DNA from: Legionella massiliensis
GTDB taxonomy: Bacteria; Pseudomonadota; Gammaproteobacteria; Legionellales; Legionellaceae
Reading direction: 5' to 3'
Assembly (NCBI RefSeq): GCF_000756815.1
Contig: NZ_CCVW01000002.1
Coordinates: 238,157 to 302,156, forward strand
Length of the DNA stretch: 64,000 bases
Below the pieces are notes generated by a model that made no database searches, was not told the origin of the DNA, and was given only the letters and a program-made list of their open reading frames with translations. Both the position numbers and the translations under genes were made by a program. This document shows positions 1 through 64,000 of the stretch, piece after piece (positions within the stretch are counted from its first letter, which is position 1; every line of letters starts with the position of its first letter).

Positions 1-984
1 AATAGCGGCCATGAGCACAACGCCTATTAAGATATAGGGCATGGGAATATCTCTATCAGTCCGCGGAATTTTTACATCGGTTCGACTTCTGGCAAAAAAA
101 GCGCTAAATGAAACACTCATACTTTTAGCCAGGGGTTTTATTAATTTAAGGAAGGTCCAGGTGCCAGCAAAAAGCATTGCCCCAATTCCTAAATAGCGCA
201 TTTCACTGTTCCATAGCAGTGTTGCAGCTGCATCAGGCGCATTATTACTAATAAACTCAGGAAAAAACTGGCTAACTATAGGCATTGCGACAAGCCAGGA
301 AATAATTGCGCCTAAGAAAATACTCAGGGCCATTTCATAGCCTACTAAATACCCTGCTCCAATCATTGTGGCCGAAAAGCCTACCCCAAATCCAAAGATT
401 GAACGCTTGGCGGTAAACCAAAAAGTCCAATTGTTGGCAATTACTTTGAACCCAGCCTGTAATAGCTCGATCAGTGCCCCGATAGCACCGCCAAAAAAAA
501 TATCCTGGATCCCAGCTTTTTCAGCTGAAGATTTTAAAACTTCCGCAATTGCACGGCCTTCGGGAAACCTTAACACCGGTTCATTCACTAAAACCCGCCG
601 TAAGGGAATCGAAAAAAGGACGCCTAAAATACCGCCACAGGCTGCAATAAAGAAATTGGTTAGATAATCAAAATGAGTCCAATATTGAATGATGATCAAA
701 GCAGGAATCGTATAGACAATACCACCTGCTACTGCTTCGCCAGCAGAAGCCGCAGTTTGCACTGCATTATTTTCCAGAATTGTTGCATCCTTGAATAAAC
801 GCAAAATCCCCATAGAAATAATCGCCGCGGGAATAGATGCTGAAGTCAGGATACCCAACTTTAAGGCCAGATAAGCATTGGACAAAGCCAATACCACTGT
901 CAGTAAAATCGCCAAAACAACAGAGCGTACTGTCAATTCAGCAATTTTTCTATCCGCGGCAATAAACGGGGCAACCTCACTCAT
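1..984 (-). CDS. OPT-family oligopeptide transporter, N-terminal part. The gene runs off the window start.
   Basis: Minus-strand ORF starting at ATG 984..982 and read by hand. The product begins MSEVAPFIAADRKIAELTVRSVVLAILLTVV...SIPAAIISMGILRLF...TILENNAVQTAASAGE and is polytopic and hydrophobic, with an N-terminus typical of the OPT superfamily. Its ATG overlaps the stop codon of the downstream gene by 1 nt (TAATG). The 99-aa + strand ORF at 368-667 is antisense to it. Confidence 0.55.
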   Translation of the reverse strand, partial: MSEVAPFIAADRKIAELTVRSVVLAILLTVVLALSNAYLALKLGILTSASIPAAIISMGILRLFKDATILENNAVQTAASAGEAVAGGIVYTIPALIIIQYWTHFDYLTNFFIAACGGILGVLFSIPLRRVLVNEPVLRFPEGRAIAEVLKSSAEKAGIQDIFFGGAIGALIELLQAGFKVIANNWTFWFTAKRSIFGFGVGFSATMIGAGYLVGYEMALSIFLGAIISWLVAMPIVSQFFPEFISNNAPDAAATLLWNSEMRYLGIGAMLFAGTWTFLKLIKPLAKSMSVSFSAFFARSRTDVKIPRTDRDIPMPYILIGVVLMAAI

Positions 985-1658
985 TAGTTACCCCACAAGG
1001 TTTGAGAGACTTCAGGACGCAGCCAGGCACTAAGCTTAGCCTTGGGAATTAAAACCGTTTGTGGGCCATAAACATAGGCCGCCACCTGATAAGTATCAAA
1101 CACGATAGCCAAGCCATTTTTGCTAAAAAACCAATTTTTATAATTCTCTTGAGTTGGTTTGGTGCCAGTTGCAATCCAGTCTTTATCTGAAATTTGCTTA
1201 GCTTTGATGGCCGCAGAACTTAATTTTGCAAGCTCTGTCAGATAATTGCTCTCGGGTTTGAATAACTGATCCAAAGTCACAACCTGATTATTTAGAAAAT
1301 TTAGCGATTGTACACTATTCGCAGGATGAGCTGCACCACGAGTATAAGCAGAAAGTGAAAATAAAAGACTTAAGGCCTTTGGATTTTGGAATTTGATTTT
1401 ATAGTCAATACGGAGGCTGCTTATCCCTGGTACATCCGCCGACAATTTCTCAGCCTTAGGCCTATTGTTCTTCTGCATGGATTGAATAAAATTTTGCACG
1501 GTTTCATCGATATTCTTATTTGCAAAACCTTGGGGATACTTGATTTGGAGATCCAACTCAGTAGTTTCTTTTTTAATTACCACTGTTGCAGGCTTAGAAG
1601 CCCAGGCCTGTCCTAAGGAACAACATAAAAATATAAGCGCTAAAATCGATCTTAGCAT
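984..1658 (-). CDS. Secreted or periplasmic protein with a DUF3298/DUF4163 (RsiV-like) domain
   Basis: 224 aa. Signal peptide MLRSILALIFLCCSLGQAWA. The motif SAYTRGAAHPANS...LNFLNNQVVTLDQLF resembles the Y-TGGAHG...LTL-DLF signature of DUF3298. The coding strand is preceded by a GGAG ribosome-binding site. Confidence 0.5.
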   Translation of the reverse strand: MLRSILALIFLCCSLGQAWASKPATVVIKKETTELDLQIKYPQGFANKNIDETVQNFIQSMQKNNRPKAEKLSADVPGISSLRIDYKIKFQNPKALSLLFSLSAYTRGAAHPANSVQSLNFLNNQVVTLDQLFKPESNYLTELAKLSSAAIKAKQISDKDWIATGTKPTQENYKNWFFSKNGLAIVFDTYQVAAYVYGPQTVLIPKAKLSAWLRPEVSQTLWGN

Positions 1659-1677
1659 TAGTGAAACTCCTTAAAGA

Positions 1678-2898
1678 TCAACTAGTTAACAGCCATTCAC
1701 CCGCAACCATGGTACGGTGAGGGAGCGGAAAACCAAAGTGGTAACAAAGTGACGCGCTATCATACACTGACCAAAGAACTAAATCTGCATTTAAACCAAC
1801 TTTGATAGAGCCTGTTTCTTGCTCAAGACCTAAGGCCTTTGCCCCCTGATAAGTAACTGCTGCTAAAACCTCAGGAACCCTAAGTTGAAAGAGTTGACAA
1901 GCCATATTCATCATTAAGAGTAAAGACGTTGTTGGCGAGCTGCCTGGATTAGAATCGGTTGCTATCGCGATTCCAACCCCCTTTTCTCGCAGCAGATCAA
2001 TAGGTGGTTTTATTGTTTCACGCAAGAAATAATAGGCTCCCGGCAAAAGCACAGCTACTGTACCACTTTCCGCCATTGCCCTAGCTCCAGCTTCATCCAG
2101 ATGTTCTAAATGATCACAGGATAAGGCTCCCATCTTGGCTGCCAGTTGACTTGCCCCTAAATTTGATAATTGCTCAGCATGGCATTTGATAGCTAAGCCA
2201 AGCTCTTTGGCGTTTAGAAAGAGTTGCTCTGTCTGTTTTAAATTAAAGGCAATCGACTCACAAAAGACATCAACAGCATCAGCTAATCCACTCTCTGCAA
2301 CCCGAGGTAACATTTCAAAGCAAAGAAAATCAACATAGGCTTGGCTATTATCCTTATACTCTGGCGGGATAGCATGGGCGCCAAGAAAGGTTGTTCTAAC
2401 ACGTAGGCCGCTTAGCTTAGCTAAGCGTCTTGCAACCCTTAACATCTTAAGTTCTGAATCTAAATCAAGGCCATAGCCTGATTTAATTTCCAAGGTTGTC
2501 ACCCCTTCTGCTCGCAAGGCCAAAATACGGGGTAAGGATTGCTGCAGCAACTCCTCCTCCGAAGCAGCACGAGTATTTCTTACAGTTGATAAGATACCGC
2601 CTCCCGAGCGCGCGATTTCTGCATAGGTTTCCCCTTCCAGGCGCCGCTTAAACTCATCAGCACGATCACCGGCATAAACAAGATGAGTATGGCAATCAAC
2701 CAAACCTGGGGTAAGCAACTGGCCCTGACAATCTTCAATTTGATAAGTTTGCTGCAAAAATTCAGCAGGCAAATCCGCACAATTACCGCACCAAACAATG
2801 CGCCCTTGATCTATGGCTACCGCCTGATTGTCTAACTGCTGACCCTCAGCATCAATTGTTGTGGCATTTAATAATAACCGCTCATAGGAATGCATCAT
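1678..2898 (-). CDS. hutI: Imidazolonepropionase
   Basis: 406 aa. Amidohydrolase signatures DCHTHLV and KCHAEQLS, and full-length similarity to HutI. It sits next to hutG. Confidence 0.85.
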
Positions 2899-3657
2899 TT
2901 ACTCCCACTCAGGAACCGTATTAGGCGCTCGCAGCCAATATTGGTGGTGACTTTTATCATAAATATCCCATTCTTTCGAAGAATAGACTGCGGGTTCTAT
3001 ATCCAGTAGCAACCAACAGAGGAAATCCCCTACTGTTGCCGGTGATAGCAGTAAGCCATTTCGATGCAGGTTAATAAAAAAATCATGCTTTTCTTCTTCC
3101 ATAAATTGGGCGTCGCGAATTAAACCCTGCATATCAGTATCAATAATTCCAGGCATCACAGAAGCCATTGCCAAGTTTGGTTTCTCTAGCTGCCAGCAAC
3201 GTGTCAGCATTGACAAAGCCGCTTTGGAAACACAGTAGCCAGACCAGCCAGCTACTGGAAAATAAGCTGCCCCAGAGCCAATGTGCAAAACGCGACCCTG
3301 CTTTAATTTATCGATTAGCAGCTGAGTTAAAAATAAGGGGGCATTAAGATTGGTCGCCAAAATTTGTTGCCAGGCGGACTCACTAATCGATTCGATAGGG
3401 GAAATAGGTTGGATAGTGCCAGCATTATGCACTAAACCGTCAATTGAATGCACTTCAGCTAAAGCAGCAACAAGCTGCTTACGTTCCTTGTCGGTAGATA
3501 CATCAGCACAATGGTAACTGATTAGCGAGGAAAACGAGGCTGTTTCAACAAGGGCTTGCTCTCGCCTGCCAACAATCAAAATCTTTTTACCACGTTTAGC
3601 TAAGGCCAGGGCTAAAGCACGCCCAATCCCGCTTCCTCCACCTGTGATTAAGTACAT
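2899..3657 (-). CDS. Short-chain dehydrogenase/reductase (SDR)
   Basis: 252 aa. N-terminal TGGGSGIGRALALALAKRG Rossmann motif. Catalytic Y-x-x-x-K (YCVSK). It ends 1 nt before the hutI start, consistent with one operon. Confidence 0.8.
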   Translation of the reverse strand: MYLITGGGSGIGRALALALAKRGKKILIVGRREQALVETASFSSLISYHCADVSTDKERKQLVAALAEVHSIDGLVHNAGTIQPISPIESISESAWQQILATNLNAPLFLTQLLIDKLKQGRVLHIGSGAAYFPVAGWSGYCVSKAALSMLTRCWQLEKPNLAMASVMPGIIDTDMQGLIRDAQFMEEEKHDFFINLHRNGLLLSPATVGDFLCWLLLDIEPAVYSSKEWDIYDKSHHQYWLRAPNTVPEWE

Positions 3658-3771
3658 TGGATTCCCCTAGGAGACGACAGTTAAACTTCGCGATAATAGC
3701 AGAGGCCCATCTAATTAGCACGATTCTTTGTAGGAGACAAAAAATAGAAAATCCTCTAATTTGCTCCTAAT

Positions 3772-4045
3772 CCCCGCGGCTTGACCCATAGGTATCTATA
3801 CAAGTGTCTGTAATAGATGAGCTCTGTCCCCCTAAGGCACGTCATCCAGAGCACAGCGAAGGATCTCCTGAATGTGGCACGGTGCTAATCCCGGAGATCC
3901 TTCGCTGCGCTCTGGATGACGTAGTGTTGAAACAAGGAAGGACGTGACCTTATTACAAACACTTGTGTAGATACCTATGGGCTTGACCGCGGGGTCTATC
4001 AAGCTTTCACTACTCCCGAGGTCAAGCCGCGGGAATTCGAGTTTT
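3772..4045. repeat. Composite nested palindromic element: a type A hairpin at 3840-3920, inside a ~30-bp inverted repeat (cccataggtatctatacaagtgtctgtaat / attacaaacacttgtgtagatacctatggg), inside D-like gcggcttgaccc arms
   Basis: Read directly. Near-identical to the copy at 40793-41025. Confidence 0.85.
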
Positions 4046-4165
4046 CCTGGGATTACCTATTTTTTTCTGTGCAAAGAGCACGATTATCGCGCAAGTAGAT
4101 GCAAATGAGCTTTAAGAGAGATATATTACTGTGATTTTGCAAATCGCCAGAGCCAGGATGCTAAA

Positions 4166-5125
4166 ATGCTAAACAAACTTTCAAATTATCAACCAACTCA
4201 GCCATCCCTATGGCAAGGACGCAAAGATAGTCTGCCCGGCGAACGTTTTTTTCAACATGTTAATCTCGTCGATTTGAACAACCAATCCTTAGCAGAATCA
4301 TCGAATGCAACCATTCTCCTTGGATTTTGCAGTGACGAAGGCATACGCCGAAATGAAGGACGTATCGGTGCTAAATCAGGTCCCCTTGAATTAAGAGAGC
4401 AACTGGCAAAGCTTTCTTGTCACTCCCAGCAACAATTTATCGATCTAGGTAACATTGTTTGCGAGCACGATCTAGAAGGTGCGCAAGAGCAGTTTGCCGA
4501 ATTAATTAGTTATTGCCATCTGCAAGGATATAAAACTCTAGCCTTTGGTGGAGGACATGAAATTGCCTGGGGGCACTTTCGCGGTTTAACTTCCCATTAC
4601 CCTAAACTTGGCATCATTAATTTCGATGCTCATTTTGATTTGCGCCCTCTAAAAGATGGACGTTTTGCTACTTCAGGCACTCCTTTCCGTCAAATTTCAG
4701 AATATTGCTTGCTAAATCAACTACCTTTTGATTATTGTTGTCTCGGAATCCAGAACATTGCCAATACTCGAAGCTTATTTGACTGTGCAAAAGAACTAAA
4801 AGTTTCTTATCTGTGCACAGAACGAATCAATCAAGAAAGCTTTGCCTGGCAAACTGCGTTTCTGGATGAGTTTATGTTACGCCATGACTATATTTATCTA
4901 AGTCTTTGTCTTGATGTATTTGCCGAGTGCTTCGCACCGGGGGTCAGCGCTCCTCAAGCTACGGGTCTAACACCCTGGCAGGCCCTCCCACTGTTGAAAT
5001 ACATCCTACAAACTGGCAAAGTGGTAAGTCTTGATGTGGCTGAGCTCTCGCCTCCCTTAGATGAAGGGAAAAAAACTGTGCGATTAGCCGCAAGTCTTGT
5101 GGCAGAGTTGCTAGATTACTATTAA
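4166..5125 (+). CDS. hutG: Formimidoylglutamase (arginase/ureohydrolase family)
   Basis: 319 aa. Mn-binding motifs GGGHEIAWGH, DAHFD and SLDVAE. Placement divergent from hutI favours HutG over arginase. Confidence 0.7.
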   Translation: MLNKLSNYQPTQPSLWQGRKDSLPGERFFQHVNLVDLNNQSLAESSNATILLGFCSDEGIRRNEGRIGAKSGPLELREQLAKLSCHSQQQFIDLGNIVCEHDLEGAQEQFAELISYCHLQGYKTLAFGGGHEIAWGHFRGLTSHYPKLGIINFDAHFDLRPLKDGRFATSGTPFRQISEYCLLNQLPFDYCCLGIQNIANTRSLFDCAKELKVSYLCTERINQESFAWQTAFLDEFMLRHDYIYLSLCLDVFAECFAPGVSAPQATGLTPWQALPLLKYILQTGKVVSLDVAELSPPLDEGKKTVRLAASLVAELLDYY

Positions 5126-5142
5126 AGCAAGGAGTGTTATCG

Positions 5143-6324
5143 ATGAAAAAATCCATGCTGTATGCAGGATTAATGACTATTTTAAGTGCAACAGCGTATG
5201 CCGAAGATAGTAACAACCTCAATACTATACAAACAAATCCTGGAGCTACTAATGCTGTGCAATTAGCCATGCAACAGGGAGTACAACTAGCATCTTCTGA
5301 TGCAGTGCAAACACCCGCTAATAGCACTGTCAAAACACCTGCTAACTCTGAAACACAGCCCGCAGCAGTCAGTACACCAACTTCCGCCACCGGCGCAGCA
5401 CCAACCCCGGCTTTGGATACCTCAACAGCACCAGCAGCACCAGCAGCGACAGGTGCGACTACGACACCAGCGACGGGGGATGTTACAACGCCAGCGGCAG
5501 GTGCTGCTACGACACCAGCAGCAGGTACTGCTACGACACCAGCGGCAGGTGCTGCTACGACACCAGCGGCAGGTGCTGCTACGACACCAGCGGCAGGTGC
5601 TGCTACGACACCAGCGGCAGGTGCTGCTACGGCACCGGCAGCAGGTGCGACTACGACACCGGCAGCAGGTGCGACTACGACACCGGCAGCAGGTGCGACT
5701 TCGACACCGGCAGCAGGTGCGACTACGACACCGGCAGCAGGTGCGACTACGACACCGGCAGCAGGTGCGACTTCGACACCAGAAGCAGGTACGACTACAA
5801 CACCAGCAGCAATCAAGCCAGCCCAACCCTTGGATTGTAGCTACCGTATTCCGCCAGAAACTTCGCATATCGAACAAACTATTGTGATGAAATGGGCTGA
5901 GAAGGCTGCAGAGCAATCCTTTGATTTTGACTTCAACAACCTTGATAAACAAATTTCCCTATTAAAGTCTTGTTATACTGAGCAGGGATGGCAAGGTTTT
6001 AATGATGCCTTACAAAAATCAGGAAACATCAATGCCATTAAAACTCAGCAACTTACTGTAAGTTCGATGGTAAATGGGGAAGGCAAAATTACTGAGCTCA
6101 AAGATAACCAATGGAAAATTGCTATCCCAATGCAGGTGGTTTACCAAAATGATAAGGAAAAATTAACTCAACCGCTAACCATCAATCTGATTGTTGGACG
6201 CAAAGTCTCTGGCGACTTAGGTATTATGCAAATGATTGCTATACCTCGCCAACCAATGACCAATGCAGCTGGTGGTGAGAACCCTCAAGAGACAACTACC
6301 ACAACGACTACACAGAAGCCCTAA
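5143..6324 (+). CDS. Secreted protein with a Thr/Pro/Ala-rich tandem-repeat linker and a C-terminal IcmL/DotI-like domain
   Basis: ATG at 5143 lies 9 nt after an AAGGAG ribosome-binding site. The ORF track starts at a GTG at 5134 that overlaps that site. Signal peptide MKKSMLYAGLMTILSATAYA. About 15 copies of TTPAAGA(A/T) are encoded by 24-bp tandem repeats at 5449-5810. The C-terminal ~170 aa (GWQGFNDALQKSGNINAIK...WKIAIPMQVVY...LTINLIVGRKV...LGIMQMIAIP) match my recollection of the IcmL/DotI periplasmic domain pattern. Confidence 0.6.
   Translation: MKKSMLYAGLMTILSATAYAEDSNNLNTIQTNPGATNAVQLAMQQGVQLASSDAVQTPANSTVKTPANSETQPAAVSTPTSATGAAPTPALDTSTAPAAPAATGATTTPATGDVTTPAAGAATTPAAGTATTPAAGAATTPAAGAATTPAAGAATTPAAGAATAPAAGATTTPAAGATTTPAAGATSTPAAGATTTPAAGATTTPAAGATSTPEAGTTTTPAAIKPAQPLDCSYRIPPETSHIEQTIVMKWAEKAAEQSFDFDFNNLDKQISLLKSCYTEQGWQGFNDALQKSGNINAIKTQQLTVSSMVNGEGKITELKDNQWKIAIPMQVVYQNDKEKLTQPLTINLIVGRKVSGDLGIMQMIAIPRQPMTNAAGGENPQETTTTTTTQKP
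5449..5810 (+). repeat. Perfect 24-bp tandem repeat array, ~15 units, in two sub-families
   Basis: Repeated units gctacgacaccagcggcaggtgct and gcgactacgacaccggcagcaggt, read directly. This array produces the artefactual overlapping ORFs at 4959-5816(-), 5300-5887(+) and 5422-5952(-). Confidence 0.9.
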
Positions 6325-6379
6325 GGATTTGCATAGGTTTTGTAGTAGCTAGGCGACATCATTTATACCCCCTCATCCT

Positions 6380-6415
6380 ACCCTCTCCCCCACGCTACGC
6401 GCGGTGGAGAGGGGA
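6380..6415. repeat. Type G fragment (ctctccc...cgcgcggtggagagggg)
   Basis: A related copy lies at 8060-8095, next to a type F fragment. Confidence 0.5.
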
Positions 6416-6441
6416 TAAATGTAAGATCAAGTCTCCCACCC

Positions 6442-6515
6442 CGTCATCCTGAGCGCAGCGAAGGATCTCCGGGATTAGCACAGTTGCTACACTCAGGAGA
6501 TCCTTCGCTGCGCTC
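6442..6515. repeat. Type A palindromic mini-element (cgtcatcctgagcgcagcgaaggatctcc...ggagatccttcgctgcgctc)
   Basis: About 75-86-bp near-perfect hairpin. Copies at 3840-3920, 6442-6515, 15168-15238, 19597-19681, 28075-28147, 33234-33306, 40867-40948 and 42340-42421. Confidence 0.85.
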
Positions 6516-6659
6516 CCAAAGACGTACGTCATGTCGAACGTAGAGAGACATCTCCTGAGTGTAGCAACTGTGCTAATCCCGGAGATCCCTCACTATGTTC
6601 GGGATAACGAGGTTTTTATGGATGTTTGCCCAAAAGGGGCTGGGGCGCTCAGGATGACG
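6515..6659 (+). repeat. Type B mini-element (~131-145 bp; cccaaagacgtacgtcatgtcgaacgtagagagacatctcc...tttgccccaatggggctggggcgctc), fused to the preceding type A
   Basis: Consensus shared with 15238-15790 (x4), 16758-16900(-), 27911-28074(-), 30725-30872(-), 33095-33233(-) and 58710-58852(+). Confidence 0.85.
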
Positions 6660-6718
6660 TGCTATGTTAGGGTGACGGGGCTGACCTATTACGGATAAAT
6701 AGAAGATTACAAACCCAT

Positions 6719-7672
6719 TTAGCCAAAGTGCAGAACATAACGGATTATCCCGTTTGTACCCTGAGAATGGTTTCTCGCGCCCCGCTCAATGTATAAGTTA
6801 AAAAATACAAACTGATTTTTGGTTAAACCATAAAGCATTCCAGGACCAATGGCCCAAACCTTTTCTTCTCTCCCAGCAACACCCTGACCATTTACACGAG
6901 TATTGGTAAATTGATTAAACACATAGCTATTGATACCTAAGTGAAATTTTTCTGTAACTGCAAAATCAGTTGCAATGTTAGCAAAGACAGCTTGTCCTGC
7001 TTGTGTGGAATGCACCGTGGGACCAAAACCAGATGGATCTTTATTTTTTGCATTCCATAGATAATGCAGGCGCATAGATGCCGCCCATTTGGGTGTGATC
7101 CACAAAGTTGATGCCCAATAAGGGTTAATTGACCAGAAATTAGCGCTGGGGTTGATCGAAAATTCAGAGTCATAATGACCAATTGGCACAATGACATCAA
7201 ATTCAAAACGCTGAACAAATAAAGGACCCTGACCATTTTTACGCATAATTGGGTCAAATTGTAAGGCTGGACCTATCGTCAAATCACCAATACCATCAGC
7301 CGCTCTTAAGACGGGGTTAGGTAATCCATCATTGACCCTAGCATGTAATACTGAAGGTAGGACCGCTGAAATTCCCAGATTCGCACCTAGAACTTTCTTG
7401 GTTGATAAATAAATTAACTGCAAGATATCCGCAGTGACGCGCAGATCATTTTCCGGAAAAGGCAGCTTATTTCCATTCTTATCATTAAGTCGGTTAGCTG
7501 TGTAATACTGGAAGTAATTTTGAAAATAAAAACCCGGGCCAGATGGCGGACCACCATCCAAAAAGCTGGTATATCCGAGATTAACAACGGGTTCATCGTA
7601 AGCTAGAGCAACTGATGGTAAGGTCAGACACAGTAAGCCAGCAAAACTTGCTAATAGCTGATTCCGTTTCAT
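6719..7672 (-). CDS. Outer-membrane beta-barrel protein, possibly of the MetA-pathway/phenol-degradation-like OMP transporter family
   Basis: Start reassigned to ATG 7672, which has an AAGGA ribosome-binding site 6 nt upstream. Signal peptide MKRNQLLASFAGLLCLTLPSVALA. Gly/aromatic-rich alternating pattern. C-terminal ...RYVLHF. Confidence 0.5.
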   Translation of the reverse strand: MKRNQLLASFAGLLCLTLPSVALAYDEPVVNLGYTSFLDGGPPSGPGFYFQNYFQYYTANRLNDKNGNKLPFPENDLRVTADILQLIYLSTKKVLGANLGISAVLPSVLHARVNDGLPNPVLRAADGIGDLTIGPALQFDPIMRKNGQGPLFVQRFEFDVIVPIGHYDSEFSINPSANFWSINPYWASTLWITPKWAASMRLHYLWNAKNKDPSGFGPTVHSTQAGQAVFANIATDFAVTEKFHLGINSYVFNQFTNTRVNGQGVAGREEKVWAIGPGMLYGLTKNQFVFFNLYIERGARNHSQGTNGIIRYVLHFG

Positions 7673-7984
7673 TATTATCCTTAATATCAATCTAAGATAA
7701 GAATTCGATTATTTATCAATAGGATAATCAGTTTTATATTGGCTGGGAATAGTTTTTGTAATTATTAGGCTAACACATTCGCACTGAGTTCTGTGCGCTA
7801 GCACAGGTTCTCGAACTGATGTATCTTCACAAACTTGTAACTCAAAAAAATAGTTACTTATTAAATCATTATGCTCTTTTTTATGTCGTTCCTTCGTAGG
7901 CAGGAATAACAGGAAAATAGATCAACTTATGCGATTAACATACATTTTTTTAGTCATACATCTGAATTTCAAATTCGTGGGGAT

Positions 7985-8047
7985 ACCTCAAGTCTCGAAG
8001 CGTCGCTGCGAATAGCTTCGAGACGGCCTAAAGGCCTCCTCAGCCCG
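7985..8047 (-). repeat. Type F fragment, reverse orientation (ctcgaagc...gcttcgagacggcctaaaggcctcctcagcccgaacgg)
   Basis: Reverse complement of the 5' part of the F elements at 42162-42335 and 48590-48775. Confidence 0.7.
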
Positions 8048-8103
8048 AACGGGTAATTCACTCTCCCTCACAATGCGCGTGGTGGAGAGGAAATAAAGAC
8101 TAT

Positions 8104-8688
8104 TTACGCTGAACCCTTTTCATCCGCATAGGGTAGGATAGTTACCTGCGTACCTACAGTAATAAATTGCTCATTGAGCCATTTAGCCGCGCTTGGTAGT
8201 ACACGCACGCAGCCATGGCTAGTATTAGCGTAGGGCACTTCATAGCCGGCATGAATTGTAAAACCCTGGAAGAAATACATACAGTAAGGCATTTTTGCGC
8301 CCCCGGTAGTTTCTACAGGATATTCACCTGACCGACATTCAAGGCCACGCTTATTATAGACACGGAAGGTACCAGTCACGGTTCGGCAAGATTGGTTGTG
8401 ATCTTCATCGCAAACATCTTTTCCACCCGAAGCACTACCGGTCATTACTCGGACACCATCTTCATCATAAGCTGCCCAAGCATAAGCTTGCGGGTCAAAG
8501 ATAAATTGTCTTTTACCTGTTGCAGGCGCTTTTTCCGGAAAATGATCACGGCCACGTTTATCGCGAAGATAATGAGTAGTGCGATGGACAACGCCAACAT
8601 CATCAGTTATCAGGGTTGATTCATCATAATATTCCATACAACCGGCAAGCCCAAGGGACAGCATGCTCGCCCACAACAACTTTTTCAT
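8104..8688 (-). CDS. L,D-transpeptidase (YkuD-domain) lipoprotein
   Basis: 194 aa. Lipobox LGLAGC. The catalytic motif H-x15-18-[S/T]-H-G-C-[V/I]-R is present as HAGYEVPYANTSHGCVR. Confidence 0.7.
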   Translation of the reverse strand: MKKLLWASMLSLGLAGCMEYYDESTLITDDVGVVHRTTHYLRDKRGRDHFPEKAPATGKRQFIFDPQAYAWAAYDEDGVRVMTGSASGGKDVCDEDHNQSCRTVTGTFRVYNKRGLECRSGEYPVETTGGAKMPYCMYFFQGFTIHAGYEVPYANTSHGCVRVLPSAAKWLNEQFITVGTQVTILPYADEKGSA

Positions 8689-8727
8689 GGTAAAAATTCT
8701 CTCTATTATCGTTGAGTTACAAAGTTA

Positions 8728-10401
8728 TCAATCTTTCAAACGACGATACTTAATTCGTGAAGGCTTGTCGGCCTCATCCCCTAAACGCCGCTTTCTATCT
8801 GCTTCATAATCGCTGTAATTGCCCTCAACAAACACGACTTGGGAATCCCCTTCAAAAGCCATTAGATGGGTGCAAACTCGATCGAGGAACCAGCGATCAT
8901 GGGAGATAACAATAGCGCAGCCAGGGAAATTGAGGATCGCATCTTCCAAGGCTCTTAGGGTTTCGACATCAAGGTCATTACTAGGTTCGTCGAGTAACAA
9001 CACATTGCCGCCACGTTTGAGTAATTTAGCTAGATGTACACGATTGCGCTCACCGCCCGATAATTGCGACATTTTTTTCTGCTGATCCGCGCCCTTAAAA
9101 TTGAAGCGGCCAACGTAGGCTCTGGATGGCATTTGGAAAGAACCAACCTGCATAATGTCATGACCATCAGCAATTTCTTGCCAAACCGTTTTATTATCAT
9201 CTAAATGGTCACGCAACTGATCGACATAAGCCAGATTTACTGTTTCACCAATACGAATTTCACCGCTATCGGGGCTTTCCTGACCAGTAATCATTTTTAA
9301 GAAGGTCGATTTACCTGCGCCATTGGGACCGATAATTCCAAGTATCCCAGCTTTAGGTAATTGGAAGTTTAAATTTTCAAATAAGAGGCGATCACCGAAG
9401 GATTTGCTAATTTGCAGGCCTTCGAGAACCAAATCACCAAGTCGCTCACCCGGCGGAATATAGAGCTCATTGGTTTCATTACGTTTTTGAAATTCTTTTG
9501 AATTCATTTCATCAAAACGAGCAAGTCTTGCCTTGTTCTTAGCATGACGTCCCTTCGGTGAAGTGCGAACCCACTCCAACTCTGCCTTGATAGCACGTTG
9601 GTGGGAAGCCTGTTGTTTGTCTTCCATCGCCAGGCGCTCTTCTTTTTGCTCGAGCCAGGAGGTGTAGTTTCCTTTATAAGGAATACCCTCACCGCGATCG
9701 AGCTCCAGAATCCACTCAGCAGCATTATCCAGAAAATAGCGATCGTGGGTAATAGCAACCACTGTTCCGGCGAACTCTTCAAGATAACGCTCAAGCCAGG
9801 CAACACTTTCTGCATCGAGATGGTTAGTTGGCTCATCGAGTAACAACATATCTGGGCTTGACAAGAGTAAACGACAGAGAGCGACTCGGCGGCGTTCTCC
9901 TCCCGATAAATTTTGGATTTTTGCATCCCATTCTGGCAAGCGAAGCGCATCTGCTGCAATATCCAAACGACGATCGAGATCCCAGCCACCATGGGTTTCA
10001 ATATCATTCTGCAGTTCGCCTTGCTTCATCAATAAGTCATTCATTTCATCATCACTCATTGGCTCTGCAAAACGCATGCTAATTTCGTCGAAGGCAACGA
10101 GTTTGGCTTTAATCTCTTTAACACCCTCTTCAACGATTTCACGAACAGTCTTGTCCATATCAAGCTGAGGCTCTTGCTCCAGATAGCCAATTTTAATACC
10201 TGGTTGCGGTCTCGCCTCGCCCTCATGTTGGGTATCTACACCTGCCATGATCCGCAGTAAAGTCGATTTTCCTGACCCATTTAAACCCAGAACCCCAATC
10301 TTGGCACCTGGAAAAAAACTCAGGGAAATATCTTTTAATATAAAGCGTTGATTATCAACCACCTTAGAAACGCGGTTCATAGTAAAAATGTATTGGGACA
10401 T
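8728..10401 (-). CDS. ettA: Energy-dependent translational throttle protein EttA (ABC-F ATPase)
   Basis: 557 aa, collinear with E. coli EttA (MSQYIFTMNRVSKVV...KDISLSFFPGAKIGVLGLNGSGKSTLLRIMAG). Two ABC cassettes, each with Walker A/B and LSGGE signature motifs. Confidence 0.9.
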   Translation of the reverse strand: MSQYIFTMNRVSKVVDNQRFILKDISLSFFPGAKIGVLGLNGSGKSTLLRIMAGVDTQHEGEARPQPGIKIGYLEQEPQLDMDKTVREIVEEGVKEIKAKLVAFDEISMRFAEPMSDDEMNDLLMKQGELQNDIETHGGWDLDRRLDIAADALRLPEWDAKIQNLSGGERRRVALCRLLLSSPDMLLLDEPTNHLDAESVAWLERYLEEFAGTVVAITHDRYFLDNAAEWILELDRGEGIPYKGNYTSWLEQKEERLAMEDKQQASHQRAIKAELEWVRTSPKGRHAKNKARLARFDEMNSKEFQKRNETNELYIPPGERLGDLVLEGLQISKSFGDRLLFENLNFQLPKAGILGIIGPNGAGKSTFLKMITGQESPDSGEIRIGETVNLAYVDQLRDHLDDNKTVWQEIADGHDIMQVGSFQMPSRAYVGRFNFKGADQQKKMSQLSGGERNRVHLAKLLKRGGNVLLLDEPSNDLDVETLRALEDAILNFPGCAIVISHDRWFLDRVCTHLMAFEGDSQVVFVEGNYSDYEADRKRRLGDEADKPSRIKYRRLKD

Positions 10402-10552
10402 AGATGCTCCATCTCGCTAAATGCAGGCGCAGAAAGTAAACCATAGCGTTTAATTTCTCAAGTCTATATTGCGCCTGAATTAAAAATATATTTAGATTCT
10501 TAAGTTGGACTAAAGCCCAGCCTACAATTTTTATAACTCACATCAGCTTCAA

Positions 10553-11578
10553 TCAAGCCCAATCAAGAATTACCTTACCAGACTGGCCTGAAGCCATGAT
10601 TTGAAATGCATGTTGATAATCATCGACTGGAAAATGATGAGTCATAATTGGTTCCAGATTCAAACCACTTTGCAACATGGCTATCATTTTGTACCAGGTT
10701 TCAAACATTTCCCGGCCATAAATTCCTTTAATTATCAGACCCTTAAAAATAACATGATTCCAATCAATAAGGGTTTCTTTGGGAGGAATACCCAATAAAG
10801 CGATATGGCCACCATGGTTCATTGACTTAACCATATCGTTAAAGGCCATGGGATTTCCAGACATTTCAAGACCGACGTCAAATCCTTCAACCATTCCTAA
10901 TTCATCCATGACATCTTTGATTGATTGATATTTGACATTCACAGCACGGGTCGCGCCCATTTTACGTGCTAGTTCTAAACGGTGATCATTAACATCGGTA
11001 ATCACCACATGGCGAGCACCAATATGACGCACAATAGCGGCTGCCATAATACCAATTGGCCCTGCGCCGGTAATTAACACGTCCTCGCCTACGACATCAA
11101 AGGCTAGGGCACAGTGGGTGGCGTTACCAAAGGGGTCAAGAATAGAGGCTTGTTCAGCAGTGATGTTATCAGGCAATACCAGCACATTTGTCGCAGGTAA
11201 TGATAAATATTCAGCAAAACAACCTGGTCGATTGACGCCAACGCCCTCTGTATTACGACAAAGATGTCTTCGTCCAGCGCGGCAATTACGGCACATACCA
11301 CAGGTAATATGCCCTTCTCCGGAAACACGTTGCCCAACTTTAAGGCCCTTTACTTCCCGCCCTACCTCAACAATTTCTCCATAAAACTCATGGCCTACAG
11401 TCATAGGCACGGGGATAGTAGCCTGTGCCCACTCATCCCATGAATAGATGTGAATATCAGTTCCACAAATAGCAGTTTTGTGAATTTTAATCAGTACATC
11501 ATTCACGCCATGCTCAGGTACAGGGACATCCTCCATCCAAATTCCTGGTTCTGGTTTGGCTTTTACTAATGATTTCAT
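10553..11578 (-). CDS. tdh: L-threonine 3-dehydrogenase
   Basis: 341 aa. Zn-ADH motifs, and an N-terminus collinear with E. coli Tdh (GIWM-DVPVPE...[19 protein letters not shown]). Confidence 0.9.
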
Positions 11579-11598
11579 GCATATCCCCCTTTAATATC

Positions 11599-12786
11599 TT
11601 AACTAATAACCCTAAGCTCTTTACCTACTTTCGCGAAAGCCGCTATAGCCTTGTCCAAATGCTCTAACTCATGAGCAGCTGACATTTGAGTACGAATTCT
11701 GGCCTTCCCTTTGGGAACCACTGGGTAGGAAAATCCAACAACATAAATACCTTCTTTCAACAAACGATCTGCCATGCGGCCTGCCAAGGCAGCATCACCT
11801 AGCATAACAGGTATAATTGGGTGCTCGCCTGGAACTAAATCAAAACCAAGCTGAGTCATTCCTTTACGAAAATACTGGCTGTTTCTCTTTAATTTTTGTG
11901 ACAACTCATTGCTTTTTTCCAGCATATCAAGCACGGCAATCGAGCTATGAGCAATTACAGGCGCCAAGGTATTGGAGAAAAGATAGGGTCTGGAACGCTG
12001 ACGCAACCAATCGACGATAACCGCATTCGCAGAGGTATAACCACCTGAAGCACCGCCAAGCGCTTTGCCCAAGGTACCTGTTAAGATATCAATTCGATCA
12101 GCTACCCCACAATATTCCGGCGTACCACGCCCTGTCTCTCCCATAAATCCAACCGCATGGGAATCATCAACCATAACCATTGCATCATAACGCTCAGCCA
12201 GATCACAGATTGCTGCCAAATTAGCAATAATGCCATCCATCGAAAAGACACCATCCGTTGCAATTAAACGGAAACGAGCGTCTTTTGCGGCGATCAATTG
12301 CGCCTCCAGATCCTTCATATCGTTGTTGGCATAGCGGAATCGTTGTGCCTTACATAATCTGACACCATCAATAATACTGGCATGATTAAGCGCATCGCTA
12401 ATAATCGCATCCTCAGGGCTAAGAAGGGTTTCAAACAAACCGGCGTTTGCATCAAAACAAGATGAATAAAGGATAGTGTCTTCCATACCAAGGAAATGGC
12501 TGATTTTCTGCTCTAACTCTTTATGAACAGTTTGTGTACCGCAGATGAAACGCACTGAAGCCATGCCATAACCATATTTTTCCAGTGCTTTTTGCCCTGC
12601 TGTAATCAAGTCAGGATGGTTGGCTAAACCTAAATAATTGTTAGCACAGAGGTTGATAACCTCACCTTCTTTTACTTGGACAGCCGCCTGTTGTTGGCTA
12701 GCTATAATTCGCTCAGATTTGTATAAGCCTTCTTCCTTGAGCATTTCTATCTCAGATTGCAGAAACTCAGTATATCGCTGTGACAC
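11599..12786 (-). CDS. kbl: 2-amino-3-ketobutyrate CoA ligase (glycine C-acetyltransferase)
   Basis: The ORF track starts at a TTG at 12834. The alignment to E. coli Kbl begins at a GTG at 12786, which is preceded by AAGGAG 7 nt upstream, so I take that as the start. PLP-lysine region SFSMDG. Sits immediately upstream of tdh in the classic kbl-tdh operon arrangement. Confidence 0.85.
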
Positions 12787-13038
12787 CTCATTCTCCTTTC
12801 GTTTCAGACTATAAAATGGCGCAGATAATAGCAAATTTTACACAAGTCCTCTATGAAATCCTCTCTACTTGAAAAAAAGAAAATAAATCTAAGCAATCGC
12901 ACCTTTTCTCATTTCTTGCTAGAATCATCGCAACGCTTTAACCTAGCTTGTGCAGATAATCCCTTGAATAGCAATTAACCTGCTGATTCATAATAAAAAA
13001 AATTAACGGCACAATCCCTTTTTTCTGATGGTGAACCA

Positions 13039-13695
13039 ATGACTACTAGTCAAAATGCACGTGTTAATATGGTCAAACAACAGCTCCGCACAGGTGACGT
13101 CCTTGATGAAAACATCCTCTCGCTGTTTAACTCAATCCCACGTCATGAGTTTGTTCCCAGCACTTTAAGAGACGTTGCTTATTCTGACATGCAACTTCCG
13201 TTAGCGCATGGCCAACGTATGATGACGCCCTTGGAAGAAGGCTTAGTTTTACAAGCGCTGGCACTGAAAGGGACTGAAACAGTCCTGGAAATTGGAACGG
13301 GTACCGGATTTTTTACAGCTCTATTAAGTCGTTTATGTAAAAAGGTGTTATCTGTTGATTATTATCAAGAATTCACAGAACATGCGCGACGTAAACTGGA
13401 TGAACATCGCTGCACTAATGTCGAGCTAATCACAGGTGATGCCTGTCGCGGCTGGCTTGATAAAGCACCTTATGATGTTGTTATATTTACCGGCTCTATC
13501 GATGCAGTTACTGAAACCCAACGACTGCAAGTTTTACCAGGTGGAAAACTATTCGTTATAGTCGGCAAGGAACCTGTTATGCAAGGACAGCTACATTCTT
13601 TAGACCACAACGATACCTGGCATGGCAACGTGTTATTCGAAACCTGTTTGCCCTCCTTAATCGATAAATCTAAGCCGAAAGAATTTGTTTTCTAG
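13039..13695 (+). CDS. Protein-L-isoaspartate O-methyltransferase-like SAM methyltransferase
   Basis: 218 aa. Motif I VLEIGTGTGFFTALLS. Sits immediately upstream of the TolC-family gene. Confidence 0.65.
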   Translation: MTTSQNARVNMVKQQLRTGDVLDENILSLFNSIPRHEFVPSTLRDVAYSDMQLPLAHGQRMMTPLEEGLVLQALALKGTETVLEIGTGTGFFTALLSRLCKKVLSVDYYQEFTEHARRKLDEHRCTNVELITGDACRGWLDKAPYDVVIFTGSIDAVTETQRLQVLPGGKLFVIVGKEPVMQGQLHSLDHNDTWHGNVLFETCLPSLIDKSKPKEFVF

Positions 13696-13705
13696 GATAA
13701 GCTGT

Positions 13706-15121
13706 ATGAAAAAAACGTTCTTATGCTTGCTGTTCGGTCTTGGTGTACCTGCCTTGTCGTTCGCAACAGACCTGATGGATATCTACCAGCAAGCGTTGGA
13801 GAACGATCCTATTTTTAAGCAAGCCTATAGCACTTACATGTCTAATACCGAAGCAGTGCCTATAGCTCGTGCTGCCTTATATCCTCAGTTGACTATCAAT
13901 GCCTTAGCTGCACGGAATGTTCAGGATGTTGCGGCATCCACTAGCAGATTAGCGACTACCTACAATTCAAACCAATGGCAGGTCAATGCTTCGCAGGCCT
14001 TATTTAACTATAAGGCCTGGGCCCAAGTGCAACGCGCCAAAGCTTCAGTTAAAGCAGCACAAGCCAGTTTTAATGATTCAGCACAAAATCTGATTTTACG
14101 CACTGCCAGCGCCTATTTTCAGGTGCTATTGGCTAAAGATACTTTGAATTTTGCTGAAGCAAAAAAGCGGGCGAACAAACGCCAGTTTGATCAGGCAGAA
14201 CAACGTTTCAAAGTGGGTTTGGATGCTATTACCTCCGTTTATGAAGCGAAAGCAGCTTATGACCAATCCGTTGCCCAGGTGATTTCGGCAAGAAATAATC
14301 AGATCAATCAAAATGAGAATTTACGTAAATTAACTAACCATGTTTACGAGCATTTATCGCCACTTAGAGACAGCCGTATTCCCTTAGTCAAACCTGAGCC
14401 TGACAATATTAATGAATGGGTGAATACCGGATTAAAGCAAAACTATAAACTTTATGCCGCCAAATATGGCCTAGAAGCGGCGCGTGAAACCATTAAAGCA
14501 CAATCTTCTGGTGCCTGGCCGACCTTTGCCCTGCAAGGGAATAGCACAACAACCCATATTCAATCGGATGTCTCAGCGTCAAATTCGGCTTCCTTTTTTG
14601 TTCCCTCACGCCAAAGTACATCTAATGTAGCTATTGCTATGAATTTTCCTGTTTTTCAGGGTGGTCTTGTGCAAGCTCAAACCAGACAGGCGCAATATAA
14701 TTTTCAAACAACTAGCGAGCAATTAGAGCAAACCTATCGCGATGTTGAGGTCAACAGCCGTATTGCTTTCAATACAATTATCGATGGTATCAGCAAGGTA
14801 AAAGCAGATAAGCAAACGATTATTTCTCAGCAAAATTCGCTTGAAAGCACCGAAGCCCAGTTTCAGGTGGGTACTCGTACGATGGTTGATGTTGTCAATG
14901 CCCAGCAACGGCTTTTCGAAGCGCAAGAACAACTTGCCAGCGATCAATACGACTTGATTAATTCCATTTTAAATTTAAAATACCTCGCCGGCACTTTGAA
15001 TGTGACTGATCTTGAAGAAATTAATGCCTGGCTGCAAACAACCCGTATTGCCAACTTCCCTCCTGAAACCTCAGCAGTTTCTGCTAAGCGTATTGCTGTT
15101 CGTAAAAAGCAAGGTAAGTAG
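13706..15121 (+). CDS. tolC: TolC-family outer-membrane efflux/secretion channel
   Basis: Start taken at ATG 13706 (MKKTFLCLLFGLGVPALSFA signal peptide). Two repeated OEP halves. Start of the mature protein DLMDIYQQALENDPIFKQA matches the typical TolC N-terminus. Confidence 0.8.
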   Translation: MKKTFLCLLFGLGVPALSFATDLMDIYQQALENDPIFKQAYSTYMSNTEAVPIARAALYPQLTINALAARNVQDVAASTSRLATTYNSNQWQVNASQALFNYKAWAQVQRAKASVKAAQASFNDSAQNLILRTASAYFQVLLAKDTLNFAEAKKRANKRQFDQAEQRFKVGLDAITSVYEAKAAYDQSVAQVISARNNQINQNENLRKLTNHVYEHLSPLRDSRIPLVKPEPDNINEWVNTGLKQNYKLYAAKYGLEAARETIKAQSSGAWPTFALQGNSTTTHIQSDVSASNSASFFVPSRQSTSNVAIAMNFPVFQGGLVQAQTRQAQYNFQTTSEQLEQTYRDVEVNSRIAFNTIIDGISKVKADKQTIISQQNSLESTEAQFQVGTRTMVDVVNAQQRLFEAQEQLASDQYDLINSILNLKYLAGTLNVTDLEEINAWLQTTRIANFPPETSAVSAKRIAVRKKQGK

Positions 15122-15167
15122 TGATACAATTGAGTCCAAGTTTGTAAGTAATAGGGCACTCCCCTTC

Positions 15168-15238
15168 CGTCATCCTGAGCGTAGCGAAGAGCTCCTGAAT
15201 GTGACAGAGTGCTAACCCCGGAGATCCTTCGCTACGCT
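15168..15238. repeat. Type A palindromic mini-element
   Basis: Immediately followed by the type B tandem array. Confidence 0.8.
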
Positions 15239-15790
15239 CCCAAAGGCGTACGTCATGTCGAACGTAGAGAGACATCTCCTGAATATGGCAGATGCTAGTC
15301 CCGGAGATCCCCCACTACGTTCGGGATGACGGGATCTTTATCGATGTTTGCCCCAATGGGGCTGGGGCGCTCCCAAAGGCGTACGTCATGTCGAACATAG
15401 AGAGACATCTCCTGAATGTGGCAGATGCTAGTCCCGGAGATCCCCCACTAAGTTCGGGATGACGGGATCTTTATCGATGTTTGCCCCAATGGGGCTGAGG
15501 CGCTCCCAAAGGCGTACGTCATGTCGAACGTAGAGAGGCATCTCCTGAATGTGGCAGATGTTAGTCCCGGAGATCCCTCACTACGTTCGGGATGACAGGG
15601 TCTTTATCGATGTTTGCCCCAATGGGGCTGAGGCGCTCCCAAAGGCGTACGTCATGTCGAACGTAGTGAGACATCTCCTGAATATGGCAGATGCTAGTCC
15701 CGGAGATCCCCCACTATGTTCGGGATGACGGGATCTTTATCGATGTTTGCCCCTAAGGGGCTAGGACACTCTGGATGACGTGCTATGTTA
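15238..15790 (+). repeat. Tandem array of about 4.2 type B units with a ~132-bp period, filling the tolC-ttcA intergenic region
   Basis: Unit starts (ctcccaaaggcgtacgtcatg) at about 15238, 15371, 15503 and 15635. Units are 90-95% identical to each other. The array ends with ...ggctaggacactctggatgacg. Confidence 0.9.
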
Positions 15791-15833
15791 GGGTAATTAC
15801 AGTTCCATTTCATATTTAATTTAGGTTTTTATT

Positions 15834-16679
15834 ATGTCTACAAACCCCACTATTGTTGAAAAAAAATTATTACATTACACCGGCAAAGCCATTTCTGATT
15901 TTAATATGATTCAGCGTGGTGATCGGGTGATGGTGTGTCTATCTGGCGGTAAAGATTCTTTTAGTTTGCTTACCCTATTGCATACCCTACGTCGCCGCTC
16001 AAATAATAAATTTGATATTTTTGCTTTTACCCTTGATCAGGCGCAACCCGGTTGGGATGATAGTAAATTACGTGCCTGGCTCGATGAGAAAGCTATTCCT
16101 CATGAGATCTTAACTCGAGATACCTATTCCATCGTTAAAGAGAAAATTCCAGAAGGCAAAACGTATTGCTCGCTCTGTTCGCGTCTAAGACGAGGTATTA
16201 TCTATCGCTACGCAGAAGAAAATGGCTTCACAAAAATTGCCCTGGGGCACCATCGCGATGATTTAATACGCACCTTAATGATGTCTATTTTGTATAACGG
16301 GGATATCCGTTCGATGCCGCCTAAGCTATTAAGCGACAATAAGAAACACATCGTTATACGTCCCTTATGTTATGTTCAGGAACGAGACATTATTAAATTT
16401 GCTGAAGAACAGGCTTATCCGATCATTCCCTGTACTCTATGTGGTTCCCAGGAGAACCTTGCGCGCAAACGGATTGGTAAATTAATCGATCAACTTGCCG
16501 AAGAAAATCCTAAGGTTCCGTCCAATATTCTACATGCTTTGCAAAGCATCAAGCCGAGCCAATTGATGGACCAGGATCTATGGCAGTTTAAAAATCTTGA
16601 AAGCCAACTGCTCAATCCAATGCTGGATAATGGAGAATCTGTCATTGGTGAGGAAGAGCTGGAAGTTATTGAAGACTAG
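15834..16679 (+). CDS. ttcA: tRNA 2-thiocytidine(32) synthetase
   Basis: 281 aa. PP-loop motif CLSGGKDS. Cys motifs [10 protein letters not shown] and CTLCGSQ. Family-typical length. Confidence 0.85.
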
Positions 16680-16757
16680 CTTTGAGATCCCGCGGTCAAG
16701 CCGTGGGATTTCGGAACGATTAGGACTGTAGATTATTCTCATCACCTTCACATAGCC

Positions 16758-16900
16758 CCTCACCCTGAGCGCCCCAGCCCCTTTTGGGCAAACATCGATA
16801 AAGACCCCGTCATCCCGAACATAGTGAGGGATCTCCGGGACTAGCATCTGCCACATTCAGGAGATGTCTCTCTGCGTTCGACATGACGTACGTCTTTGGG
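16758..16900 (-). repeat. Type B mini-element in reverse orientation, plus a D-like half-site at 16681-16705
   Basis: Reverse complement of the B consensus (gagcgccccagcccc...caaacatcgataaagacccc...cgtctttggg). Confidence 0.8.
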
Positions 16901-16946
16901 AGCACAACGAAGAATCTCCCAGGTGCTCTTCCTTATATATCATCGA

Positions 16947-17035
16947 ATCCCCTTAACTGCCTTATCCCCTCAGGAGCGAAGGGAAAAAGCGGGGGTTCTC
17001 CCTTCCACGGGACGGATGAGAGCTCCTAAAACTGC
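16947..17035. repeat. Type H-related GC-rich hairpin element (cccctcaggagcgaagggaaaaagcggggg...ttccacgggacggatgag)
   Basis: Related to 54667-54773 and 50897-50945. Confidence 0.55.
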
Positions 17036-17248
17036 CTCACCTTGAAGTTAGGCTTGCCCAAACACATGGGTCTCGCAATCAATCCAGTTTTATACAATAA
17101 TATTTACACTCTGAATAATTGCTTTACACCTTGGCCCGTATGGATTTACATAAAAGTTAAGAAATATTTCTTTCTTGTAAAGATTCACAAAGTATTTAAC
17201 CTGGGTTACTATTGCTTCACCTCTAGCCGTTGCAAAAAAAAAATCATC

Positions 17249-19567
17249 ATGACTGAAGCATTAAATTCTGGTTTTCGTAGGCTCCGTGTTTATCAATCAC
17301 GCCATTTAAAGTTTGATTTCGTCGCAGGTATCGTAGTCTTTCTGGTGGCAATTCCCCTCTGTCTTGGGATTGCGCTAGCCTCTGGCGCCCCCCTATTCTC
17401 AGGTATCCTAAGCGGAATCATCGGTGGTGTAATCGTTGGCTCCCTAAGCGGCTCGCAGGTGAGTGTAAGCGGGCCGGCTGCTGGGATGGCTGCTGTAGTT
17501 CTCGCTGCAATTGCACAGCTTGGCGACTTTAATACCTTTCTTCTGGCTCTGGTGCTTGCTGGCTGTTTGCAAGTTATCATTGGAAGCCTTCGAGCTGGCT
17601 TCATTGCAGAATATATTCCGTCCAATGTCGTCCAAGGCCTGCTCTGCGCGATTGGAATTCTGTTAATTATCAAGCAACTTCCTCTTGCCTTTACCCTCTC
17701 TACTGATCTTAAAGAATTGAAAGTTCATCTCTTAGAATCAACAGAGAGTCTTGCCTTTAACCCCCTTTATCACATGCATGAACATATTAATCGTGGCGCT
17801 TCGATTATTTCGTTGATCTCCTTTGCTATTTTAATTTTCTCCGAGAAAACAAAGATAAAATGGCTGAAGGGAATTCCGGCACCTATTATTGTTGTTATTG
17901 CTGGTATTGTTATTAATGAAATCTTCCTGATGACAGAATCCTCTTTTGCTCAGGCTTATCCTCATTTAGTTAATATCCCTGAACACAATGGCTTTTCAGA
18001 TTTACTTGGGCAATTGCAATATCCCAGTTGGTCCGCCTGGTCTAATCCTAAAGTTTATCTTTATGCCTTTATTATTGCGATTGTGGCTTCATTAGAGAGC
18101 TTGTTAAATGTCAAAGCCGGTGAAAAACTTGACAGTAAACATCGCTATTGCTCTAAAGATCAGGAATTAATTGCTCAGGGTGTTGGTAACCTAGCGGCTG
18201 GTTTAATCGGTGGAATACCAGTGACTTCAGTTATCGTAAGAACCTCCGTTAATATCCAAGCTGGCTCAAAATCTAAATTTTCTACTATCTTACACGGCAT
18301 ATTTCTTTTTCTAGCTGTATTGCTAATTGAGCAATGGCTTAACAAAATACCGCTGTCTTCCTTAGCAGCCATCTTGATTTTTACGGGTTATAAACTGACA
18401 AAACCGTCTATTTACCGCGCTATCTATGAGCAAGGTATGGATAGATTTATTCCCTTCGTTGCTACAGTAGTTAGTATTGTTATCTTTAATCTGTTGATAG
18501 GGATTCTCATCGGATTAGCGATTAGCCTGTTTTTTATTTTGAAATCCAACTCAACTGCACGTTTTGATATCATTAAAGAGATTTATCCAACTGGCGAGGC
18601 TAGTCGCCTGGTCTTACCCCAGCAGATCACCTTTTTAAACAAAGCCTCACTCATTGCGGAGCTAAGTTCTATCCCGAGAAATTCTCAGTTGATTATTGAT
18701 GCGCGCTATTCAAACTATATCGATAAGGAAATCTGTGAATTAATTAAGGAATTTCAGCAAGAACAAGCGCCATTAAAACAAATTTCCCTAAATCTTATTG
18801 GTTTTAAAGAGCATTATGATATTCATAATTATATTGATTTCATTAATGTAACTACCTTTGACGTGCAGGCCAACCTATCACCCCAGCAGGTGTTGAGTAT
18901 CCTGTTAGAAGGAAATCAACGTTTTCTCAATGATACACGTATTCATCGCACCACAAAGATTGACATCAAATATACAGCTGAAACCCAACATCCCATAGCG
19001 GTTGTCTTGGGTTGTATCGATTCTCGAGTACCTGTTGAAACCGTCTTTGATATGAGTTTTGGCGATCTCTTTTGTGTGCGTGTAGCAGGTAATGTCGTCA
19101 ATGAAGACATCCTGGCCAGTATTGAATATGCCTGCCACGTTGCTGGTGCGAAATTGATTGTTGTTCTTGGTCATACCCGCTGCGGAGCAATACAGGCAAG
19201 CTGTGATCATGTTGAAAAGGGCCATATAACCCAGTTGCTAGCTAAGATTAAACCGGCAATCGCAGCAGAAACTGAAATAACCAGCGATCGAAGTTCGAAG
19301 AATACCGAGTTTGTAACGCGGGTAACAGAACTTAATATCGCCAATACCTTGCAACAAATTTATCACGACTCTGAGATTCTAAAATTGATGATTGATCAGG
19401 AAAATATTGGGCTGGTCGGCGCACTCTATGATGTAAGAACAGGGCAAGTTTCCTTTAAAGACTATACCCCTGCGCTAAAAAGCCTAGAGCATGAAACTGA
19501 TAATCATCTTAGAGAGAAAATACAGAAGGTCTTGGGTGCGGCTAATCTGGGAACGGTAATTGGTTAG
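17249..19567 (+). CDS. SulP-family anion (bicarbonate/sulfate) transporter fused to a C-terminal beta-carbonic anhydrase
   Basis: Start reassigned to ATG 17249 (MTEALNSGFRRLRVY...). The ORF track's 17042 start adds 69 non-conserved codons that run through an AT-rich promoter-like region. SulP transmembrane core and STAS-like region. C-terminal beta-CA zinc motifs CIDSRVP and HTRCGAI. Confidence 0.8.
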   Translation: MTEALNSGFRRLRVYQSRHLKFDFVAGIVVFLVAIPLCLGIALASGAPLFSGILSGIIGGVIVGSLSGSQVSVSGPAAGMAAVVLAAIAQLGDFNTFLLALVLAGCLQVIIGSLRAGFIAEYIPSNVVQGLLCAIGILLIIKQLPLAFTLSTDLKELKVHLLESTESLAFNPLYHMHEHINRGASIISLISFAILIFSEKTKIKWLKGIPAPIIVVIAGIVINEIFLMTESSFAQAYPHLVNIPEHNGFSDLLGQLQYPSWSAWSNPKVYLYAFIIAIVASLESLLNVKAGEKLDSKHRYCSKDQELIAQGVGNLAAGLIGGIPVTSVIVRTSVNIQAGSKSKFSTILHGIFLFLAVLLIEQWLNKIPLSSLAAILIFTGYKLTKPSIYRAIYEQGMDRFIPFVATVVSIVIFNLLIGILIGLAISLFFILKSNSTARFDIIKEIYPTGEASRLVLPQQITFLNKASLIAELSSIPRNSQLIIDARYSNYIDKEICELIKEFQQEQAPLKQISLNLIGFKEHYDIHNYIDFINVTTFDVQANLSPQQVLSILLEGNQRFLNDTRIHRTTKIDIKYTAETQHPIAVVLGCIDSRVPVETVFDMSFGDLFCVRVAGNVVNEDILASIEYACHVAGAKLIVVLGHTRCGAIQASCDHVEKGHITQLLAKIKPAIAAETEITSDRSSKNTEFVTRVTELNIANTLQQIYHDSEILKLMIDQENIGLVGALYDVRTGQVSFKDYTPALKSLEHETDNHLREKIQKVLGAANLGTVIG

Positions 19568-19596
19568 AAATTCTTCACTCTGAGCCCAAACATTAC

Positions 19597-30130: not shown

Positions 30131-30679
30131 ATGTTTAAAAAGATAGCCTTAGTTGCAATGATGCTCCTGACAAGCCTGGCACAAGCCGCAGCCCTTTATC
30201 AAATTGATCTTATAGTCTTTGGCTATCAACAGTCCCCTATTTCGCCAGAATTATCTCTAAGCTCTACCCTGGCATCCCACTCAGCAAATAGTATTCCCCT
30301 GCAAACAGAAATCAGTAAAAACCAGACCCCCTACCACCTTCTCCCCTCTTCATCCTCGCAGTTACAAGAGGAATATTGGGCACTACATCGCAAACCCCAG
30401 TACCGGGTCTTAATACATTACACCTGGTTACAACCCTTTAATAACCAGAGCGCGATTGCGATCCCTAAGGTTCAACGTGATGGTTGGGAAATAGAGGGCA
30501 CCGTCCGCGTTCAACGTAGCAATTACTATTCCCTAGATTCAGAATTGTTAATTTCCACACCCAGCTCCAACTCAGCCCCCTTTGTCTTGGTACAACAGCA
30601 ACGCTTAAAGGGTGGTGATATTTATTATTTGGATCATCCACAGGCAGGGATGTTGATTAAAGTGCATCAGGTTGGTTAG
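30131..30679 (+). CDS. Secreted hypothetical protein
   Basis: 182 aa. Signal peptide MFKKIALVAMMLLTSLAQAAA. No recognised domain. Confidence 0.45.
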   Translation: MFKKIALVAMMLLTSLAQAAALYQIDLIVFGYQQSPISPELSLSSTLASHSANSIPLQTEISKNQTPYHLLPSSSSQLQEEYWALHRKPQYRVLIHYTWLQPFNNQSAIAIPKVQRDGWEIEGTVRVQRSNYYSLDSELLISTPSSNSAPFVLVQQQRLKGGDIYYLDHPQAGMLIKVHQVG

Positions 30680-30724
30680 GTAATTACCTGGCGTACCCTA
30701 CCATGCTGGGCAGTCACTCCCCTT

Positions 30725-30872
30725 CCGTCATTCTGAGCGCCCCAGACCCTTTGGGGGGCAAACATCGATAAAGACCTCGTCATCCCGAACATAGTGAGGG
30801 ATCTCCGGGATTAGCACAGTGCCACATTCAGGAGATGTCTCTCTACGTTCGACATGACGTACGTCTTTGGGA
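30725..30872 (-). repeat. Type B mini-element, reverse orientation
   Basis: ccgtcattctgagcgccccagaccctttggggggcaaacatcgataaagacctcgtcatcccgaacatagtgagggatctccggg...cgtctttggg. Confidence 0.85.
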
Positions 30873-30953
30873 GCGATAGGAACCATTTATTTTTGATTTT
30901 ATAAATTTTTTATCATAAATTGATTACTCGCATCTCAGATATAAGAAGTAGTT

Positions 30954-33047
30954 ATGGATATCCTCTTTGGTAATTTTTCTGTTCTTCTAACAATTGCCCT
31001 AATAATTTTCATTTTAATTAACTCTGTAGTCATCGTTGGTGGAACCAAGATCGCTATTCTAGAGCGCCGTTGGTTTGGTAAACGTATTCCTGAAGGACGA
31101 GTTGTCGCGCTAAGCGATGAAGTAGGTATTCAGGCAAGAACGCTTGGTCCAGGCTTACATTTGCTAGTGCCCTTCTTATACCGTGTAACAAAATCCGAAC
31201 TGACGATCATTAACCAAAATGAGATTGGTATAGTTGACTCTATTGATGGAGTGCCTGTTAAGTCTGGGCGAATATTCGCAAGAGCGTTTAAAGAGCATAA
31301 CTTATTTCAAGACGGTGAATCCTTCTTAAAAGCAGGCGGCGAAAAGGGGCCTCAGCTCGAAATCTTACCGCCAGGTTCTTACCGCATAAATCCCTATCTA
31401 TTCCAAATTACCATTTCTCCAGTTGTGAGTATTGGCAACAATCAAATTGGTGTAGTCGTCGCAACCGATGGTAACCCTATTGCCAGTGGACGCTTATTGG
31501 GAAAACATATCGACAAGCATAACAATTTCCAGGACAGTAATATCTTTTTAGAAAGCGGTGGCCAGAAAGGACCGCAAATCGATATTTTACTTCCCGGTAC
31601 CTATCGTATTAATACTAAGCTTTTTGAAATTACCGTTATGAATGCGACAGTGATCCCTGTCAAAGAAGTTGGGTTGGTCACTGCTAAGGACGGAGATGCC
31701 CTACCCTCTAGCGAATATATTGCTAAATCCGTAAGTGGGCATCAGGATTTCCAAGATGGCGCAACCTTCCTCGCTAATGGCGGACAGCGAGGACCACAGC
31801 TAGATTTTTTAAAACCGGGTACCTACTATATCAACCCACTTATGTTTGATGTTTCACTTGATAAGGTCTTAACCGTTGAGCGCGGTGAAGTCGCTGTTAT
31901 TGTCTCAACGATTGGTAAAGACCCTTCCGAGGATACAGACTTGCAACCCAGCAATGAGAAATCGTTAAAGGATGGTATAGAGCGTTATGTTGTTAGTACC
32001 GGTTATCGAGGGATACAGCGCGAGGTGCTTGGGCCAGGAACCTATTATTTAAATAAATTGGCGTTTACACCCCATATCATTCCAACAACCAACATTACTA
32101 TTGACTGGGCAATGCCAAAGTGGTCAGCCAACAAATATACGCCAGCAGGCAGCGTACCCACTACTGTAGAAGCGCCGGATGCATCAGAGGCAATTAAATC
32201 ACGCACCTTTAATCCCTTGAATATTGTATCGAAGGACGGTTTTGAGATGTCCGTCGAGGTGAAAGTTATCCTGCGTGTTCTTCCTGAACAAGCACCACAC
32301 ATGGTGGCAAGAATTGGTACGATTAGTAACTTAGTCGAAGACGTGATTCATCCGCTGATTGACAGCTCCTTCCGTAACCAAGCCTCCTCCTCCGAAGCGA
32401 TGCAGTTTATGCAAGACCGCTATGAGGAGCAACGTAAGGCAGAGGTACATTCAGCAGAGGAATTACATAAATATCATGTTGAATGCGTCAGTGTATTAAT
32501 TTGCCAAATTAAATTACCGGATCGCTTGATGCAAACCCTAACCGACAAGGTAGTTGCCAGCCAGCAAAAAGCGATGTACGACGCCCAGCAAGAAGCAGAA
32601 GGCCGCCGAGCTGAGATGGAAAAAACCAAAGCCCAAGCTGATTTACAGCCTAGTGTGGTGAAAGCAGAGTTTGATGTAAAAATTGCCTCACAGCAAAAAC
32701 AACAGAATATTATTCTGGCAGAAGCAAAAAGCCAGTCGACCCGATTAGAACAAGAAGGTATTGCAGCGGGGATCAGTTCTGTAGGTAATGCGGAGGCGGG
32801 AAAAATCAGCGCAATTGGCCGAGCCACTGCAGAAGCCTATAAACAACAGGCAGACGCTCTGGGACAGCAACCCATGTCTATTATTGAAATCATGAAACAG
32901 GTTGCCGGCGGACAGGTGAAAATCACACCCGATATCCTTATACAAACAAGCGGTGATGGCAAAGATGGTGCGAATACTTCCAACCATATGCTGACCTTGT
33001 TTCTTGCTGAGTTAATGAAGAATAAGGAGCTTTTTAAGAATAACTAA
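30954..33047 (+). CDS. SPFH/band-7 flotillin-like membrane protein with four tandem inserted modules
   Basis: 697 aa. N-terminal transmembrane helix. SPFH start ...RTLGPGLHLLVPFLYRV. Four ~110-aa repeats, each carrying FQD--FL--GG-[KR]GPQ[LI]-[IF]L-PGTY-IN. C-terminal flotillin-like coiled coil with A/E-rich heptads (GNAEAGKISAIGRATAEAYKQQADALG). Confidence 0.65.
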   Translation: MDILFGNFSVLLTIALIIFILINSVVIVGGTKIAILERRWFGKRIPEGRVVALSDEVGIQARTLGPGLHLLVPFLYRVTKSELTIINQNEIGIVDSIDGVPVKSGRIFARAFKEHNLFQDGESFLKAGGEKGPQLEILPPGSYRINPYLFQITISPVVSIGNNQIGVVVATDGNPIASGRLLGKHIDKHNNFQDSNIFLESGGQKGPQIDILLPGTYRINTKLFEITVMNATVIPVKEVGLVTAKDGDALPSSEYIAKSVSGHQDFQDGATFLANGGQRGPQLDFLKPGTYYINPLMFDVSLDKVLTVERGEVAVIVSTIGKDPSEDTDLQPSNEKSLKDGIERYVVSTGYRGIQREVLGPGTYYLNKLAFTPHIIPTTNITIDWAMPKWSANKYTPAGSVPTTVEAPDASEAIKSRTFNPLNIVSKDGFEMSVEVKVILRVLPEQAPHMVARIGTISNLVEDVIHPLIDSSFRNQASSSEAMQFMQDRYEEQRKAEVHSAEELHKYHVECVSVLICQIKLPDRLMQTLTDKVVASQQKAMYDAQQEAEGRRAEMEKTKAQADLQPSVVKAEFDVKIASQQKQQNIILAEAKSQSTRLEQEGIAAGISSVGNAEAGKISAIGRATAEAYKQQADALGQQPMSIIEIMKQVAGGQVKITPDILIQTSGDGKDGANTSNHMLTLFLAELMKNKELFKNN

Positions 33048-33094
33048 GAGCCCATCTACTCTGGGTAATGAACTACATTCGTAAGGTTGCCCCT

Positions 33095-33306
33095 CGTCAC
33101 GTCATCCTGAGCGCTCCAGCCCCTTTGGGGCAAACATCGATAAAGACCTCGTCATCCCAGGGATCTCTGGGATTAGCACAGCGCTACACTTAGGAGATGT
33201 CTCTCTACGTTCGACATGACGTACGTCTTTGGGAGTGCAGCGAAGGATTTCTTGAATATAGCACAGTGCCAATCCTGGAGATCCTTCGCTGCGCTCAGGA
33301 TGACGG
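33095..33306 (-). repeat. Type B (reverse orientation, internally deleted) fused to type A (33234-33306)
   Basis: Read directly. The B copy lacks ~25 bp relative to the consensus. Confidence 0.8.
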
Positions 33307-33354
33307 GCTATGTTAGAGTGACGAGGTGACCTATTACCTACTTTCTAAGATCCC

Positions 33355-34242
33355 TCACAGCCTTGGCTGCACAATCGAACTAATAAGCCCCGCCATCGCC
33401 TTCAAACAAAGATCTTTTGCGCTACCCGGCCGCCAATAAAGAGCGATCGAGCGCGATGGGGCTGGCTTAGCAAAGGGGATCACCAATAAATTGCTGCTCT
33501 CAGCCTCTTGTAGAGCCAGAGCAGGTAAAAGTGTAACTCCGACACCTGCTTGCACCATCCATCTTAAAGTTTCAAGGCTCGTTGCTGTGAAATCGGCGCG
33601 AACCTCTGCCTTTGCCAATTGGCATACAGCCATTGCCTGCTCTCGTAAACAATGGCCTTCCTCCAAAAGCATCACTGGTTGATTAGCCAATTCATCAACC
33701 TTTAATTCTTTTTTATTCCTCATCAGGGAGTCATTGGCAGCAGCAAAATAAAAAGGCTCTTCAAAAAGAATTAGATGCTTAAAATCACCATCAACTGGCG
33801 TCGCCATTAAAGCCGCGTCCAATTGACCTGCGGCCAGTTTTTCGCTTAGCCGCTGCGTTTTATCCTCATAAAGCCAGACTCGGATTTTTGGAAAAGCACT
33901 TTGTATCTCTGTCATTATCAAAGGAAGCAGATAGGGGGCTAAGGTAGGGATTAGGCCTAGCCTTAACTCCCCTGCATAGGGATCTGAGGATGCCCTGGCA
34001 AACTCTTTCATCTCAGCGACCTGAGTTAAAATTTGCTGGGCTCGACCCACCAAAGCCTTTCCGGCGTCAGTTAACATCACCTGTTTATTATTCCGCTCGA
34101 AAAGAGGCAAACCAAGCTCTTCCTCAAGCTTTTTAATCTGCATAGAGAGTGTAGGTTGGCTTACATGACAGCGCTTGGCTGCTTCACCAAAGTGCATTAG
34201 TTCCGCAAGAATAACAAAATAGTGCAAATCGCGTAGATTCAT
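33355..34242 (-). CDS. oxyR: Hydrogen peroxide-inducible genes activator OxyR (LysR family)
   Basis: Start reassigned to ATG 34242 (MNLRDLHYFVILAELMHFGEAAKRCHVSQPTLSMQIKKLEEELG...), collinear with the E. coli OxyR N-terminus. A Cys residue is present in the regulatory domain. Confidence 0.75.
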   Translation of the reverse strand: MNLRDLHYFVILAELMHFGEAAKRCHVSQPTLSMQIKKLEEELGLPLFERNNKQVMLTDAGKALVGRAQQILTQVAEMKEFARASSDPYAGELRLGLIPTLAPYLLPLIMTEIQSAFPKIRVWLYEDKTQRLSEKLAAGQLDAALMATPVDGDFKHLILFEEPFYFAAANDSLMRNKKELKVDELANQPVMLLEEGHCLREQAMAVCQLAKAEVRADFTATSLETLRWMVQAGVGVTLLPALALQEAESSNLLVIPFAKPAPSRSIALYWRPGSAKDLCLKAMAGLISSIVQPRL

Positions 34243-34297
34243 TTTTTTCCCTATAAAACTTTGCATCAGCCCGCACAATCTCGTATAGTCGCGCTTT

Positions 34298-35545
34298 TTG
34301 CCAGAAACTAGATCAATGATAGCAGCAATTAGTATTCCTGAATTAAATGCCAGAAGGCGAACTGGTATTTGGCTTATCGGCGTATCCTTTGTATTGTTCC
34401 AATTTTTCTTACAATTGTCATCTGGGGTAATTATCGGCTCAATCATGAATGAGATGGGGCTGACAGCCTTTCAGGCAGGGATTATTAGTAGCGCTTTTTA
34501 TTATGTTTATACCAGCATGCAAATTCCCGTAGGTATGCTTTTCGATAGAAAAAGCACTCGCTCTTTGCTTGCAATTAGTGCCCTAGTCTGTAGTTTTGGA
34601 TGTGTTTATTTTGCACAAAGCCATAGCCTTAACCACTTATTTATCGGACGACTAATAATTGGCGCCGGCTCAGCCTTTGCCTTTGTTGGTCTATCACATT
34701 TGTTAAGACAGCATTTTCCCTTAAAACAATTTGGCTTTTTGATTGGCCTTTCAGAAACTCTGGGCTTTCTTGTCGCGATGTTTGGCCTGATATCAATGGG
34801 TTCTTTACTCAATGAGATAAGTTGGCGAACCTTCCATAATGGTGCTGCTCTATTAGGCCTTATTATTAGCTTTTTTTGCTGGCTCTATATTCCTGAAAAC
34901 AGCCCGTCTTCCCAATCAACAACAAGGCAGGGCAAGCAAGTTTTAAGCATTTTAACCAACACCAAGGCTTGGATTAACGGCTTATTTGCCGGTTTAAGCT
35001 TTAGCGTGATTACGGTATTCGGCGCAATGTGGGCAGTCCCCTTTATCCAGGCAAAACTGGGTTGTAGCTTGCAAGAAGCGAGCTGGGTTGATGCAATGAT
35101 TTTCCTCGGTACAGCCCTTAGCTGCCCGCTATTCGGTAAATTAGCTATCTTTTTCAAGCGCCGCAGACCAATGCTTCTGACCTCCTGCCTATCAACAGCC
35201 TTCTTGCTGTTGGCTCTACTGTATTTACCTATTCATCGTTCGGACTTATTAGGCCTCATAATGTTTGCTATTGGTCTTTGTTGTGGCGCCTATATGCTCG
35301 CCTATAGCATAGCTAATGAATTATCGCCCCCCGATTCCTTGTCAACCTGCGCGGGATTTACCAATACCTTAGCCATGCTAACAGCACCGCTGATACAGCC
35401 CTTGATTGGGTATTTATTAGATCTCTTCAGTGATTCCAAGCAGGTCTACAGTCTAAGTAATTACCAAGATGCTCTGGTAATTATTCCTATCGCCTTGTTT
35501 ATTGCCAGCGGACTTGTGTTCTTTTTACCGGAGAAGCAATGCTAA
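34298..35545 (+). CDS. MFS transporter
   Basis: 415 aa, about 12 predicted transmembrane segments. MFS loop motif GMLFDRKSTR between TM2 and TM3. Confidence 0.75.
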   Translation: MPETRSMIAAISIPELNARRRTGIWLIGVSFVLFQFFLQLSSGVIIGSIMNEMGLTAFQAGIISSAFYYVYTSMQIPVGMLFDRKSTRSLLAISALVCSFGCVYFAQSHSLNHLFIGRLIIGAGSAFAFVGLSHLLRQHFPLKQFGFLIGLSETLGFLVAMFGLISMGSLLNEISWRTFHNGAALLGLIISFFCWLYIPENSPSSQSTTRQGKQVLSILTNTKAWINGLFAGLSFSVITVFGAMWAVPFIQAKLGCSLQEASWVDAMIFLGTALSCPLFGKLAIFFKRRRPMLLTSCLSTAFLLLALLYLPIHRSDLLGLIMFAIGLCCGAYMLAYSIANELSPPDSLSTCAGFTNTLAMLTAPLIQPLIGYLLDLFSDSKQVYSLSNYQDALVIIPIALFIASGLVFFLPEKQC

Positions 35546-35584
35546 TTTTTTCATTATAACTAAGGTCAGCCTCCGCTCTACTAT

Positions 35585-35672
35585 TGAATTCCCGCAGCTT
35601 GACCGTAGGATCCGCTGGTTATAAGCTCTTCACTCTGAGCCCGATCCCTCGGTCAAGCCGCGGGAATTCGGG
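35585..35672. repeat. Type D element, plus a shared ttcactctgagccc module
   Basis: gaattcccgcagcttgaccg...cggtcaagccgcgggaattcg. The ttcactctgagccc module also occurs next to the A copy at 19575. Confidence 0.8.
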
Positions 35673-35722
35673 ATAGGGGTGATCTATTACAGATAAACCG
35701 CAATTACAGGAGGATCTTTGTT

Positions 35723-36814
35723 ATGAAAGGGAGTTATGTTTTTAAAGCCTTTTTGGCTTTTTTTGTTATTTTGCCATCATTCATTACGTCTTCGGCTCAG
35801 GCAGCAGATGCTCCAACAGTGAATCAATTAGTAGCCACAGTGGCTAATTCCTTCCTTAGCGATAAGCAGATTCCCGGAGCAGCTATTGCTATTTATTACA
35901 AGGGTCAGGACTATTATTTTAATTTTGGTGTTGCAAATAAGAGCTCTAATACTCCAGTGACTCAAGAGACTATTTTCGAATTGGCTTCCATCACTAAAAT
36001 CTTTGTTACTACCTTGTTGGCTGTTGAAGTACAGGAAGGAAAACTACGTTTAACTGATCCCATCGTCAAATATCTTCCCCGATTAGCCAATACTACTGGC
36101 CTGCCGATTGATCAGGTCCAGGTGGTAAATCTGGCAACCCACACCGCAAGCTTTCCTCGGCAATTGGAGCAATTTGGGGTGAAATCAGGCAACATAATCG
36201 GGTTCTTTAATAAACTACAAACCTGGCAACCACAGACTCCTATAGGGACACATTATCTCTACTCTAATGTTAGTTTTGGTTTATTAGGCAATGTCTTAGT
36301 ACATGCTAGCGCTAAGCCCCTTGCCGTTTTACTGAGTGAAAATATTAGCCAACCACTAGCGATGACTAATACTTATTTTACCTTGCCTGCCAATAAGCAA
36401 GCATTACAGGCACAGGGTTACCGTCCAAACGGTAATCCTGCCCCGCATTATGTACCTGCTAATTTTCTTGGTGGTGGCGCCTTACGTTCTTCCTCAGCAG
36501 ACATGCTTAGATTTTTAAAGGCTAATTTAGGCGTTAAAGAGGAGAATGCTTCGCCACAACTTTTGTCTGCTATGCAGTTTGCTCAACAACCTCAGTTTGA
36601 GGTCAAACCCCAGTTTGTTCTTGGCTTAGGCTGGCAACGCATCAAACACGGGCAACAATTATTGATTACCAAGAATGGCGCTAATATGGGCTTTAGCACC
36701 TTTATTGGATTTTCGCCAGCTAAGCAACTTGGGGTTGTTGTTTTAACCAATAAATCCAAGGGCAAAGCAACTATGCTGGGGAATCAATTGCTAAAAGGTT
36801 TGTTGCGGTTGTAA
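35723..36814 (+). CDS. Class C beta-lactamase / penicillin-binding-protein family serine hydrolase, secreted
   Basis: 363 aa. Signal peptide. S-x-x-K motif (LASITK), Y-x-N motif (YSNVSF) and K-[TN]-G motif (KNG). Confidence 0.75.
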   Translation: MKGSYVFKAFLAFFVILPSFITSSAQAADAPTVNQLVATVANSFLSDKQIPGAAIAIYYKGQDYYFNFGVANKSSNTPVTQETIFELASITKIFVTTLLAVEVQEGKLRLTDPIVKYLPRLANTTGLPIDQVQVVNLATHTASFPRQLEQFGVKSGNIIGFFNKLQTWQPQTPIGTHYLYSNVSFGLLGNVLVHASAKPLAVLLSENISQPLAMTNTYFTLPANKQALQAQGYRPNGNPAPHYVPANFLGGGALRSSSADMLRFLKANLGVKEENASPQLLSAMQFAQQPQFEVKPQFVLGLGWQRIKHGQQLLITKNGANMGFSTFIGFSPAKQLGVVVLTNKSKGKATMLGNQLLKGLLRL

Positions 36815-36821
36815 AACGAAT

Positions 36822-36909
36822 TTTGTCATTCCCGCGAAGGCGGGAAACCATCTCTACATTGGCACTGTGCTTAACTAGAAATAGTTTCCCGCCTTCGCGA
36901 GAATGACAA
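36822..36909. repeat. Type E hairpin: 26-bp arms ttgtcattcccgcgaaggcgggaaac / gtttcccgccttcgcgagaatgacaa with a ~36-nt loop, between convergent genes
   Basis: Read directly. Single copy in this window. Possible bidirectional terminator. Confidence 0.7.
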
Positions 36910-36953
36910 TCGGAAAACCTTGATTACGCTGCACTGCATCAAGGCTACTTTTG

Positions 36954-37916
36954 TTAGTCCCCTAACTTCGCTTGAACTACTTGCCCACCAATTTCATCTC
37001 TGCTTATTGTACAAAAACCAGGCCTGTCACCCTCTGTAAGACCTGCAATAAGCTGGTGTTTTTCGCCAGTTTTTGCCAAAGCATCTTGCAGTGACAGAAG
37101 AACCTTCGGTGAGGAGATCTGAATGGACCATTGCCCAGCCTCGTTTTCCTTAATAGAAACGAATTGAGACATCGGAATGGCGGTTCCCTGAACATCACGC
37201 CATCCAGCCACTGCCCCTCTCAGGGCATCGGGTTCTTGTAGGTTGACAGCATAGAAACCGCTACCATCATTAAATTGACACAACACACCTGTTAGAGGAT
37301 GCATCGTATCTTGTGACTTTGATACCCAAATTTGTTTAAACCAGGCTTTTGCTGCAGTAACAAATTGATCTTTGCTCGATTTTTCGTCTGTTTGTAAATG
37401 GCCGTTCAGTCGTCCTGTTTGATTTACTGATAACTCAACACCTGAGCGAAGATCATGATTCAAGGGAGTTATCTTGGTTTGTCCTAACATATCAACTTTA
37501 AAATTAAAACCCTTATTCTCCTTTGTTTTAACTCCAAAAACCCAACTGTTATTTATCGGGTTAAAGTGCATGAAAATCTTACCAACATGCCAGTTAGTTG
37601 CTACAAAATTCTCAACAGTCGCATCACTTTCTTCAAAGAGCAAGACTGCTTTACTTTGACTATCGATTAGAGTTGCTAGCGCATGAAACTGCGTATCTTT
37701 GCGTTGCATTTGAAAATAATAATCATAGTGCTCACCATTTTCATTGGTCACTATGCCTGAAAATACCCAATAGGCTTGTAATGCATTGCTAGAAACAGAA
37801 TTTTTTTCTTGTTCTATTATGACTTTCGGCGGCGTGACAGAATCCGTAGCTCCGACATAATTTGCGGTCAGTAATGCTATACCTATTAATAAACTGCGCA
37901 GTCCTGTTCGTTTCAT
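36954..37916 (-). CDS. Secreted hypothetical protein
   Basis: 320 aa. Signal peptide MKRTGLRSLLIGIALLTANYVGA. No domain recognised. Its start overlaps the lpxK stop codon (ATGA). Confidence 0.5.
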   Translation of the reverse strand: MKRTGLRSLLIGIALLTANYVGATDSVTPPKVIIEQEKNSVSSNALQAYWVFSGIVTNENGEHYDYYFQMQRKDTQFHALATLIDSQSKAVLLFEESDATVENFVATNWHVGKIFMHFNPINNSWVFGVKTKENKGFNFKVDMLGQTKITPLNHDLRSGVELSVNQTGRLNGHLQTDEKSSKDQFVTAAKAWFKQIWVSKSQDTMHPLTGVLCQFNDGSGFYAVNLQEPDALRGAVAGWRDVQGTAIPMSQFVSIKENEAGQWSIQISSPKVLLSLQDALAKTGEKHQLIAGLTEGDRPGFCTISRDEIGGQVVQAKLGD

Positions 37917-38890
37917 TAAATGTAACCCTGTAATTGTTCATGAGCCCATAGCGCCTGCCAAAACGAGTCGCTTAATTTTGCTTCAACAGGTAAAAAATAC
38001 CAGGAATCAGCTGCAAATGCTCGGCATTTGACCGCATCTTTCTCAGTCATAACCACTACATTCTCCCTAAACTGTAGATCATTGATGTGAAAGCGATGAT
38101 GATCTGGGAAAGGATACTTTATAATTGCAATCCCTAGGTTTTGCAAGGTTGTAAAAAACCGTTGTGGATGGCCAATCGCTGCCACAGCGGCAACTGGCGT
38201 AGACAAGGTGTTTAAGGCAACCTTTTCTCCTGTCGCCAGATGGGTTAGCTCACCTGGTTGCATATTCATTGAATAAGCGCCAGGCCAGACTCCCTCATTA
38301 ACAACTAGTAAATCACTTTTCCCTAAACGACTGACCGTTTCACGCAGAGGACCTGCTGGTAAACACAGGCCATTACCTAAGCGCCTTAGACCATCAATAA
38401 CTACAATTTCAATTGACCGCCCCATTGCATAATGCTGCAAGCCATCATCAGAGATGATGATTTGGCTTTGGTATTTGTCCAGCAAATACTGCACTGCCTG
38501 AACCCGTTTAGGCGCTATCACAACTGGGCAACCCGTTTTTTGGGCAATTAAAAAGGGTTCATCGCCGGCCTGGCTGGTTTTGTCGCTAAGAGATACCTCA
38601 TGCGGAAATTGTTTGAGTGTAGAGCCATATCCCCGGCTAACTATACCAACCTTTAATCCCCTGCTCTTTAGCTGTTCGGCTAAGGCAATCACCAGCGGTG
38701 TCTTACCAACGCCACCTACCGTTAAATTTCCAACCACAATAATGGGAACAGGGAAATCTAATTGGCGAAACTTTAGTAAATAGGCGCGCCGTATTCCAGT
38801 CACCACCCTGTATAACAAAGCTAAGGGCCACAGTAGCCAACGTAAAGGATGCTTACCATACCATAATTTATCAATAGTCCCTGCGGCCAT
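37916..38890 (-). CDS. lpxK: Tetraacyldisaccharide 4'-kinase
   Basis: 324 aa. P-loop VGNLTVGGVGKTP. Sits immediately downstream of msbA, as in many proteobacteria. Confidence 0.85.
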   Translation of the reverse strand: MAAGTIDKLWYGKHPLRWLLWPLALLYRVVTGIRRAYLLKFRQLDFPVPIIVVGNLTVGGVGKTPLVIALAEQLKSRGLKVGIVSRGYGSTLKQFPHEVSLSDKTSQAGDEPFLIAQKTGCPVVIAPKRVQAVQYLLDKYQSQIIISDDGLQHYAMGRSIEIVVIDGLRRLGNGLCLPAGPLRETVSRLGKSDLLVVNEGVWPGAYSMNMQPGELTHLATGEKVALNTLSTPVAAVAAIGHPQRFFTTLQNLGIAIIKYPFPDHHRFHINDLQFRENVVVMTEKDAVKCRAFAADSWYFLPVEAKLSDSFWQALWAHEQLQGYI

Positions 38891-40698
38891 TATGCGAAAG
38901 CTTCTTCATCATTATCTACACTCAATTGTTGTACGCGATACAGTTGGGCATAGTGACCATCCAAGGCCAATAACTGTTGATGTGCTCCCTGTTCAACAAT
39001 TTGTCCTTGGCTCATTACAACAATCTTGTTCGCTCGTTTGATTGTCGATAAACGGTGGGCAATAACCAGAGTAGTTCTGGTTTTCATAATTTGTTCTAAG
39101 GCAACCTGAATATAACGCTCTGACTCCGAATCGAGAGCGGAGGTCGCTTCATCAAGTATCAAAATTGGTGCATCTTTCAATATCGCTCGCGCTATCGCCA
39201 AACGCTGACGTTGTCCGCCTGATAACAGGACGCCATTTTCACCGATTCGAGTATCGTAGCCATCAGGTAAACGCTGAATAAACTCATCAGCAAAGGCAAC
39301 TTTAGCAGCTTGCTCAATTTGTTCACGGCTTACATCAAAACGACCATAGGCGATATTATTGGCTAAGCTATCATTAAACAGAGTGACATGCTGACTGACC
39401 AAGGCAATCTGCTCACGTAAACAGGCCAAAGATAATTCATGAATTGGCTCGCCATCCAGTGTTATTTGTCCCTGCTTTAATTCATAAAATCGCGGTAATA
39501 AACTTGCGATAGTCGTTTTACCACTTCCTGAATGACCGACAAGAGCAACCGTTTCTCCAGCTGCGATGTTAAAACTCACCTCATGCAATACTTGCTGTCC
39601 CTGGCGATAAGCATAGCTAACCTTGTCAAATTGAATATCGCCTCTTACCTTTTGCTGCAAGCGTCGTCCTTTATCAGTTTCAACAGGTTTATCAAGCAAA
39701 TTAAACACACTTTCAGCACCTGCTAAACCACGCTGGATAGTAGCATTCAAGGTAGTTAGGGTTTTCATCGGCTTAATAAGCTGTAACATGGCGGCGATAA
39801 TGGCCAGGAAAGAACCGGCTGTAATGATAATTACTGTTGATAGTTGGATAGCAGCCAGGATGATCATGGCGATCCCTATAGCGATAACAAACTGTACTCC
39901 AGAAACGTTAATCGCCTTGGAGATAGCCACCTTCATATCATTTCTACGCGAAACCTCTGTAGCATGATTAAATTTACTAATTTCATGCTGCTCGCCACCA
40001 AAAATACGCACAACCCGATAACCATCAATGACTTCACCAGCAATCTCAGTCACTTCGCTCATCGATTTTTGAACCTTATGGCTAATACGACGGACTCGCT
40101 TATTGGTATAGTTAACAATGATACCGATAAAGGGAATGGTTAGTAAGAACATCAGTGATAGCTGCCAGCAAATCACCAGCATTACCGTCAAAAGACCAAT
40201 CACCAGACAGGTATTCTGCACAATATCAGTCAACGCATCAGCGCTCACCTGCGCGACCTGTTCAACATCATAGAGAATCTTTGACAACAATTGCCCTGAG
40301 GTTGCTTCATCATAATAGTCAGCCGGCAATTTAACGATATGGGCAAAGACACGCTGCCTTAGCACCTTCACTACCGATCTGGCAACCCAGGTCATGCAGT
40401 AACTACCCAAAGAACTAACAAGCCCTCGTACAGTGATTCCTATCAGCACGATAAAAGGAATTTTCTTCACAAAATCCATATCAATATGAATAAAGCCCTT
40501 ATCAAGAAAAGGACGCATCATATAGGTAAAACCAGCATCGATGATTGAATAGAGAATATTGGCGAACACGCCTAATAAAAGGACAGGCCAGAAAGGTTTA
40601 ACATAAGAAAGCAAGCGTCTATAAAGAGGGCCCGTTTTGCCTTGAGGCTTTCTATTCAGAGGCTTTTTATTCATCAGTCTGCGATAAGGTTGGATCAA
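38890..40698 (-). CDS. msbA: Lipid A export ATP-binding/permease protein MsbA
   Basis: 602 aa. Six-transmembrane ABC exporter core plus a nucleotide-binding domain ([29 protein letters not shown]). Confidence 0.9.
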   Translation of the reverse strand: MIQPYRRLMNKKPLNRKPQGKTGPLYRRLLSYVKPFWPVLLLGVFANILYSIIDAGFTYMMRPFLDKGFIHIDMDFVKKIPFIVLIGITVRGLVSSLGSYCMTWVARSVVKVLRQRVFAHIVKLPADYYDEATSGQLLSKILYDVEQVAQVSADALTDIVQNTCLVIGLLTVMLVICWQLSLMFLLTIPFIGIIVNYTNKRVRRISHKVQKSMSEVTEIAGEVIDGYRVVRIFGGEQHEISKFNHATEVSRRNDMKVAISKAINVSGVQFVIAIGIAMIILAAIQLSTVIIITAGSFLAIIAAMLQLIKPMKTLTTLNATIQRGLAGAESVFNLLDKPVETDKGRRLQQKVRGDIQFDKVSYAYRQGQQVLHEVSFNIAAGETVALVGHSGSGKTTIASLLPRFYELKQGQITLDGEPIHELSLACLREQIALVSQHVTLFNDSLANNIAYGRFDVSREQIEQAAKVAFADEFIQRLPDGYDTRIGENGVLLSGGQRQRLAIARAILKDAPILILDEATSALDSESERYIQVALEQIMKTRTTLVIAHRLSTIKRANKIVVMSQGQIVEQGAHQQLLALDGHYAQLYRVQQLSVDNDEEAFA

Positions 40699-50968: not shown

Positions 50969-51760
50969 ATGAAGGAGAAAACTTTGAGTGACTTATTAAG
51001 TGAACAGCATAATCACGTTTTTATCATCACCTTAAACCGTACCAACAAACACAATGCCTTTGATGATAATTTGTTAATAGCCCTGCAACAGGCACTCGAT
51101 AATGCGATAGCAAATTCCCAGGTTAGAGTCATTATCCTTAAAGCGAATGGCCGCCATTTTTCCGCTGGCGCTGATTTGGCCTGGATGCAGCGAGTGGCTG
51201 AATACAGCGAAGAAGAAAATCTTGAAGACGCTATGATTTTGGCGCGTCTGATGTATACCCTAAACCAAAGCCCCAAACCCACTATTGCTATGGTACAAGG
51301 CGCTGCCCTTGGTGGTGGCGCAGGTCTTGCCGCTGCCTGTGATATCGCTATTGCCGGCACCTCAGCTCGTTTTTGCTTTTCCGAAGTCAAGCTCGGTTTA
51401 ATACCCGCTGTAATAAGCCCTTATGTGATAAAGGCTATCGGTGAGCGAGCAGCGAAACATTTATTCATGACCGCGGAAGCCTTTGACGCGCAACAAGCCC
51501 TGAGATTACAGCTTGTACAACATTGTGTCGCAGACGAAGTCTTATGGCCTTTTACCCTGAATTATGCTGAACAAATTGCCAAGCTAGCGCCACAGGCTGT
51601 CAATGATTGTAAGCCCTTGGTTGCTCAGATTGCAGGAAAAACTATTAATGAAGACCTGATACATCAAACTGCTGCACTCATCGCAAAAAAACGTATTTCG
51701 GCAGAAGGTCAACAGGGTTTGCGTGCCTTTCTTAACAAAGAAACACCTAACTGGAGCTAG
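50969..51760 (+). CDS. liuC: Methylglutaconyl-CoA hydratase (enoyl-CoA hydratase/crotonase family)
   Basis: Start taken at ATG 50969. Crotonase oxyanion motifs ([18 protein letters not shown]). Confidence 0.8.
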
Positions 51761-51768
51761 AGGTTTTC

Positions 51769-53727
51769 ATGTTTACTAAGATCCTAATTGCTAATCGCGG
51801 TGAAATTGCTTGCCGAATTATTCGAACAGCCAGACAAATGGGTATTCACTCTGTTGCAATCTATTCCACTGTCGACAAAGAAAGCCGCCATGTGCTGGAA
51901 GCAGATTCTGCCTATTGTGTCGGAGAGGCGCCTGCTAAAGAAAGCTATCTGAATATTCCAGCCATCATTGCCATAGCAAAAAGTGCTGGGGCACAAGCAA
52001 TTCATCCAGGCTACGGCTTTTTATCTGAAAACCCTCATTTTGCCAAAGCCTGCGCTGAGGCAGGAATCGTATTTATTGGTCCCTCTATCCCTGCGATGGA
52101 GGCAATGGCTTCAAAACAACTCGCCAAGCAAATGCTGGAGAAAACCAATGTTCCACTCACCCCTGGCTACCACGGTACTATCCAGGATGATGAAACACTG
52201 TTGAAAGAGGCGCGCCAGATAGGTTTCCCGGTTTTGCTCAAAGCAGCCAGCGGCGGTGGTGGCAAAGGGATGCGTTCCGTTTATGAAGAGTCAGAGTTTT
52301 ATCAGGCACTGGCCGGCGCCCGTCGAGAGTCAATGGCCAGCTTTGCTGATGACACCATGTTGATCGAAAAATTGATTCAGAATCCCCGTCATGTCGAACT
52401 GCAAATTATGGCCGATAACCATGGCCAGGTTGTTCACCTTTTTGAACGTGATTGTTCTATTCAAAGACGCCATCAAAAAATCATTGAAGAAGCCCCCGCC
52501 CCTAATTTACCAGAGAAGTTGCGTCAGGGACTGGCGGAAGCCGCCTGTGAGGTAGCCCGTTCTATCGACTACCGCGGTGCGGGTACGGTGGAGTTTTTAG
52601 TCGATGGCGCAGAACATTTTTATTTCATGGAAATGAATACCCGCTTGCAAGTTGAGCATCCAGTTACCGAAATGATTACTGGATTTGATCTAGTGGCCTG
52701 GCAGTTAAAAATTGCAGCTAATGAAGCTATCCCCTGTCTCCAGGATACTATTTCTGCCAAGGGTCATGCCTTTGAATGCCGCATCTATGCTGAAGATCCC
52801 CGCCAGGGCTTTATTCCCTCGATTGGACAAATAGACTTCCTGCAAGAACCTCAAGGCAGCGGTATCCGAATCGATAGTGGCGTGCATCGCGGTTCGGTGA
52901 TTTCCAAATATTATGATCCGATGATTGCCAAATTAATTGCCTGGGGCGAAACCCGGGAACAAGCCTTGCAGCGTATGCAACAAGGCCTGAAACACTATGC
53001 AATTAGTGGATTAAAGACCAATATTCCCTTTTTGCAGGCCATTTGCAGTCATCCGCGCTTTGTTCAAGCAGACCTAAGCACAGATTTTTTAAATCAAGAA
53101 AAAATTGCTTTGCCTGAACCTGATAAGGATTTGGCGCTAATCTTTGCTGCAAGCTATGATTTTCTGCAGCTTAGAGAGACGCTTAGCGATCCCATACTAA
53201 GTGACAGCTTTGCCTGGCAAATGCACCTTGGTTCACATTGGATCTGGCGTTATCTTATTGCTGATGAGCAGCTTGAATTAAAAATTCTTCCCCTTAACCA
53301 GGAATCCTTCAAGTTGTACCTTAGGGAGCAAGAGTTCACTCTAAGCCCCCGCCTAGCAGGTGAGCATTTATATTTAAATGATGGTCAGCTAACAAGACAA
53401 ACGCTGTTTTCGAATAAATCCGAGGTGATTACTATTTACCTTGAGCAGGGTCCAATCCAAGTTGAACGCTTCAATTGGCAAAACTTCGGCACTACCTCGG
53501 CAACCCAGAAAGGCCAACTTACTGCACCAATGCCGGCAACTGTTGTCGCTATTTTGAAAAGCATAGGTGATAAAGTAAAAGAAGGCGAAAGTTTAATTGT
53601 TTTAGAGGCAATGAAAATGGAACATACCATTCACGCACCTAAGGATGGTATTCTGGCTGAGCTTTTTTACGAAGTTGGCTCGCAAGTCAATGAAGGGGCG
53701 GAATTGTTAGCCTTAAAAGAGGGATAA
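51769..53727 (+). CDS. liuD: Methylcrotonoyl-CoA carboxylase, biotin-carrying (alpha) subunit
   Basis: 652 aa. Biotin carboxylase ATP-grasp domain, and a C-terminal biotinyl motif EAMKME. Confidence 0.9.
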
Positions 53728-53729
53728 TT

Positions 53730-54635
53730 ATGAACTACCCGCAACAGGTCACTATCGTTGAGGTAGGCCCTCGTGATGGCCTGCAGAATGAAGCGACATT
53801 TGTAGCAACAGAGAAGAAAGTAGAACTGATCAATTTATTAAGTCAAAGTGGCCTACAAAACATCGAGGTCACTAGCTTTGTTTCACCTAAGGCCATCCCT
53901 CAACTTGCTGATAATGAGGCTGTTTTTAGCACAATATCTAAGACCGGCTCTATTCACTATTCGGCGCTGGTTCCTAATGAACGAGGTATGGTAAAAGCCT
54001 TAGAACTTGGTTTAACAGAAATTGCTGTTTTCACAGCGGCCTCAGAATCCTTTAATCAACGTAATATCAACTGTTCAATTGCTGAAAGTATCGCCCGCTT
54101 CGAACCCGTTATCAGCTTAGCAAAGGCGAATAAGGTCAAGGTTCGTGCCTATATTTCCTGCGCACTCGGCTGTCCCTATGAGGGTGAAATTAGCTCTCAG
54201 CAAGTCGCGGTTGTTGCCCGCCAATTACTCGCCTTGGGTATTGATGAACTTTGTCTTGGTGATACAATTGGCGTCGGTACGGCGAAGCAAACCCAAAGGG
54301 TTATCAAGGAAATCTTAGAACTCATTCCCCTTTCGCAATTAGCCATGCATTTTCACGATACTTATGGCCAGGCTGTAGCCAATATCTTTGCCTCTTTGGA
54401 ATGCGGCATAAGTCGCTTCGACAGCTCAGTTGCTGGTCTTGGCGGTTGCCCCTATGCTCGAGGAGCGACAGGGAATGTTGCTACTGAAGACGTACTTTAT
54501 CTTATGCACGGCCTCGGGATTGAAACAGGTGTTGATATCTTCAAGATAGTGGCGGCGGGCGATATGATCTGTAAGGCGATGGGGAAGAAGAACCAATCGA
54601 AGGTGGCTAATGCTTTATTAGCGAATCAAACTTGA
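53730..54635 (+). CDS. liuE: Hydroxymethylglutaryl-CoA lyase
   Basis: 301 aa. TIM-barrel HMGL motifs (VEVGPRDGLQNE, HFHDTYG). Starts 2 nt after the liuD stop. Confidence 0.85.
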   Translation: MNYPQQVTIVEVGPRDGLQNEATFVATEKKVELINLLSQSGLQNIEVTSFVSPKAIPQLADNEAVFSTISKTGSIHYSALVPNERGMVKALELGLTEIAVFTAASESFNQRNINCSIAESIARFEPVISLAKANKVKVRAYISCALGCPYEGEISSQQVAVVARQLLALGIDELCLGDTIGVGTAKQTQRVIKEILELIPLSQLAMHFHDTYGQAVANIFASLECGISRFDSSVAGLGGCPYARGATGNVATEDVLYLMHGLGIETGVDIFKIVAAGDMICKAMGKKNQSKVANALLANQT

Positions 54636-54666
54636 GGGGTTTCTGGTAAAGAACTTCCAATCGAGC

Positions 54667-54773
54667 CCCCTCATCCGCCCTTCAGGCACCTTCTCCCCTG
54701 AGGGGCAAAGGGAAAAATCGGGATTCTCCCTTCTCCCTTTCGGGGAGAAGGTGCCCGGAGGGCGGATGAGGGT
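54667..54773. terminator. Type H GC-rich 107-bp hairpin (ccctcatccgcccttcaggcaccttctcccc...ggggagaaggtgcccggagggcggatgaggg) followed by tttctgcc. Probable terminator between the liu and polyamine operons.
   Basis: Read directly. Related sequences at 16947-17035 and 50897-50945. Confidence 0.5.
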
Positions 54774-54914
54774 TTCTGCCTTCGAAATGATAAGAACGTA
54801 GGCTGAGCTGATAAGCTCATCAAAAAAGGTTTTTTTTGAAACACAACGAAAATATAATACCCAAGTTGACTAAACTATTTTATTATACCTAATTTTTAAA
54901 AGACGAGGCTGTAG

Positions 54915-55781
54915 ATGACAGAAGGCAGATTAAAACTTGGACTAGTCCAAGAAAAATGGAGTGAAAACCCACAAGAACACCAGGAGAGGCTTGCTTCGGG
55001 CATTTTTGCTGCAGCCAAACAAGGCGCAGAAATTGTCTGCTTGCAAGAATTAACGCTTTCACCCTATTTCTGCACTCGCCACGACGTCGATGGCAGTCCC
55101 TATATGGAAGACCTTAGTACAGGTCCTACCGCTCGCTTTGTTTCTGAAATGGCTAAATCAGCGAAAGTAACTATTACAGCCTCCCTCTTTGAGAAGGCGG
55201 GATACAATACTGCGGTTGCCTTTGATGAAACCGGAAAATTAGCAGCTGTAACTCGTAAACAGCATATTCCCAGCGGTGAAAAATACCATGAAAACTATTA
55301 TTTCAAACCAGGTGATTCAGATTATCCGGTACATAAGCTTGCCGGCCATAATTTCGGTCTGCCAACCTGCTATGACCAATGGTTTCCTGAACTATCGCGT
55401 ATCTACGGTTTAAAAGACACAGAAATTCTAGTTTACCCAACCGCAATTGGTGGTGAACCCACTGCACCTGGTTTTGATTCCCAACCCATGTGGCAAAAAG
55501 TCATGGTCGCCCAAGGCATTATGGCTAATACCTTCATTGTTGCAGTCAATCGCATTGGCATTGAAGATGGGCTGGAGTTTTACGGTAGCAGTTTTATCTC
55601 CAATCCAATGGGAGAAATTTTAGTGCAGGCACCACGTAATGAGCCTGCAGTCTTAGTGGCTGAATTGGATTTTAGCCAACGCGCGCTCTGGGGCCGTTTG
55701 TTTCCCTTTGCCGCTCAACGCGAGCCTGAGACCTATCAGGAGTTGCTCAAGCCTCGCAAATCCAGTGTGGGAATTCCCTAA
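54915..55781 (+). CDS. aguB: N-carbamoylputrescine amidase (nitrilase superfamily)
   Basis: 288 aa. Nitrilase E-K-C triad. Its stop overlaps the speA start (TAATG). Confidence 0.85.
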   Translation: MTEGRLKLGLVQEKWSENPQEHQERLASGIFAAAKQGAEIVCLQELTLSPYFCTRHDVDGSPYMEDLSTGPTARFVSEMAKSAKVTITASLFEKAGYNTAVAFDETGKLAAVTRKQHIPSGEKYHENYYFKPGDSDYPVHKLAGHNFGLPTCYDQWFPELSRIYGLKDTEILVYPTAIGGEPTAPGFDSQPMWQKVMVAQGIMANTFIVAVNRIGIEDGLEFYGSSFISNPMGEILVQAPRNEPAVLVAELDFSQRALWGRLFPFAAQREPETYQELLKPRKSSVGIP

Positions 55782-57676
55782 TGACCATTAATGCCGCATC
55801 CGATGAAAACTTATATAACATCGCTAACTGGGGTGAGGGTTATTTCAACATCAATCCTCGAGGGAATATTGCGATTAGCAAAAAACCTGAGGAAGAAGGT
55901 GTTGAGCTGCAAGCTATCGTTCATGCAGCCTGCCGCGCAGGACTGCAACTACCTTTGCTAATTCGTTTTACTGATATTCTGCACGATCGAGTCATCAAGC
56001 TAAACGAGGCTTTTGCAGAGGCGATAGATGAAAATAATTATCAGGGTAACTACAAACTAGTCTACCCTATCAAGGTAAACCAGGAATACTGCGTGGTGCG
56101 TGAGATTTTAAAAGCCCCTCGCTACCCTGTTGGCCTTGAGGCAGGCTCTAAACCTGAGTTAATGGCAGTTATTGGTTTGCTGGGGCAAAACCCTTCAACG
56201 ATTGTTTGCAACGGTTACAAGGATAGCTCCTATATCCGCACTGCCCTGATTGCTCAACAGATGGGACATGAAGTTTTTATTGTTATCGAAAAACGATCTG
56301 AACTGGATATTATCCTCAAAGAATCAGCCCGCCTGGATATCAAACCTAAAATTGGTGTACGTATCCGCTTAGTCACTAAAGGCGCTGGAAAATGGGAGAA
56401 TACCGGTGGTGCTAAATCAAAGTTTGGTTTAAATGCCGAGCAGGTTCTCGATGTGGTTAATCAATTAAAAGCCAGAGATTGCCTCGACTTTTTGCAATTG
56501 ATGCATTGTCATCTTGGCTCACAGATTGCCAACATTCATGATATCCGTCATTGCATGCAGGAAGTAGCGCGTTATTATATTGAGCTTCGCCGTCTGCAAG
56601 CCCCAATAAGCACCATTGATGTCGGCGGTGGCCTTGGCGTTGATTATGAGGGTACTCGCTCAAGCACTGGCTGCTCGATGAATTACACTGTTAAAGAATA
56701 CGCAACCAATATTCTTTTAGCCTTAAAGCCCTTTTGTGAAGAAGCCAATATGCCAGAGCCTAACCTGATTTCCGAATCAGGACGGGCACTCACAGCCCAT
56801 CATGCGGTTTTGGTCGCTAATATCACCGATGCAGAAATAATCAAGCCATCCCCTGTCTTGCCGCTTGTTGAATCGGCGCATTCCCATGTTATCCGCGATA
56901 TTTGGGACTCTTATCAAACCATTAGCGACAGCTTACCCAGCGAAAGCTATAACTATGCCAGCCATTCCCTTGAGGAGGCTCATTCCCTCTTTAAACATGG
57001 GGTAATTAGCCTGCAAGAAAAGGCAATGGTCGAGCAAATTTTCACGGCTATCTGTATTGAGTTGCAACAACGCCTAGATAAGGAAAATCCAGCTGATAGC
57101 GAATTGAAAAATCTGATTGATGAACGCATGGCTGCAAAGATTTTCTGTAATCTATCGTTCTTCCAGTCTATGCCAGATGCCTGGGCAATAGGCCAGATTT
57201 TTCCTGTTGCACCTATCTCGCATTTAACTGAACAGCCAAGCATGCATTCTATTCTGCAAGATCTCACCTGCGACTCTGATGGAACCTTAAAAGAATATAC
57301 GGGACGAGCTTGCATCAATACCACCTTGATGCTTCCACCCTACGATGCAGAGAATCCCTATCATCTCGCCTTTTTCCTGGTTGGTGCTTATCAAGAAATT
57401 CTTGGCAACCTACACAATCTTTTTGGTGATACTAATTCGCTGGATGTTAAATTGATTGGCGATGGTAACTTTGAAATTAATGACTTAGTCAGTGGAGATA
57501 CAGTAACTAACGTCTTGAATCTGGCTCATTTCGACACTAAAAAATTGCTTCTTTCCTATGAGAAACAACTGATTAGTGCGGAATTACCCAATGATCAAAT
57601 TCAAAGCTACCTCAATGAATTACGTAGCATTTTTACCCAATTAACCTATCTCGACAGCTCTAAAGCGAAAGGATAA
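55781..57676 (+). CDS. speA: Biosynthetic arginine decarboxylase
   Basis: 631 aa. PLP fold-III decarboxylase with the PLP-lysine region (YPIKVNQ), and the typical SpeA length. Confidence 0.9.
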
Positions 57677-57678
57677 CA

Positions 57679-58695
57679 ATGAATACACCCAAACAAGCTG
57701 GATACCGCATGCCACCTGAATGGCATCCACATGCCGGATGCTGGATGGCTTGGCCCTGCCATAAAGAAAGCTGGGCTGAAATTGGTTTTGAACGCGCACG
57801 CATTGCCTATGCCCGCGTTGCTAATGCGATTGCCCAATATGAGCCTGTTACACTCTTAGTTAATCCTGGTGATGAAGAATCAGCAAAACGCTTATGTGGT
57901 GAAAAAATTCGCCTGATTAGCCTGCCTATCAACGATTCATGGACACGTGATACCGGCCCTACTTTTTTGTTGAATGACAAACAGGAGCTGGCTGGTGTTG
58001 ACTGGATCCACAACGCCTGGGGTGGAAATTATGCTGACTGCGCACTCGATAATGAAATCGCCAGCGCTGTAATTCGTGATACAGAGGCTCGTCATTTCAA
58101 GGCACCGCTAGTTATGGAAGGCGGTTCTTTTCATGTTGACGGTGAAGGGACTGTATTGACCAGCAAAGAGTGTCTGCTAAATGCTAACCGCAATCCCCAA
58201 TTAAGCCAAAAGGAGATTGAGGATTACCTCTACAATTATCTCGGCACTGAAAAAATCATCTGGTTAAACAAGGGACTAGTTGGTGATGAAACCGATGGAC
58301 ACATTGACGAAATCGCTTGCTTTATCGCACCGGGCAAGGTGCTAGCCTTAATTACCCACGATAAAAATGATGTCAATTACCCTATCTTGCATGAGAATCT
58401 GGAGATACTAAAGTCAGCAACCGATGCCAAAGGCAGGCCTCTGGAAGTATTTACAGTAGAGCAACCTCCGGCCACCTATCTTGGGGAGGAGCGTCTGACC
58501 TTATCCTACATCAATTTTTATCTGGCAAATCAAGGCATTGTAATGCCTGCTTTTGGCTATGAAAAAGAAGACAAAGCGGCTTATGAGCTTTTCTGTCAGC
58601 TATTCCCCAATTATCATATTAGTCAAATCGATGCTTTAGATGTTTTTGCTGGCGGTGGCGGGATTCATTGTATTACTCAGCAACAGCCTGGTTGA
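57679..58695 (+). CDS. aguA: Agmatine deiminase
   Basis: 338 aa. Guanidino-modifying fold. C-terminal catalytic Cys in the [12 protein letters not shown] motif. Confidence 0.85.
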
Positions 58696-58709
58696 TTTGT
58701 TGTTCCTAC

Positions 58710-58852
58710 TCCCAAAGACGTACGTCATGTCGAACGTAGAGAGACATCTCCTGAATGTGGCACTGTGCTAATCCCGGAGATCCCTCACTATGTTCGGGAT
58801 GACGAGGTCTTTATCGATGTTTACCTAAAAGGGGCTGGGACGCTCAGGATGA
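58710..58852 (+). repeat. Type B mini-element, forward orientation
   Basis: cccaaagacgtacgtcatgtcgaacgtagagagacatctcctgaatgtggcactgtgctaatcccggagatccctcactatgttcgggatgacg...gggctgggacgctcaggatgac. Confidence 0.85.
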
Positions 58853-58930
58853 CAGAACATAGGAACAGTGACAAAATTGGGCTAGAACCCAGCCCAAATT
58901 AAAAAATAATAAGTAGCAAGGATAGTCAAA

Positions 58931-60874
58931 ATGAAATCAATAGTATGGGAACCCAAGCAACCTGAAACAACTAAAATGTGGCATTTTATGCGTTTCGCAG
59001 AAAAAAAATATCAACAACAATTCAATGACTATCAACAACTACATCACTGGTCGATCACTAAGCCCAGCGATTTTTGGCAAGCAATCTGTGATTATTTCGG
59101 CCTAACCTTTGATACCCCAGCAACAGAGATTCTCAATCACTATGACCACATGATGGATGCACGCTGGTTCAGCGGCGCAACCTTTAATTTTGCTGAAAAA
59201 CTATTAAAACGCCGAGACGAGCATCCAGCCCTTATTTCTATCAATGAAAATGGCGATCGCGAGGTCTTAAGTTATAAGGAGCTCTACTACCGGGTTGCCC
59301 ATTGTGCTCAGGGTTTAAAAGAGGCCGGTGTCGTCGCCGGTGATCGGGTTGCAGCAATTATGCCCAACGTGAGCTACACCATTATTGCCATGTTGGCCAC
59401 AACCTCGCTTGGGGCTATTTGGTCCTCATGCTCACCAGACTTTGGTGCTCAGGCCGTGCTAGACCGCTTAGGCCAGATCGAGCCTAAAGTACTCTTTGCT
59501 TGTGACGGACACCAATATATGGGGAAGACTCATGATGCTGCAGAAAAAATTAGCGAGGTCAGCGAGGCTATTGCTTCCTTAAAAACTGTAGTTATTTGCC
59601 CAATTATTAAGAGCAAAACCGACCTAAAGCATGTGAAAAAAGCCATAAACTGGCAGGATTTTATCAAGCCCGCTGAAGACTGCGAGTTCAAAGCCATGCC
59701 CTTTGCCCATCCTGTTTATATTCTTTATTCCTCAGGAACAACGGGTAAACCCAAATGTATAGTTCATGGTGCAGGCGGCACCTTATTGCAACACCTTAAA
59801 GAGTTGGCCTTACACTCTAATCTTGGCGACCAGGATAACCTTTGTTTTTACACAACCTGTGGTTGGATGATGTGGAACTGGATGGTTTCGGCCTTAGCCC
59901 TAGGTATTACCTTGACGCTTTATGAAGGCGCCCCCTCCTATCCTGATGCTAGCCGTTTATTTAAGTTAATTGATGAGGAACAAATTACCGTCTTTGGCAC
60001 CAGCGCCAAATTTATTTCGTCTGTAGAAAAGGCTGGCGTCAAACCAGGATCGCAATTTGGCCTAAAAAGCCTGCGTGCGATTCTGTCAACTGGCTCTCCC
60101 TTGCTACCCCAGAACTATGACTTTGTCTATGAGCAGATCAAAGCGGATGTGCAATTAAGTTCAATTTCAGGCGGTACTGATATTGTCTCCTGTTTTGCCT
60201 TAGGCAACCCTCTACTCCCTGTTTACCGCGGCGAACTACAATGCCTGGGCCTAGGCATGGCTGTTGCGGTGTTTAATGAAGAAGGGCATGCGGTATACCA
60301 GGAACATGGGGAATTAGTCTGCACTGAACCCTTCCCTTGTATGCCTGTGAGTTTTTGGGGAGATCCTAAACGCGAAGCCTATAAACACGCCTATTTTGAC
60401 CGCTTCGATAAGATATGGGCTCATGGCGACTTTGCTGAAATCACTAACCATAAGGGACTAATCATCTATGGTCGCTCAGATGCTGTCTTGAACCCAGGTG
60501 GGGTACGGATTGGTACGGCAGAAATTTATCGCCAGATAGAAAAAATTCCCGAGATCTTAGACAGCATCGTTATAGGACAGGATTGGCAAGACGATGTACG
60601 TGTCGTTCTTTTCGTTAAATTACGCGAAGGTAAGACACTCAATACAGAATTGGTAGAAACCATTCGCAAAACAATACGCAGCAATGCATCACCCCGCCAC
60701 GTCCCTGCCAAGATTCTACCGGTTGCCGATATTCCTCGTACTATCAGCGGCAAAATCGTAGAAATCGCGGTGCGCCAAGTGGTTCATAATAAAGCAATTA
60801 ATAATCTGGGTTCTTTAGCAAATCCTGAGGCACTGGAGTATTTTAAGAATCGAAAGGAATTGCAGGAGGATTAA
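58931..60874 (+). CDS. Acetoacetyl-CoA synthetase
   Basis: 647 aa. ANL adenylate-forming superfamily (YSSGTTGKPK), and an N-terminus typical of AACS (MKSIVWEPKQ...). Confidence 0.85.
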   Translation: MKSIVWEPKQPETTKMWHFMRFAEKKYQQQFNDYQQLHHWSITKPSDFWQAICDYFGLTFDTPATEILNHYDHMMDARWFSGATFNFAEKLLKRRDEHPALISINENGDREVLSYKELYYRVAHCAQGLKEAGVVAGDRVAAIMPNVSYTIIAMLATTSLGAIWSSCSPDFGAQAVLDRLGQIEPKVLFACDGHQYMGKTHDAAEKISEVSEAIASLKTVVICPIIKSKTDLKHVKKAINWQDFIKPAEDCEFKAMPFAHPVYILYSSGTTGKPKCIVHGAGGTLLQHLKELALHSNLGDQDNLCFYTTCGWMMWNWMVSALALGITLTLYEGAPSYPDASRLFKLIDEEQITVFGTSAKFISSVEKAGVKPGSQFGLKSLRAILSTGSPLLPQNYDFVYEQIKADVQLSSISGGTDIVSCFALGNPLLPVYRGELQCLGLGMAVAVFNEEGHAVYQEHGELVCTEPFPCMPVSFWGDPKREAYKHAYFDRFDKIWAHGDFAEITNHKGLIIYGRSDAVLNPGGVRIGTAEIYRQIEKIPEILDSIVIGQDWQDDVRVVLFVKLREGKTLNTELVETIRKTIRSNASPRHVPAKILPVADIPRTISGKIVEIAVRQVVHNKAINNLGSLANPEALEYFKNRKELQED

Positions 60875-60932
60875 GGTAGAAGTTTTGTAACCGCTCAATT
60901 ATCATGCTTGCTTTTTTAAATCAGGAGAACCA

Positions 60933-61235
60933 ATGCGATACCGTCTTTGTGATACAGCTTACCCAACTAATAAAGAACTGTTACGTACTCGGCTATTAGA
61001 AGAATCAACTACACATCCATTGAAACATGGTTTAAATTATTTTAGCAATTATCTTGCAGAGGGTGGCCAAAGAGAGCATCCAATATTAGGTGATTTAGCT
61101 GATTTTATTGATGAAGTGAAAAATAACTGGGATATCAATACTAATGGCACCAACTTTGTTGTAGCCCTTTTGGAAAAAAAGTTTGATTTGGCAAGCGAGT
61201 CAACAGCTGAAACAACTTTGACCGCCTCATTCTAA
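60933..61235 (+). CDS. Hypothetical protein
   Basis: 100 aa. Good AGGAG ribosome-binding site 6 nt upstream. Confidence 0.45.
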   Translation: MRYRLCDTAYPTNKELLRTRLLEESTTHPLKHGLNYFSNYLAEGGQREHPILGDLADFIDEVKNNWDINTNGTNFVVALLEKKFDLASESTAETTLTASF

Positions 61236-61345
61236 TAAGAAGAGATGGATAGGAATAGCATTGTGATAACCAGGTGGGATGTAAAATCTTGGAGAAAGTT
61301 CAATTACATAGCATTAACCTAGCTATTACTATCCACTCTACTTGC

Positions 61346-61762
61346 TTAAGAGAGACTAAAAACTTTCATCCCCTTAGCTAATTCACAATTAATTTTACGG
61401 CTCGAAAAGGGATGATAATCCTTAGCGTCCATTATTGTCATGTGCAGCTCTGCTGAACCGTCGGCATTAATATTAAATTTTGCATAATCATAAACCGCTG
61501 TGCCGCTATATCCAGGCTCATCAAGGGTGAAATGCCTATCAGATGCAGTCACACGCTTATCAGCAATCAACATCAGAGCATTGGGTTTCACAGAAACCCT
61601 AATATTGCCTAGGCTTGCGTCACAGTCTTGCAGAGAGACTACGAACACTAAATCTTTGCCAGCAGAAACCGCTTGCGCCACCTCAGGAAAAGTCTTAAGT
61701 TCTGCTGCCTGAATTGCTAAAGGAAAAAGAGCTAGAACTGGAAAAATGATTTTTTTGAGCAT
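61346..61762 (-). CDS. Small secreted hypothetical protein
   Basis: 138 aa. Signal peptide MLKKIIFPVLALFPLAIQA. Confidence 0.5.
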   Translation of the reverse strand: MLKKIIFPVLALFPLAIQAAELKTFPEVAQAVSAGKDLVFVVSLQDCDASLGNIRVSVKPNALMLIADKRVTASDRHFTLDEPGYSGTAVYDYAKFNINADGSAELHMTIMDAKDYHPFSSRKINCELAKGMKVFSLS

Positions 61763-61963
61763 TGCCTGACCTCATCTAATTAGAAAAATGCCAGGCAATC
61801 ATATCCTTAGCGGATAGTTTTGGCGATAGTAGAGGTTTGGGATGAACAATTTAGTTTAATTTTAACAAATTAGCCTCAGACTCATTTTTTTTCACTTATA
61901 CTGAAATAAAGTTTCCTAACATAATCCGTTGTTGTTATAAAAACAATAAATAAGGAGATTGCT

Positions 61964-62416
61964 ATGTGCGATAGCAAATGCATAAGTAACGGAATTGTTG
62001 CCGGTGTTGTTGCAGGTATAATCTTTGCCTTTTTTCTGCTTTTAGGGGGAATGACAGAAGTTATTGGCGGTATTATTGGTATGCCATCAAAAATAGCCGG
62101 CATGTTTGTTCACTTTATAGTCAGCATCGTCGCTGGCGTCGTCTTTGCCACAGCCCTGGGCTGGCTCGTTCGCTCTTGGGTAAGCGCCATTTTAGTAGGT
62201 CTACTCTTTGGAATTGCCATGTGGATAATAGGTCCGATGACGCTATTACCCTCCTTATCTGCTGGCGAACCCCTGTTTGCAAAATGGAATAGCGCTGGCC
62301 TTCATGCCAATATTCATCCCCTTATCGGACATCTTATCTATGGTTTAGTGCTCGGCCTGGCTTATTGCTTTTTGAAAAAAGGCAAACTGCATAAATTGAA
62401 AAAACCTAAGAATTAA
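61964..62416 (+). CDS. Small integral membrane protein (4 transmembrane helices)
   Basis: 150 aa. AAGGAG ribosome-binding site. Gly-rich transmembrane helices. Confidence 0.5.
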   Translation: MCDSKCISNGIVAGVVAGIIFAFFLLLGGMTEVIGGIIGMPSKIAGMFVHFIVSIVAGVVFATALGWLVRSWVSAILVGLLFGIAMWIIGPMTLLPSLSAGEPLFAKWNSAGLHANIHPLIGHLIYGLVLGLAYCFLKKGKLHKLKKPKN

Positions 62417-62462
62417 TTAACCATCCCCTACATCAAAGAGAATAATTAAAAAGGAGAAACTA

Positions 62463-64000: not shown

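Follow-up and report, generated by a model that had tools for sequence, protein, structure and literature searches.

Most of the intergenic repeats in the 64-kb window (the whole stretch of Legionella massiliensis DNA that was analysed, 64,000 nucleotides) share a single building block, in which a CGTC (or TGTC) head that stays unpaired is followed by a hairpin with AT at the start of its stem and then by a C-rich tail. In families A, B and G, two copies of this unit form an inverted doublet whose CGTC heads point outward, and because this layout matches the CGTC-tagged REPs as defined in PMC3733652, we assign A, B and G to that class, also called the Ssn-related motif (SRM). It is probable that the repeats of the window are CGTC REP/SRM doublets of which A and B came from the ends of an IS66-family element carrying an ssn gene, were moved by its transposase TnpC, and were later reshuffled. 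This Legionella context of the CGTC REPs, as ends of an IS66-ssn element, appears not to have been described before.

The segment is chromosomal DNA of Legionella massiliensis, to whose SpeA its own SpeA is 100% identical. A preliminary description of this DNA held that the intergenic regions are saturated with repeats. Self-BLAST of the window bore this out: repeats marked 3708 of 9290 intergenic bases (40%) and 653 of 54710 genic bases (1.2%), the latter in every case from a repeat internal to one gene. A direct-repeat search of the whole window found 27 dispersed families, and the core motif GGATCTCCTGAATGTGGCA (up to 3 mismatches) occurred 15 times in the window against 0.01 expected. A repeated segment was present in 20 of the 25 gaps longer than 100 bp. 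All six convergent gaps were occupied and most tandem gaps hold elements, while divergent gaps seldom do (three of the five unoccupied gaps longer than 100 bp are divergent, that is, promoter-side, out of five divergent gaps in total). Several elements begin 3-35 nt from a stop codon. The picture of a REP/BIME-like mosaic of hairpin elements restricted to intergenic DNA was upheld, as was the remark that the 64 kb hold no mobilising gene: no transposase, RAYT or GIY-YIG gene and no full-length IS66 element is encoded in the window, and tblastn for TnpC, Ssn and RAYT gave no match below E=1 there.

The same description had found that the set fits none of the known families it named. The arms, however, are laid out in the way that defines the CGTC-tagged REP superfamily, which takes in Rickettsia RPE-4 and RPE-6 and Neisseria dRS3 and has been reported in Coxiella (Di Nocera, De Gregorio and Rocco 2013, PMC3733652). 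RPE-4/RPE-6 and dRS3 are among the systems that the preliminary description named, or close relatives of those. The likeness extends from the unpaired CGTC/TGTC head, AT-starting stem, short C-rich tail and inverted dimers to the sites between convergent or same-direction genes and the several variant families per genome. The G arms are textbook CGTC-1 (8-bp stem, GAAG loop, CCA tail). In the G doublet (36822..36912), the arms at 36824-36851 (+) and 36881-36908 (-) read TGTCATTCCCGCGAAGGCGGGAAACCA and give the only matches in the window to the published SRM motif (2 against 0.17 expected); the first has 3 mismatches in 28 to the Neisseria NTS consensus, and the spacer has TGGCACTGTGCT in common with family A. 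The A and B arms, with no match to the published SRM search motif in the window, differ from the CGTC REPs in that their stem is interrupted: 5 bp are followed by a tandem G-A/A-G mismatch and then by 2 bp closing a 3-nt loop, where the CGTC REPs have 8-9 bp without a break and a loop of 4-5 nt. The tail of the A and B arms is CTCC. The H element (54645..54733; related pieces at 6370-6415 and 16960-17005) starts with a CCCTCATCC... head that may be a CCTC-tagged variant of the class, since such a variant is described in PMC3733652 and also lies next to ssn in S. meliloti. Legionella is not among the organisms listed in the 2013 paper, which found no transposase associated with the class (PMC3733652). 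A separate GTAG-headed REP family is also present in the window.

Folded as single-stranded DNA, the A doublets range from -34 kcal/mol (3840..3921; z -9.6) to -39.6 kcal/mol (19589..19692; z -11.3), followed by the E doublet at 48837..48917 (-37.9 kcal/mol, z -10.7), the G doublet (-30.5 kcal/mol, z -10.6), B at 58702..58857 (-22.3 kcal/mol, z -5.5) and F at 42154..42315 (z only -3.3). The composite at 6421-6692 folded as RNA reached -150 kcal/mol (z -12.6). Because a single A/B-type arm folds no better than shuffles with nearest-neighbour energies (-2.7 kcal/mol, z about 0), it is covariation alone that argues for its hairpin. Pairing was scored on 75 distinct 29-nt arms, picked by a pattern that holds the two opening and the two closing stem positions fixed. 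In these arms 94.3% of cells pair, compared with 80.9% after shuffling, and none of 500 shuffles comes up to the observed share. Covariation scores 0.448 against 0.199, and five of the seven pairs change on both sides. With the partners slid by 1-3 columns, only 10-48% of the cells paired. Strict units number 22 in the whole window (20 intergenic and 2 genic); mononucleotide shuffles of it contain about 6 each.

The families are chimeric relatives and not independent sequences, as had been suggested. The A doublet at 3840..3921 (+; direct-repeat family D3) has two inverted CGTC-tagged arms around the 24-nt spacer TGAATGTGGCACGGTGCTAATCCC; what B shares with A is this spacer and the ATCTCC/GGAGAT flanks, while the arms differ. 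A and B are joined at the three sites reported earlier. The composite at 6421..6692, with A doublet 6442-6524 (-) and B doublet 6527-6609 (+) whose CGTC heads are 2 nt apart, has the tips GTAAGATC... and ...CCTATTAC and a perfect 8-bp target duplication GGATAAAT at 6413-6420 and 6693-6700; it moved as one unit. The composite at 33081..33337 (-), with A doublet 33224-33305 and a partly deleted B doublet, has the tips GTAAGGTT... and ...CCTATTAC, an 8-bp duplication CTACATTC/CTACTTTC at 33073-33080 and 33338-33345 (7 of 8 identical), and outer end modules swapped relative to 6421-6692. In the third, at 27899..28155 (-; B doublet 27982-28062, A doublet 28065-28146; direct-repeat family D9), both spacers have the same orientation and the terminal TTAATAGG provides the TAA stop (27900-27902) of a 1428-aa ORF. 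B also forms a tandem array of 133-bp period at 15235..15797 (+; four copies in direct-repeat family D2, also D4 and D5; doublets 15251-15331, 15384-15464, 15517-15597 and 15650-15730), in which neighbouring units touch and are not separated by a target duplication, and into which a degenerate A doublet leads (15167..15248, +; D3). Further B units lie at 16741..16919 (-; doublet 16808-16888 plus an A-arm remnant; D9), 30723..30883 (-; solo, doublet 30778-30859; D6) and 58702..58857 (+; solo, doublet 58723-58804; D4, D5). The solo A doublet 19598-19679, within 19589..19692 (+), keeps the right sub-end ...GGGGTGCTATTAC, lacks the left tip, has a degenerate half-arm TTCACTCTGAGCCC upstream, and fills a convergent gap with its end 3 nt from the neighbouring stop codon.

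The D arms embrace A, as claimed. The first D element (3787..3979; direct-repeat families D10, D13, D18), 193 bp and MITE-like with 23-nt inverted ends (CATAGGTATCTAYACAAGTGT...), contains an A doublet and GTAAT...TTATTAC sub-ends. It has inserted into an E hairpin, within the loop, where the 9-bp direct repeat GGCTTGACC flanks it (3778-3786, 3980-3988). The second (40812..41006; direct-repeat family D10) contains A doublet 40867-40948 (+) and sits in an E hairpin of opposite orientation with the 9-bp repeat GGTCAAGCC/GGTCAAGAC at 40803-40811 and 41007-41015; a truncated D left end lies in a split E hairpin at 63212..63252 (D13). The ttcactctgagccc module thought to stand separately beside A and D is instead a degenerate copy of the outer half of the arm (compare GTCATCCTGAGCGC). 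The E hairpin of the CCCGAGG-TCAAG-CCGCGGG type at 4008..4040 (D12) resembles a REP on a small scale: its CTTGA/TCAAG loop is typical of the CGTC class, but its head is a variant. It recurs singly at 16682..16714 (D12) and 23527..23558 (D17), and as inverted doublets at 35582..35671 (followed by a ...GGGGTGATCTATTAC sub-end; D12, D17, D19) and 48837..48917 (D12, D17). The F element at 42154..42315 (D8, D16) has the palindrome CGTCTCGAAGC...GCTTCGAGACG and the tail TTTGCCCCAAAGGGGCTGG common to B (D8), confirming the shared B/F segment, and adjoins A doublet 42340..42421 (-; D3), so that the reported pairing of A with F at 42154-42421 also stands. A second F copy lies at 48583..48788 (D8, D16), and repeat comparison placed an F fragment in reverse orientation at 7982..8052.

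An IS transposase with ends matching the termini of the elements had been proposed as something to look for. Such a gene was found in other Legionella loci and not in the window. In an IS66-family element of about 1.9 kb, an A-type arm and TGAATGTGGCA form the inner part of terminal inverted repeats of 50-70 bp, and the element encodes a 464-aa DDE transposase (TnpC) and, directly downstream, a 96-aa GIY-YIG protein. It has GTAA tips and duplicates 8 bp of its target. Tips of the form GTAA...TTAC and target duplications of this length are hallmarks of the IS66 family. The intact copy at locus L066 (1378-3290, 1913 bp) has matching inverted repeats, both genes and the duplication AAAACTGA, and its tnpC matches PF03050, zf-IS66 and NCBIfam IS66 (286 bits). 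L067-L070 carry the gene pair too, as do most of the close relatives among L071-L098. Copies with tnpC deleted and ssn intact carry 8-bp duplications in L042 and L065; L034 has ends like these but no scorable tips or duplication. MITEs of 121-126 bp with full tips and perfect duplications occur in L019, L020 and L046. As in other IS66 elements and IS-derived MITEs, we see DDE_Tnp_IS66 and zf-IS66 domains, GTAA-starting ends, an 8-bp duplication and internal-deletion derivatives retaining both ends. In contrast to them, only a single tnpC was seen in the Legionella element, and neither tnpA nor tnpB; a GIY-YIG gene replaces other accessory genes, and the inverted repeats are unusually long, each holding a putative protein-binding hairpin.

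The window repeats connect to this element at several points. All but 1 of the 29 bases of the window A arm agree with the arm that lies in the inverted repeats of L068, the TGAATGTGGCA half of its spacer is identical to the left inner end of L042, and GTAA...TTAC tips bordered by 8-bp duplications mark the composites at 6421-6692 and 33081-33337. Since the same arm and TGAATGTGGCA occur in the IS66 inverted repeats, and since deletion derivatives of MITE size and composites with tips and duplications exist, we consider A and B to be derivatives of the IS ends. The preliminary description had stated that being fragments of one known IS element would count against its claim; on this point A and B are in part refuted as independent elements, being fused inner inverted-repeat ends of the ssn-carrying IS66-family element. 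The right spacer half of window A (GTGCTAATCCC) is absent from all loci compared, the window composites have other outer tips than the GTAACTCCCCA of the characterised elements, and clean tips with target duplications are present in only two of about 20 window elements; the solo A doublets at 19598 and 42340 have neither, nor do the solo B units. In a collection covering the genomes of 185,579 species, the 22-mer GAAGGATCTCCTGAATGTGGCA matched at least 56 stretches; among the matches listed nearly all are titled Legionella or Legionellaceae, and the remaining MAGs carry broader labels.

The 96-aa protein contains PF01541 (E 3.5e-16) and is 45% identical (E 2e-30) to the protein of an NTS-flanked N. 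gonorrhoeae locus, which is taken here for ssnA, the gene of the site-specific ssDNA nuclease. In Sinorhizobium, Azospirillum and Novosphingobium, CGTC or CCTC REPs of the species itself flank each homologue, and REPs are about 12-fold enriched beside 52 stand-alone metagenomic homologues. Ssn is a GIY-YIG nuclease that binds and cuts the SRM as single-stranded DNA, and hundreds of intergenic SRM copies per genome have been reported (Chenal et al. 2025, PMC11893778). Both systems have a single-domain GIY-YIG gene of 94-96 aa flanked by inverted hairpins with heads outward, and a conserved C after the palindrome and GTC before it, both required for binding and cutting in Neisseria (PMC11893778). 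They differ in that the Legionella ssn sits inside an IS66-family element downstream of a DDE transposase, and in that the Legionella repeats form part of longer terminal inverted repeats (50-70 bp) that have GTAA tips and are bordered by 8-bp duplications, with A/B arms outside the published motif. The Ssn paper does not mention Legionella or IS66 and left open how the repeats multiply (PMC11893778).

We propose that the interior of the IS66-ssn element was deleted and its two ends joined, leaving the A and B doublets, and that these derivatives were probably mobilised in trans by TnpC from a full-length copy elsewhere. Judging from sequence patterns, copies would then have been reshuffled by insertion or recombination into one another's arms, by spacer inversion between inverted arms and by the 133-bp tandem amplification, and the outer half-arm would have been duplicated as short 'stutter' copies. 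By analogy with Neisseria, each arm is expected to retain the hairpin and flanking bases needed by Ssn, and every copy would be an Ssn binding and cutting site on single-stranded DNA.

It is also conceivable, if unlikely, that the 'hairpin - ssn - hairpin' unit is itself mobile or self-copying without a DDE transposase, as in RAYT/REPINs, with doublets multiplied through Ssn-made ssDNA breaks and host repair and the IS66 link a secondary capture. Distant ssn homologues (52-74% identical) indeed have inverted CGTC REPs with heads outward yet no tnpC nearby, one tnpC-free unit lies between sufB and sufC in A. lipoferum, and IS tips and target duplications are missing from several doublets in the window. 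At element ends the outer half-arm is often repeated as 18-25-bp stutter copies (five in L034, four in L136, in many MFD02248 loci, and at window 6660-6680), which would fit repeated breakage and repair near the head, and the Ssn paper remarks on an IS-like architecture (PMC11893778). However, nuclease activity alone has been shown for Ssn, with strand transfer or ligation not known (PMC11893778), all cleanly bounded Legionella copies have IS66-type tips and an 8-bp duplication, and we found no empty-site evidence for transposase-independent insertion.

That the hairpins evolved in the host as terminators, mRNA 3' stabilisers or RNase III sites, kept for expression and not for mobility, is considerably less probable. 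The occupancy of convergent and tandem gaps, the rarity in divergent gaps, the starts close to stop codons and the very stable RNA hairpins predicted for the doublets would suit such a role, but placement downstream of genes is equally expected if selection removes insertions elsewhere. Insertion is shown by the target duplications and transposon tips, and the same units are the ends of an insertion sequence. Moreover, in the 20 kb scanned (15000-34999) no A/B doublet scores as an intrinsic terminator or is followed by a T-run; the sole terminator-like element there is a small E hairpin at 23535-23555. The least credible account, to which we give hardly any weight, is a classical REP/BIME system mobilised by a RAYT, an IS200-like tyrosine transposase. 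Intergenic doublets of imperfect palindromes do look like REPINs, a RAYT gene is present in a related Legionella (L024 2292-2945; PF01797), and the window has its GTAG-headed family. Yet for A, B and G this mobilisation is already contradicted by heads that are CGTC and not GTAG, by the different repeat (GTAGGGTGGACA...TGTCCACC) that flanks the L024 RAYT, and by the lack of a RAYT in the window; according to PMC3733652, CGTC repeats flank no tyrosine transposase gene. RAYT/REPIN systems (Bertels and Rainey 2011; Nunvar 2010) likewise pair one small nuclease gene flanked by its own hairpins with dispersed doublets, but RAYT is an HUH tyrosine transposase whereas Ssn has a GIY-YIG fold, and those systems have a GTAG head and no target duplications.

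Compared by description only, QMITE2 of Coxiella burnetii (Wachter et al. 2018, PMC5896051) resembles the window elements in its Legionellales host, its 150-190 bp length with 7-11 bp direct repeats, its REP core, its truncated REP-only copies, and its 3' UTR and intergenic sites, but it was described with a GTAG REP and as an IS1111 target. If the arms are Ssn sites, they could limit recombination of incoming DNA in this naturally transformable genus, and hairpins in the ends of a nuclease-carrying IS66-type element suggest a route by which such repeats spread. Neisseria intergenic mosaic elements (NIMEs) are RS segments bounded by dRS3. The Legionella mosaics are similar to them in being intergenic, with variable modules bounded by CGTC-class hairpins, but their spacers and modules are unrelated in sequence, and they include transposon tips as well as target duplications. 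The N. gonorrhoeae ssn locus examined here lies within a NIME-like array.

Repeated sequence in the window is concentrated between genes. With a gene map built from long open reading frames and a self-BLAST, 3708 of 9290 intergenic bases (40%) were repeated as compared with 653 of 54710 genic bases (1.2%), and every genic case was a repeat internal to one gene. The repeat search returned 27 dispersed direct-repeat families; 25 gaps exceed 100 bp, 20 of which contain a repeated segment, and the core GGATCTCCTGAATGTGGCA occurred 15 times in the window at three or fewer mismatches against 0.01 expected. All six convergent gaps were occupied; among the divergent gaps, two of five were occupied and three were empty. 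The genes themselves are ordinary housekeeping genes, and the encoded SpeA shows 100% identity to that of L. massiliensis. No trace of a gene for TnpC (the IS66-family DDE transposase), Ssn (the GIY-YIG single-stranded DNA nuclease) or RAYT was found within the 64 kb. Three statements of the preliminary description are therefore borne out: the intergenic DNA is dense in repeats, the families share modules and form composites (as the repeat search and element comparison confirmed), and neither a transposase nor a RAYT gene is visible. The ttcactctgagccc module that it had listed separately is a short degenerate copy of the outer half-arm at element ends, and the Rfam comparison that it had proposed gave no match for the window at gathering thresholds; no tRNA or tmRNA was found either. 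The only terminator-like intrinsic site in 15000-34999 was an E hairpin (23535-23555). An exact-protein look-up of the EttA encoded in the window returned no match.

The repeat unit is a hairpin arm. A pattern search of the window found 16 regular doublets of the form arm, 23-25-nt spacer and inverted arm, besides two degenerate doublets and the G doublet, and 20 strict CGTC-type units lie in its intergenic DNA. The layout of the arm is throughout CGTC, AT, a short internal region, AT and CTCC: the family A arm reads CGTC-ATCCT-GAGCGCAGCGA-AGGAT-CTCC (CGTCATCCTGAGCGCAGCGAAGGATCTCC in full), the left arm of B reads CGTC-ATGTC-GAACGTAGAGA-GACAT-CTCC, and the right arm of B reads CGTC-ATCCC-GAACATAGTGA-GGGAT-CTCC. 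The differences among the three arm types are compensatory inside one arm. The stem of the A and B arms consists of 5 bp, a tandem GA mismatch and 2 bp, with a 3-nt loop and a CTCC tail, and that of the G arms is a continuous 8 bp with a GAAG loop and a CCA tail.

The window and related loci together supplied 75 distinct 29-nt arms, on which the fold ....(((((..((...))..))))).... was tested. Paired cells made up 94.3% as compared with 80.9% in shuffled arms, and none of 500 shuffles equalled the observed value; the covariation score was 0.448 against 0.199, with changes on both sides in five of the seven pairs. When the partners were shifted by 1-3 columns, paired cells dropped to 10-48%. The first two stem pairs were A-T and T-A in 73-75 of the 75 arms, these two outermost pairs being positions that the arm selection pattern had fixed. 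G2 and T3 were invariant and C4 was at least 90% conserved, and C26, directly after the palindrome, was likewise invariant or at least 90% conserved. By nearest-neighbour energies a single arm folded no better than its shuffles, and the tandem G-A mismatch of the A/B arm gets no reward from the nearest-neighbour parameters. Complete doublets as single-stranded DNA reached -34 to -39.6 kcal/mol for A (z -9.6 to -11.3), -30.5 for G and -37.9 for an E doublet.

The preliminary description had held that the family set matches none of the systems that it resembles (REP/BIME mosaics, Correia elements and Rickettsia palindromic elements). In their layout the arms conform to the CGTC-tagged REP superfamily (Di Nocera et al. 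2013), which has a CGTC, TGTC or CCTC head, an 8-9 bp stem starting with A-T and T-A, a 4-5 nt loop and a 3-nt tail with the consensus CCA, occurs mostly as inverted dimers between convergent or same-direction genes, takes in Neisseria dRS3 and Rickettsia RPE-4 and RPE-6, and is present in Coxiella (PMC3733652). The arms in the window share the CGTC head, the inverted dimers and the placement in convergent and tandem gaps. The G arms also agree in their 8-bp stem, GAAG loop and CCA tail, whereas the A and B arms differ in their interrupted stem, 3-nt loop and CTCC tail. The E hairpins have the same loop as this class and a different head. The window repeats are a genuine dense mosaic system, and they belong to a known class.

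The same class can be approached from the side of the nuclease. Chenal et al. 2025 named the cd10448-type GIY-YIG protein family Ssn, showed that SsnA of N. meningitidis binds the Neisseria hairpin NTS only as single-stranded DNA and cuts it a few nucleotides upstream, found that binding and cutting need the C directly after the palindrome and bases just upstream, defined the Ssn-related motif (SRM) as HGTCWYN(0-2)YYVSBRHN(0-5)WNVSBRGN(0-2)RNCYNB, and showed an effect on natural transformation (PMC11893778). In the window this pattern matched twice against 0.17 expected, at the two G arms (36824-36851 and 36881-36908), one of which agrees with the NTS consensus within three mismatches; the A and B arms gave no match. 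The required C and the GTC are conserved in the 75 arms, and A-type arms flank ssn on both sides, heads outward, in four of the loci fetched for comparison (L034, L042, L065 and L066). Ssn would thus bind and cut each arm copy on single-stranded DNA, as the conserved bases suggest. The link between GIY-YIG proteins and CGTC REPs, which our analysis reached independently, was published in 2025 (PMC11893778). What appears to be new is a Legionella variant with a bulged arm that the published SRM motif misses, and the packaging of both hairpins and the ssn gene in an IS66-family transposon. The 2025 paper mentions neither Legionella, IS66 nor Coxiella (PMC11893778), and our literature search returned no further Ssn paper among the matches listed and none tying IS66 to GIY-YIG in this sense.

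At least 56 stretches in the genome collection contain a 22-mer that spans arm and spacer, nearly all of them titled Legionella or Legionellaceae, the remaining ones among the matches listed being MAGs labelled Gammaproteobacteria or Proteobacteria. Several such loci have, between the arm and the inverted arm, hundreds of bases of cargo where the window has a 24-nt spacer, and the cargo encodes a GIY-YIG open reading frame of 96-105 aa (PF01541, E ~1e-16). This protein is 45% identical to the protein of an N. gonorrhoeae locus; its close homologues form more than 3600 clusters, which come mainly from contigs of 0.5-2 kb, in keeping with a repeat that breaks assemblies. Distant homologues without tnpC are flanked by inverted CGTC REPs: a REP adjoins the gene in 25 of 52 loci, an enrichment of about 12-fold over distant flanks, and on both sides of the gene in N. 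gonorrhoeae, S. meliloti, A. lipoferum and N. aromaticivorans lie REPs of each species' own type. In the Azospirillum lipoferum 4B plasmid AZO_p3 (254906-256390; L153), the ssn homologue has REP dimers on both sides and interrupts an otherwise conserved operon between sufB and sufC.

In the fetched contexts an IS66-family transposase gene lies directly upstream of the GIY-YIG gene on the same strand. The TnpC homologues have 464 aa and come for the most part from contigs near 2 kb in size, and the tnpC-ssn pair is still seen at TnpC identities as low as about 62-66%. An intact element of 1913 bp in L066 (1378-3290) runs from GTAACTCCCCAGGTACGTCATCCAGAGCGCGTCTTTTTGCGCGAAGGATCTCCTGAATGTGACAT through tnpC and ssn to an inverted copy of that end and is flanked by an 8-bp duplication, AAAACTGA. 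Elements of the IS66 family characteristically have tips that begin with GTAA and duplicate 8 bp of target. The element forms a deletion series: two derivatives of 635-643 bp with tnpC deleted and ssn intact (L042 and L065), a similar tnpC-deleted copy without GTAA tips or duplication (L034), a remnant of 374 bp (L009), and three MITEs of 121-126 bp (L019, L020 and L046), which are the two ends of an element of the type in L068, another fetched locus, joined together. The 8-bp duplications of the intact element, the 635-643 bp derivatives, the remnant and all three MITEs are perfect. The arm is the inner part of the terminal repeats of this IS66-ssn element. A transposase of an element with matching inner ends, of the kind that the preliminary description had proposed to look for, is found in other Legionella, with no TnpC in the window itself; and the independence of the mosaic, which that description had said would be refuted if the repeats were fragments of a known IS element, is refuted in part, as they are largely insertion-sequence ends. 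When the element was searched at the DNA level in the plasmid collection, only distant cyanobacterial IS66 transposases were found. In L067 (MAG contig CALOEG010000129.1), long poly-C and poly-T runs stand in place of the terminal repeats (1410-1435 and 3270-3375), which is probably an assembly or polishing artefact at hairpins.

Transposon ends were also present in the window. In L042, L066 and L068, the inverted repeats match the inner arm together with TGAATGTGGCA; the A arm differs from the arm in the L068 inverted repeats at one of 29 positions, and the inner left end of L042 is identical to TGAATGTGGCA, the left half of the A spacer. None of the fetched loci contained the right half, GTGCTAATCCC, and no cognate element of L. 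massiliensis was recognised among them. A blind scan of the window for GTA...TAC pairs flanked by matching 8-mers returned five pairs, no more than block shuffles (mean 4.6), and two of the five span repeat elements. The A+B composite at 6421-6692 begins and ends with the tips GTAAGATC... and ...CCTATTAC, between two identical copies of the duplication GGATAAAT (8/8), and that at 33081-33337 has GTAA...TTAC tips and the duplication CTACATTC/CTACTTTC (7/8). The duplication-flanked elements are both A+B composites, so the composite moved as a unit; TnpC would have mobilised such derivatives in trans. In both the tips are GTAA...TTAC and their outer 15-30 nt have diverged; most other copies in the window have no 8-bp duplication. 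The third composite (27899-28155) has a decayed tip (TTAATAGG) whose TAA is the stop codon of a 1428-aa open reading frame (23616-27902), so that the insertion sets the present C-terminus of this protein, for which no NCBIfam family matched; for annotation, the stop codon of a gene can come from the tip of a repeat.

Other carriers of the repeats were considered. Our first idea was that a RAYT mobilises them. A phmmer search with an E. coli RAYT as query yielded one gene, in the fetched locus L024, beside a different, GTAG repeat, and the idea was dropped since this only RAYT is flanked by another repeat. Identity with RAYT-associated REPs or REPINs was likewise rejected, because the head in the window is CGTC and not GTAG and the RAYT flanks in L024 are GTAGGGTGGACA-type repeats. 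The inverted end of the Neisseria Correia element, which we take to be TATAGYGGATTAACAAAAAYCGG, gave no match at three or fewer mismatches. An IS66 fragment in L024 could also be read as junk inserted in a GIY-YIG element; this was ruled out by the intact tnpC-ssn copies elsewhere, which show that tnpC and ssn form one element.

L024, a Legionella MAG, carries its RAYT (PF01797) at 2292-2945 with its own repeats, GTAGGGTGGACAAAGGAGCAAAGCGACGTGTCCACC, in the flanks (2230-2290 and 2860-3130), and also a decayed IS66-ssn element split by another palindromic MITE (ATATACCCTTTACGGATGAGTTTTAGG...). The window in turn has GTAG-headed palindromes (GTAGCCTTGATGCAGTGCAGCGTAATCAAGG, GTAGCCTGGATGCAGCGAA...) of the RAYT-type REP class at 21641-21669, 36915-36948, 63338-63367 and 63377-63405, so the genome may encode a RAYT outside the window.

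As to what Ssn does in the IS66-ssn element, we tentatively propose, as a rather unlikely reading, that the Legionella Ssn is a working part of the transposon and not a passenger, and that the doublets in the window are its non-autonomous substrates. Each tip has a putative Ssn site 11-15 nt further in, on the strand that has its 5' end at that tip, so oriented that at either end, when single-stranded, the 5' (non-transferred) strand would be the one cut by Ssn. TnpC and Ssn would then form a two-enzyme system of transposition or maintenance. Participation of Ssn in transposition is speculative, as is modulation of transformation in Legionella by the repeats. If the proposal is true, the element would be the first demonstrable vehicle spreading CGTC-tagged REPs and SRMs, the question of what mobilises them having stood open since 2013.

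[quoted passage not shown] The IS66-ssn element and its series from 1.9 kb down to 120-bp MITEs with target duplications offer a concrete and testable route of spread, and Legionella, a pathogen genus with natural transformation, lends itself to testing whether recombination of incoming DNA is limited by Ssn and its repeats, as reported in Neisseria.

Rearrangement after insertion is evident, and its mechanisms we can only infer: recombination, inversion and tandem amplification would have reshuffled the copies. In the composites the A and B heads are 2 nt apart, and a B tip-like sequence, CTCCCAAAGACGTA, stands in place of the outer part of the A arm; B may have come to lie in the A arm by recombination, or with a repeat of 4 or 6 bp at GCGC/GCGCTC. 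In the A doublets at 6442-6524, 28065-28146 and 33224-33305, the 24-nt spacer is inverted relative to B in two composites and direct in the third, a flip/flop that is expected if inverted arms recombine or template switching occurs as a hairpin is copied. Composites 6421-6692 and 33081-33337 have their outer end modules in exchanged positions. B is amplified in a tandem array with a 133-bp period, and other Legionella loci also have arrays, with periods of roughly 105-195 bp. Short, degenerate outer half-arm copies are frequent at element ends. A "stutter" of 2-5 tandem outer-half-arm copies with a period of about 18-25 bp was seen in L034 (4712-4800), downstream of the gene in L136 (another fetched locus), at many MFD02248 loci and at 6660-6680 in the window; none of the mechanisms considered here accounts for it.

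Families D, E, F and H are explained only partly. D, a MITE in its own right, inserts in E hairpin loops and is flanked there by a 9-bp duplication, once at 3778-3988 with the direct repeat GGCTTGACC and once, with the opposite hairpin orientation, at 40803-41015 with the repeat GGTCAAGCC/GGTCAAGAC. The two insertions in the E loop with 9-bp repeats point to a second transposase that prefers this loop.

The only match for the acetoacetate-CoA ligase of the window, a Logan contig of 4551 bp from SRR32963951 (L057), ends near the repeats at ~58.8 and ~63.3 kb, which suggests that the elements fragment assemblies and that the repeats explain assembly breaks at these sites in Legionella. A 36-nt repeat (AAAATCTTGGAGAAAGTTCAATT...) in two copies, at 45229-45264 and 61271-61305, is unrelated to the hairpin families, and a 24-bp tandem repeat of ~20 units at 5369-5859, within the open reading frame 5134-6324, would encode an 8-residue protein repeat.

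Follow-up and report, generated by a model that had tools for sequence, protein, structure and literature searches.

Which part of the nested palindrome at positions 3772-4045 of this Legionella massiliensis sequence has moved, by what means and when? The 64-kb stretch of DNA that was analysed (the window) contains two look-alike elements, copy 1 at 3772-4045 and copy 2 at 40793-41025. In the initial annotation each was read as a type-A hairpin inside a 30-bp inverted repeat, itself enclosed by D-like arms, and the whole nest was thought to have been copied and pasted recently. The two elements are present where they were placed, form stable nested hairpins and have cores that are 94.9% identical. 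They were also described as nearly identical end to end (3772-4045 versus 40793-41025), which does not hold: the similarity of the unit stops at the element ends, and the flanks further out differ. As discussed below, the elements are mobile DNA with a common ancestor, in keeping with one part of that reading; however, only the core moved, and its recency is not demonstrated.

The core of copy 1 spans 3787-3979 (193 bp, plus strand) and that of copy 2, delimited by the end motif and by alignment to copy 1, spans 40812-41006 (195 bp, plus strand). Aligned in direct orientation the cores share 185 of 195 positions, the differences being eight mismatches and one 2-nt indel; identity of one core to the reverse complement of the other is only 75%. 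Folded as single-stranded DNA, each region is predicted to form a single long nested hairpin, with an MFE of -82.6 kcal/mol for the region of copy 1 (z = -14.1 relative to dinucleotide shuffles) and of -72.6 kcal/mol for that of copy 2 (z = -11.2, same type of shuffles). The suggestion that this pair is far more similar than any other two elements of the window is contradicted by the arms at 30757-30873 and 58709-58825, which are 99% alike. It is also opposed by the 133-nt tandem units at 15235-15899 (94-96% alike) and by the A hairpin of copy 1, which is 94% like the sequence at 42340-42424.

The boundaries of the cores are marked by a 20-nt end motif, CATAGGTATCTAYAYAAGTG, found at five sites in the window (3787+, 3979-, 40812+, 41006- and 63230+) where 0.02 are expected. 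The terminal inverted repeats are 28 nt long (3787-3814 and 3952-3979 in copy 1, where 26 of the 28 positions are complementary) and begin with CATAGGTATCTACACAAGT in both copies, the right terminal repeat of copy 2 carrying a G-to-C change. The 30-bp inverted repeat of the initial annotation is real, and consists of 28 nt of element and 2 nt of the palindromic target duplication (28/30 in copy 1). The moved unit is the 193/195-bp core only, bounded by CATAGG...CCTATG. Its longest internal ORF, 47 aa in copy 1, has no counterpart in copy 2, and no ORF is conserved between the two. In size, absence of coding capacity, terminal repeats, a target duplication of fixed length and ends shared with insertion sequences, copies 1 and 2 both have the attributes of a MITE. 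We consider it probable, at about 85%, that they are non-coding MITEs with Tn5/IS50-type ends, belonging to an IS50-like lineage of the IS4 family.

Outside the cores, both copies are flanked by 9-bp direct repeats and, beyond these, by the two halves of a hairpin stem. Copy 1 reads CCCCGC-GGCTTGACC-core-GGCTTGACC-GCGGGG, with the left stem at 3772-3777 pairing with the right stem at 3989-3994 and a perfect duplication at 3778-3786 and 3980-3988 (all plus strand). Copy 2 reads CCCGC-GGTCAAGCC-core-GGTCAAGAC-GCGGGG, with its left stem at 40798-40802, its right stem at 41016-41021 and a duplication at 40803-40811 and 41007-41015 that matches at eight of nine positions (all plus strand). Removal of the core together with one 9-mer restores an uninterrupted D hairpin, CCCGCGGCTTGACCGCGGG, of which the 9-mer is the centre. 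Seven such hairpins occur in the window, among them an empty-target example at 48846-48864 (plus strand) and others at 16689, 23536, 35591, 35646 and 48892. A D hairpin that predates the insertion and was cut in two by it, together with its duplicated central 9 bp, makes up the "D-like arms", and it is these 9 bp, rather than the cccgcgg and gaattcg sequences proposed earlier, that constitute the target duplications.

The hosts of the two copies are not the same. The host of copy 1 is a D element made of two hairpins (3769-4040, the insertion not counted; intact counterparts are at 35582-35671 and 48837-48917), of which the left one was hit. The segment gaggtcaagccgcgggaattcg, reported to lie beside copy 1 only, is indeed confined to that copy and is the second, intact D hairpin of this host repeat, at 4015-4033 (minus strand), outside the MITE. 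The host of copy 2 is a solo D hairpin with GAATTC-like sequence on either side. Moreover, the left 9-mer of copy 2, GGTCAAGCC, is the exact reverse complement of the 9-mer of copy 1, GGCTTGACC; hence, taking the asymmetric core as reference, the likewise asymmetric D loop is reversed in one copy compared with the other. Because of this opposite D-loop orientation and the differing D contexts, copies 1 and 2 are two independent insertions into D hairpins. A third D hairpin was hit at 63215-63256, where the D half CCCCGC-GGTTAAGCC (63215-63229, plus strand) abuts a solo left terminal repeat (63230-63256, plus strand), with the interior, the right end and the right half of the hairpin missing. 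A truncated third copy had been noted at 63215-63250; given five end motifs in the window against 0.02 expected it is real, and the solo end at 63230 marks a third insertion.

These results bear directly on the possibility that the complete triple nest, D arms, inverted repeat and A hairpin together, is a single mobile unit that was recently copied and pasted. The two copies are 94.9% identical, and D-type sequence lies directly outside the inverted repeat in both of them and at the 63215 remnant, as such a unit would have it. We nevertheless regard this as very unlikely. Relative to copy 1, the D loop beside copy 2 is reverse-complemented, the two D hosts are unlike outside the stem, and the "arms" include a 9-bp direct repeat, as expected from insertion into an intact D hairpin. 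Elsewhere, as discussed below, the same ends occupy unrelated hairpins or non-hairpin sites, and full-length elements stop exactly at CATAGG. On a separate point, if the interior were flipped through recombination of one 28-bp terminal repeat with the other, the outcome might pass for an insertion in opposite orientation; only the differing D contexts oppose this scenario.

Within the cores, a type-A hairpin lies at 3840-3921 in copy 1 and at 40867-40948 in copy 2, as the initial annotation had it (no strand is assigned to either). The hairpin is 82 nt long, belongs to a repeat family (D3) with at least nine copies in the window and is made up of two inverted copies of a CGTC-tagged REP-like unit with a 26-nt spacer between them. 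That of copy 1 is 95% like that of copy 2 and 94% like the free-standing A hairpin at 42340-42424. The A hairpin is a REP-like doublet that was inside the MITE before the two copies separated, because its position and orientation are the same in both. This feature, together with the alignment of the cores, supports descent of both copies from a single element that already carried it.

The A arm is a 27-29-nt unit, CGTC-ATCCT-GA-G-CGCAG-C-GA-AGGAT-CTC(C). An exact 20-mer of the arm is present in at least 120 metagenome contigs, in contexts of varying base composition, and the unit usually occurs there as an inverted pair with a variable 25-35-nt spacer. Its 5-bp stem covaries (ATCCT/AGGAT, ATTCT/AGAAT, ATGCT/AGCAT and ATCCC/GGGAT), with C-G, T-A and G-C pairs at positions 6/22 and T-A and C-G pairs at positions 8/20. 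The stem is adjoined by a tandem G.A/A.G that does not vary and by a G-C pair, which closes a loop of 5 nt. A sequence resembling the end motif in one A-arm metagenome locus is a chance match, with three mismatches and a position within a coding region. From its appearance, the A hairpin brought to mind a Nostoc-type cyanobacterial repeat, which is ruled out by a PyrD that is 100% identical to the Legionella massiliensis protein. Searches for a published description of these elements, covering L. massiliensis repeats, Legionella MITEs and IS4 elements, and the A-unit sequence, found none.

Where else do the ends of the MITE occur? When the end motif was searched for in 185,579 species-representative genomes, 43 loci were returned, mostly in Methylococcales metagenome-assembled genomes and also in Hydrogenophilales, Burkholderiales, Pseudomonas japonica and one Bacteroidetes genome; none of the 43 is from Legionella. 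At these loci the motif belongs to a pair of terminal inverted repeats with the core CATAGGTATCTACACA, of which it forms one arm. In Methylococcales, Hydrogenophilales and Pseudomonas, the 16-20-nt end bounds elements of 120-320 bp that, from one genome to another, have unrelated interiors. A 9-bp duplication flanks most of them (it is perfect in loci L002, L010, L015, L037 and L041), and counted over the related elements such a duplication is found at 16 other sites. The ends sit there in unrelated hairpins or in sites that are not hairpins. Large ORFs beside unpaired ends in the 43 loci were considered as candidates for a parent transposase and proved to be housekeeping genes only (MoaA, YceI and a hydrolase). 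Thiomargarita MITEs (PMC4853749), among them the hupL MITE with a 10-bp repeat, are unrelated, the end motifs being absent from the supplementary sequences, and a metagenome scan for the exact subfamily GGTATCTAYAYAAGTGTYTGTAAT gave no matches.

A short-query BLAST search against plasmids led to full-length elements. The first 16-20 nt of the MITE, CATAGGTATCTACACAAGT, are the ends of 1.37-1.43-kb insertion sequences on Acinetobacter and Aeromonas plasmids. One of these (L046; 3005-4374, 1370 bp) is on the Acinetobacter sp. ANC 7924 plasmid NZ_CP156788.1, has CATAGGTATCTACACA at both ends, contains one ORF of 409 aa and is flanked by a perfect duplication, CTTTTAAGG. Another (L049; 388-1821, 1434 bp) is on Aeromonas media pMC64A, with the ends CATAAGAATCTACACATCT and CATAGGCATCTACACAAGT and the perfect duplication CTCAGAAAG. 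In the genome bin UBA7470 (L033) the end is followed by an interrupted transposase homologue, 39% identical. Beyond about 20 nt from the ends, the MITE of the window and the full-length elements are not similar.

Taken with the boundaries described above, the full-length relatives weigh against an origin of the two copies by segmental duplication, gene conversion or homologous recombination between repeats in place of transposition. In favour of such an origin, repeats prone to recombination are dense in the window, and the near-equal likeness of the copy 1 A hairpin to a free-standing A hairpin (94%) and to that of copy 2 (95%) hints at homogenization within the A family. Against this, the similarity stops precisely at the terminal repeats, 9-bp target duplications, the signature of a staggered-cut insertion, flank both copies, the same behaviour is seen in many genomes and full-length members that encode a transposase exist. 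We therefore judge a recombination origin to be extremely unlikely, and return to transposition of the core as a MITE.

The transposase of the full-length relatives connects this MITE to Tn5. The L046-type protein matches PF01609, as do all 24 aligned family members, and the Tn5 DNA-binding domain PF14706 is matched by 3 of the 24. Its best transposase matches in NCBIfam are IS4-family models, at 68-88 bits compared with curated cut-offs of 115-250. In the same NCBIfam comparison, an unrelated FlhF model scores alongside the IS4-family models. Homologues are numerous (575 at E <= 1e-5) and are typically found on contigs of 1.3-1.5 kb; among the best 120 of the 575, none is named as Legionella. 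In the alignment of 24 homologues, D67, D161 and E302 are invariant or nearly so, as is the signature Y295-(2)-R298-(3)-E302-(6)-K309, and the three acidic residues align to D97, D188 and E326 of Tn5 transposase. When the family profile was compared with solved structures, only Tn5 transposase and its inhibitor form were significant (E = 3e-9, profile positions 21-344); a search with the single sequence returned nothing. The lineage is a divergent IS4 relative, outside the curated equivalogs. The DNA ends are in line with this assignment: compared with the Tn5 outside end CTGACTCTTATACACAAGT (outside-end and mosaic-end sequences from PMC3347997), the element end matches in register at 12 of 19 positions and is identical at positions 11-19, and TACACATCT, a reading shared with the Tn5 mosaic end, is found at some full-length ends.

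Transposase genes of the matching family are absent from the window. Mobilization in trans by an IS50-like DDE transposase, which presumably is or was encoded in the L. massiliensis genome, is the most likely mechanism. In this model, a transposase from a full-length relative elsewhere would bind both ends of the gene-less element, excise it and insert it through cuts staggered by 9 bp, the repair of which would leave the 9-bp direct duplication. Preferred targets of the enzyme would be 9-bp sites of approximately palindromic sequence (about C-Y-Y-T-W-A-R-R-G) and the tips of repeats that form hairpins, and in L. massiliensis the preferred site would be the centre of the short D hairpin. Once inserted, the copies would have drifted and decayed. 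The chemistry suggested by the Tn5 relationship is of the cut-and-paste type with the transposase supplied in trans, and not a copy-and-paste of the structure as was first proposed.

An element that is almost entirely palindromic, has the potential to form a long hairpin and contains a REP-like doublet also raises the possibility of another kind of mover, a hairpin-recognizing single-strand transposase of the IS200/IS605 or RAYT type, as for REPINs. However, Y1 (HUH) transposases insert beside a short fixed motif and generate no target duplication, whereas 9-bp duplications are present here; so are classical terminal inverted repeats, which the element shares with insertion sequences that encode a DDE transposase. 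The probability of a single-strand mover is practically negligible in our view, and the trans-acting IS50-like DDE enzyme is retained in the following discussion.

How old are the insertions? Copy 1 had been placed between hutI and hutG. Its right neighbour is an arginase-family gene (4166-5125, plus strand); to its left is a short-chain dehydrogenase gene (2899-3657, minus strand), with an amidohydrolase (hutI-like) gene one gene further away. Copy 2 lies between an msbA-type ABC transporter gene (38890-40698, minus strand) and pyrD (41063-42058, minus strand), in the 3' region of pyrD and upstream of a conserved msbA promoter-like site at 40737-40708. The site of copy 1 is a divergent promoter region and that of copy 2 a co-directional spacer. 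PyrD is 100% identical to the Legionella massiliensis protein and at most 78% identical to those of the next relatives. In the two closest relatives available (L047 and L048), the pyrD-msbA spacer is 106 and 262 bp long, respectively, versus 364 bp here; the msbA promoter-like region is conserved in both, and neither the D hairpin nor the element is present in these orthologous spacers. The initial annotation had reasoned that copies kept at orthologous positions in related genomes would speak for ancient insertions, and what was found is spacers that lack the element. The insertions are specific to the L. massiliensis lineage. The relatives compared are distant (PyrD 75-78% identical), so this absence only dates the insertion to that lineage.

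An independent read-archive assembly of the same organism (L044) differs from the window by one base in 1250 (0.08%) and has the right-hand part of copy 2 in the same place. The ~5% divergence between the copies is large beside this 0.08%, and mutations are carried by one target duplication and two terminal repeats. Substitutions at paired positions number six, four of them in the A stems and one apiece in two of the terminal repeats; each disrupts the pairing, with no compensatory change. Recency of the copies is not demonstrated, given their ~5% divergence, the uncompensated stem substitutions and the lack of a transposase gene in the window. Moreover, uncompensated substitutions are what neutral decay predicts, which argues against selection on the structure.

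The latter point bears on the idea that the nested hairpin is a selected functional RNA or DNA structure, such as a terminator, an mRNA stabilizer or a regulatory site, with the likeness to transposon ends being secondary. REP-type hairpins affect mRNA stability, the fold is extremely stable, and copy 2 is in the 3' region of pyrD and upstream of the msbA promoter-like site. This idea has only a very slim chance of being correct. A search of the whole window with Rfam covariance models at gathering thresholds gave no match, promoter and terminator scans of both insertion sites revealed nothing attributable to the element, and no terminator-like site is associated with it. In addition to the six pair-breaking substitutions, the orthologous spacer of the relatives has no such element, and the two copies are in unlike contexts. 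Decaying MITE copies moved by an IS50-like enzyme thus remain the preferred reading.

What determines the choice of target? All three insertions in the window are in the same register of a D hairpin, in both orientations, and seven D hairpins are empty. Reconstruction of 18 non-redundant empty sites, from the window and from other genomes, gave a roughly palindromic consensus for the duplicated 9-mer, C-Y-Y-T-W-A-R-R-G. At 6 of these 18 sites, at least seven of ten flank positions are symmetric around the centre of the duplication, for which the null probability per site is 0.0054 at random positions in the same DNA (P = 5e-10 for 6/18). Mean flank symmetry is 5.2 at the empty sites versus 2.5 at random positions, and many Methylococcales insertions are in the tips of CCTTCTCCC...GGGAGAAGG hairpins. 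These data raise the possibility that this unnamed IS50-like lineage recognizes, in addition to a 9-bp sequence, DNA structure, for example the tips of hairpins or cruciforms extruded from REP-type repeats, a suggestion we make tentatively. It has as a further part, put forward with the same reserve, that the 16-20-nt ends may repeatedly have captured unrelated interiors in Legionella, Methylococcales, Hydrogenophilales and Pseudomonas, here a REP doublet. If structure is indeed targeted, the IS50-like lineage and its MITEs would gain a "safe haven" inside other selfish repeats, and the nesting of three repeat classes would be a systematic outcome and no accident. Were the preference for hairpin tips real, a Tn5-type enzyme would also join the small number of transposases known to target REP-like palindromes.

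The "triple palindrome" can be read as a history: a host hairpin repeat came first, and a Tn5-like MITE then entered its tip, with a REP doublet inside. The phenomenon is a known one, in which an IS4/IS50-like MITE lies within a REP-like hairpin and itself contains a REP doublet, and the nesting is of an ordinary kind for bacterial junk DNA; nothing suggests a new mechanism or a host function. Exact boundaries nevertheless aid annotation of the repeat-rich Legionella massiliensis genome, as elements of this kind break assemblies and create spurious small ORFs. The widespread end CATAGGTATCTACACAAGT with its 9-bp duplications can be used to find the family elsewhere.

Insertion into hairpin repeats has precedents. 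IS1397 and ISKpn1, of the IS3 family, insert into loops of REP/BIME palindromes. As with these elements, the MITE hits the tip of a short, repeated, hairpin-forming intergenic palindrome, so that the host repeat is split around the insertion. In contrast, the transposase family, the ends and the length of the duplication are unrelated to those of the MITE, and the preference of the MITE family is a statistical one, with strong symmetry at 6 of 18 sites across genomes, and is not absolute.

The inner doublet is to be compared with CGTC-tagged REPs and REPINs, for which the description by Di Nocera et al. 2013 (PMC3733652) gives no dedicated transposase as known. Set beside the text of that description, the A unit likewise starts with CGTC, its stem of eight positions likewise opens with AT, and its loop of 5 nt and its short tail correspond as well, as does its occurrence in inverted pairs and clusters across many taxa. 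The A unit differs from the architecture as described there in the invariant tandem G.A/A.G of its stem (two non-Watson-Crick positions), in a tail that is CTC(C) and not CCA, and in pairs arranged tail-to-tail around a 25-35-nt spacer. By description, it fits the published CGTC-tagged REP architecture.

With IS50/Tn5, the MITE and its full-length relatives have in common the 9-bp target duplication, a weakly palindromic target site and a transposase whose DDE residues and YREK signature align with those of Tn5 transposase. The relationship is distant, however, and is detected by profile only. The outer ten positions of the ends also differ (CATAGGTATC versus CTGACTCTTA), the full-length relatives are single 1.37-1.43-kb insertion sequences and not a composite transposon, and the window holds only the gene-less miniature form.

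Finally, the copies resemble the bacterial MITEs Correia of Neisseria, ERIC, RUP, Nezha of cyanobacteria and the QMITEs of Coxiella (PMC5896051) in being shorter than 300 bp, with terminal inverted repeats and a target duplication. Like these, they are non-coding and intergenic, have strong hairpin potential and carry the ends of a full-length insertion sequence. They differ in having an IS50-like parent family and a 9-bp duplication, and in ends that enclose unrelated interiors in several orders of Proteobacteria. Moreover, unlike those MITEs, the L. massiliensis element is nested inside one repeat and carries another.

Two-hairpin D elements, 70-90 nt long, consist of GAATTCCCGCGGCTTGACCGCGGGATCC, a 20-30-nt spacer and then an inverted copy, and they occur at 35582-35671, at 48837-48917 and, once the MITE is taken out, at 3769-4040. 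These elements look like a separate small family, either MITE-like or a REP doublet. Solo D hairpins are located at 16689 and 23536, and a fragment of the hairpin at 23480. Outside the window, some genome bins, from Methylococcales and related, hold very large numbers of MITEs that share the ends of the window's MITE copies, with several per 8 kb [Methyloglobulus sp. TF_21 (L014, 224-4301) and the WQTW01 contigs L001, L006, L011, L020-L022, L034, and L042]. The usual insertion site of these MITEs is a CCTTCTCCC...GGGAGAAGG hairpin, and many contigs of those bins terminate within a 315-bp MITE copy. Full-length members of the IS50-like lineage are carried by IncC and IncU resistance plasmids (Serratia marcescens plasmid p11663, L050, 511-1803; Aeromonas media pMC64A, L049). 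Both are annotated only as "transposase", and in one of the two sul1 lies ~100 bp away.

Another type of repetition is found within ORF 5134-6324, where ~20 tandem 24-nt (8-codon) repeats at 5369-5859 probably encode a variable-length linker. The product carries a DotI/IcmL type IVB secretion domain (PF11393) at its C-terminus; it also has a proline-rich (Cornifin-like) match, which is weak and falls below threshold.

Of all repeat pairs in the window, the most similar, a rank that the initial annotation had given to the two MITE copies, is 30757-30873/58709-58825 (117 nt, 99% complementary), which is made up of A-type modules and others related to them. If a recent event is sought, this pair is a stronger candidate than the two MITE copies. 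A-type modules are also combined with other palindromic modules in the 133-nt units, 94-96% identical, that are repeated four or five times in tandem at 15235-15899; inverted relatives of this array are present at 16741-16924 and 27916-28124.

Type A hairpins are located at 3840-3921, 6441-6522, 15167-15248, 19598-19679, 28065-28146, 30778-30859, 33224-33305, 40867-40948, 42340-42421, and 58723-58804. Each arm is a 27-29-nt unit, CGTC-ATCCT-GA-G-CGCAG-C-GA-AGGAT-CTC, in which a covarying 5-bp stem adjoins an invariant tandem G.A/A.G; the 64-kb window holds 26 such units, 21 of them distinct. An exact 20-mer of the unit matches at least 120 metagenome contigs (loci from L051 onward) of varied base composition. 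A literature search with the unit sequence returned no matching paper. Its architecture agrees with that of the CGTC-tagged REPs (PMC3733652).

Follow-up and report, generated by a model that had tools for sequence, protein, structure and literature searches.

The closest described relatives of the gene studied here are the IcmL-like proteins of L. pneumophila, which are SignalP-positive (PMC12239567). One of them, Lpg0708 (34.6 kDa, signal-sequence positive), is 3.4-fold higher in wild-type than in lspF-mutant supernatants and reaches very high intensity; another, Lpg0120, is 5.4-fold higher in wild-type than in type II secretion (T2SS) mutant supernatants (PMC12239567). In L. pneumophila 130b, Lpg0708 belongs to Table 1 of that study, which gathers exoproteins known from earlier work whose status as T2SS substrates the study confirms. 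For the newly detected proteins of Table 2, the authors caution that T2SS may influence some of them only indirectly (PMC12239567). The lpg0708 gene adjoins lpg0707, annotated as OmpP1/FadL (PMC10132064; PMC9112007; PMC4549902). A comparison of Dot/Icm systems in 58 species covers DotI and leaves the IcmL-like paralogs aside (PMC6761968).

We analysed a gene of this type in the window, that is, the whole 64-kb stretch of L. massiliensis DNA considered here. The gene is a genuine and clear-cut member of a known protein family, shaped by an ordinary mutational process, and it does not overturn current understanding. We consider it likely that it is the Legionella ortholog of lpg0708, and that its product is a soluble, Sec-exported exoprotein with a disordered linker evolving by slippage or recombination. 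The Lpg0708 family is one of the few groups of DotI/VirB8-fold proteins to have left the secretion machine and become soluble and exported. Its conservation extends across the sampled Legionellaceae.

Gene anatomy and the DotI/IcmL-like domain

The coding sequence specifies 393 residues, with computed masses of 39.2 kDa for the precursor and 37.1 kDa for the mature protein and a computed pI of 4.8. Four parts follow one another: a Sec signal peptide, a disordered region of about 211 residues rich in T, P and A, a domain with the DotI/VirB8 fold and a short low-complexity tail. Coordinates are collected in the table. The start was placed at ATG 5143 because the alternative GTG at 5134 overlaps the ribosome binding site.

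Features of the IcmL-like locus, with positions in the window
Feature	Position	Strand	Evidence or remark
Arginase-family (formimidoylglutamase/hutG-like) gene	4166..5125	+	Pfam PF00491, E=3e-56
Ribosome binding site AAGGAG	5129..5134	+	8 nt 5' of ATG; read directly in sequence
IcmL-like (Lpg0708-type) exoprotein CDS	5143..6324	+	ORF list; 436 homologs; 68 syntenic loci
Sec signal peptide MKKSMLYAGLMTILSATAYA	5143..5202	+	SPase I cleavage predicted after A-Y-A, before E21
Non-repeat part of the disordered T/P/A/S/Q-rich N-terminal region	5203..5448	+	AF2, composition
In-frame minisatellite, 15 x 24-bp units encoding (A/T)G(A/T)(A/T)T(T/S)TP(A/E)	5449..5808	+	TRF, unit table
A-type block, 6 units (AGAATTPA)	5497..5640	+	3 identical, 5545-5616
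B-type block, 6 units (AGATTTPA / AGATSTPA)	5641..5784	+	4 identical B-type units; 72-bp higher-order duplication
DotI/IcmL-like (VirB8/NTF2-like fold) domain, aa 232-368	5836..6246	+	Pfam, PDB, AF2, Foldseek
Low-complexity C-terminal tail (…ENPQETTTTTTTQKP) and stop codon	6247..6324	+	tail pLDDT 43-55
Artefactual shadow ORF, 285 aa	4959..5816	-	no Pfam match; units stop-free in frame
Artefactual shadow ORF, 195 aa	5300..5887	+	repeat-produced; no Pfam match
Artefactual shadow ORF, 176 aa	5422..5952	-	repeat-produced; no Pfam match

The signal peptide, judged by eye, has a basic n-region, an h-region of about 14 residues and alanines at positions -3 and -1. It is conserved across orthologs, and cleavage is predicted after residue 20. 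In the full-length AF2 model, residues 21-230 show pLDDT values below 55 and no secondary structure except a short predicted helix at residues 39-47 (nt 5257-5283). Inspection of the protein sequence revealed neither a lipobox nor a transmembrane segment nor a C-terminal sorting signal, and the highest Kyte-Doolittle score over 19 residues is 1.17, below 1.6. The mature N-terminus is probably free, because the only hydrophobic segment is the short signal peptide with its A-x-A site and no other anchor is present.

These features bear on the proposal, made in the first-pass annotation, that the linker is a stalk presenting the domain at a variable distance from the membrane or cell surface. Such a stalk would require an uncleaved signal anchor or another tether; a rigid PT-rich repeat would then set the distance of the DotI-like domain, and the number of units would tune its reach. 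Segments rich in Pro and Thr do tend toward an extended form, and linker length covers a wide range between species. However, the short h-region followed by A-Y-A is of the cleavable type, the protein has no anchor or segment of transmembrane grade, and the L. pneumophila ortholog occurs in culture supernatants (PMC12239567). Moreover, no particular reach seems to be required, because orthologs with the same domain have linkers as short as 18 residues. We therefore abandoned the stalk proposal as highly improbable.

The C-terminal domain is firmly identified, as sequence profile, known structures and predicted fold all agree with the initial assignment to IcmL/DotI. Pfam PF11393 (T4BSS_DotI_IcmL) matches residues 243-356 with E=4e-20 and a score of 72.5 bits, or 74.9 when just the domain is counted, where the cutoff is 27.7. 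Sequence matches in the PDB are DotI (3WZ4, E=1.9e-12), lpg0120 (5CNL, E=3.5e-7) and R64 TraM (E=3.6e-5). The AF2 model of the domain (pLDDT 88, pTM 0.79) contains four helices and a five-stranded sheet. Foldseek ranks 3WZ4, 3WZ5, 5CNL and 3WZ3 first, followed by the VirB8 homologs CagV, VirB8 and TrwG; superposition on DotI gives TM scores of 0.86-0.88 and rmsd values of 1.6-2.0 Å. Two cysteines, C232 (5836-5838) and C277 (5971-5973), are invariant in alignments of 19 and 46 sequences, and a disulfide between them probably pins the domain.

The possibility that the gene encodes a true IcmL/DotI was considered and rejected: the score against the NCBIfam equivalog NF038072 (IcmL/DotI) is 71 bits, below its cutoff of 175, the transmembrane anchor is missing and the locus is the wrong one. 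A profile search of the 64-kb window in all six frames found no second DotI-like paralog.

Genomic neighbourhood, orthology and probable export

The stop codon of the upstream hutG-like gene lies 17 nt before ATG 5143, and the interval contains no promoter-like site. The two genes are thus arranged as a tight tandem, a configuration found in 34 of 68 related loci, and they are probably co-transcribed. Other neighbours in the window are housekeeping genes as well: hutI-like, SDR, an outer-membrane channel, YkuD, ABC-F, tdh and kbl. Flanking genes are conserved at the 68 loci. The IcmL-like gene follows the hutG-like gene, with SDR and ABC-F genes on the flanks, and has a FadL neighbour in the pneumophila clade. 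In L. norrlandica, for instance, the order is arginase-family gene, IcmL-like gene, OmpP1/FadL.

Among proteins shorter than 300 aa, the homology search gave 436 family homologs, all from Legionellaceae or Legionellales; longer orthologs also exist in the collection. All named matches are from Legionella, Tatlockia or Legionellales and Coxiella is not among them, so that the suggestion of a link to Coxiella-like genomes was not borne out. Orthologs share one architecture, namely a signal peptide, a linker rich in T, P, A and Q, a Cys…Cys DotI-like domain and a low-complexity tail. The window protein shares with Lpg0708 (UniProt Q5ZXM3) synteny, this architecture and the size class, since orthologs of the pneumophila clade have 320-362 residues. 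The orthology rests on synteny, size and annotation, because the comparison was made without the Lpg0708 sequence itself. Two differences are seen: the window protein has a lineage-specific array of 15 units of 24 bp, and its tail has 25 residues against about 90-100 in the pneumophila clade (2 to 99 across orthologs). The architecture had been described as unusual. This does not hold, as a T/P/A/Q-rich linker of 18-238 residues occurs in every ortholog and the family is both annotated and published.

The presence of a signal peptide with a cleavage motif, together with the occurrence of Lpg0708 in supernatants, supports the earlier view that the protein is secreted. The product would be soluble, exported by the Sec pathway, cut by SPase I after residue 20 and, by orthology with Lpg0708, released from L. 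massiliensis in a manner dependent on type II secretion. The T2SS evidence comes from L. pneumophila only, and a 3.4-fold enrichment is modest.

The protein could instead remain in the periplasm and assist or modulate the Dot/Icm system in soluble form, perhaps as a DotI mimic binding the partners of DotI and DotJ, and its presence in supernatants would then reflect leakage. By both sequence and fold its domain is nearest to the periplasmic domain of DotI, and domains of the VirB8 family oligomerise and contact other parts of type IV secretion systems (PMC4454188). The small enrichment of Lpg0708 and the occurrence of the envelope proteins DotA, DotC and IcmX in the same proteomic lists (PMC12239567) are compatible with leakage, and Lpg0708 is down-regulated alongside dot/icm genes in water (PMC4549902). 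On the other hand, the gene is coupled to the hutG-like gene and never adjoins dot/icm genes at any of the 68 loci, the window holds no other DotI-like gene, and the protein has no transmembrane segment of the kind by which DotI pairs with DotJ. In addition, Lpg0708 is listed as a T2SS substrate and is very abundant in supernatants (PMC12239567). A periplasmic accessory role thus appears unlikely, and we retain the soluble exoprotein as the preferred reading. The folded domain is the part of the protein that is conserved and selected. Judging from the fold, it would most likely serve as a protein-binding or oligomerising module, like the domains of DotI, TraM and VirB8.

The 24-bp array and linker length variation

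TRF detects a single array at 5450-5811 with a period of 24, 15.1 copies, 89% matches, 0% indels and a score of 444. The units run head to tail, have a length that is a multiple of 3 and are in frame with the coding sequence, which makes the array a coding minisatellite; its peptide frame reads AG[AT][AT]T[TS]TP[AE]. The 15 units correspond to 10 distinct sequences. The first-pass annotation counted about 15 in-frame repeats, in agreement with this array, but the repeats are not perfect. Likewise, two sub-families do exist, an A-type unit (GCAGGTGCTGCTACGACACCAGCG) and a B-type unit (GCAGGTGCGACTACGACACCGGCA), but the sets of identical copies comprise three A and four B units instead of five or six. 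At its longest, perfect periodicity extends over 104 bp (5528-5631). In the B block, segments 5641-5712 and 5713-5784, of 72 bp each, differ by 2 mismatches. The GC content of the array is 64.4%, compared with 44.0% for the window.

The array also produces long open frames that could be mistaken for genes. Three shadow ORFs are open because stop codons are absent from 5 of the 6 frames in either unit type. The longest of them (4959..5816) extends into the 3' end of the hutG-like gene as well. We rejected real genes on alternative frames, as no family match was found and the unit sequence itself accounts for the open frames. The earlier annotation had already called all three artefactual, with coordinates that proved exact.

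The closest relative carries no array. Gaps of 13 and 73 residues appear there in the alignment, hence the extra length of the window protein lies inside the array. In 56 full-length orthologs, the domain is 44-85% identical to that of the window protein, with a median of 61%, and the linker ranges from 18 to 238 residues; the window protein is the second longest of the 56. TRF arrays are found in 18 of 67 genes, with periods of 15, 21, 24, 42 or 63 bp and differing unit peptides. From their sequences, the arrays of different species are unrelated. The family thus seems to follow a general pattern, in which the folded domain is tightly conserved and the disordered region preceding it gives rise to in-frame minisatellites again and again.

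Variability was assessed on orthologs, because no second genome of the window species was found by exact look-up, among GTDB representatives or in metagenomes. The exact-protein look-up returned no match to the window protein, the flanks of the loci in GTDB representatives show no more than about 79% nucleotide identity, and the best relative in the metagenome scan has 82% amino acid identity. Orthologs bearing arrays differ by whole units between independent assemblies, for which strain identity is not established and assembly artefact is possible: L. feeleii has forms of 331 and 323 aa (one 8-aa unit), L. drozanskii forms of 376 and 390 aa that are otherwise 100% identical (two 7-aa units), and isolates of a Legionella sp. 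forms of 310 and 326 aa (two 8-aa units). The two L. drozanskii forms could stem from separate assemblies of a single strain, one of which collapsed the repeat. Array-free orthologs are invariant in full-length sequences (L. maceachernii, 426 aa, n=3; L. israelensis, 262 aa, n=6). The expectation that repeat number varies is hence supported by proxy, through whole-unit steps in other species, and by analogy the copy number of the array may also vary within L. massiliensis.

The copy number of 15 is provisional unless the assembly is long-read, because typical short reads do not span the 360-bp array and the assemblies of two other species end inside their arrays. This raises the question of whether the array, although real, has been collapsed or expanded during assembly, so that neither the 15 units nor the A and B blocks represent the true allele. 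A perfect tract of 104 bp within a 360-bp array, the termination of L. nautarum and Tatlockia MAG contigs inside their arrays and the two L. drozanskii forms all point in this direction. Nevertheless, the 10 unit variants, ordered as A then B, offer anchor points to assemblers, the reading frame is unbroken, alignment of the flanks with the closest relative is clean and the window is contiguous over 64 kb. We regard such an artefact as distinctly unlikely for the window gene. More generally, the array is a known hazard for short-read assembly and annotation, through contig breaks, 'partial' proteins, shadow ORFs and the loss of long family members from homology searches.

Taking the array as assembled, the 24-bp unit would have been amplified in this lineage in two recent bursts, one giving the A block and the other the B block. 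The second burst would have included the 72-bp higher-order duplication, and about 86 residues would have been gained relative to the closest relative. The disordered region, probably constrained in composition only, would therefore evolve as short in-frame units undergo replication slippage or recombine unequally. As the units are multiples of 3 bp, slippage should shift the linker in steps of 8 residues and should not switch the gene on or off. The array is also a candidate VNTR typing marker.

Any biological role of linker length is putative. Of the 211 residues of the linker, 62 are Ser or Thr. One may imagine that the Thr/Pro-rich region is a host-facing, possibly O-glycosylated, mucin-like module, and that the independent expansions with periods of 15, 21, 24 and 42 bp reflect diversifying selection for length or epitope in amoebal hosts. 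The DotI-fold domain would then act extracellularly or as a periplasmic link between T2SS and T4BSS. We consider this picture very unlikely, and the compositionally constrained, slippage-prone linker of a soluble exoprotein remains our preferred reading.

Comparison with known systems

The window protein shares its fold, 25-27% identity and PF11393 with the periplasmic domain of DotI/IcmL (Lpg0449; PDB 3WZ4/3WZ5). Unlike the window protein, DotI carries a transmembrane helix at its N-terminus and forms a pair with DotJ; it is indispensable for type IV secretion, and its gene lies upstream of dotH/G/F (PMC4454188). The window protein has instead a signal peptide of cleavable type, a long disordered region and a housekeeping locus. 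The 'IcmL-like' Lpg0120 (PDB 5CNL) is also a stand-alone DotI-fold protein with a signal sequence, and its structure superposes on our model with TM scores of 0.86-0.88. It is, however, a different paralog, with 20-21% identity, a mass of 19.5 kDa and no long low-complexity linker. R64 TraM and the VirB8 family (CagV, TrwG, Brucella and Agrobacterium VirB8) share the NTF2-like fold, which serves there in an oligomerising assembly factor of type IV secretion systems. They differ in being membrane-anchored parts of the machine encoded within T4SS loci, and identities are 6-23%.

Our literature search found no report of the linker of the Lpg0708 family as a VNTR. Repeats of other Legionella proteins offer analogies, and Lcl is a collagen-like VNTR protein. 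The L. pneumophila MLVA marker Lpms13 has a unit that we take to be 24 bp. A location of Lpms13 inside an ortholog of the window gene was considered and dropped, the MLVA paper giving no gene location (PMC7690423). In-frame repeats with numbers that differ between species or strains are known from the pentapeptide-repeat region of DotG and from the MLVA VNTRs of L. pneumophila (PMC6761968; PMC7690423). The window array resembles them in kind, but those repeats belong to other proteins and are built from other units.

The IcmL-like gene and its repeat array

The IcmL-like gene starts at ATG 5143, because the alternative GTG at 5134 overlaps the AAGGAG site. Tandem Repeats Finder detects a single array at 5450-5811 (period 24, 15.1 copies, 89% matches, 0 indels, score 444). 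Its GC content is 64%, as compared to 44% for the window. Together with a cut into in-frame units, this confirms what the first-pass annotation proposed for the array: its coordinates, its period and copy number, its peptide motif and the existence of two sub-families. The description of the repeats as perfect, with five or six identical units, was overstated. At 89% matches, the 15 units have 10 distinct sequences, and the identical units number three for the A type and four for the B type. Perfect periodicity extends over at most 104 bp. The B-type block consists of two copies of a 72-bp unit that differ at two positions. The three long alternative-frame ORFs reported at 4959-5816 (-), 5300-5887 (+) and 5422-5952 (-) are indeed present at these exact positions. 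They have no family match and are artefactual; they are explained by the unit sequences, since both unit types are free of stop codons in all but one of their six frames.

Features of the IcmL-like gene, its product and its surroundings, with linker arrays of orthologs
Feature	Position	Strand	Description
hutG-like gene, arginase family	4166-5125	+	directly upstream of the IcmL-like gene
AAGGAG site	5129-5134	+	8 nt upstream of ATG 5143
IcmL-like CDS	5143-6324	+	393 aa, from the ORF list
Signal peptide	residues 1-20		MKKSMLYAGLMTILSATAYA; Sec form, A-x-A cleavage site
Disordered region	residues 21-231		31% Ala, 25% Thr, 12% Pro; only 10 charged residues
Predicted helix	residues 39-47 (5257-5283)		VQLAMQQGV
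In-frame minisatellite	5449-5808	+	15 units encoding (A/T)G(A/T)(A/T)T(T/S)TP(A/E)
A-type block	5497-5640	+	AGAATTPA; three identical units at 5545-5616
B-type block	5641-5784	+	AGATTTPA; four identical units
Folded domain	residues 232-368		Pfam PF11393 (T4BSS_DotI_IcmL), 72.5 bits, cutoff 27.7
Tail	last 25 residues		low-complexity, disordered in the model
G/C-rich palindrome	about 6385-6416		separate from the REP/MITE-like element
Outer-membrane channel gene	6719-7690	-	Phenol_MetA_deg (PF13557)
REP/MITE-like element	3843-3918, 6445-6469, 19601-19676, 28119-28143, 33278-33302, 40870-40945, 42343-42418		core CATCCTGAGCGCAGCGAAGGATCTC
L. drozanskii array			21 bp × 11, unit TPATGT(T/A)
L. feeleii array			24 bp × 7.8, unit QGTPTPAP
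Legionella MAG L038 array			15 bp × 14.5, unit QQPAA
L. gresilensis array			21 bp × 5, unit TVTTQPA
L. nautarum array	L005 1-140		42 bp × at least 3.3, 93% matches, unit ATTPASSTATPAAG
Tatlockia MAG array	L008 1-90		21 bp × at least 4, 95% matches, unit APAVQAP

A DotI-like domain in a predicted exported protein

Neither a lipobox nor a further hydrophobic segment was found in the window protein (maximum Kyte-Doolittle 19-residue score 1.17). In the full-length AlphaFold model, the region following the signal peptide has pLDDT values below 55 and no secondary structure except one short helix, the sole one predicted there. A similar Q-L-A-containing motif is found some 20-30 residues past the cleavage site in close relatives (P0001, P0005, P0012, P0014 and L. 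gresilensis), possibly representing a short linear motif.

The IcmL/DotI-like character of the C-terminal domain, first suggested from its motif pattern, is confirmed by the Pfam PF11393 match, by a sequence match to the DotI periplasmic domain (3WZ4, E=1.9e-12) and by the predicted fold. The sequence also matches the L. pneumophila IcmL-like protein lpg0120 (5CNL, E=3.5e-7) and R64 TraM (3WZ3, E=3.6e-5). The domain model (pLDDT 88, pTM 0.79) shows a five-stranded sheet bearing four helices. DotI and 5CNL are the closest structures (TM 0.86-0.88, rmsd 1.6-2.4 Å), followed by CagV, VirB8 and TrwG. Both C232 and C277 are conserved without exception in alignments of 19 and of 46 family members, and we reasonably infer that they form a periplasmic disulfide.

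Identity with IcmL/DotI itself was considered and rejected. The score against the NCBIfam equivalog is 71 bits for a cutoff of 175, the signal peptide is cleavable and the neighbours are housekeeping genes. A six-frame profile search found no second DotI-like gene within the 64-kb window.

Recurrent linker expansion in the family

The domain search gave 436 proteins; all the named ones belong to Legionella, Tatlockia or Legionellales. Homologs are annotated as "IcmL-like protein" or "DotI/IcmL/TraM family protein". Their common architecture comprises a signal peptide, a T/P/A/Q-rich linker, a cysteine, the DotI-like domain and a low-complexity tail. Family members reaching 300 aa are absent from the results of the large homology search, which misses even the self-hit when queried with L. 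moravica; orthologs of 323-426 aa exist in the collection. Members dominated by low-complexity sequence thus seem to be filtered out, so that length surveys from this list would be biased.

In the 56 full-length orthologs, domain identity to the window protein is 44-85% (median 61%). The linker, taken as everything between the cleavage site and the first cysteine, is T/P/A/Q/S-rich in every case; its length varies between 18 and 238 aa, with a median of 59.5. With 211 aa, the window linker ranks second, behind L. maceachernii. The tail, of 2 to 99 aa, is a second disordered region, varying independently of the linker. It is expanded to 86-100 aa in the pneumophila clade (loci L024, L025, L032, L033 and L034) and in L022, as compared to 25 aa in the window.

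Linker arrays are detectable by Tandem Repeats Finder in 18 of 67 genes, with differing periods and unit peptides. Because periods differ between species, the arrays expanded separately. Several units have a loose TPAxG theme and may descend from one ancestral motif. The L. nautarum and Tatlockia MAG contigs terminate within their arrays, which explains why the deposited proteins are "partial"; linker arrays break short-read assemblies. The closest relative found, P0001 (286 aa), shares 83% identity with the window protein in the 170-aa C-terminal query and 71% when the full length is compared. Relative to P0001, the extra length of the window protein falls into two gaps, one of 13 and one of 73 aa, both within the array and with conserved anchors on either side. 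This indicates an array expansion specific to the window lineage, and the blocks of identical units argue that it is recent.

Linker length had been predicted to vary between strains by slippage or recombination. As a within-species proxy, members of the orthologs' 90%-identity clusters, all from other species, were aligned. The 331-aa and 323-aa forms of L. feeleii differ by exactly one 8-aa unit. The two L. drozanskii forms (376 and 390 aa) show 100% identity outside a 14-aa (two-unit) gap in the array. Legionella sp. isolates with 326-aa and 310-aa forms differ by two units and in unit order. Full-length sequences of array-free orthologs are invariant (L. maceachernii, 426 aa, n=3; L. israelensis, 262 aa, n=6). 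These unit-step differences support slippage or unequal recombination, with the reservation that they concern other species only, that the forms come from independent assemblies of unknown strain relationship and that short-read repeat collapse could mimic them. As the units are multiples of three, the outcome is length variation rather than on/off phase variation.

We propose that the N-terminal region is disordered and compositionally constrained, and that its length drifts via in-frame minisatellite gain and loss. Such drift is shown between species and, with the above caveats, inside three other species. The idea of a stalk setting the distance of the domain from the membrane is unsupported: the mature protein has a free N-terminus, and linkers down to 18 aa suffice for orthologs to function. 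Such repeat dynamics reflect ordinary mutation of a low-complexity region. Mildly new here is the family-wide, recurrent and independent minisatellite expansion in the linker, of which no description was found in the literature searched.

Genomic context and relation to Lpg0708

Scanning a single genome per species identified 68 loci with conserved flanking genes, none of them from the window's own species. Their flanks share at most ~79% nucleotide identity with the window, the best being those of L. drozanskii, L. maceachernii and L. nautarum. An exact-protein look-up found no identical copy of the window protein on record, and the maximum in a metagenome scan was 82% amino acid identity.

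The neighbours encode housekeeping functions: DUF3298/PdaC, amidohydrolase, SDR, the arginase-family hutG-like protein, an outer-membrane channel, YkuD L,D-transpeptidase, an ABC-F protein, tdh, kbl and PCMT. Across the 68 loci, a spacing of 17-25 nt between the end of the hutG-like gene and the IcmL-like start codon recurs 34 times, distant Legionella species included (L003, L006, L007, L009-L015, L017, L018, L020-L027 and others). No promoter-like site was found between the two genes in the window. This spacing and the missing site make co-transcription likely. The pair looks like a conserved two-gene operon, encoding a histidine-catabolism-type enzyme and a secreted DotI-fold protein.

The hutG-like gene is missing at the corresponding position in L. 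maceachernii, L. drozanskii and L004. A downstream channel of the Phenol_MetA_deg type is found in only 4 of the 68 loci. In L. norrlandica (L056 6669-7841) and L. moravica (L024 7048-9059), the downstream channel is OmpP1/FadL (PF03349); an IS (rve integrase) adjoins the OmpP1/FadL gene. The core of the dispersed REP/MITE-like element has 11 matches for 0 expected. Four occurrences are inverted pairs forming hairpins of ~76 bp, and copies lie on both sides of the hutG-like/IcmL-like pair.

In L. norrlandica, the sister species of L. pneumophila, the arginase-family gene is followed by the IcmL-like gene and then by OmpP1/FadL. In L. pneumophila, lpg0707 is OmpP1/FadL and is reported to carry recurrent mutations in clinical isolates (PMC10132064); lpg0708 is called "IcmL-like" or "IcmL homolog" (PMC9112007; PMC4549902). 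Orthologs of the pneumophila clade have 320-362 aa, and the mass of Lpg0708 is 34.6 kDa (PMC12239567). Since synteny, size and annotation agree, we placed the window gene in the orthologous group of Lpg0708, on these three criteria rather than on the Lpg0708 sequence.

The L. norrlandica ortholog is split within the linker region into two overlapping ORFs (L056 5764-6159 and 6108-6599), either by a frameshift in a pseudogene or by a sequencing error in a low-complexity stretch. The L. norrlandica database protein P0193 (163 aa) is a truncated C-terminal piece. One ortholog (L067) comes from a MAG with the label Bdellovibrionaceae, where its contig measures 14 kb; this is probably a binning error.

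In L. pneumophila 130b, Lpg0708 has a SignalP-confirmed signal sequence and had earlier been detected in culture supernatants. It is 3.4-fold higher in wild-type than in lspF type II secretion mutant supernatants, with very high intensity, and the small paralog Lpg0120 behaves similarly (5.4-fold). DotA, DotC and IcmX appear in the same proteomic lists, and the authors caution that the T2SS dependence of some newly detected Table 2 proteins is perhaps only indirect (PMC12239567). No function of any Lpg0708-family member is reported in the literature searched.

The window protein would be exported by Sec, as suggested by its signal peptide and backed by the ortholog, and presumably cleaved before E21. 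Its DotI-like domain would fold in the periplasm with the C232-C277 disulfide formed. T2SS-dependent release, shown for the L. pneumophila ortholog only, may follow. The fold suggests that the conserved domain is the functional unit, with probable partner binding or oligomerisation as in VirB8-family domains. [quoted passage not shown]

Overall, the feature is real and its first-pass interpretation is largely correct. The family to which the window protein belongs is already known and annotated, and has been characterised in part. An N-terminal transmembrane helix is present in DotI, which pairs with DotJ and whose gene lies upstream of dotH/G/F (PMC4454188). In place of the transmembrane helix, the window protein has a predicted cleavable signal peptide.

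What the first reader, a model, noticed from the sequence alone, without database searches (positions are those of the whole stretch)
15168..15790. Four-unit head-to-tail tandem array of the type B element fills the whole tolC-ttcA intergenic region
Mini-palindromes normally insert singly. Here ~4.2 units of 132 bp follow an A copy without spacers. Units are 90-95% identical, with unit-specific SNPs such as gaatatggcag versus gaatgtggcag. This points to amplification by unequal recombination or rolling-circle-like duplication. The result is ~620 bp of highly structured RNA if transcribed from the tolC side. Such an array could be a recombination hotspot, a strain-typing VNTR, or a processed source of repeat-derived small RNAs.
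Basis: seen in the sequence. Interest (0 to 1): 0.6.

Follow-up and report, generated by a model that had tools for sequence, protein, structure and literature searches.

The report
Four-copy amplified palindromic repeat cluster
Between the tolC and ttcA genes of Legionella massiliensis lies one mosaic palindromic repeat element whose 133-bp inner module has been duplicated in place to four copies; this is real, but it is an ordinary kind of repeat cluster already known from Pseudomonas REPINs, E. coli BIMEs and pneumococcal BOX elements.

Summary
The array is real. Tandem Repeats Finder gives 15235-15762, period 133, 4.0 copies, 94% matches. The window comes from Legionella massiliensis. The array is not a string of separate insertions. 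It is one composite element with terminal inverted repeats at 15168-15181 and 15767-15780. Its inner "B" module is a hairpin plus a 51-nt tail, and this module is present four times. Each unit starts at a CGCTC (CACTC at the array's end). Elsewhere in the window the same composite carries 0 B modules (4 loci) or 1 (4 loci). The four array units share derived bases and split from six dispersed B copies (NJ bootstrap 0.93), which supports amplification in place. About 45 Legionellaceae relatives keep tolC-ttcA adjacent, mostly with spacers of roughly 10-100 bp. The excess here is the element itself. Each hairpin arm is a small REP-like stem-loop (CGTC, 5-bp stem, 11-nt loop, 5-bp stem), and the stem is kept by compensatory changes. 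The hairpins are therefore REP doublets. I found no promoter-like or terminator-like site, no Rfam match, no orientation bias and no long ORF. Copy number in other strains could not be tested. Tandem REPIN clusters, BIMEs and BOX boxB arrays are close precedents. Verdict: a new member of a known kind, of low interest.

The parts
13706..15121 (+). tolC (outer-membrane channel), the upstream flanking gene
   Evidence: TIGR01844 328.6 bits, above its cutoff of 225; Pfam OEP
15157..15167 (+). Left terminal extension CACTCCCCTTC, shared with the end of the B-only copy near 30715-30726
   Evidence: Sequence comparison of element ends
15168..15181 (+). Left terminal inverted repeat, which is also the outer left arm of the A hairpin (CGTCATCCTGAGCG)
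   Evidence: Complementary in 12 of 14 positions to 15767-15780. The RNA fold of the whole spacer closes this outer stem
15182..15234 (+). Inner hairpin of the A module: arms 15182-15195 and 15220-15234, loop 15196-15219. Slightly degenerate, with a 1-nt deletion in the left arm
   Evidence: 86% identity to the A-only copy at 3840-3921; alignment
15235..15367 (+). B unit 1. It comprises CGCTCCCAAAGGCG + TA, a hairpin at 15251-15331, a tail, and a mini-hairpin GCCCCAATGGGGC at 15350-15362
   Evidence: RNA fold -52.2 kcal/mol
15368..15500 (+). B unit 2 (hairpin 15384-15464, mini-hairpin 15483-15495)
   Evidence: 129/133 identical to unit 1
15501..15633 (+). B unit 3 (hairpin 15517-15597, mini-hairpin 15616-15628)
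   Evidence: 126/133 identical to unit 1
15634..15766 (+). B unit 4 (hairpin 15650-15730, mini-hairpin 15749-15761). Its tail keeps the ancestral-type ..AAGGGGCT.. sequence
   Evidence: 127/133 identical to unit 1
15767..15780 (+). Right terminal inverted repeat CACTCTGGATGACG, the partner of 15168-15181
   Evidence: The same terminus (CGCTCAGGATGACG) ends the single-B composites at 6438-6660 and, in reverse orientation, 27932-28146 and 33100-33305
15781..15797 (+). Right terminal extension TGCTATGTTAGGGTAAT, shared with 6660-6680 and 33306-33326
   Evidence: the repeat finder family D14
15834..16679 (+). ttcA (tRNA 2-thiocytidine synthetase), the downstream flanking gene
   Evidence: NF007972 407.5 bits, above its cutoff of 272. 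100% identical to the L. massiliensis TtcA, P0001
16742..16925 (-). Single B module in inverted orientation just downstream of ttcA. Among the dispersed B copies in the window it is the closest relative of the array units
   Evidence: Inverted repeat I2, 163 nt, 89%; 92.6-93.3% identity to the array units

Best explanation
One mosaic palindromic repeat element inserted into the short tolC-ttcA spacer in the lineage of Legionella massiliensis. Its layout is: left terminal repeat, A hairpin, B module, right terminal repeat. The B module is a 133-bp segment bounded on both sides by the pentanucleotide CGCTC. It was first duplicated by slippage or illegitimate recombination between these two short direct repeats. 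It was then expanded to four copies by unequal homologous exchange or replication slippage between the 133-bp units. The same process run backwards removes B and leaves the plain 82-nt A palindrome. The building blocks are REP-like units: CGTC, a 5-bp stem, an 11-nt loop containing GTAG/GCAG/ATAG, the return 5-bp stem, then CTCC. They are arranged head to head as doublets, which is the REPIN architecture. The cluster most likely has no selected function of its own. Relatives have almost no spacer, so ttcA is probably co-transcribed with tolC (inferred, not shown). If so, the array sits inside that transcript as about 640 nt of hairpins. These could incidentally stabilise the tolC 3' end or lower ttcA expression. 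Shown: the anatomy, amplification in place, lineage-specific insertion, and conservation of the intra-arm stem. Inferred: the slippage mechanism, co-transcription, and neutrality.
For: The array and its exact 133-bp register are shown. CGCTC (CACTC at the 3' end) lies at every unit boundary, at 15235, 15368, 15501, 15634 and 15767. In single-B composites the same pentamer flanks B, and A-only copies read ...GCGCTC|TGGATGACG, which is exactly the composite minus B. In the window the B-module count per locus is 0 at four loci (3840, 19598, 40867, 42340), 1 at four composites plus two B-only copies, and 4 here. The array units share derived bases absent from all six dispersed copies and form a split with NJ bootstrap 0.93. 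tolC-ttcA adjacency is conserved in about 45 Legionellaceae loci, mostly with spacers of roughly 10-100 bp and only a few longer ones up to about 390 bp. The non-repeat remainder here, about 70-76 bp, matches the 75-94 bp spacers of L085 and L005. The intra-arm 5-bp stem is paired in 90% of cells. Four of its 5 pairs show changes on both sides, with 17 compensated cells against 5.4 +/- 1.7 in shuffles (0/500 reach this). Slid controls pair in only 11-45% of cells. The long arm-to-arm hairpin is paired in 88% of cells, but it is broken in B exactly where the intra-arm stems covary. The 82-nt hairpin family occurs at other loci in L. maceachernii, L. shakespearei, L. steelei, L. rowbothamii and several Legionella/Tatlockia MAGs. 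Signs of a dedicated function are absent. There is no Rfam match. There are no terminator-like sites in the scanned region and no promoter-like site on the + strand in the array. B folds equally well on both strands, -52.2 versus -55.6 kcal/mol. B is sense at 3 loci and antisense at 3 loci relative to upstream genes. The period of 133 is not a multiple of 3, and the longest ORF in the spacer is 64 codons.
Against: Only 64 kb of one draft genome could be examined, so the 0/1/4 distribution rests on 11 loci. The units differ by 3-10%, so the array is not freshly homogenised and its current dynamics are unknown. The covariation derives from only about three ancestral arm types that were then copied many times, so it represents few independent events. 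Because the CGCTC boundary is ambiguous over 5-6 nt, slippage and site-specific insertion predict the same junctions. Co-transcription and neutrality are inferences with no expression data behind them. Copy number could be affected by the short-read assembly.
Confidence: 0.78

Rival explanations
1. Serial site-specific insertion. The 133-nt B unit is a mobile single-strand-type element, mobilised by an IS200/IS605-like or RAYT-like enzyme, that inserts 3' of CGCTC. Because the unit itself ends in CGCTC, each insertion recreates the target, so B units pile up head to tail inside the right arm of an A element.
For: Every junction is ...CGCTC|CCAAAG... and the composite equals an A element with B inserted between CGCTC and AGGATGACG. 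No target-site duplication is visible around the copies inspected, as expected for that transposase class. The conserved small hairpins in the arms are the kind of structure such enzymes recognise. Two B-only copies are 99-100% identical across the hairpin.
Against: The four array units share derived bases not seen in any dispersed B copy and cluster together with bootstrap 0.93, which points to copying in place. B-only copies carry the AGGATGAC terminus beyond CGCTC, so the unit they represent is not the 133-nt unit this model requires. No transposase gene was found among 40 ORFs of the window. CGTC-type REPs have no known dedicated transposase (PMC3733652).
Confidence: 0.1
2. Selected regulatory RNA or DNA structure. 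Under this reading, the array is maintained because its hairpins attenuate or process the tolC-ttcA transcript, stabilise tolC mRNA, yield small RNAs, or bind nucleoid proteins or gyrase. Copy number would then tune ttcA expression.
For: The 712-nt spacer folds well below shuffled controls, -281 versus -239 +/- 7 kcal/mol, z = -5.9. Relatives have spacers too short for an independent ttcA promoter, so the array is probably transcribed. REP/BIME and BOX elements have reported effects on mRNA stability and on expression of neighbouring genes (PMC3733652; PMC3049150). Coxiella QMITEs give rise to sRNAs (PMC5896051).
Against: The strong fold follows automatically from the palindromes and is equal on both strands. 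B modules occur in both orientations relative to their neighbours. There are no terminator-like sites, no promoter-like site on the + strand within the array, and no Rfam match. The array is absent from all 45+ related tolC-ttcA loci, so it is not a conserved regulatory feature. Several unit SNPs weaken hairpin pairing, for example A-A in unit 2 and A.C in units 1, 2 and 4.
Confidence: 0.1
3. The copy number is an assembly artefact. The locus truly holds a composite element, but the number of B units was inflated or mis-ordered by short-read assembly, scaffolding and gap filling.
For: The genome is a draft built from 454 and 2x250 MiSeq reads with SPAdes, SSPACE, Opera, GapFiller and manual refinement (PMC4200166). 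Independent short-read (Logan) contigs of the same strain break inside the repeats at 15186 and 15724.
Against: The register is exactly 133 bp with no indels. Each of the four units has private substitutions, so at least four distinct units must exist in the reads. A 532-bp array is within reach of 454 reads and 5-kb mate pairs.
Confidence: 0.05

Closest known systems
Tandem REPIN clusters of Pseudomonas fluorescens SBW25 (Bertels & Rainey 2011, PMC3116915)
   Same: Both are hairpin-forming doublets of inverted REP units repeated head to tail together with their flanking sequence. The largest SBW25 cluster has four REPINs and spans more than 700 bp. Here there are four doublets plus one A doublet in about 640 bp. 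Both are extragenic, and in both the REP-level small hairpin is conserved.
   Different: The terminal tag here is CGTC, and the GTAG-like motif lies in the loop of the small hairpin instead of at the REP 5' end. The arms are 29 nt and the spacer about 24 nt. No RAYT gene could be linked to the family. The cluster is nested inside a larger element with its own terminal inverted repeats.
Pneumococcal BOX elements (boxA-boxB(n)-boxC; PMC3049150, PMC1315331)
   Same: Both are modular mosaic repeats in which only the middle module is tandemly reiterated, from 0 to many copies, while the end modules pair with each other. Length variation in BOX is attributed to slipped-strand mispairing or unequal crossover. 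boxB arrays with 83-98% internal identity serve as VNTR typing markers.
   Different: The sequences and phyla are unrelated. boxB is 45 bp, whereas the unit here is 133 bp and contains a long hairpin. Polymorphism between strains is shown for BOX and not tested here.
E. coli BIMEs, which are REP clusters (established knowledge; summarised in PMC3733652)
   Same: Both are mosaics of inverted REPs and linker motifs repeated in tandem between genes of an operon or at 3' ends. [quoted passage not shown]
   Different: BIME REPs are about 35-40 nt GTAG-type units with defined linker motifs and known IHF, gyrase and Pol I interactions. None of this was shown here.
CGTC-tagged REP super-family (Di Nocera et al. 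2013, PMC3733652)
   Same: Both have a terminal CGTC, a stem that begins with AT, predominantly head-to-head dimers, and no associated transposase.
   Different: The published CGTC families have 8-9 bp stems, 4-5 nt loops and a CCA tail. Here the stem is 5 bp, the loop 11 nt and the tail CTCC. Legionella was not among the species surveyed in that paper.
Coxiella burnetii QMITE2 / GTAG REP (Wachter et al. 2018, PMC5896051)
   Same: Both come from the order Legionellales. Both occur as a short REP-like palindrome (about 80-100 nt) and a longer version (150-190 nt) with TIRs. Both lie mainly in 3' UTRs and intergenic DNA and form very stable predicted hairpins.
   Different: No QMITE2 sequence was available for comparison, so homology is untested. 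QMITE2 full-length copies have 7-11 bp direct repeats, which were not seen here. No tandem arrays are reported in that paper ('tandem' occurs 0 times).

Membership tests
REP doublet (REPIN) and REPIN cluster | Two short REP palindromes in inverted orientation, separated by a short spacer, forming one long hairpin | tested here: met
   Arms of 29 nt, each with its own 5-bp stem (90% paired, 4 of 5 pairs compensated). The arm-to-arm hairpin is 88% paired. Folds of -52 to -64 kcal/mol.
REP doublet (REPIN) and REPIN cluster | Ordered clusters, meaning tandem repeats of near-identical doublets including their flanking sequence | tested here: met
   Four units of 133 bp, each a hairpin plus 51 nt of flank, 90-97% identical.
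REP doublet (REPIN) and REPIN cluster | Conserved GTAG at the 5' end of each REP | tested here: inconclusive
   GTAG/GCAG/ATAG is present in every arm, but inside the 11-nt loop of the small hairpin. The terminal tetranucleotide is CGTC.
REP doublet (REPIN) and REPIN cluster | A cognate single-copy RAYT (Y1 transposase) gene flanked by the repeats | not testable with these tools
   Only 64 kb of the 4.39-Mb genome is available. No transposase domain was found in 40 ORFs. The NCBI contig could not be fetched.
CGTC-tagged REPs (PMC3733652) | Terminal CGTC motif; head-to-head dimers | tested here: met
   All arms start with CGTC (a few with CGTT or TGTC) and are arranged head to head.
CGTC-tagged REPs (PMC3733652) | Stem of 8-9 bp, loop of 4-5 nt, CCA tail | tested here: not met
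   The stem is 5 bp, the loop 11 nt and the tail CTCC; the family definition is quoted.
BOX-type modular repeat | End modules that pair, and a middle module present in 0 to n tandem copies | tested here: met
   Terminal repeats 15168-15181 and 15767-15780 pair. B count per locus is 0, 1 or 4. This is a resemblance in architecture only.
BOX-type modular repeat | Sequence homology to boxA, boxB and boxC | not tested
   No BOX sequences were compared. No Rfam family matched. I do not claim membership.
MITE | Terminal inverted repeats | tested here: met
   CGTCATCCTGAGCG and CACTCTGGATGACG are complementary in 12 of 14 positions.
MITE | Target-site duplication flanking each copy | tested here: not met
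   No direct repeats flank the copies at 3840, 6438, 15168, 19598, 30726, 40867, 42340 or 58705.
MITE | A related autonomous IS with the same TIRs | not testable with these tools
VNTR (polymorphic minisatellite) | Unit number differs between strains | not testable with these tools
   The exact TtcA and TolC proteins occur only on short Logan contigs that end inside the repeats. A second strain exists (SRR34718041, 7 mismatches in 1022 nt) but its contig starts at 15772.
Coxiella QMITE2 | Sequence similarity to the CbsR16/QMITE2 consensus | not tested
   The paper and the supplements held contain no sequence.

The most novel reading that the evidence does not exclude
The Legionella elements may be a still-active REPIN-like population of the CGTC-tagged class, for which no mobilising enzyme is known. 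On this reading, the small stem-loop in each arm, kept by compensatory change, is the recognition hairpin of an unidentified single-strand (HUH/Y1-type or other) transposase. Tandem clusters such as this one would be by-products of that enzyme acting at the CGCTC junction rather than of passive slippage. L. massiliensis would then offer a way to find the missing transposase of CGTC repeats.
Probability: 0.12. Interest if true: 0.55.

Novelty: new member of a known kind. Interest (0 to 1): 0.24.

Why it matters
On its own the finding matters little. It documents that Legionella massiliensis carries a modular family of REP-doublet repeats, seen at 11 loci in this 64-kb window. The 82-nt A-type hairpin of this family also occurs in several other Legionella and Tatlockia genomes. 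The inner module of the family can be amplified in place, as in REPIN clusters, BIMEs and BOX elements. There are three practical consequences. First, the locus is a candidate VNTR marker for L. massiliensis, and it is a place where short-read assemblies break. Second, about 640 bp of hairpins has been inserted into what is otherwise a tight tolC-ttcA gene pair, and ttcA is bracketed by inverted B copies. This could affect ttcA expression or allow the gene to be inverted. Third, the family combines a CGTC end tag with a GTAG-like loop motif and shows arm-internal covariation. That may interest people who study how REP-type repeats are mobilised. I found no paper describing this family in Legionella.

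Tried and rejected
1. Coding repeat: rejected. The period of 133 is not a multiple of 3, stops occur in all six frames, and the longest ORF is 64 codons.

2. Known RNA family: rejected. There is no Rfam hit at gathering threshold in the whole window, and only a chance Histone3 hit (E = 0.96) in a relaxed search of 15050-17050.

3. Intrinsic terminator or internal promoter: none was found in the array. The promoter-like site at 14954-14981 lies in a coding motif of tolC that is conserved across relatives, so it cannot be judged either way.

4. Other arrays in public data: none were found. Scans of JGI metagenome contigs for the B-B junction and for the B core gave 0 hits.

5. Copy number in other strains: not obtainable. 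Look-ups of the exact TtcA, TolC and two array ORFs gave only short Logan contigs that end in the repeats, or nothing.

6. Closer relatives: P0002, P0011 and P0070 (TtcA 90% identical) were fetched. None carries the element, and nucleotide identity of L085 to the window is only about 70-80%.

7. Homology to Coxiella QMITE2: untestable, because no sequence is given in the paper or the supplements held.

8. L. pneumophila MLVA markers Lpms33 and Lpms34: these came from my memory of about 125-bp units. One paper reports a 634-bp Lpms34 allele with four repeats. No sequence was available, so any relation to this family remains only a lead.

9. Strand-specific RNA selection: rejected. Both strands fold equally well and orientation relative to neighbouring genes is mixed.

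Full report
**Observation.** The region 14800-16100 was read directly. Tandem Repeats Finder reports a single large-period array at 15235-15762: period 133, 4.0 copies, 94% matches, no indels, score 958. The repeat finder gives copies at 15235, 15368, 15501 and 15634, spaced exactly 133 bp. Pairwise unit identity is 120-129 of 133, or 90-97%. The quoted SNP is correct: GAATATGGCAG in units 1 and 4, GAATGTGGCAG in units 2 and 3.

**Flanking genes and organism.** The upstream ORF (13706-15121) matches TolC (TIGR01844, 328.6 bits, cutoff 225). The downstream ORF (15834-16679) matches TtcA (NF007972, 407.5 bits, cutoff 272). The TtcA protein is 100% identical to that of Legionella massiliensis (P0001). 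That genome is an 8-contig draft built from 454 and MiSeq reads with gap filling and manual refinement (PMC4200166). This is a caveat for any exact repeat count, although every unit carries private substitutions.

**Anatomy of the composite element.** Printing the array in register next to the other copies in the window shows one composite element.
- It starts with a left terminal repeat, CGTCATCCTGAGCG (15168-15181).
- An A-type inner hairpin follows (15182-15234).
- Four units follow (15235-15766). Each unit consists of CGCTCCCAAAGGCG, then TA, then an 81-nt B hairpin, a tail (GGATCTTTATCGATGTTT) and a mini-hairpin GCCCCAATGGGGC.
- It ends with a right terminal repeat, CACTCTGGATGACG (15767-15780). 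This repeat pairs with the left terminus and not with the arm next to it. The RNA fold of the whole spacer closes this outer stem.
- Short terminal extensions (15157-15167 and 15781-15797) are also shared with other copies.

The element is GC-rich, 54.6% against 44% for the window.

**Copies elsewhere in the window.** The same family occurs at 11 intergenic loci in 64 kb.
- Four loci hold only the 82-nt A palindrome: 3840, 19598, 40867 and 42340.
- Four loci hold a composite with one B: 6438, 16742 (partly truncated), 27932 and 33100.
- Two loci hold B alone: 30726 and 58705.
- This locus holds a composite with four B units.

**Origin of the array.** Every unit boundary is the pentanucleotide CGCTC (CACTC at the 3' end). 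In single-B composites B is flanked by the same pentamer. The A-only element reads ...GCGCTC|TGGATGACG, which is exactly the composite minus the segment between the two CGCTC copies. This is the pattern expected if slippage or illegitimate recombination between two short direct repeats 133 bp apart first duplicated (or deleted) the module, and unequal exchange between units then expanded it. The four array units share derived bases absent from all six dispersed B copies (AAAG[G]CG; also GGGATC and CCCCAATGGGG in three of the four). They form a split with NJ bootstrap 0.93. This supports amplification in place over repeated independent insertions. The nearest dispersed relative is the inverted copy just downstream of ttcA (about 93% identical).

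**Comparative context.** A scan of GTDB species genomes with TtcA returned 80 loci. In about 45 Legionellaceae loci tolC directly precedes ttcA. The apparent spacers are mostly 10-100 bp, with a few up to about 390 bp, and a TTTAGGTT..ATG motif before ttcA is conserved. None of these loci carries the array. A metagenomic contig whose gene order matches the part of the window it spans (L085) has a 75-bp spacer. The non-repeat remainder of the spacer here, about 70-76 bp, matches that length, so the whole excess is the element. One Tatlockia MAG (L022) has a single related palindrome in the same spacer in the opposite orientation.

An nhmmer profile of the 82-nt hairpin finds the family at other loci in L. 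maceachernii, L. shakespearei, L. steelei, L. rowbothamii and several MAGs. The B junction and the B core gave no hit in JGI metagenomes. Tandem duplications of other CGTC-type palindromes occur sporadically in the fetched Legionellales loci: L050 (116 bp x 1.9), L037 (94 bp x 2.7) and L064 (207 bp x 2.2).

**The building blocks.** Each 29-nt arm has the form CGTC, 5 nt, 11 nt, 5 nt, CTCC, and the two 5-mers are complementary. There are three arm types: ATCCT/AGGAT in A, ATGTC/GACAT in the B left arm, and ATCCC/GGGAT in the B right arm. On 26 distinct arms from the window and from relatives, this stem is paired in 90% of cells. Four of its 5 pairs show changes on both sides, with 17 compensated cells against 5.4 +/- 1.7 in shuffles (0/500 reach this). 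Slid controls reach only 11-45% pairing.

The long arm-to-arm hairpin is also supported, at 88% paired. In all B copies, however, it is broken at exactly the positions that stay paired within each arm. The hairpins are therefore head-to-head doublets of small REP-like stem-loops, which is the REPIN architecture. One caveat applies: the covariation reflects a few ancestral arm types that were copied many times.

**Function.**
- No Rfam family matches.
- No terminator-like site was found, and no promoter-like site on the + strand lies within the array.
- The B unit folds equally well on both strands, -52.2 versus -55.6 kcal/mol.
- B is sense at three loci and antisense at three relative to the upstream gene.
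- The period is not a multiple of three, and no ORF exceeds 64 codons.
- Several unit SNPs weaken pairing.
- No transposase domain occurs in 40 ORFs of the window.

The strong fold of the spacer (-281 versus -239 +/- 7 kcal/mol) follows from the palindromes and is not in itself evidence of function. Because relatives leave no room for a separate ttcA promoter, I infer that the array is transcribed within a tolC-ttcA message. There it could incidentally stabilise the tolC 3' end or dampen ttcA expression. This step is inferred, not shown.

[quoted passage not shown] The largest has four REPINs and spans more than 700 bp (PMC3116915). [quoted passage not shown] Pneumococcal BOX elements are boxA-boxB(n)-boxC mosaics. 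Their boxB number varies by slippage or unequal crossover and is used for MLVA typing (PMC3049150, PMC1315331).

The present element works like these. It meets the architectural criteria for a REP-doublet cluster. It does not meet the published stem and loop dimensions of the CGTC families. It shows no target-site duplication, as a classical MITE would. It could not be tested for a cognate RAYT gene or for homology to Coxiella QMITE2. I found no paper describing this family in Legionella.

**What could not be done.** Copy number in other strains is untested. The only other sequences of this locus are short Logan contigs that end inside the repeats. L083 ends at 15186 and L001 starts at 15724, and both are identical to the window. 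L002 comes from a second strain (7 mismatches in 1022 nt) and starts at 15772. The full L. massiliensis genome could not be fetched.

**Verdict.** This is a genuine, lineage-specific, four-fold in-place amplification of the inner module of a mosaic REP-doublet element. It is a new member of a known kind. Interest is low to modest, and it rests mainly on a possible VNTR marker and on the uncharacterised CGTC-type repeat family in Legionella.

Noticed in passing
window 5450-5811 (within ORF 5134-6324): A 24-bp in-frame tandem repeat of about 15 copies (89% matches) lies inside an IcmL/DotI-like type IVB secretion protein (Pfam T4BSS_DotI_IcmL; the NCBIfam match is below its cutoff). This is a possible intragenic VNTR in a Dot/Icm-related gene.
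   Followed up: partly
window 3769-4027 and 40794-41027: Two copies (about 92% identical) of a larger palindromic element of about 230-260 bp. An A-type hairpin sits exactly at its centre, and its termini resemble the ATTCCCGCGG...CCGCGGGAAT short palindromes. This shows that the repeat families nest within each other.
   Followed up: partly
window 15635-15797 versus 16741-16903: ttcA is bracketed by inverted B copies (163 nt, 89% complementary, 943 bp apart). Homologous recombination between them could invert the gene relative to tolC.
   Followed up: no
window 4008-4040, 16682-16714, 23527-23558, 35582-35671, 48837-48917: A second family of short palindromes, ATTCCCGCGGCTTGACCGCGGGAT(C), often occurs as inverted pairs. 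From memory, it resembles the Neisseria dRS3 consensus ATTCCC-N8-GGGAAT, which Di Nocera et al. class as CGTC-1.
   Followed up: no
window 42154-42315 and 48583-48759: A third repeat of about 160-175 nt (88-95% identical) ends in the same mini-hairpin TTTGCCCCAAAGGGGCTGGG that forms the tail of the B module. Modules are therefore shared between families.
   Followed up: no
window 23616-27902: A 1428-aa ORF has no Pfam or NCBIfam match. A gene of similar size (1565 aa) occupies the same position in the syntenic metagenome contig L085. It may be a Legionella effector.
   Followed up: no
L050 10859-11079; L037 3872-4128; L064 15782-16222: Other Legionellales and Gammaproteobacteria loci also contain tandemly duplicated palindromic repeats: 116 bp x 1.9 directly after ttcA (L050), 94 bp x 2.7 (L037) and 207 bp x 2.2 (L064). 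Small tandem clusters of such elements therefore recur in the group.
   Followed up: partly
L022 about 9860-9980 (Tatlockia sp. MAG): A single related palindrome (GTCATCCTAATACAGTGAGGGATC...GGGATAACGG) sits in the same tolC-ttcA spacer but in the opposite orientation. This may be an independent insertion into the same spacer.
   Followed up: partly
L002 (SRR34718041), mapping to window 15772-16793: A second L. massiliensis-like strain (7 mismatches in 1022 nt) carries the same right end of the element upstream of ttcA. Its raw reads could settle whether unit number varies.
   Followed up: partly
window 30757-30873 versus 58709-58825: Two B-only copies 28 kb apart are 99-100% identical over the hairpin, but they diverge in their tails and flanks. 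This suggests recent gene conversion or copying of the hairpin core.
   Followed up: partly
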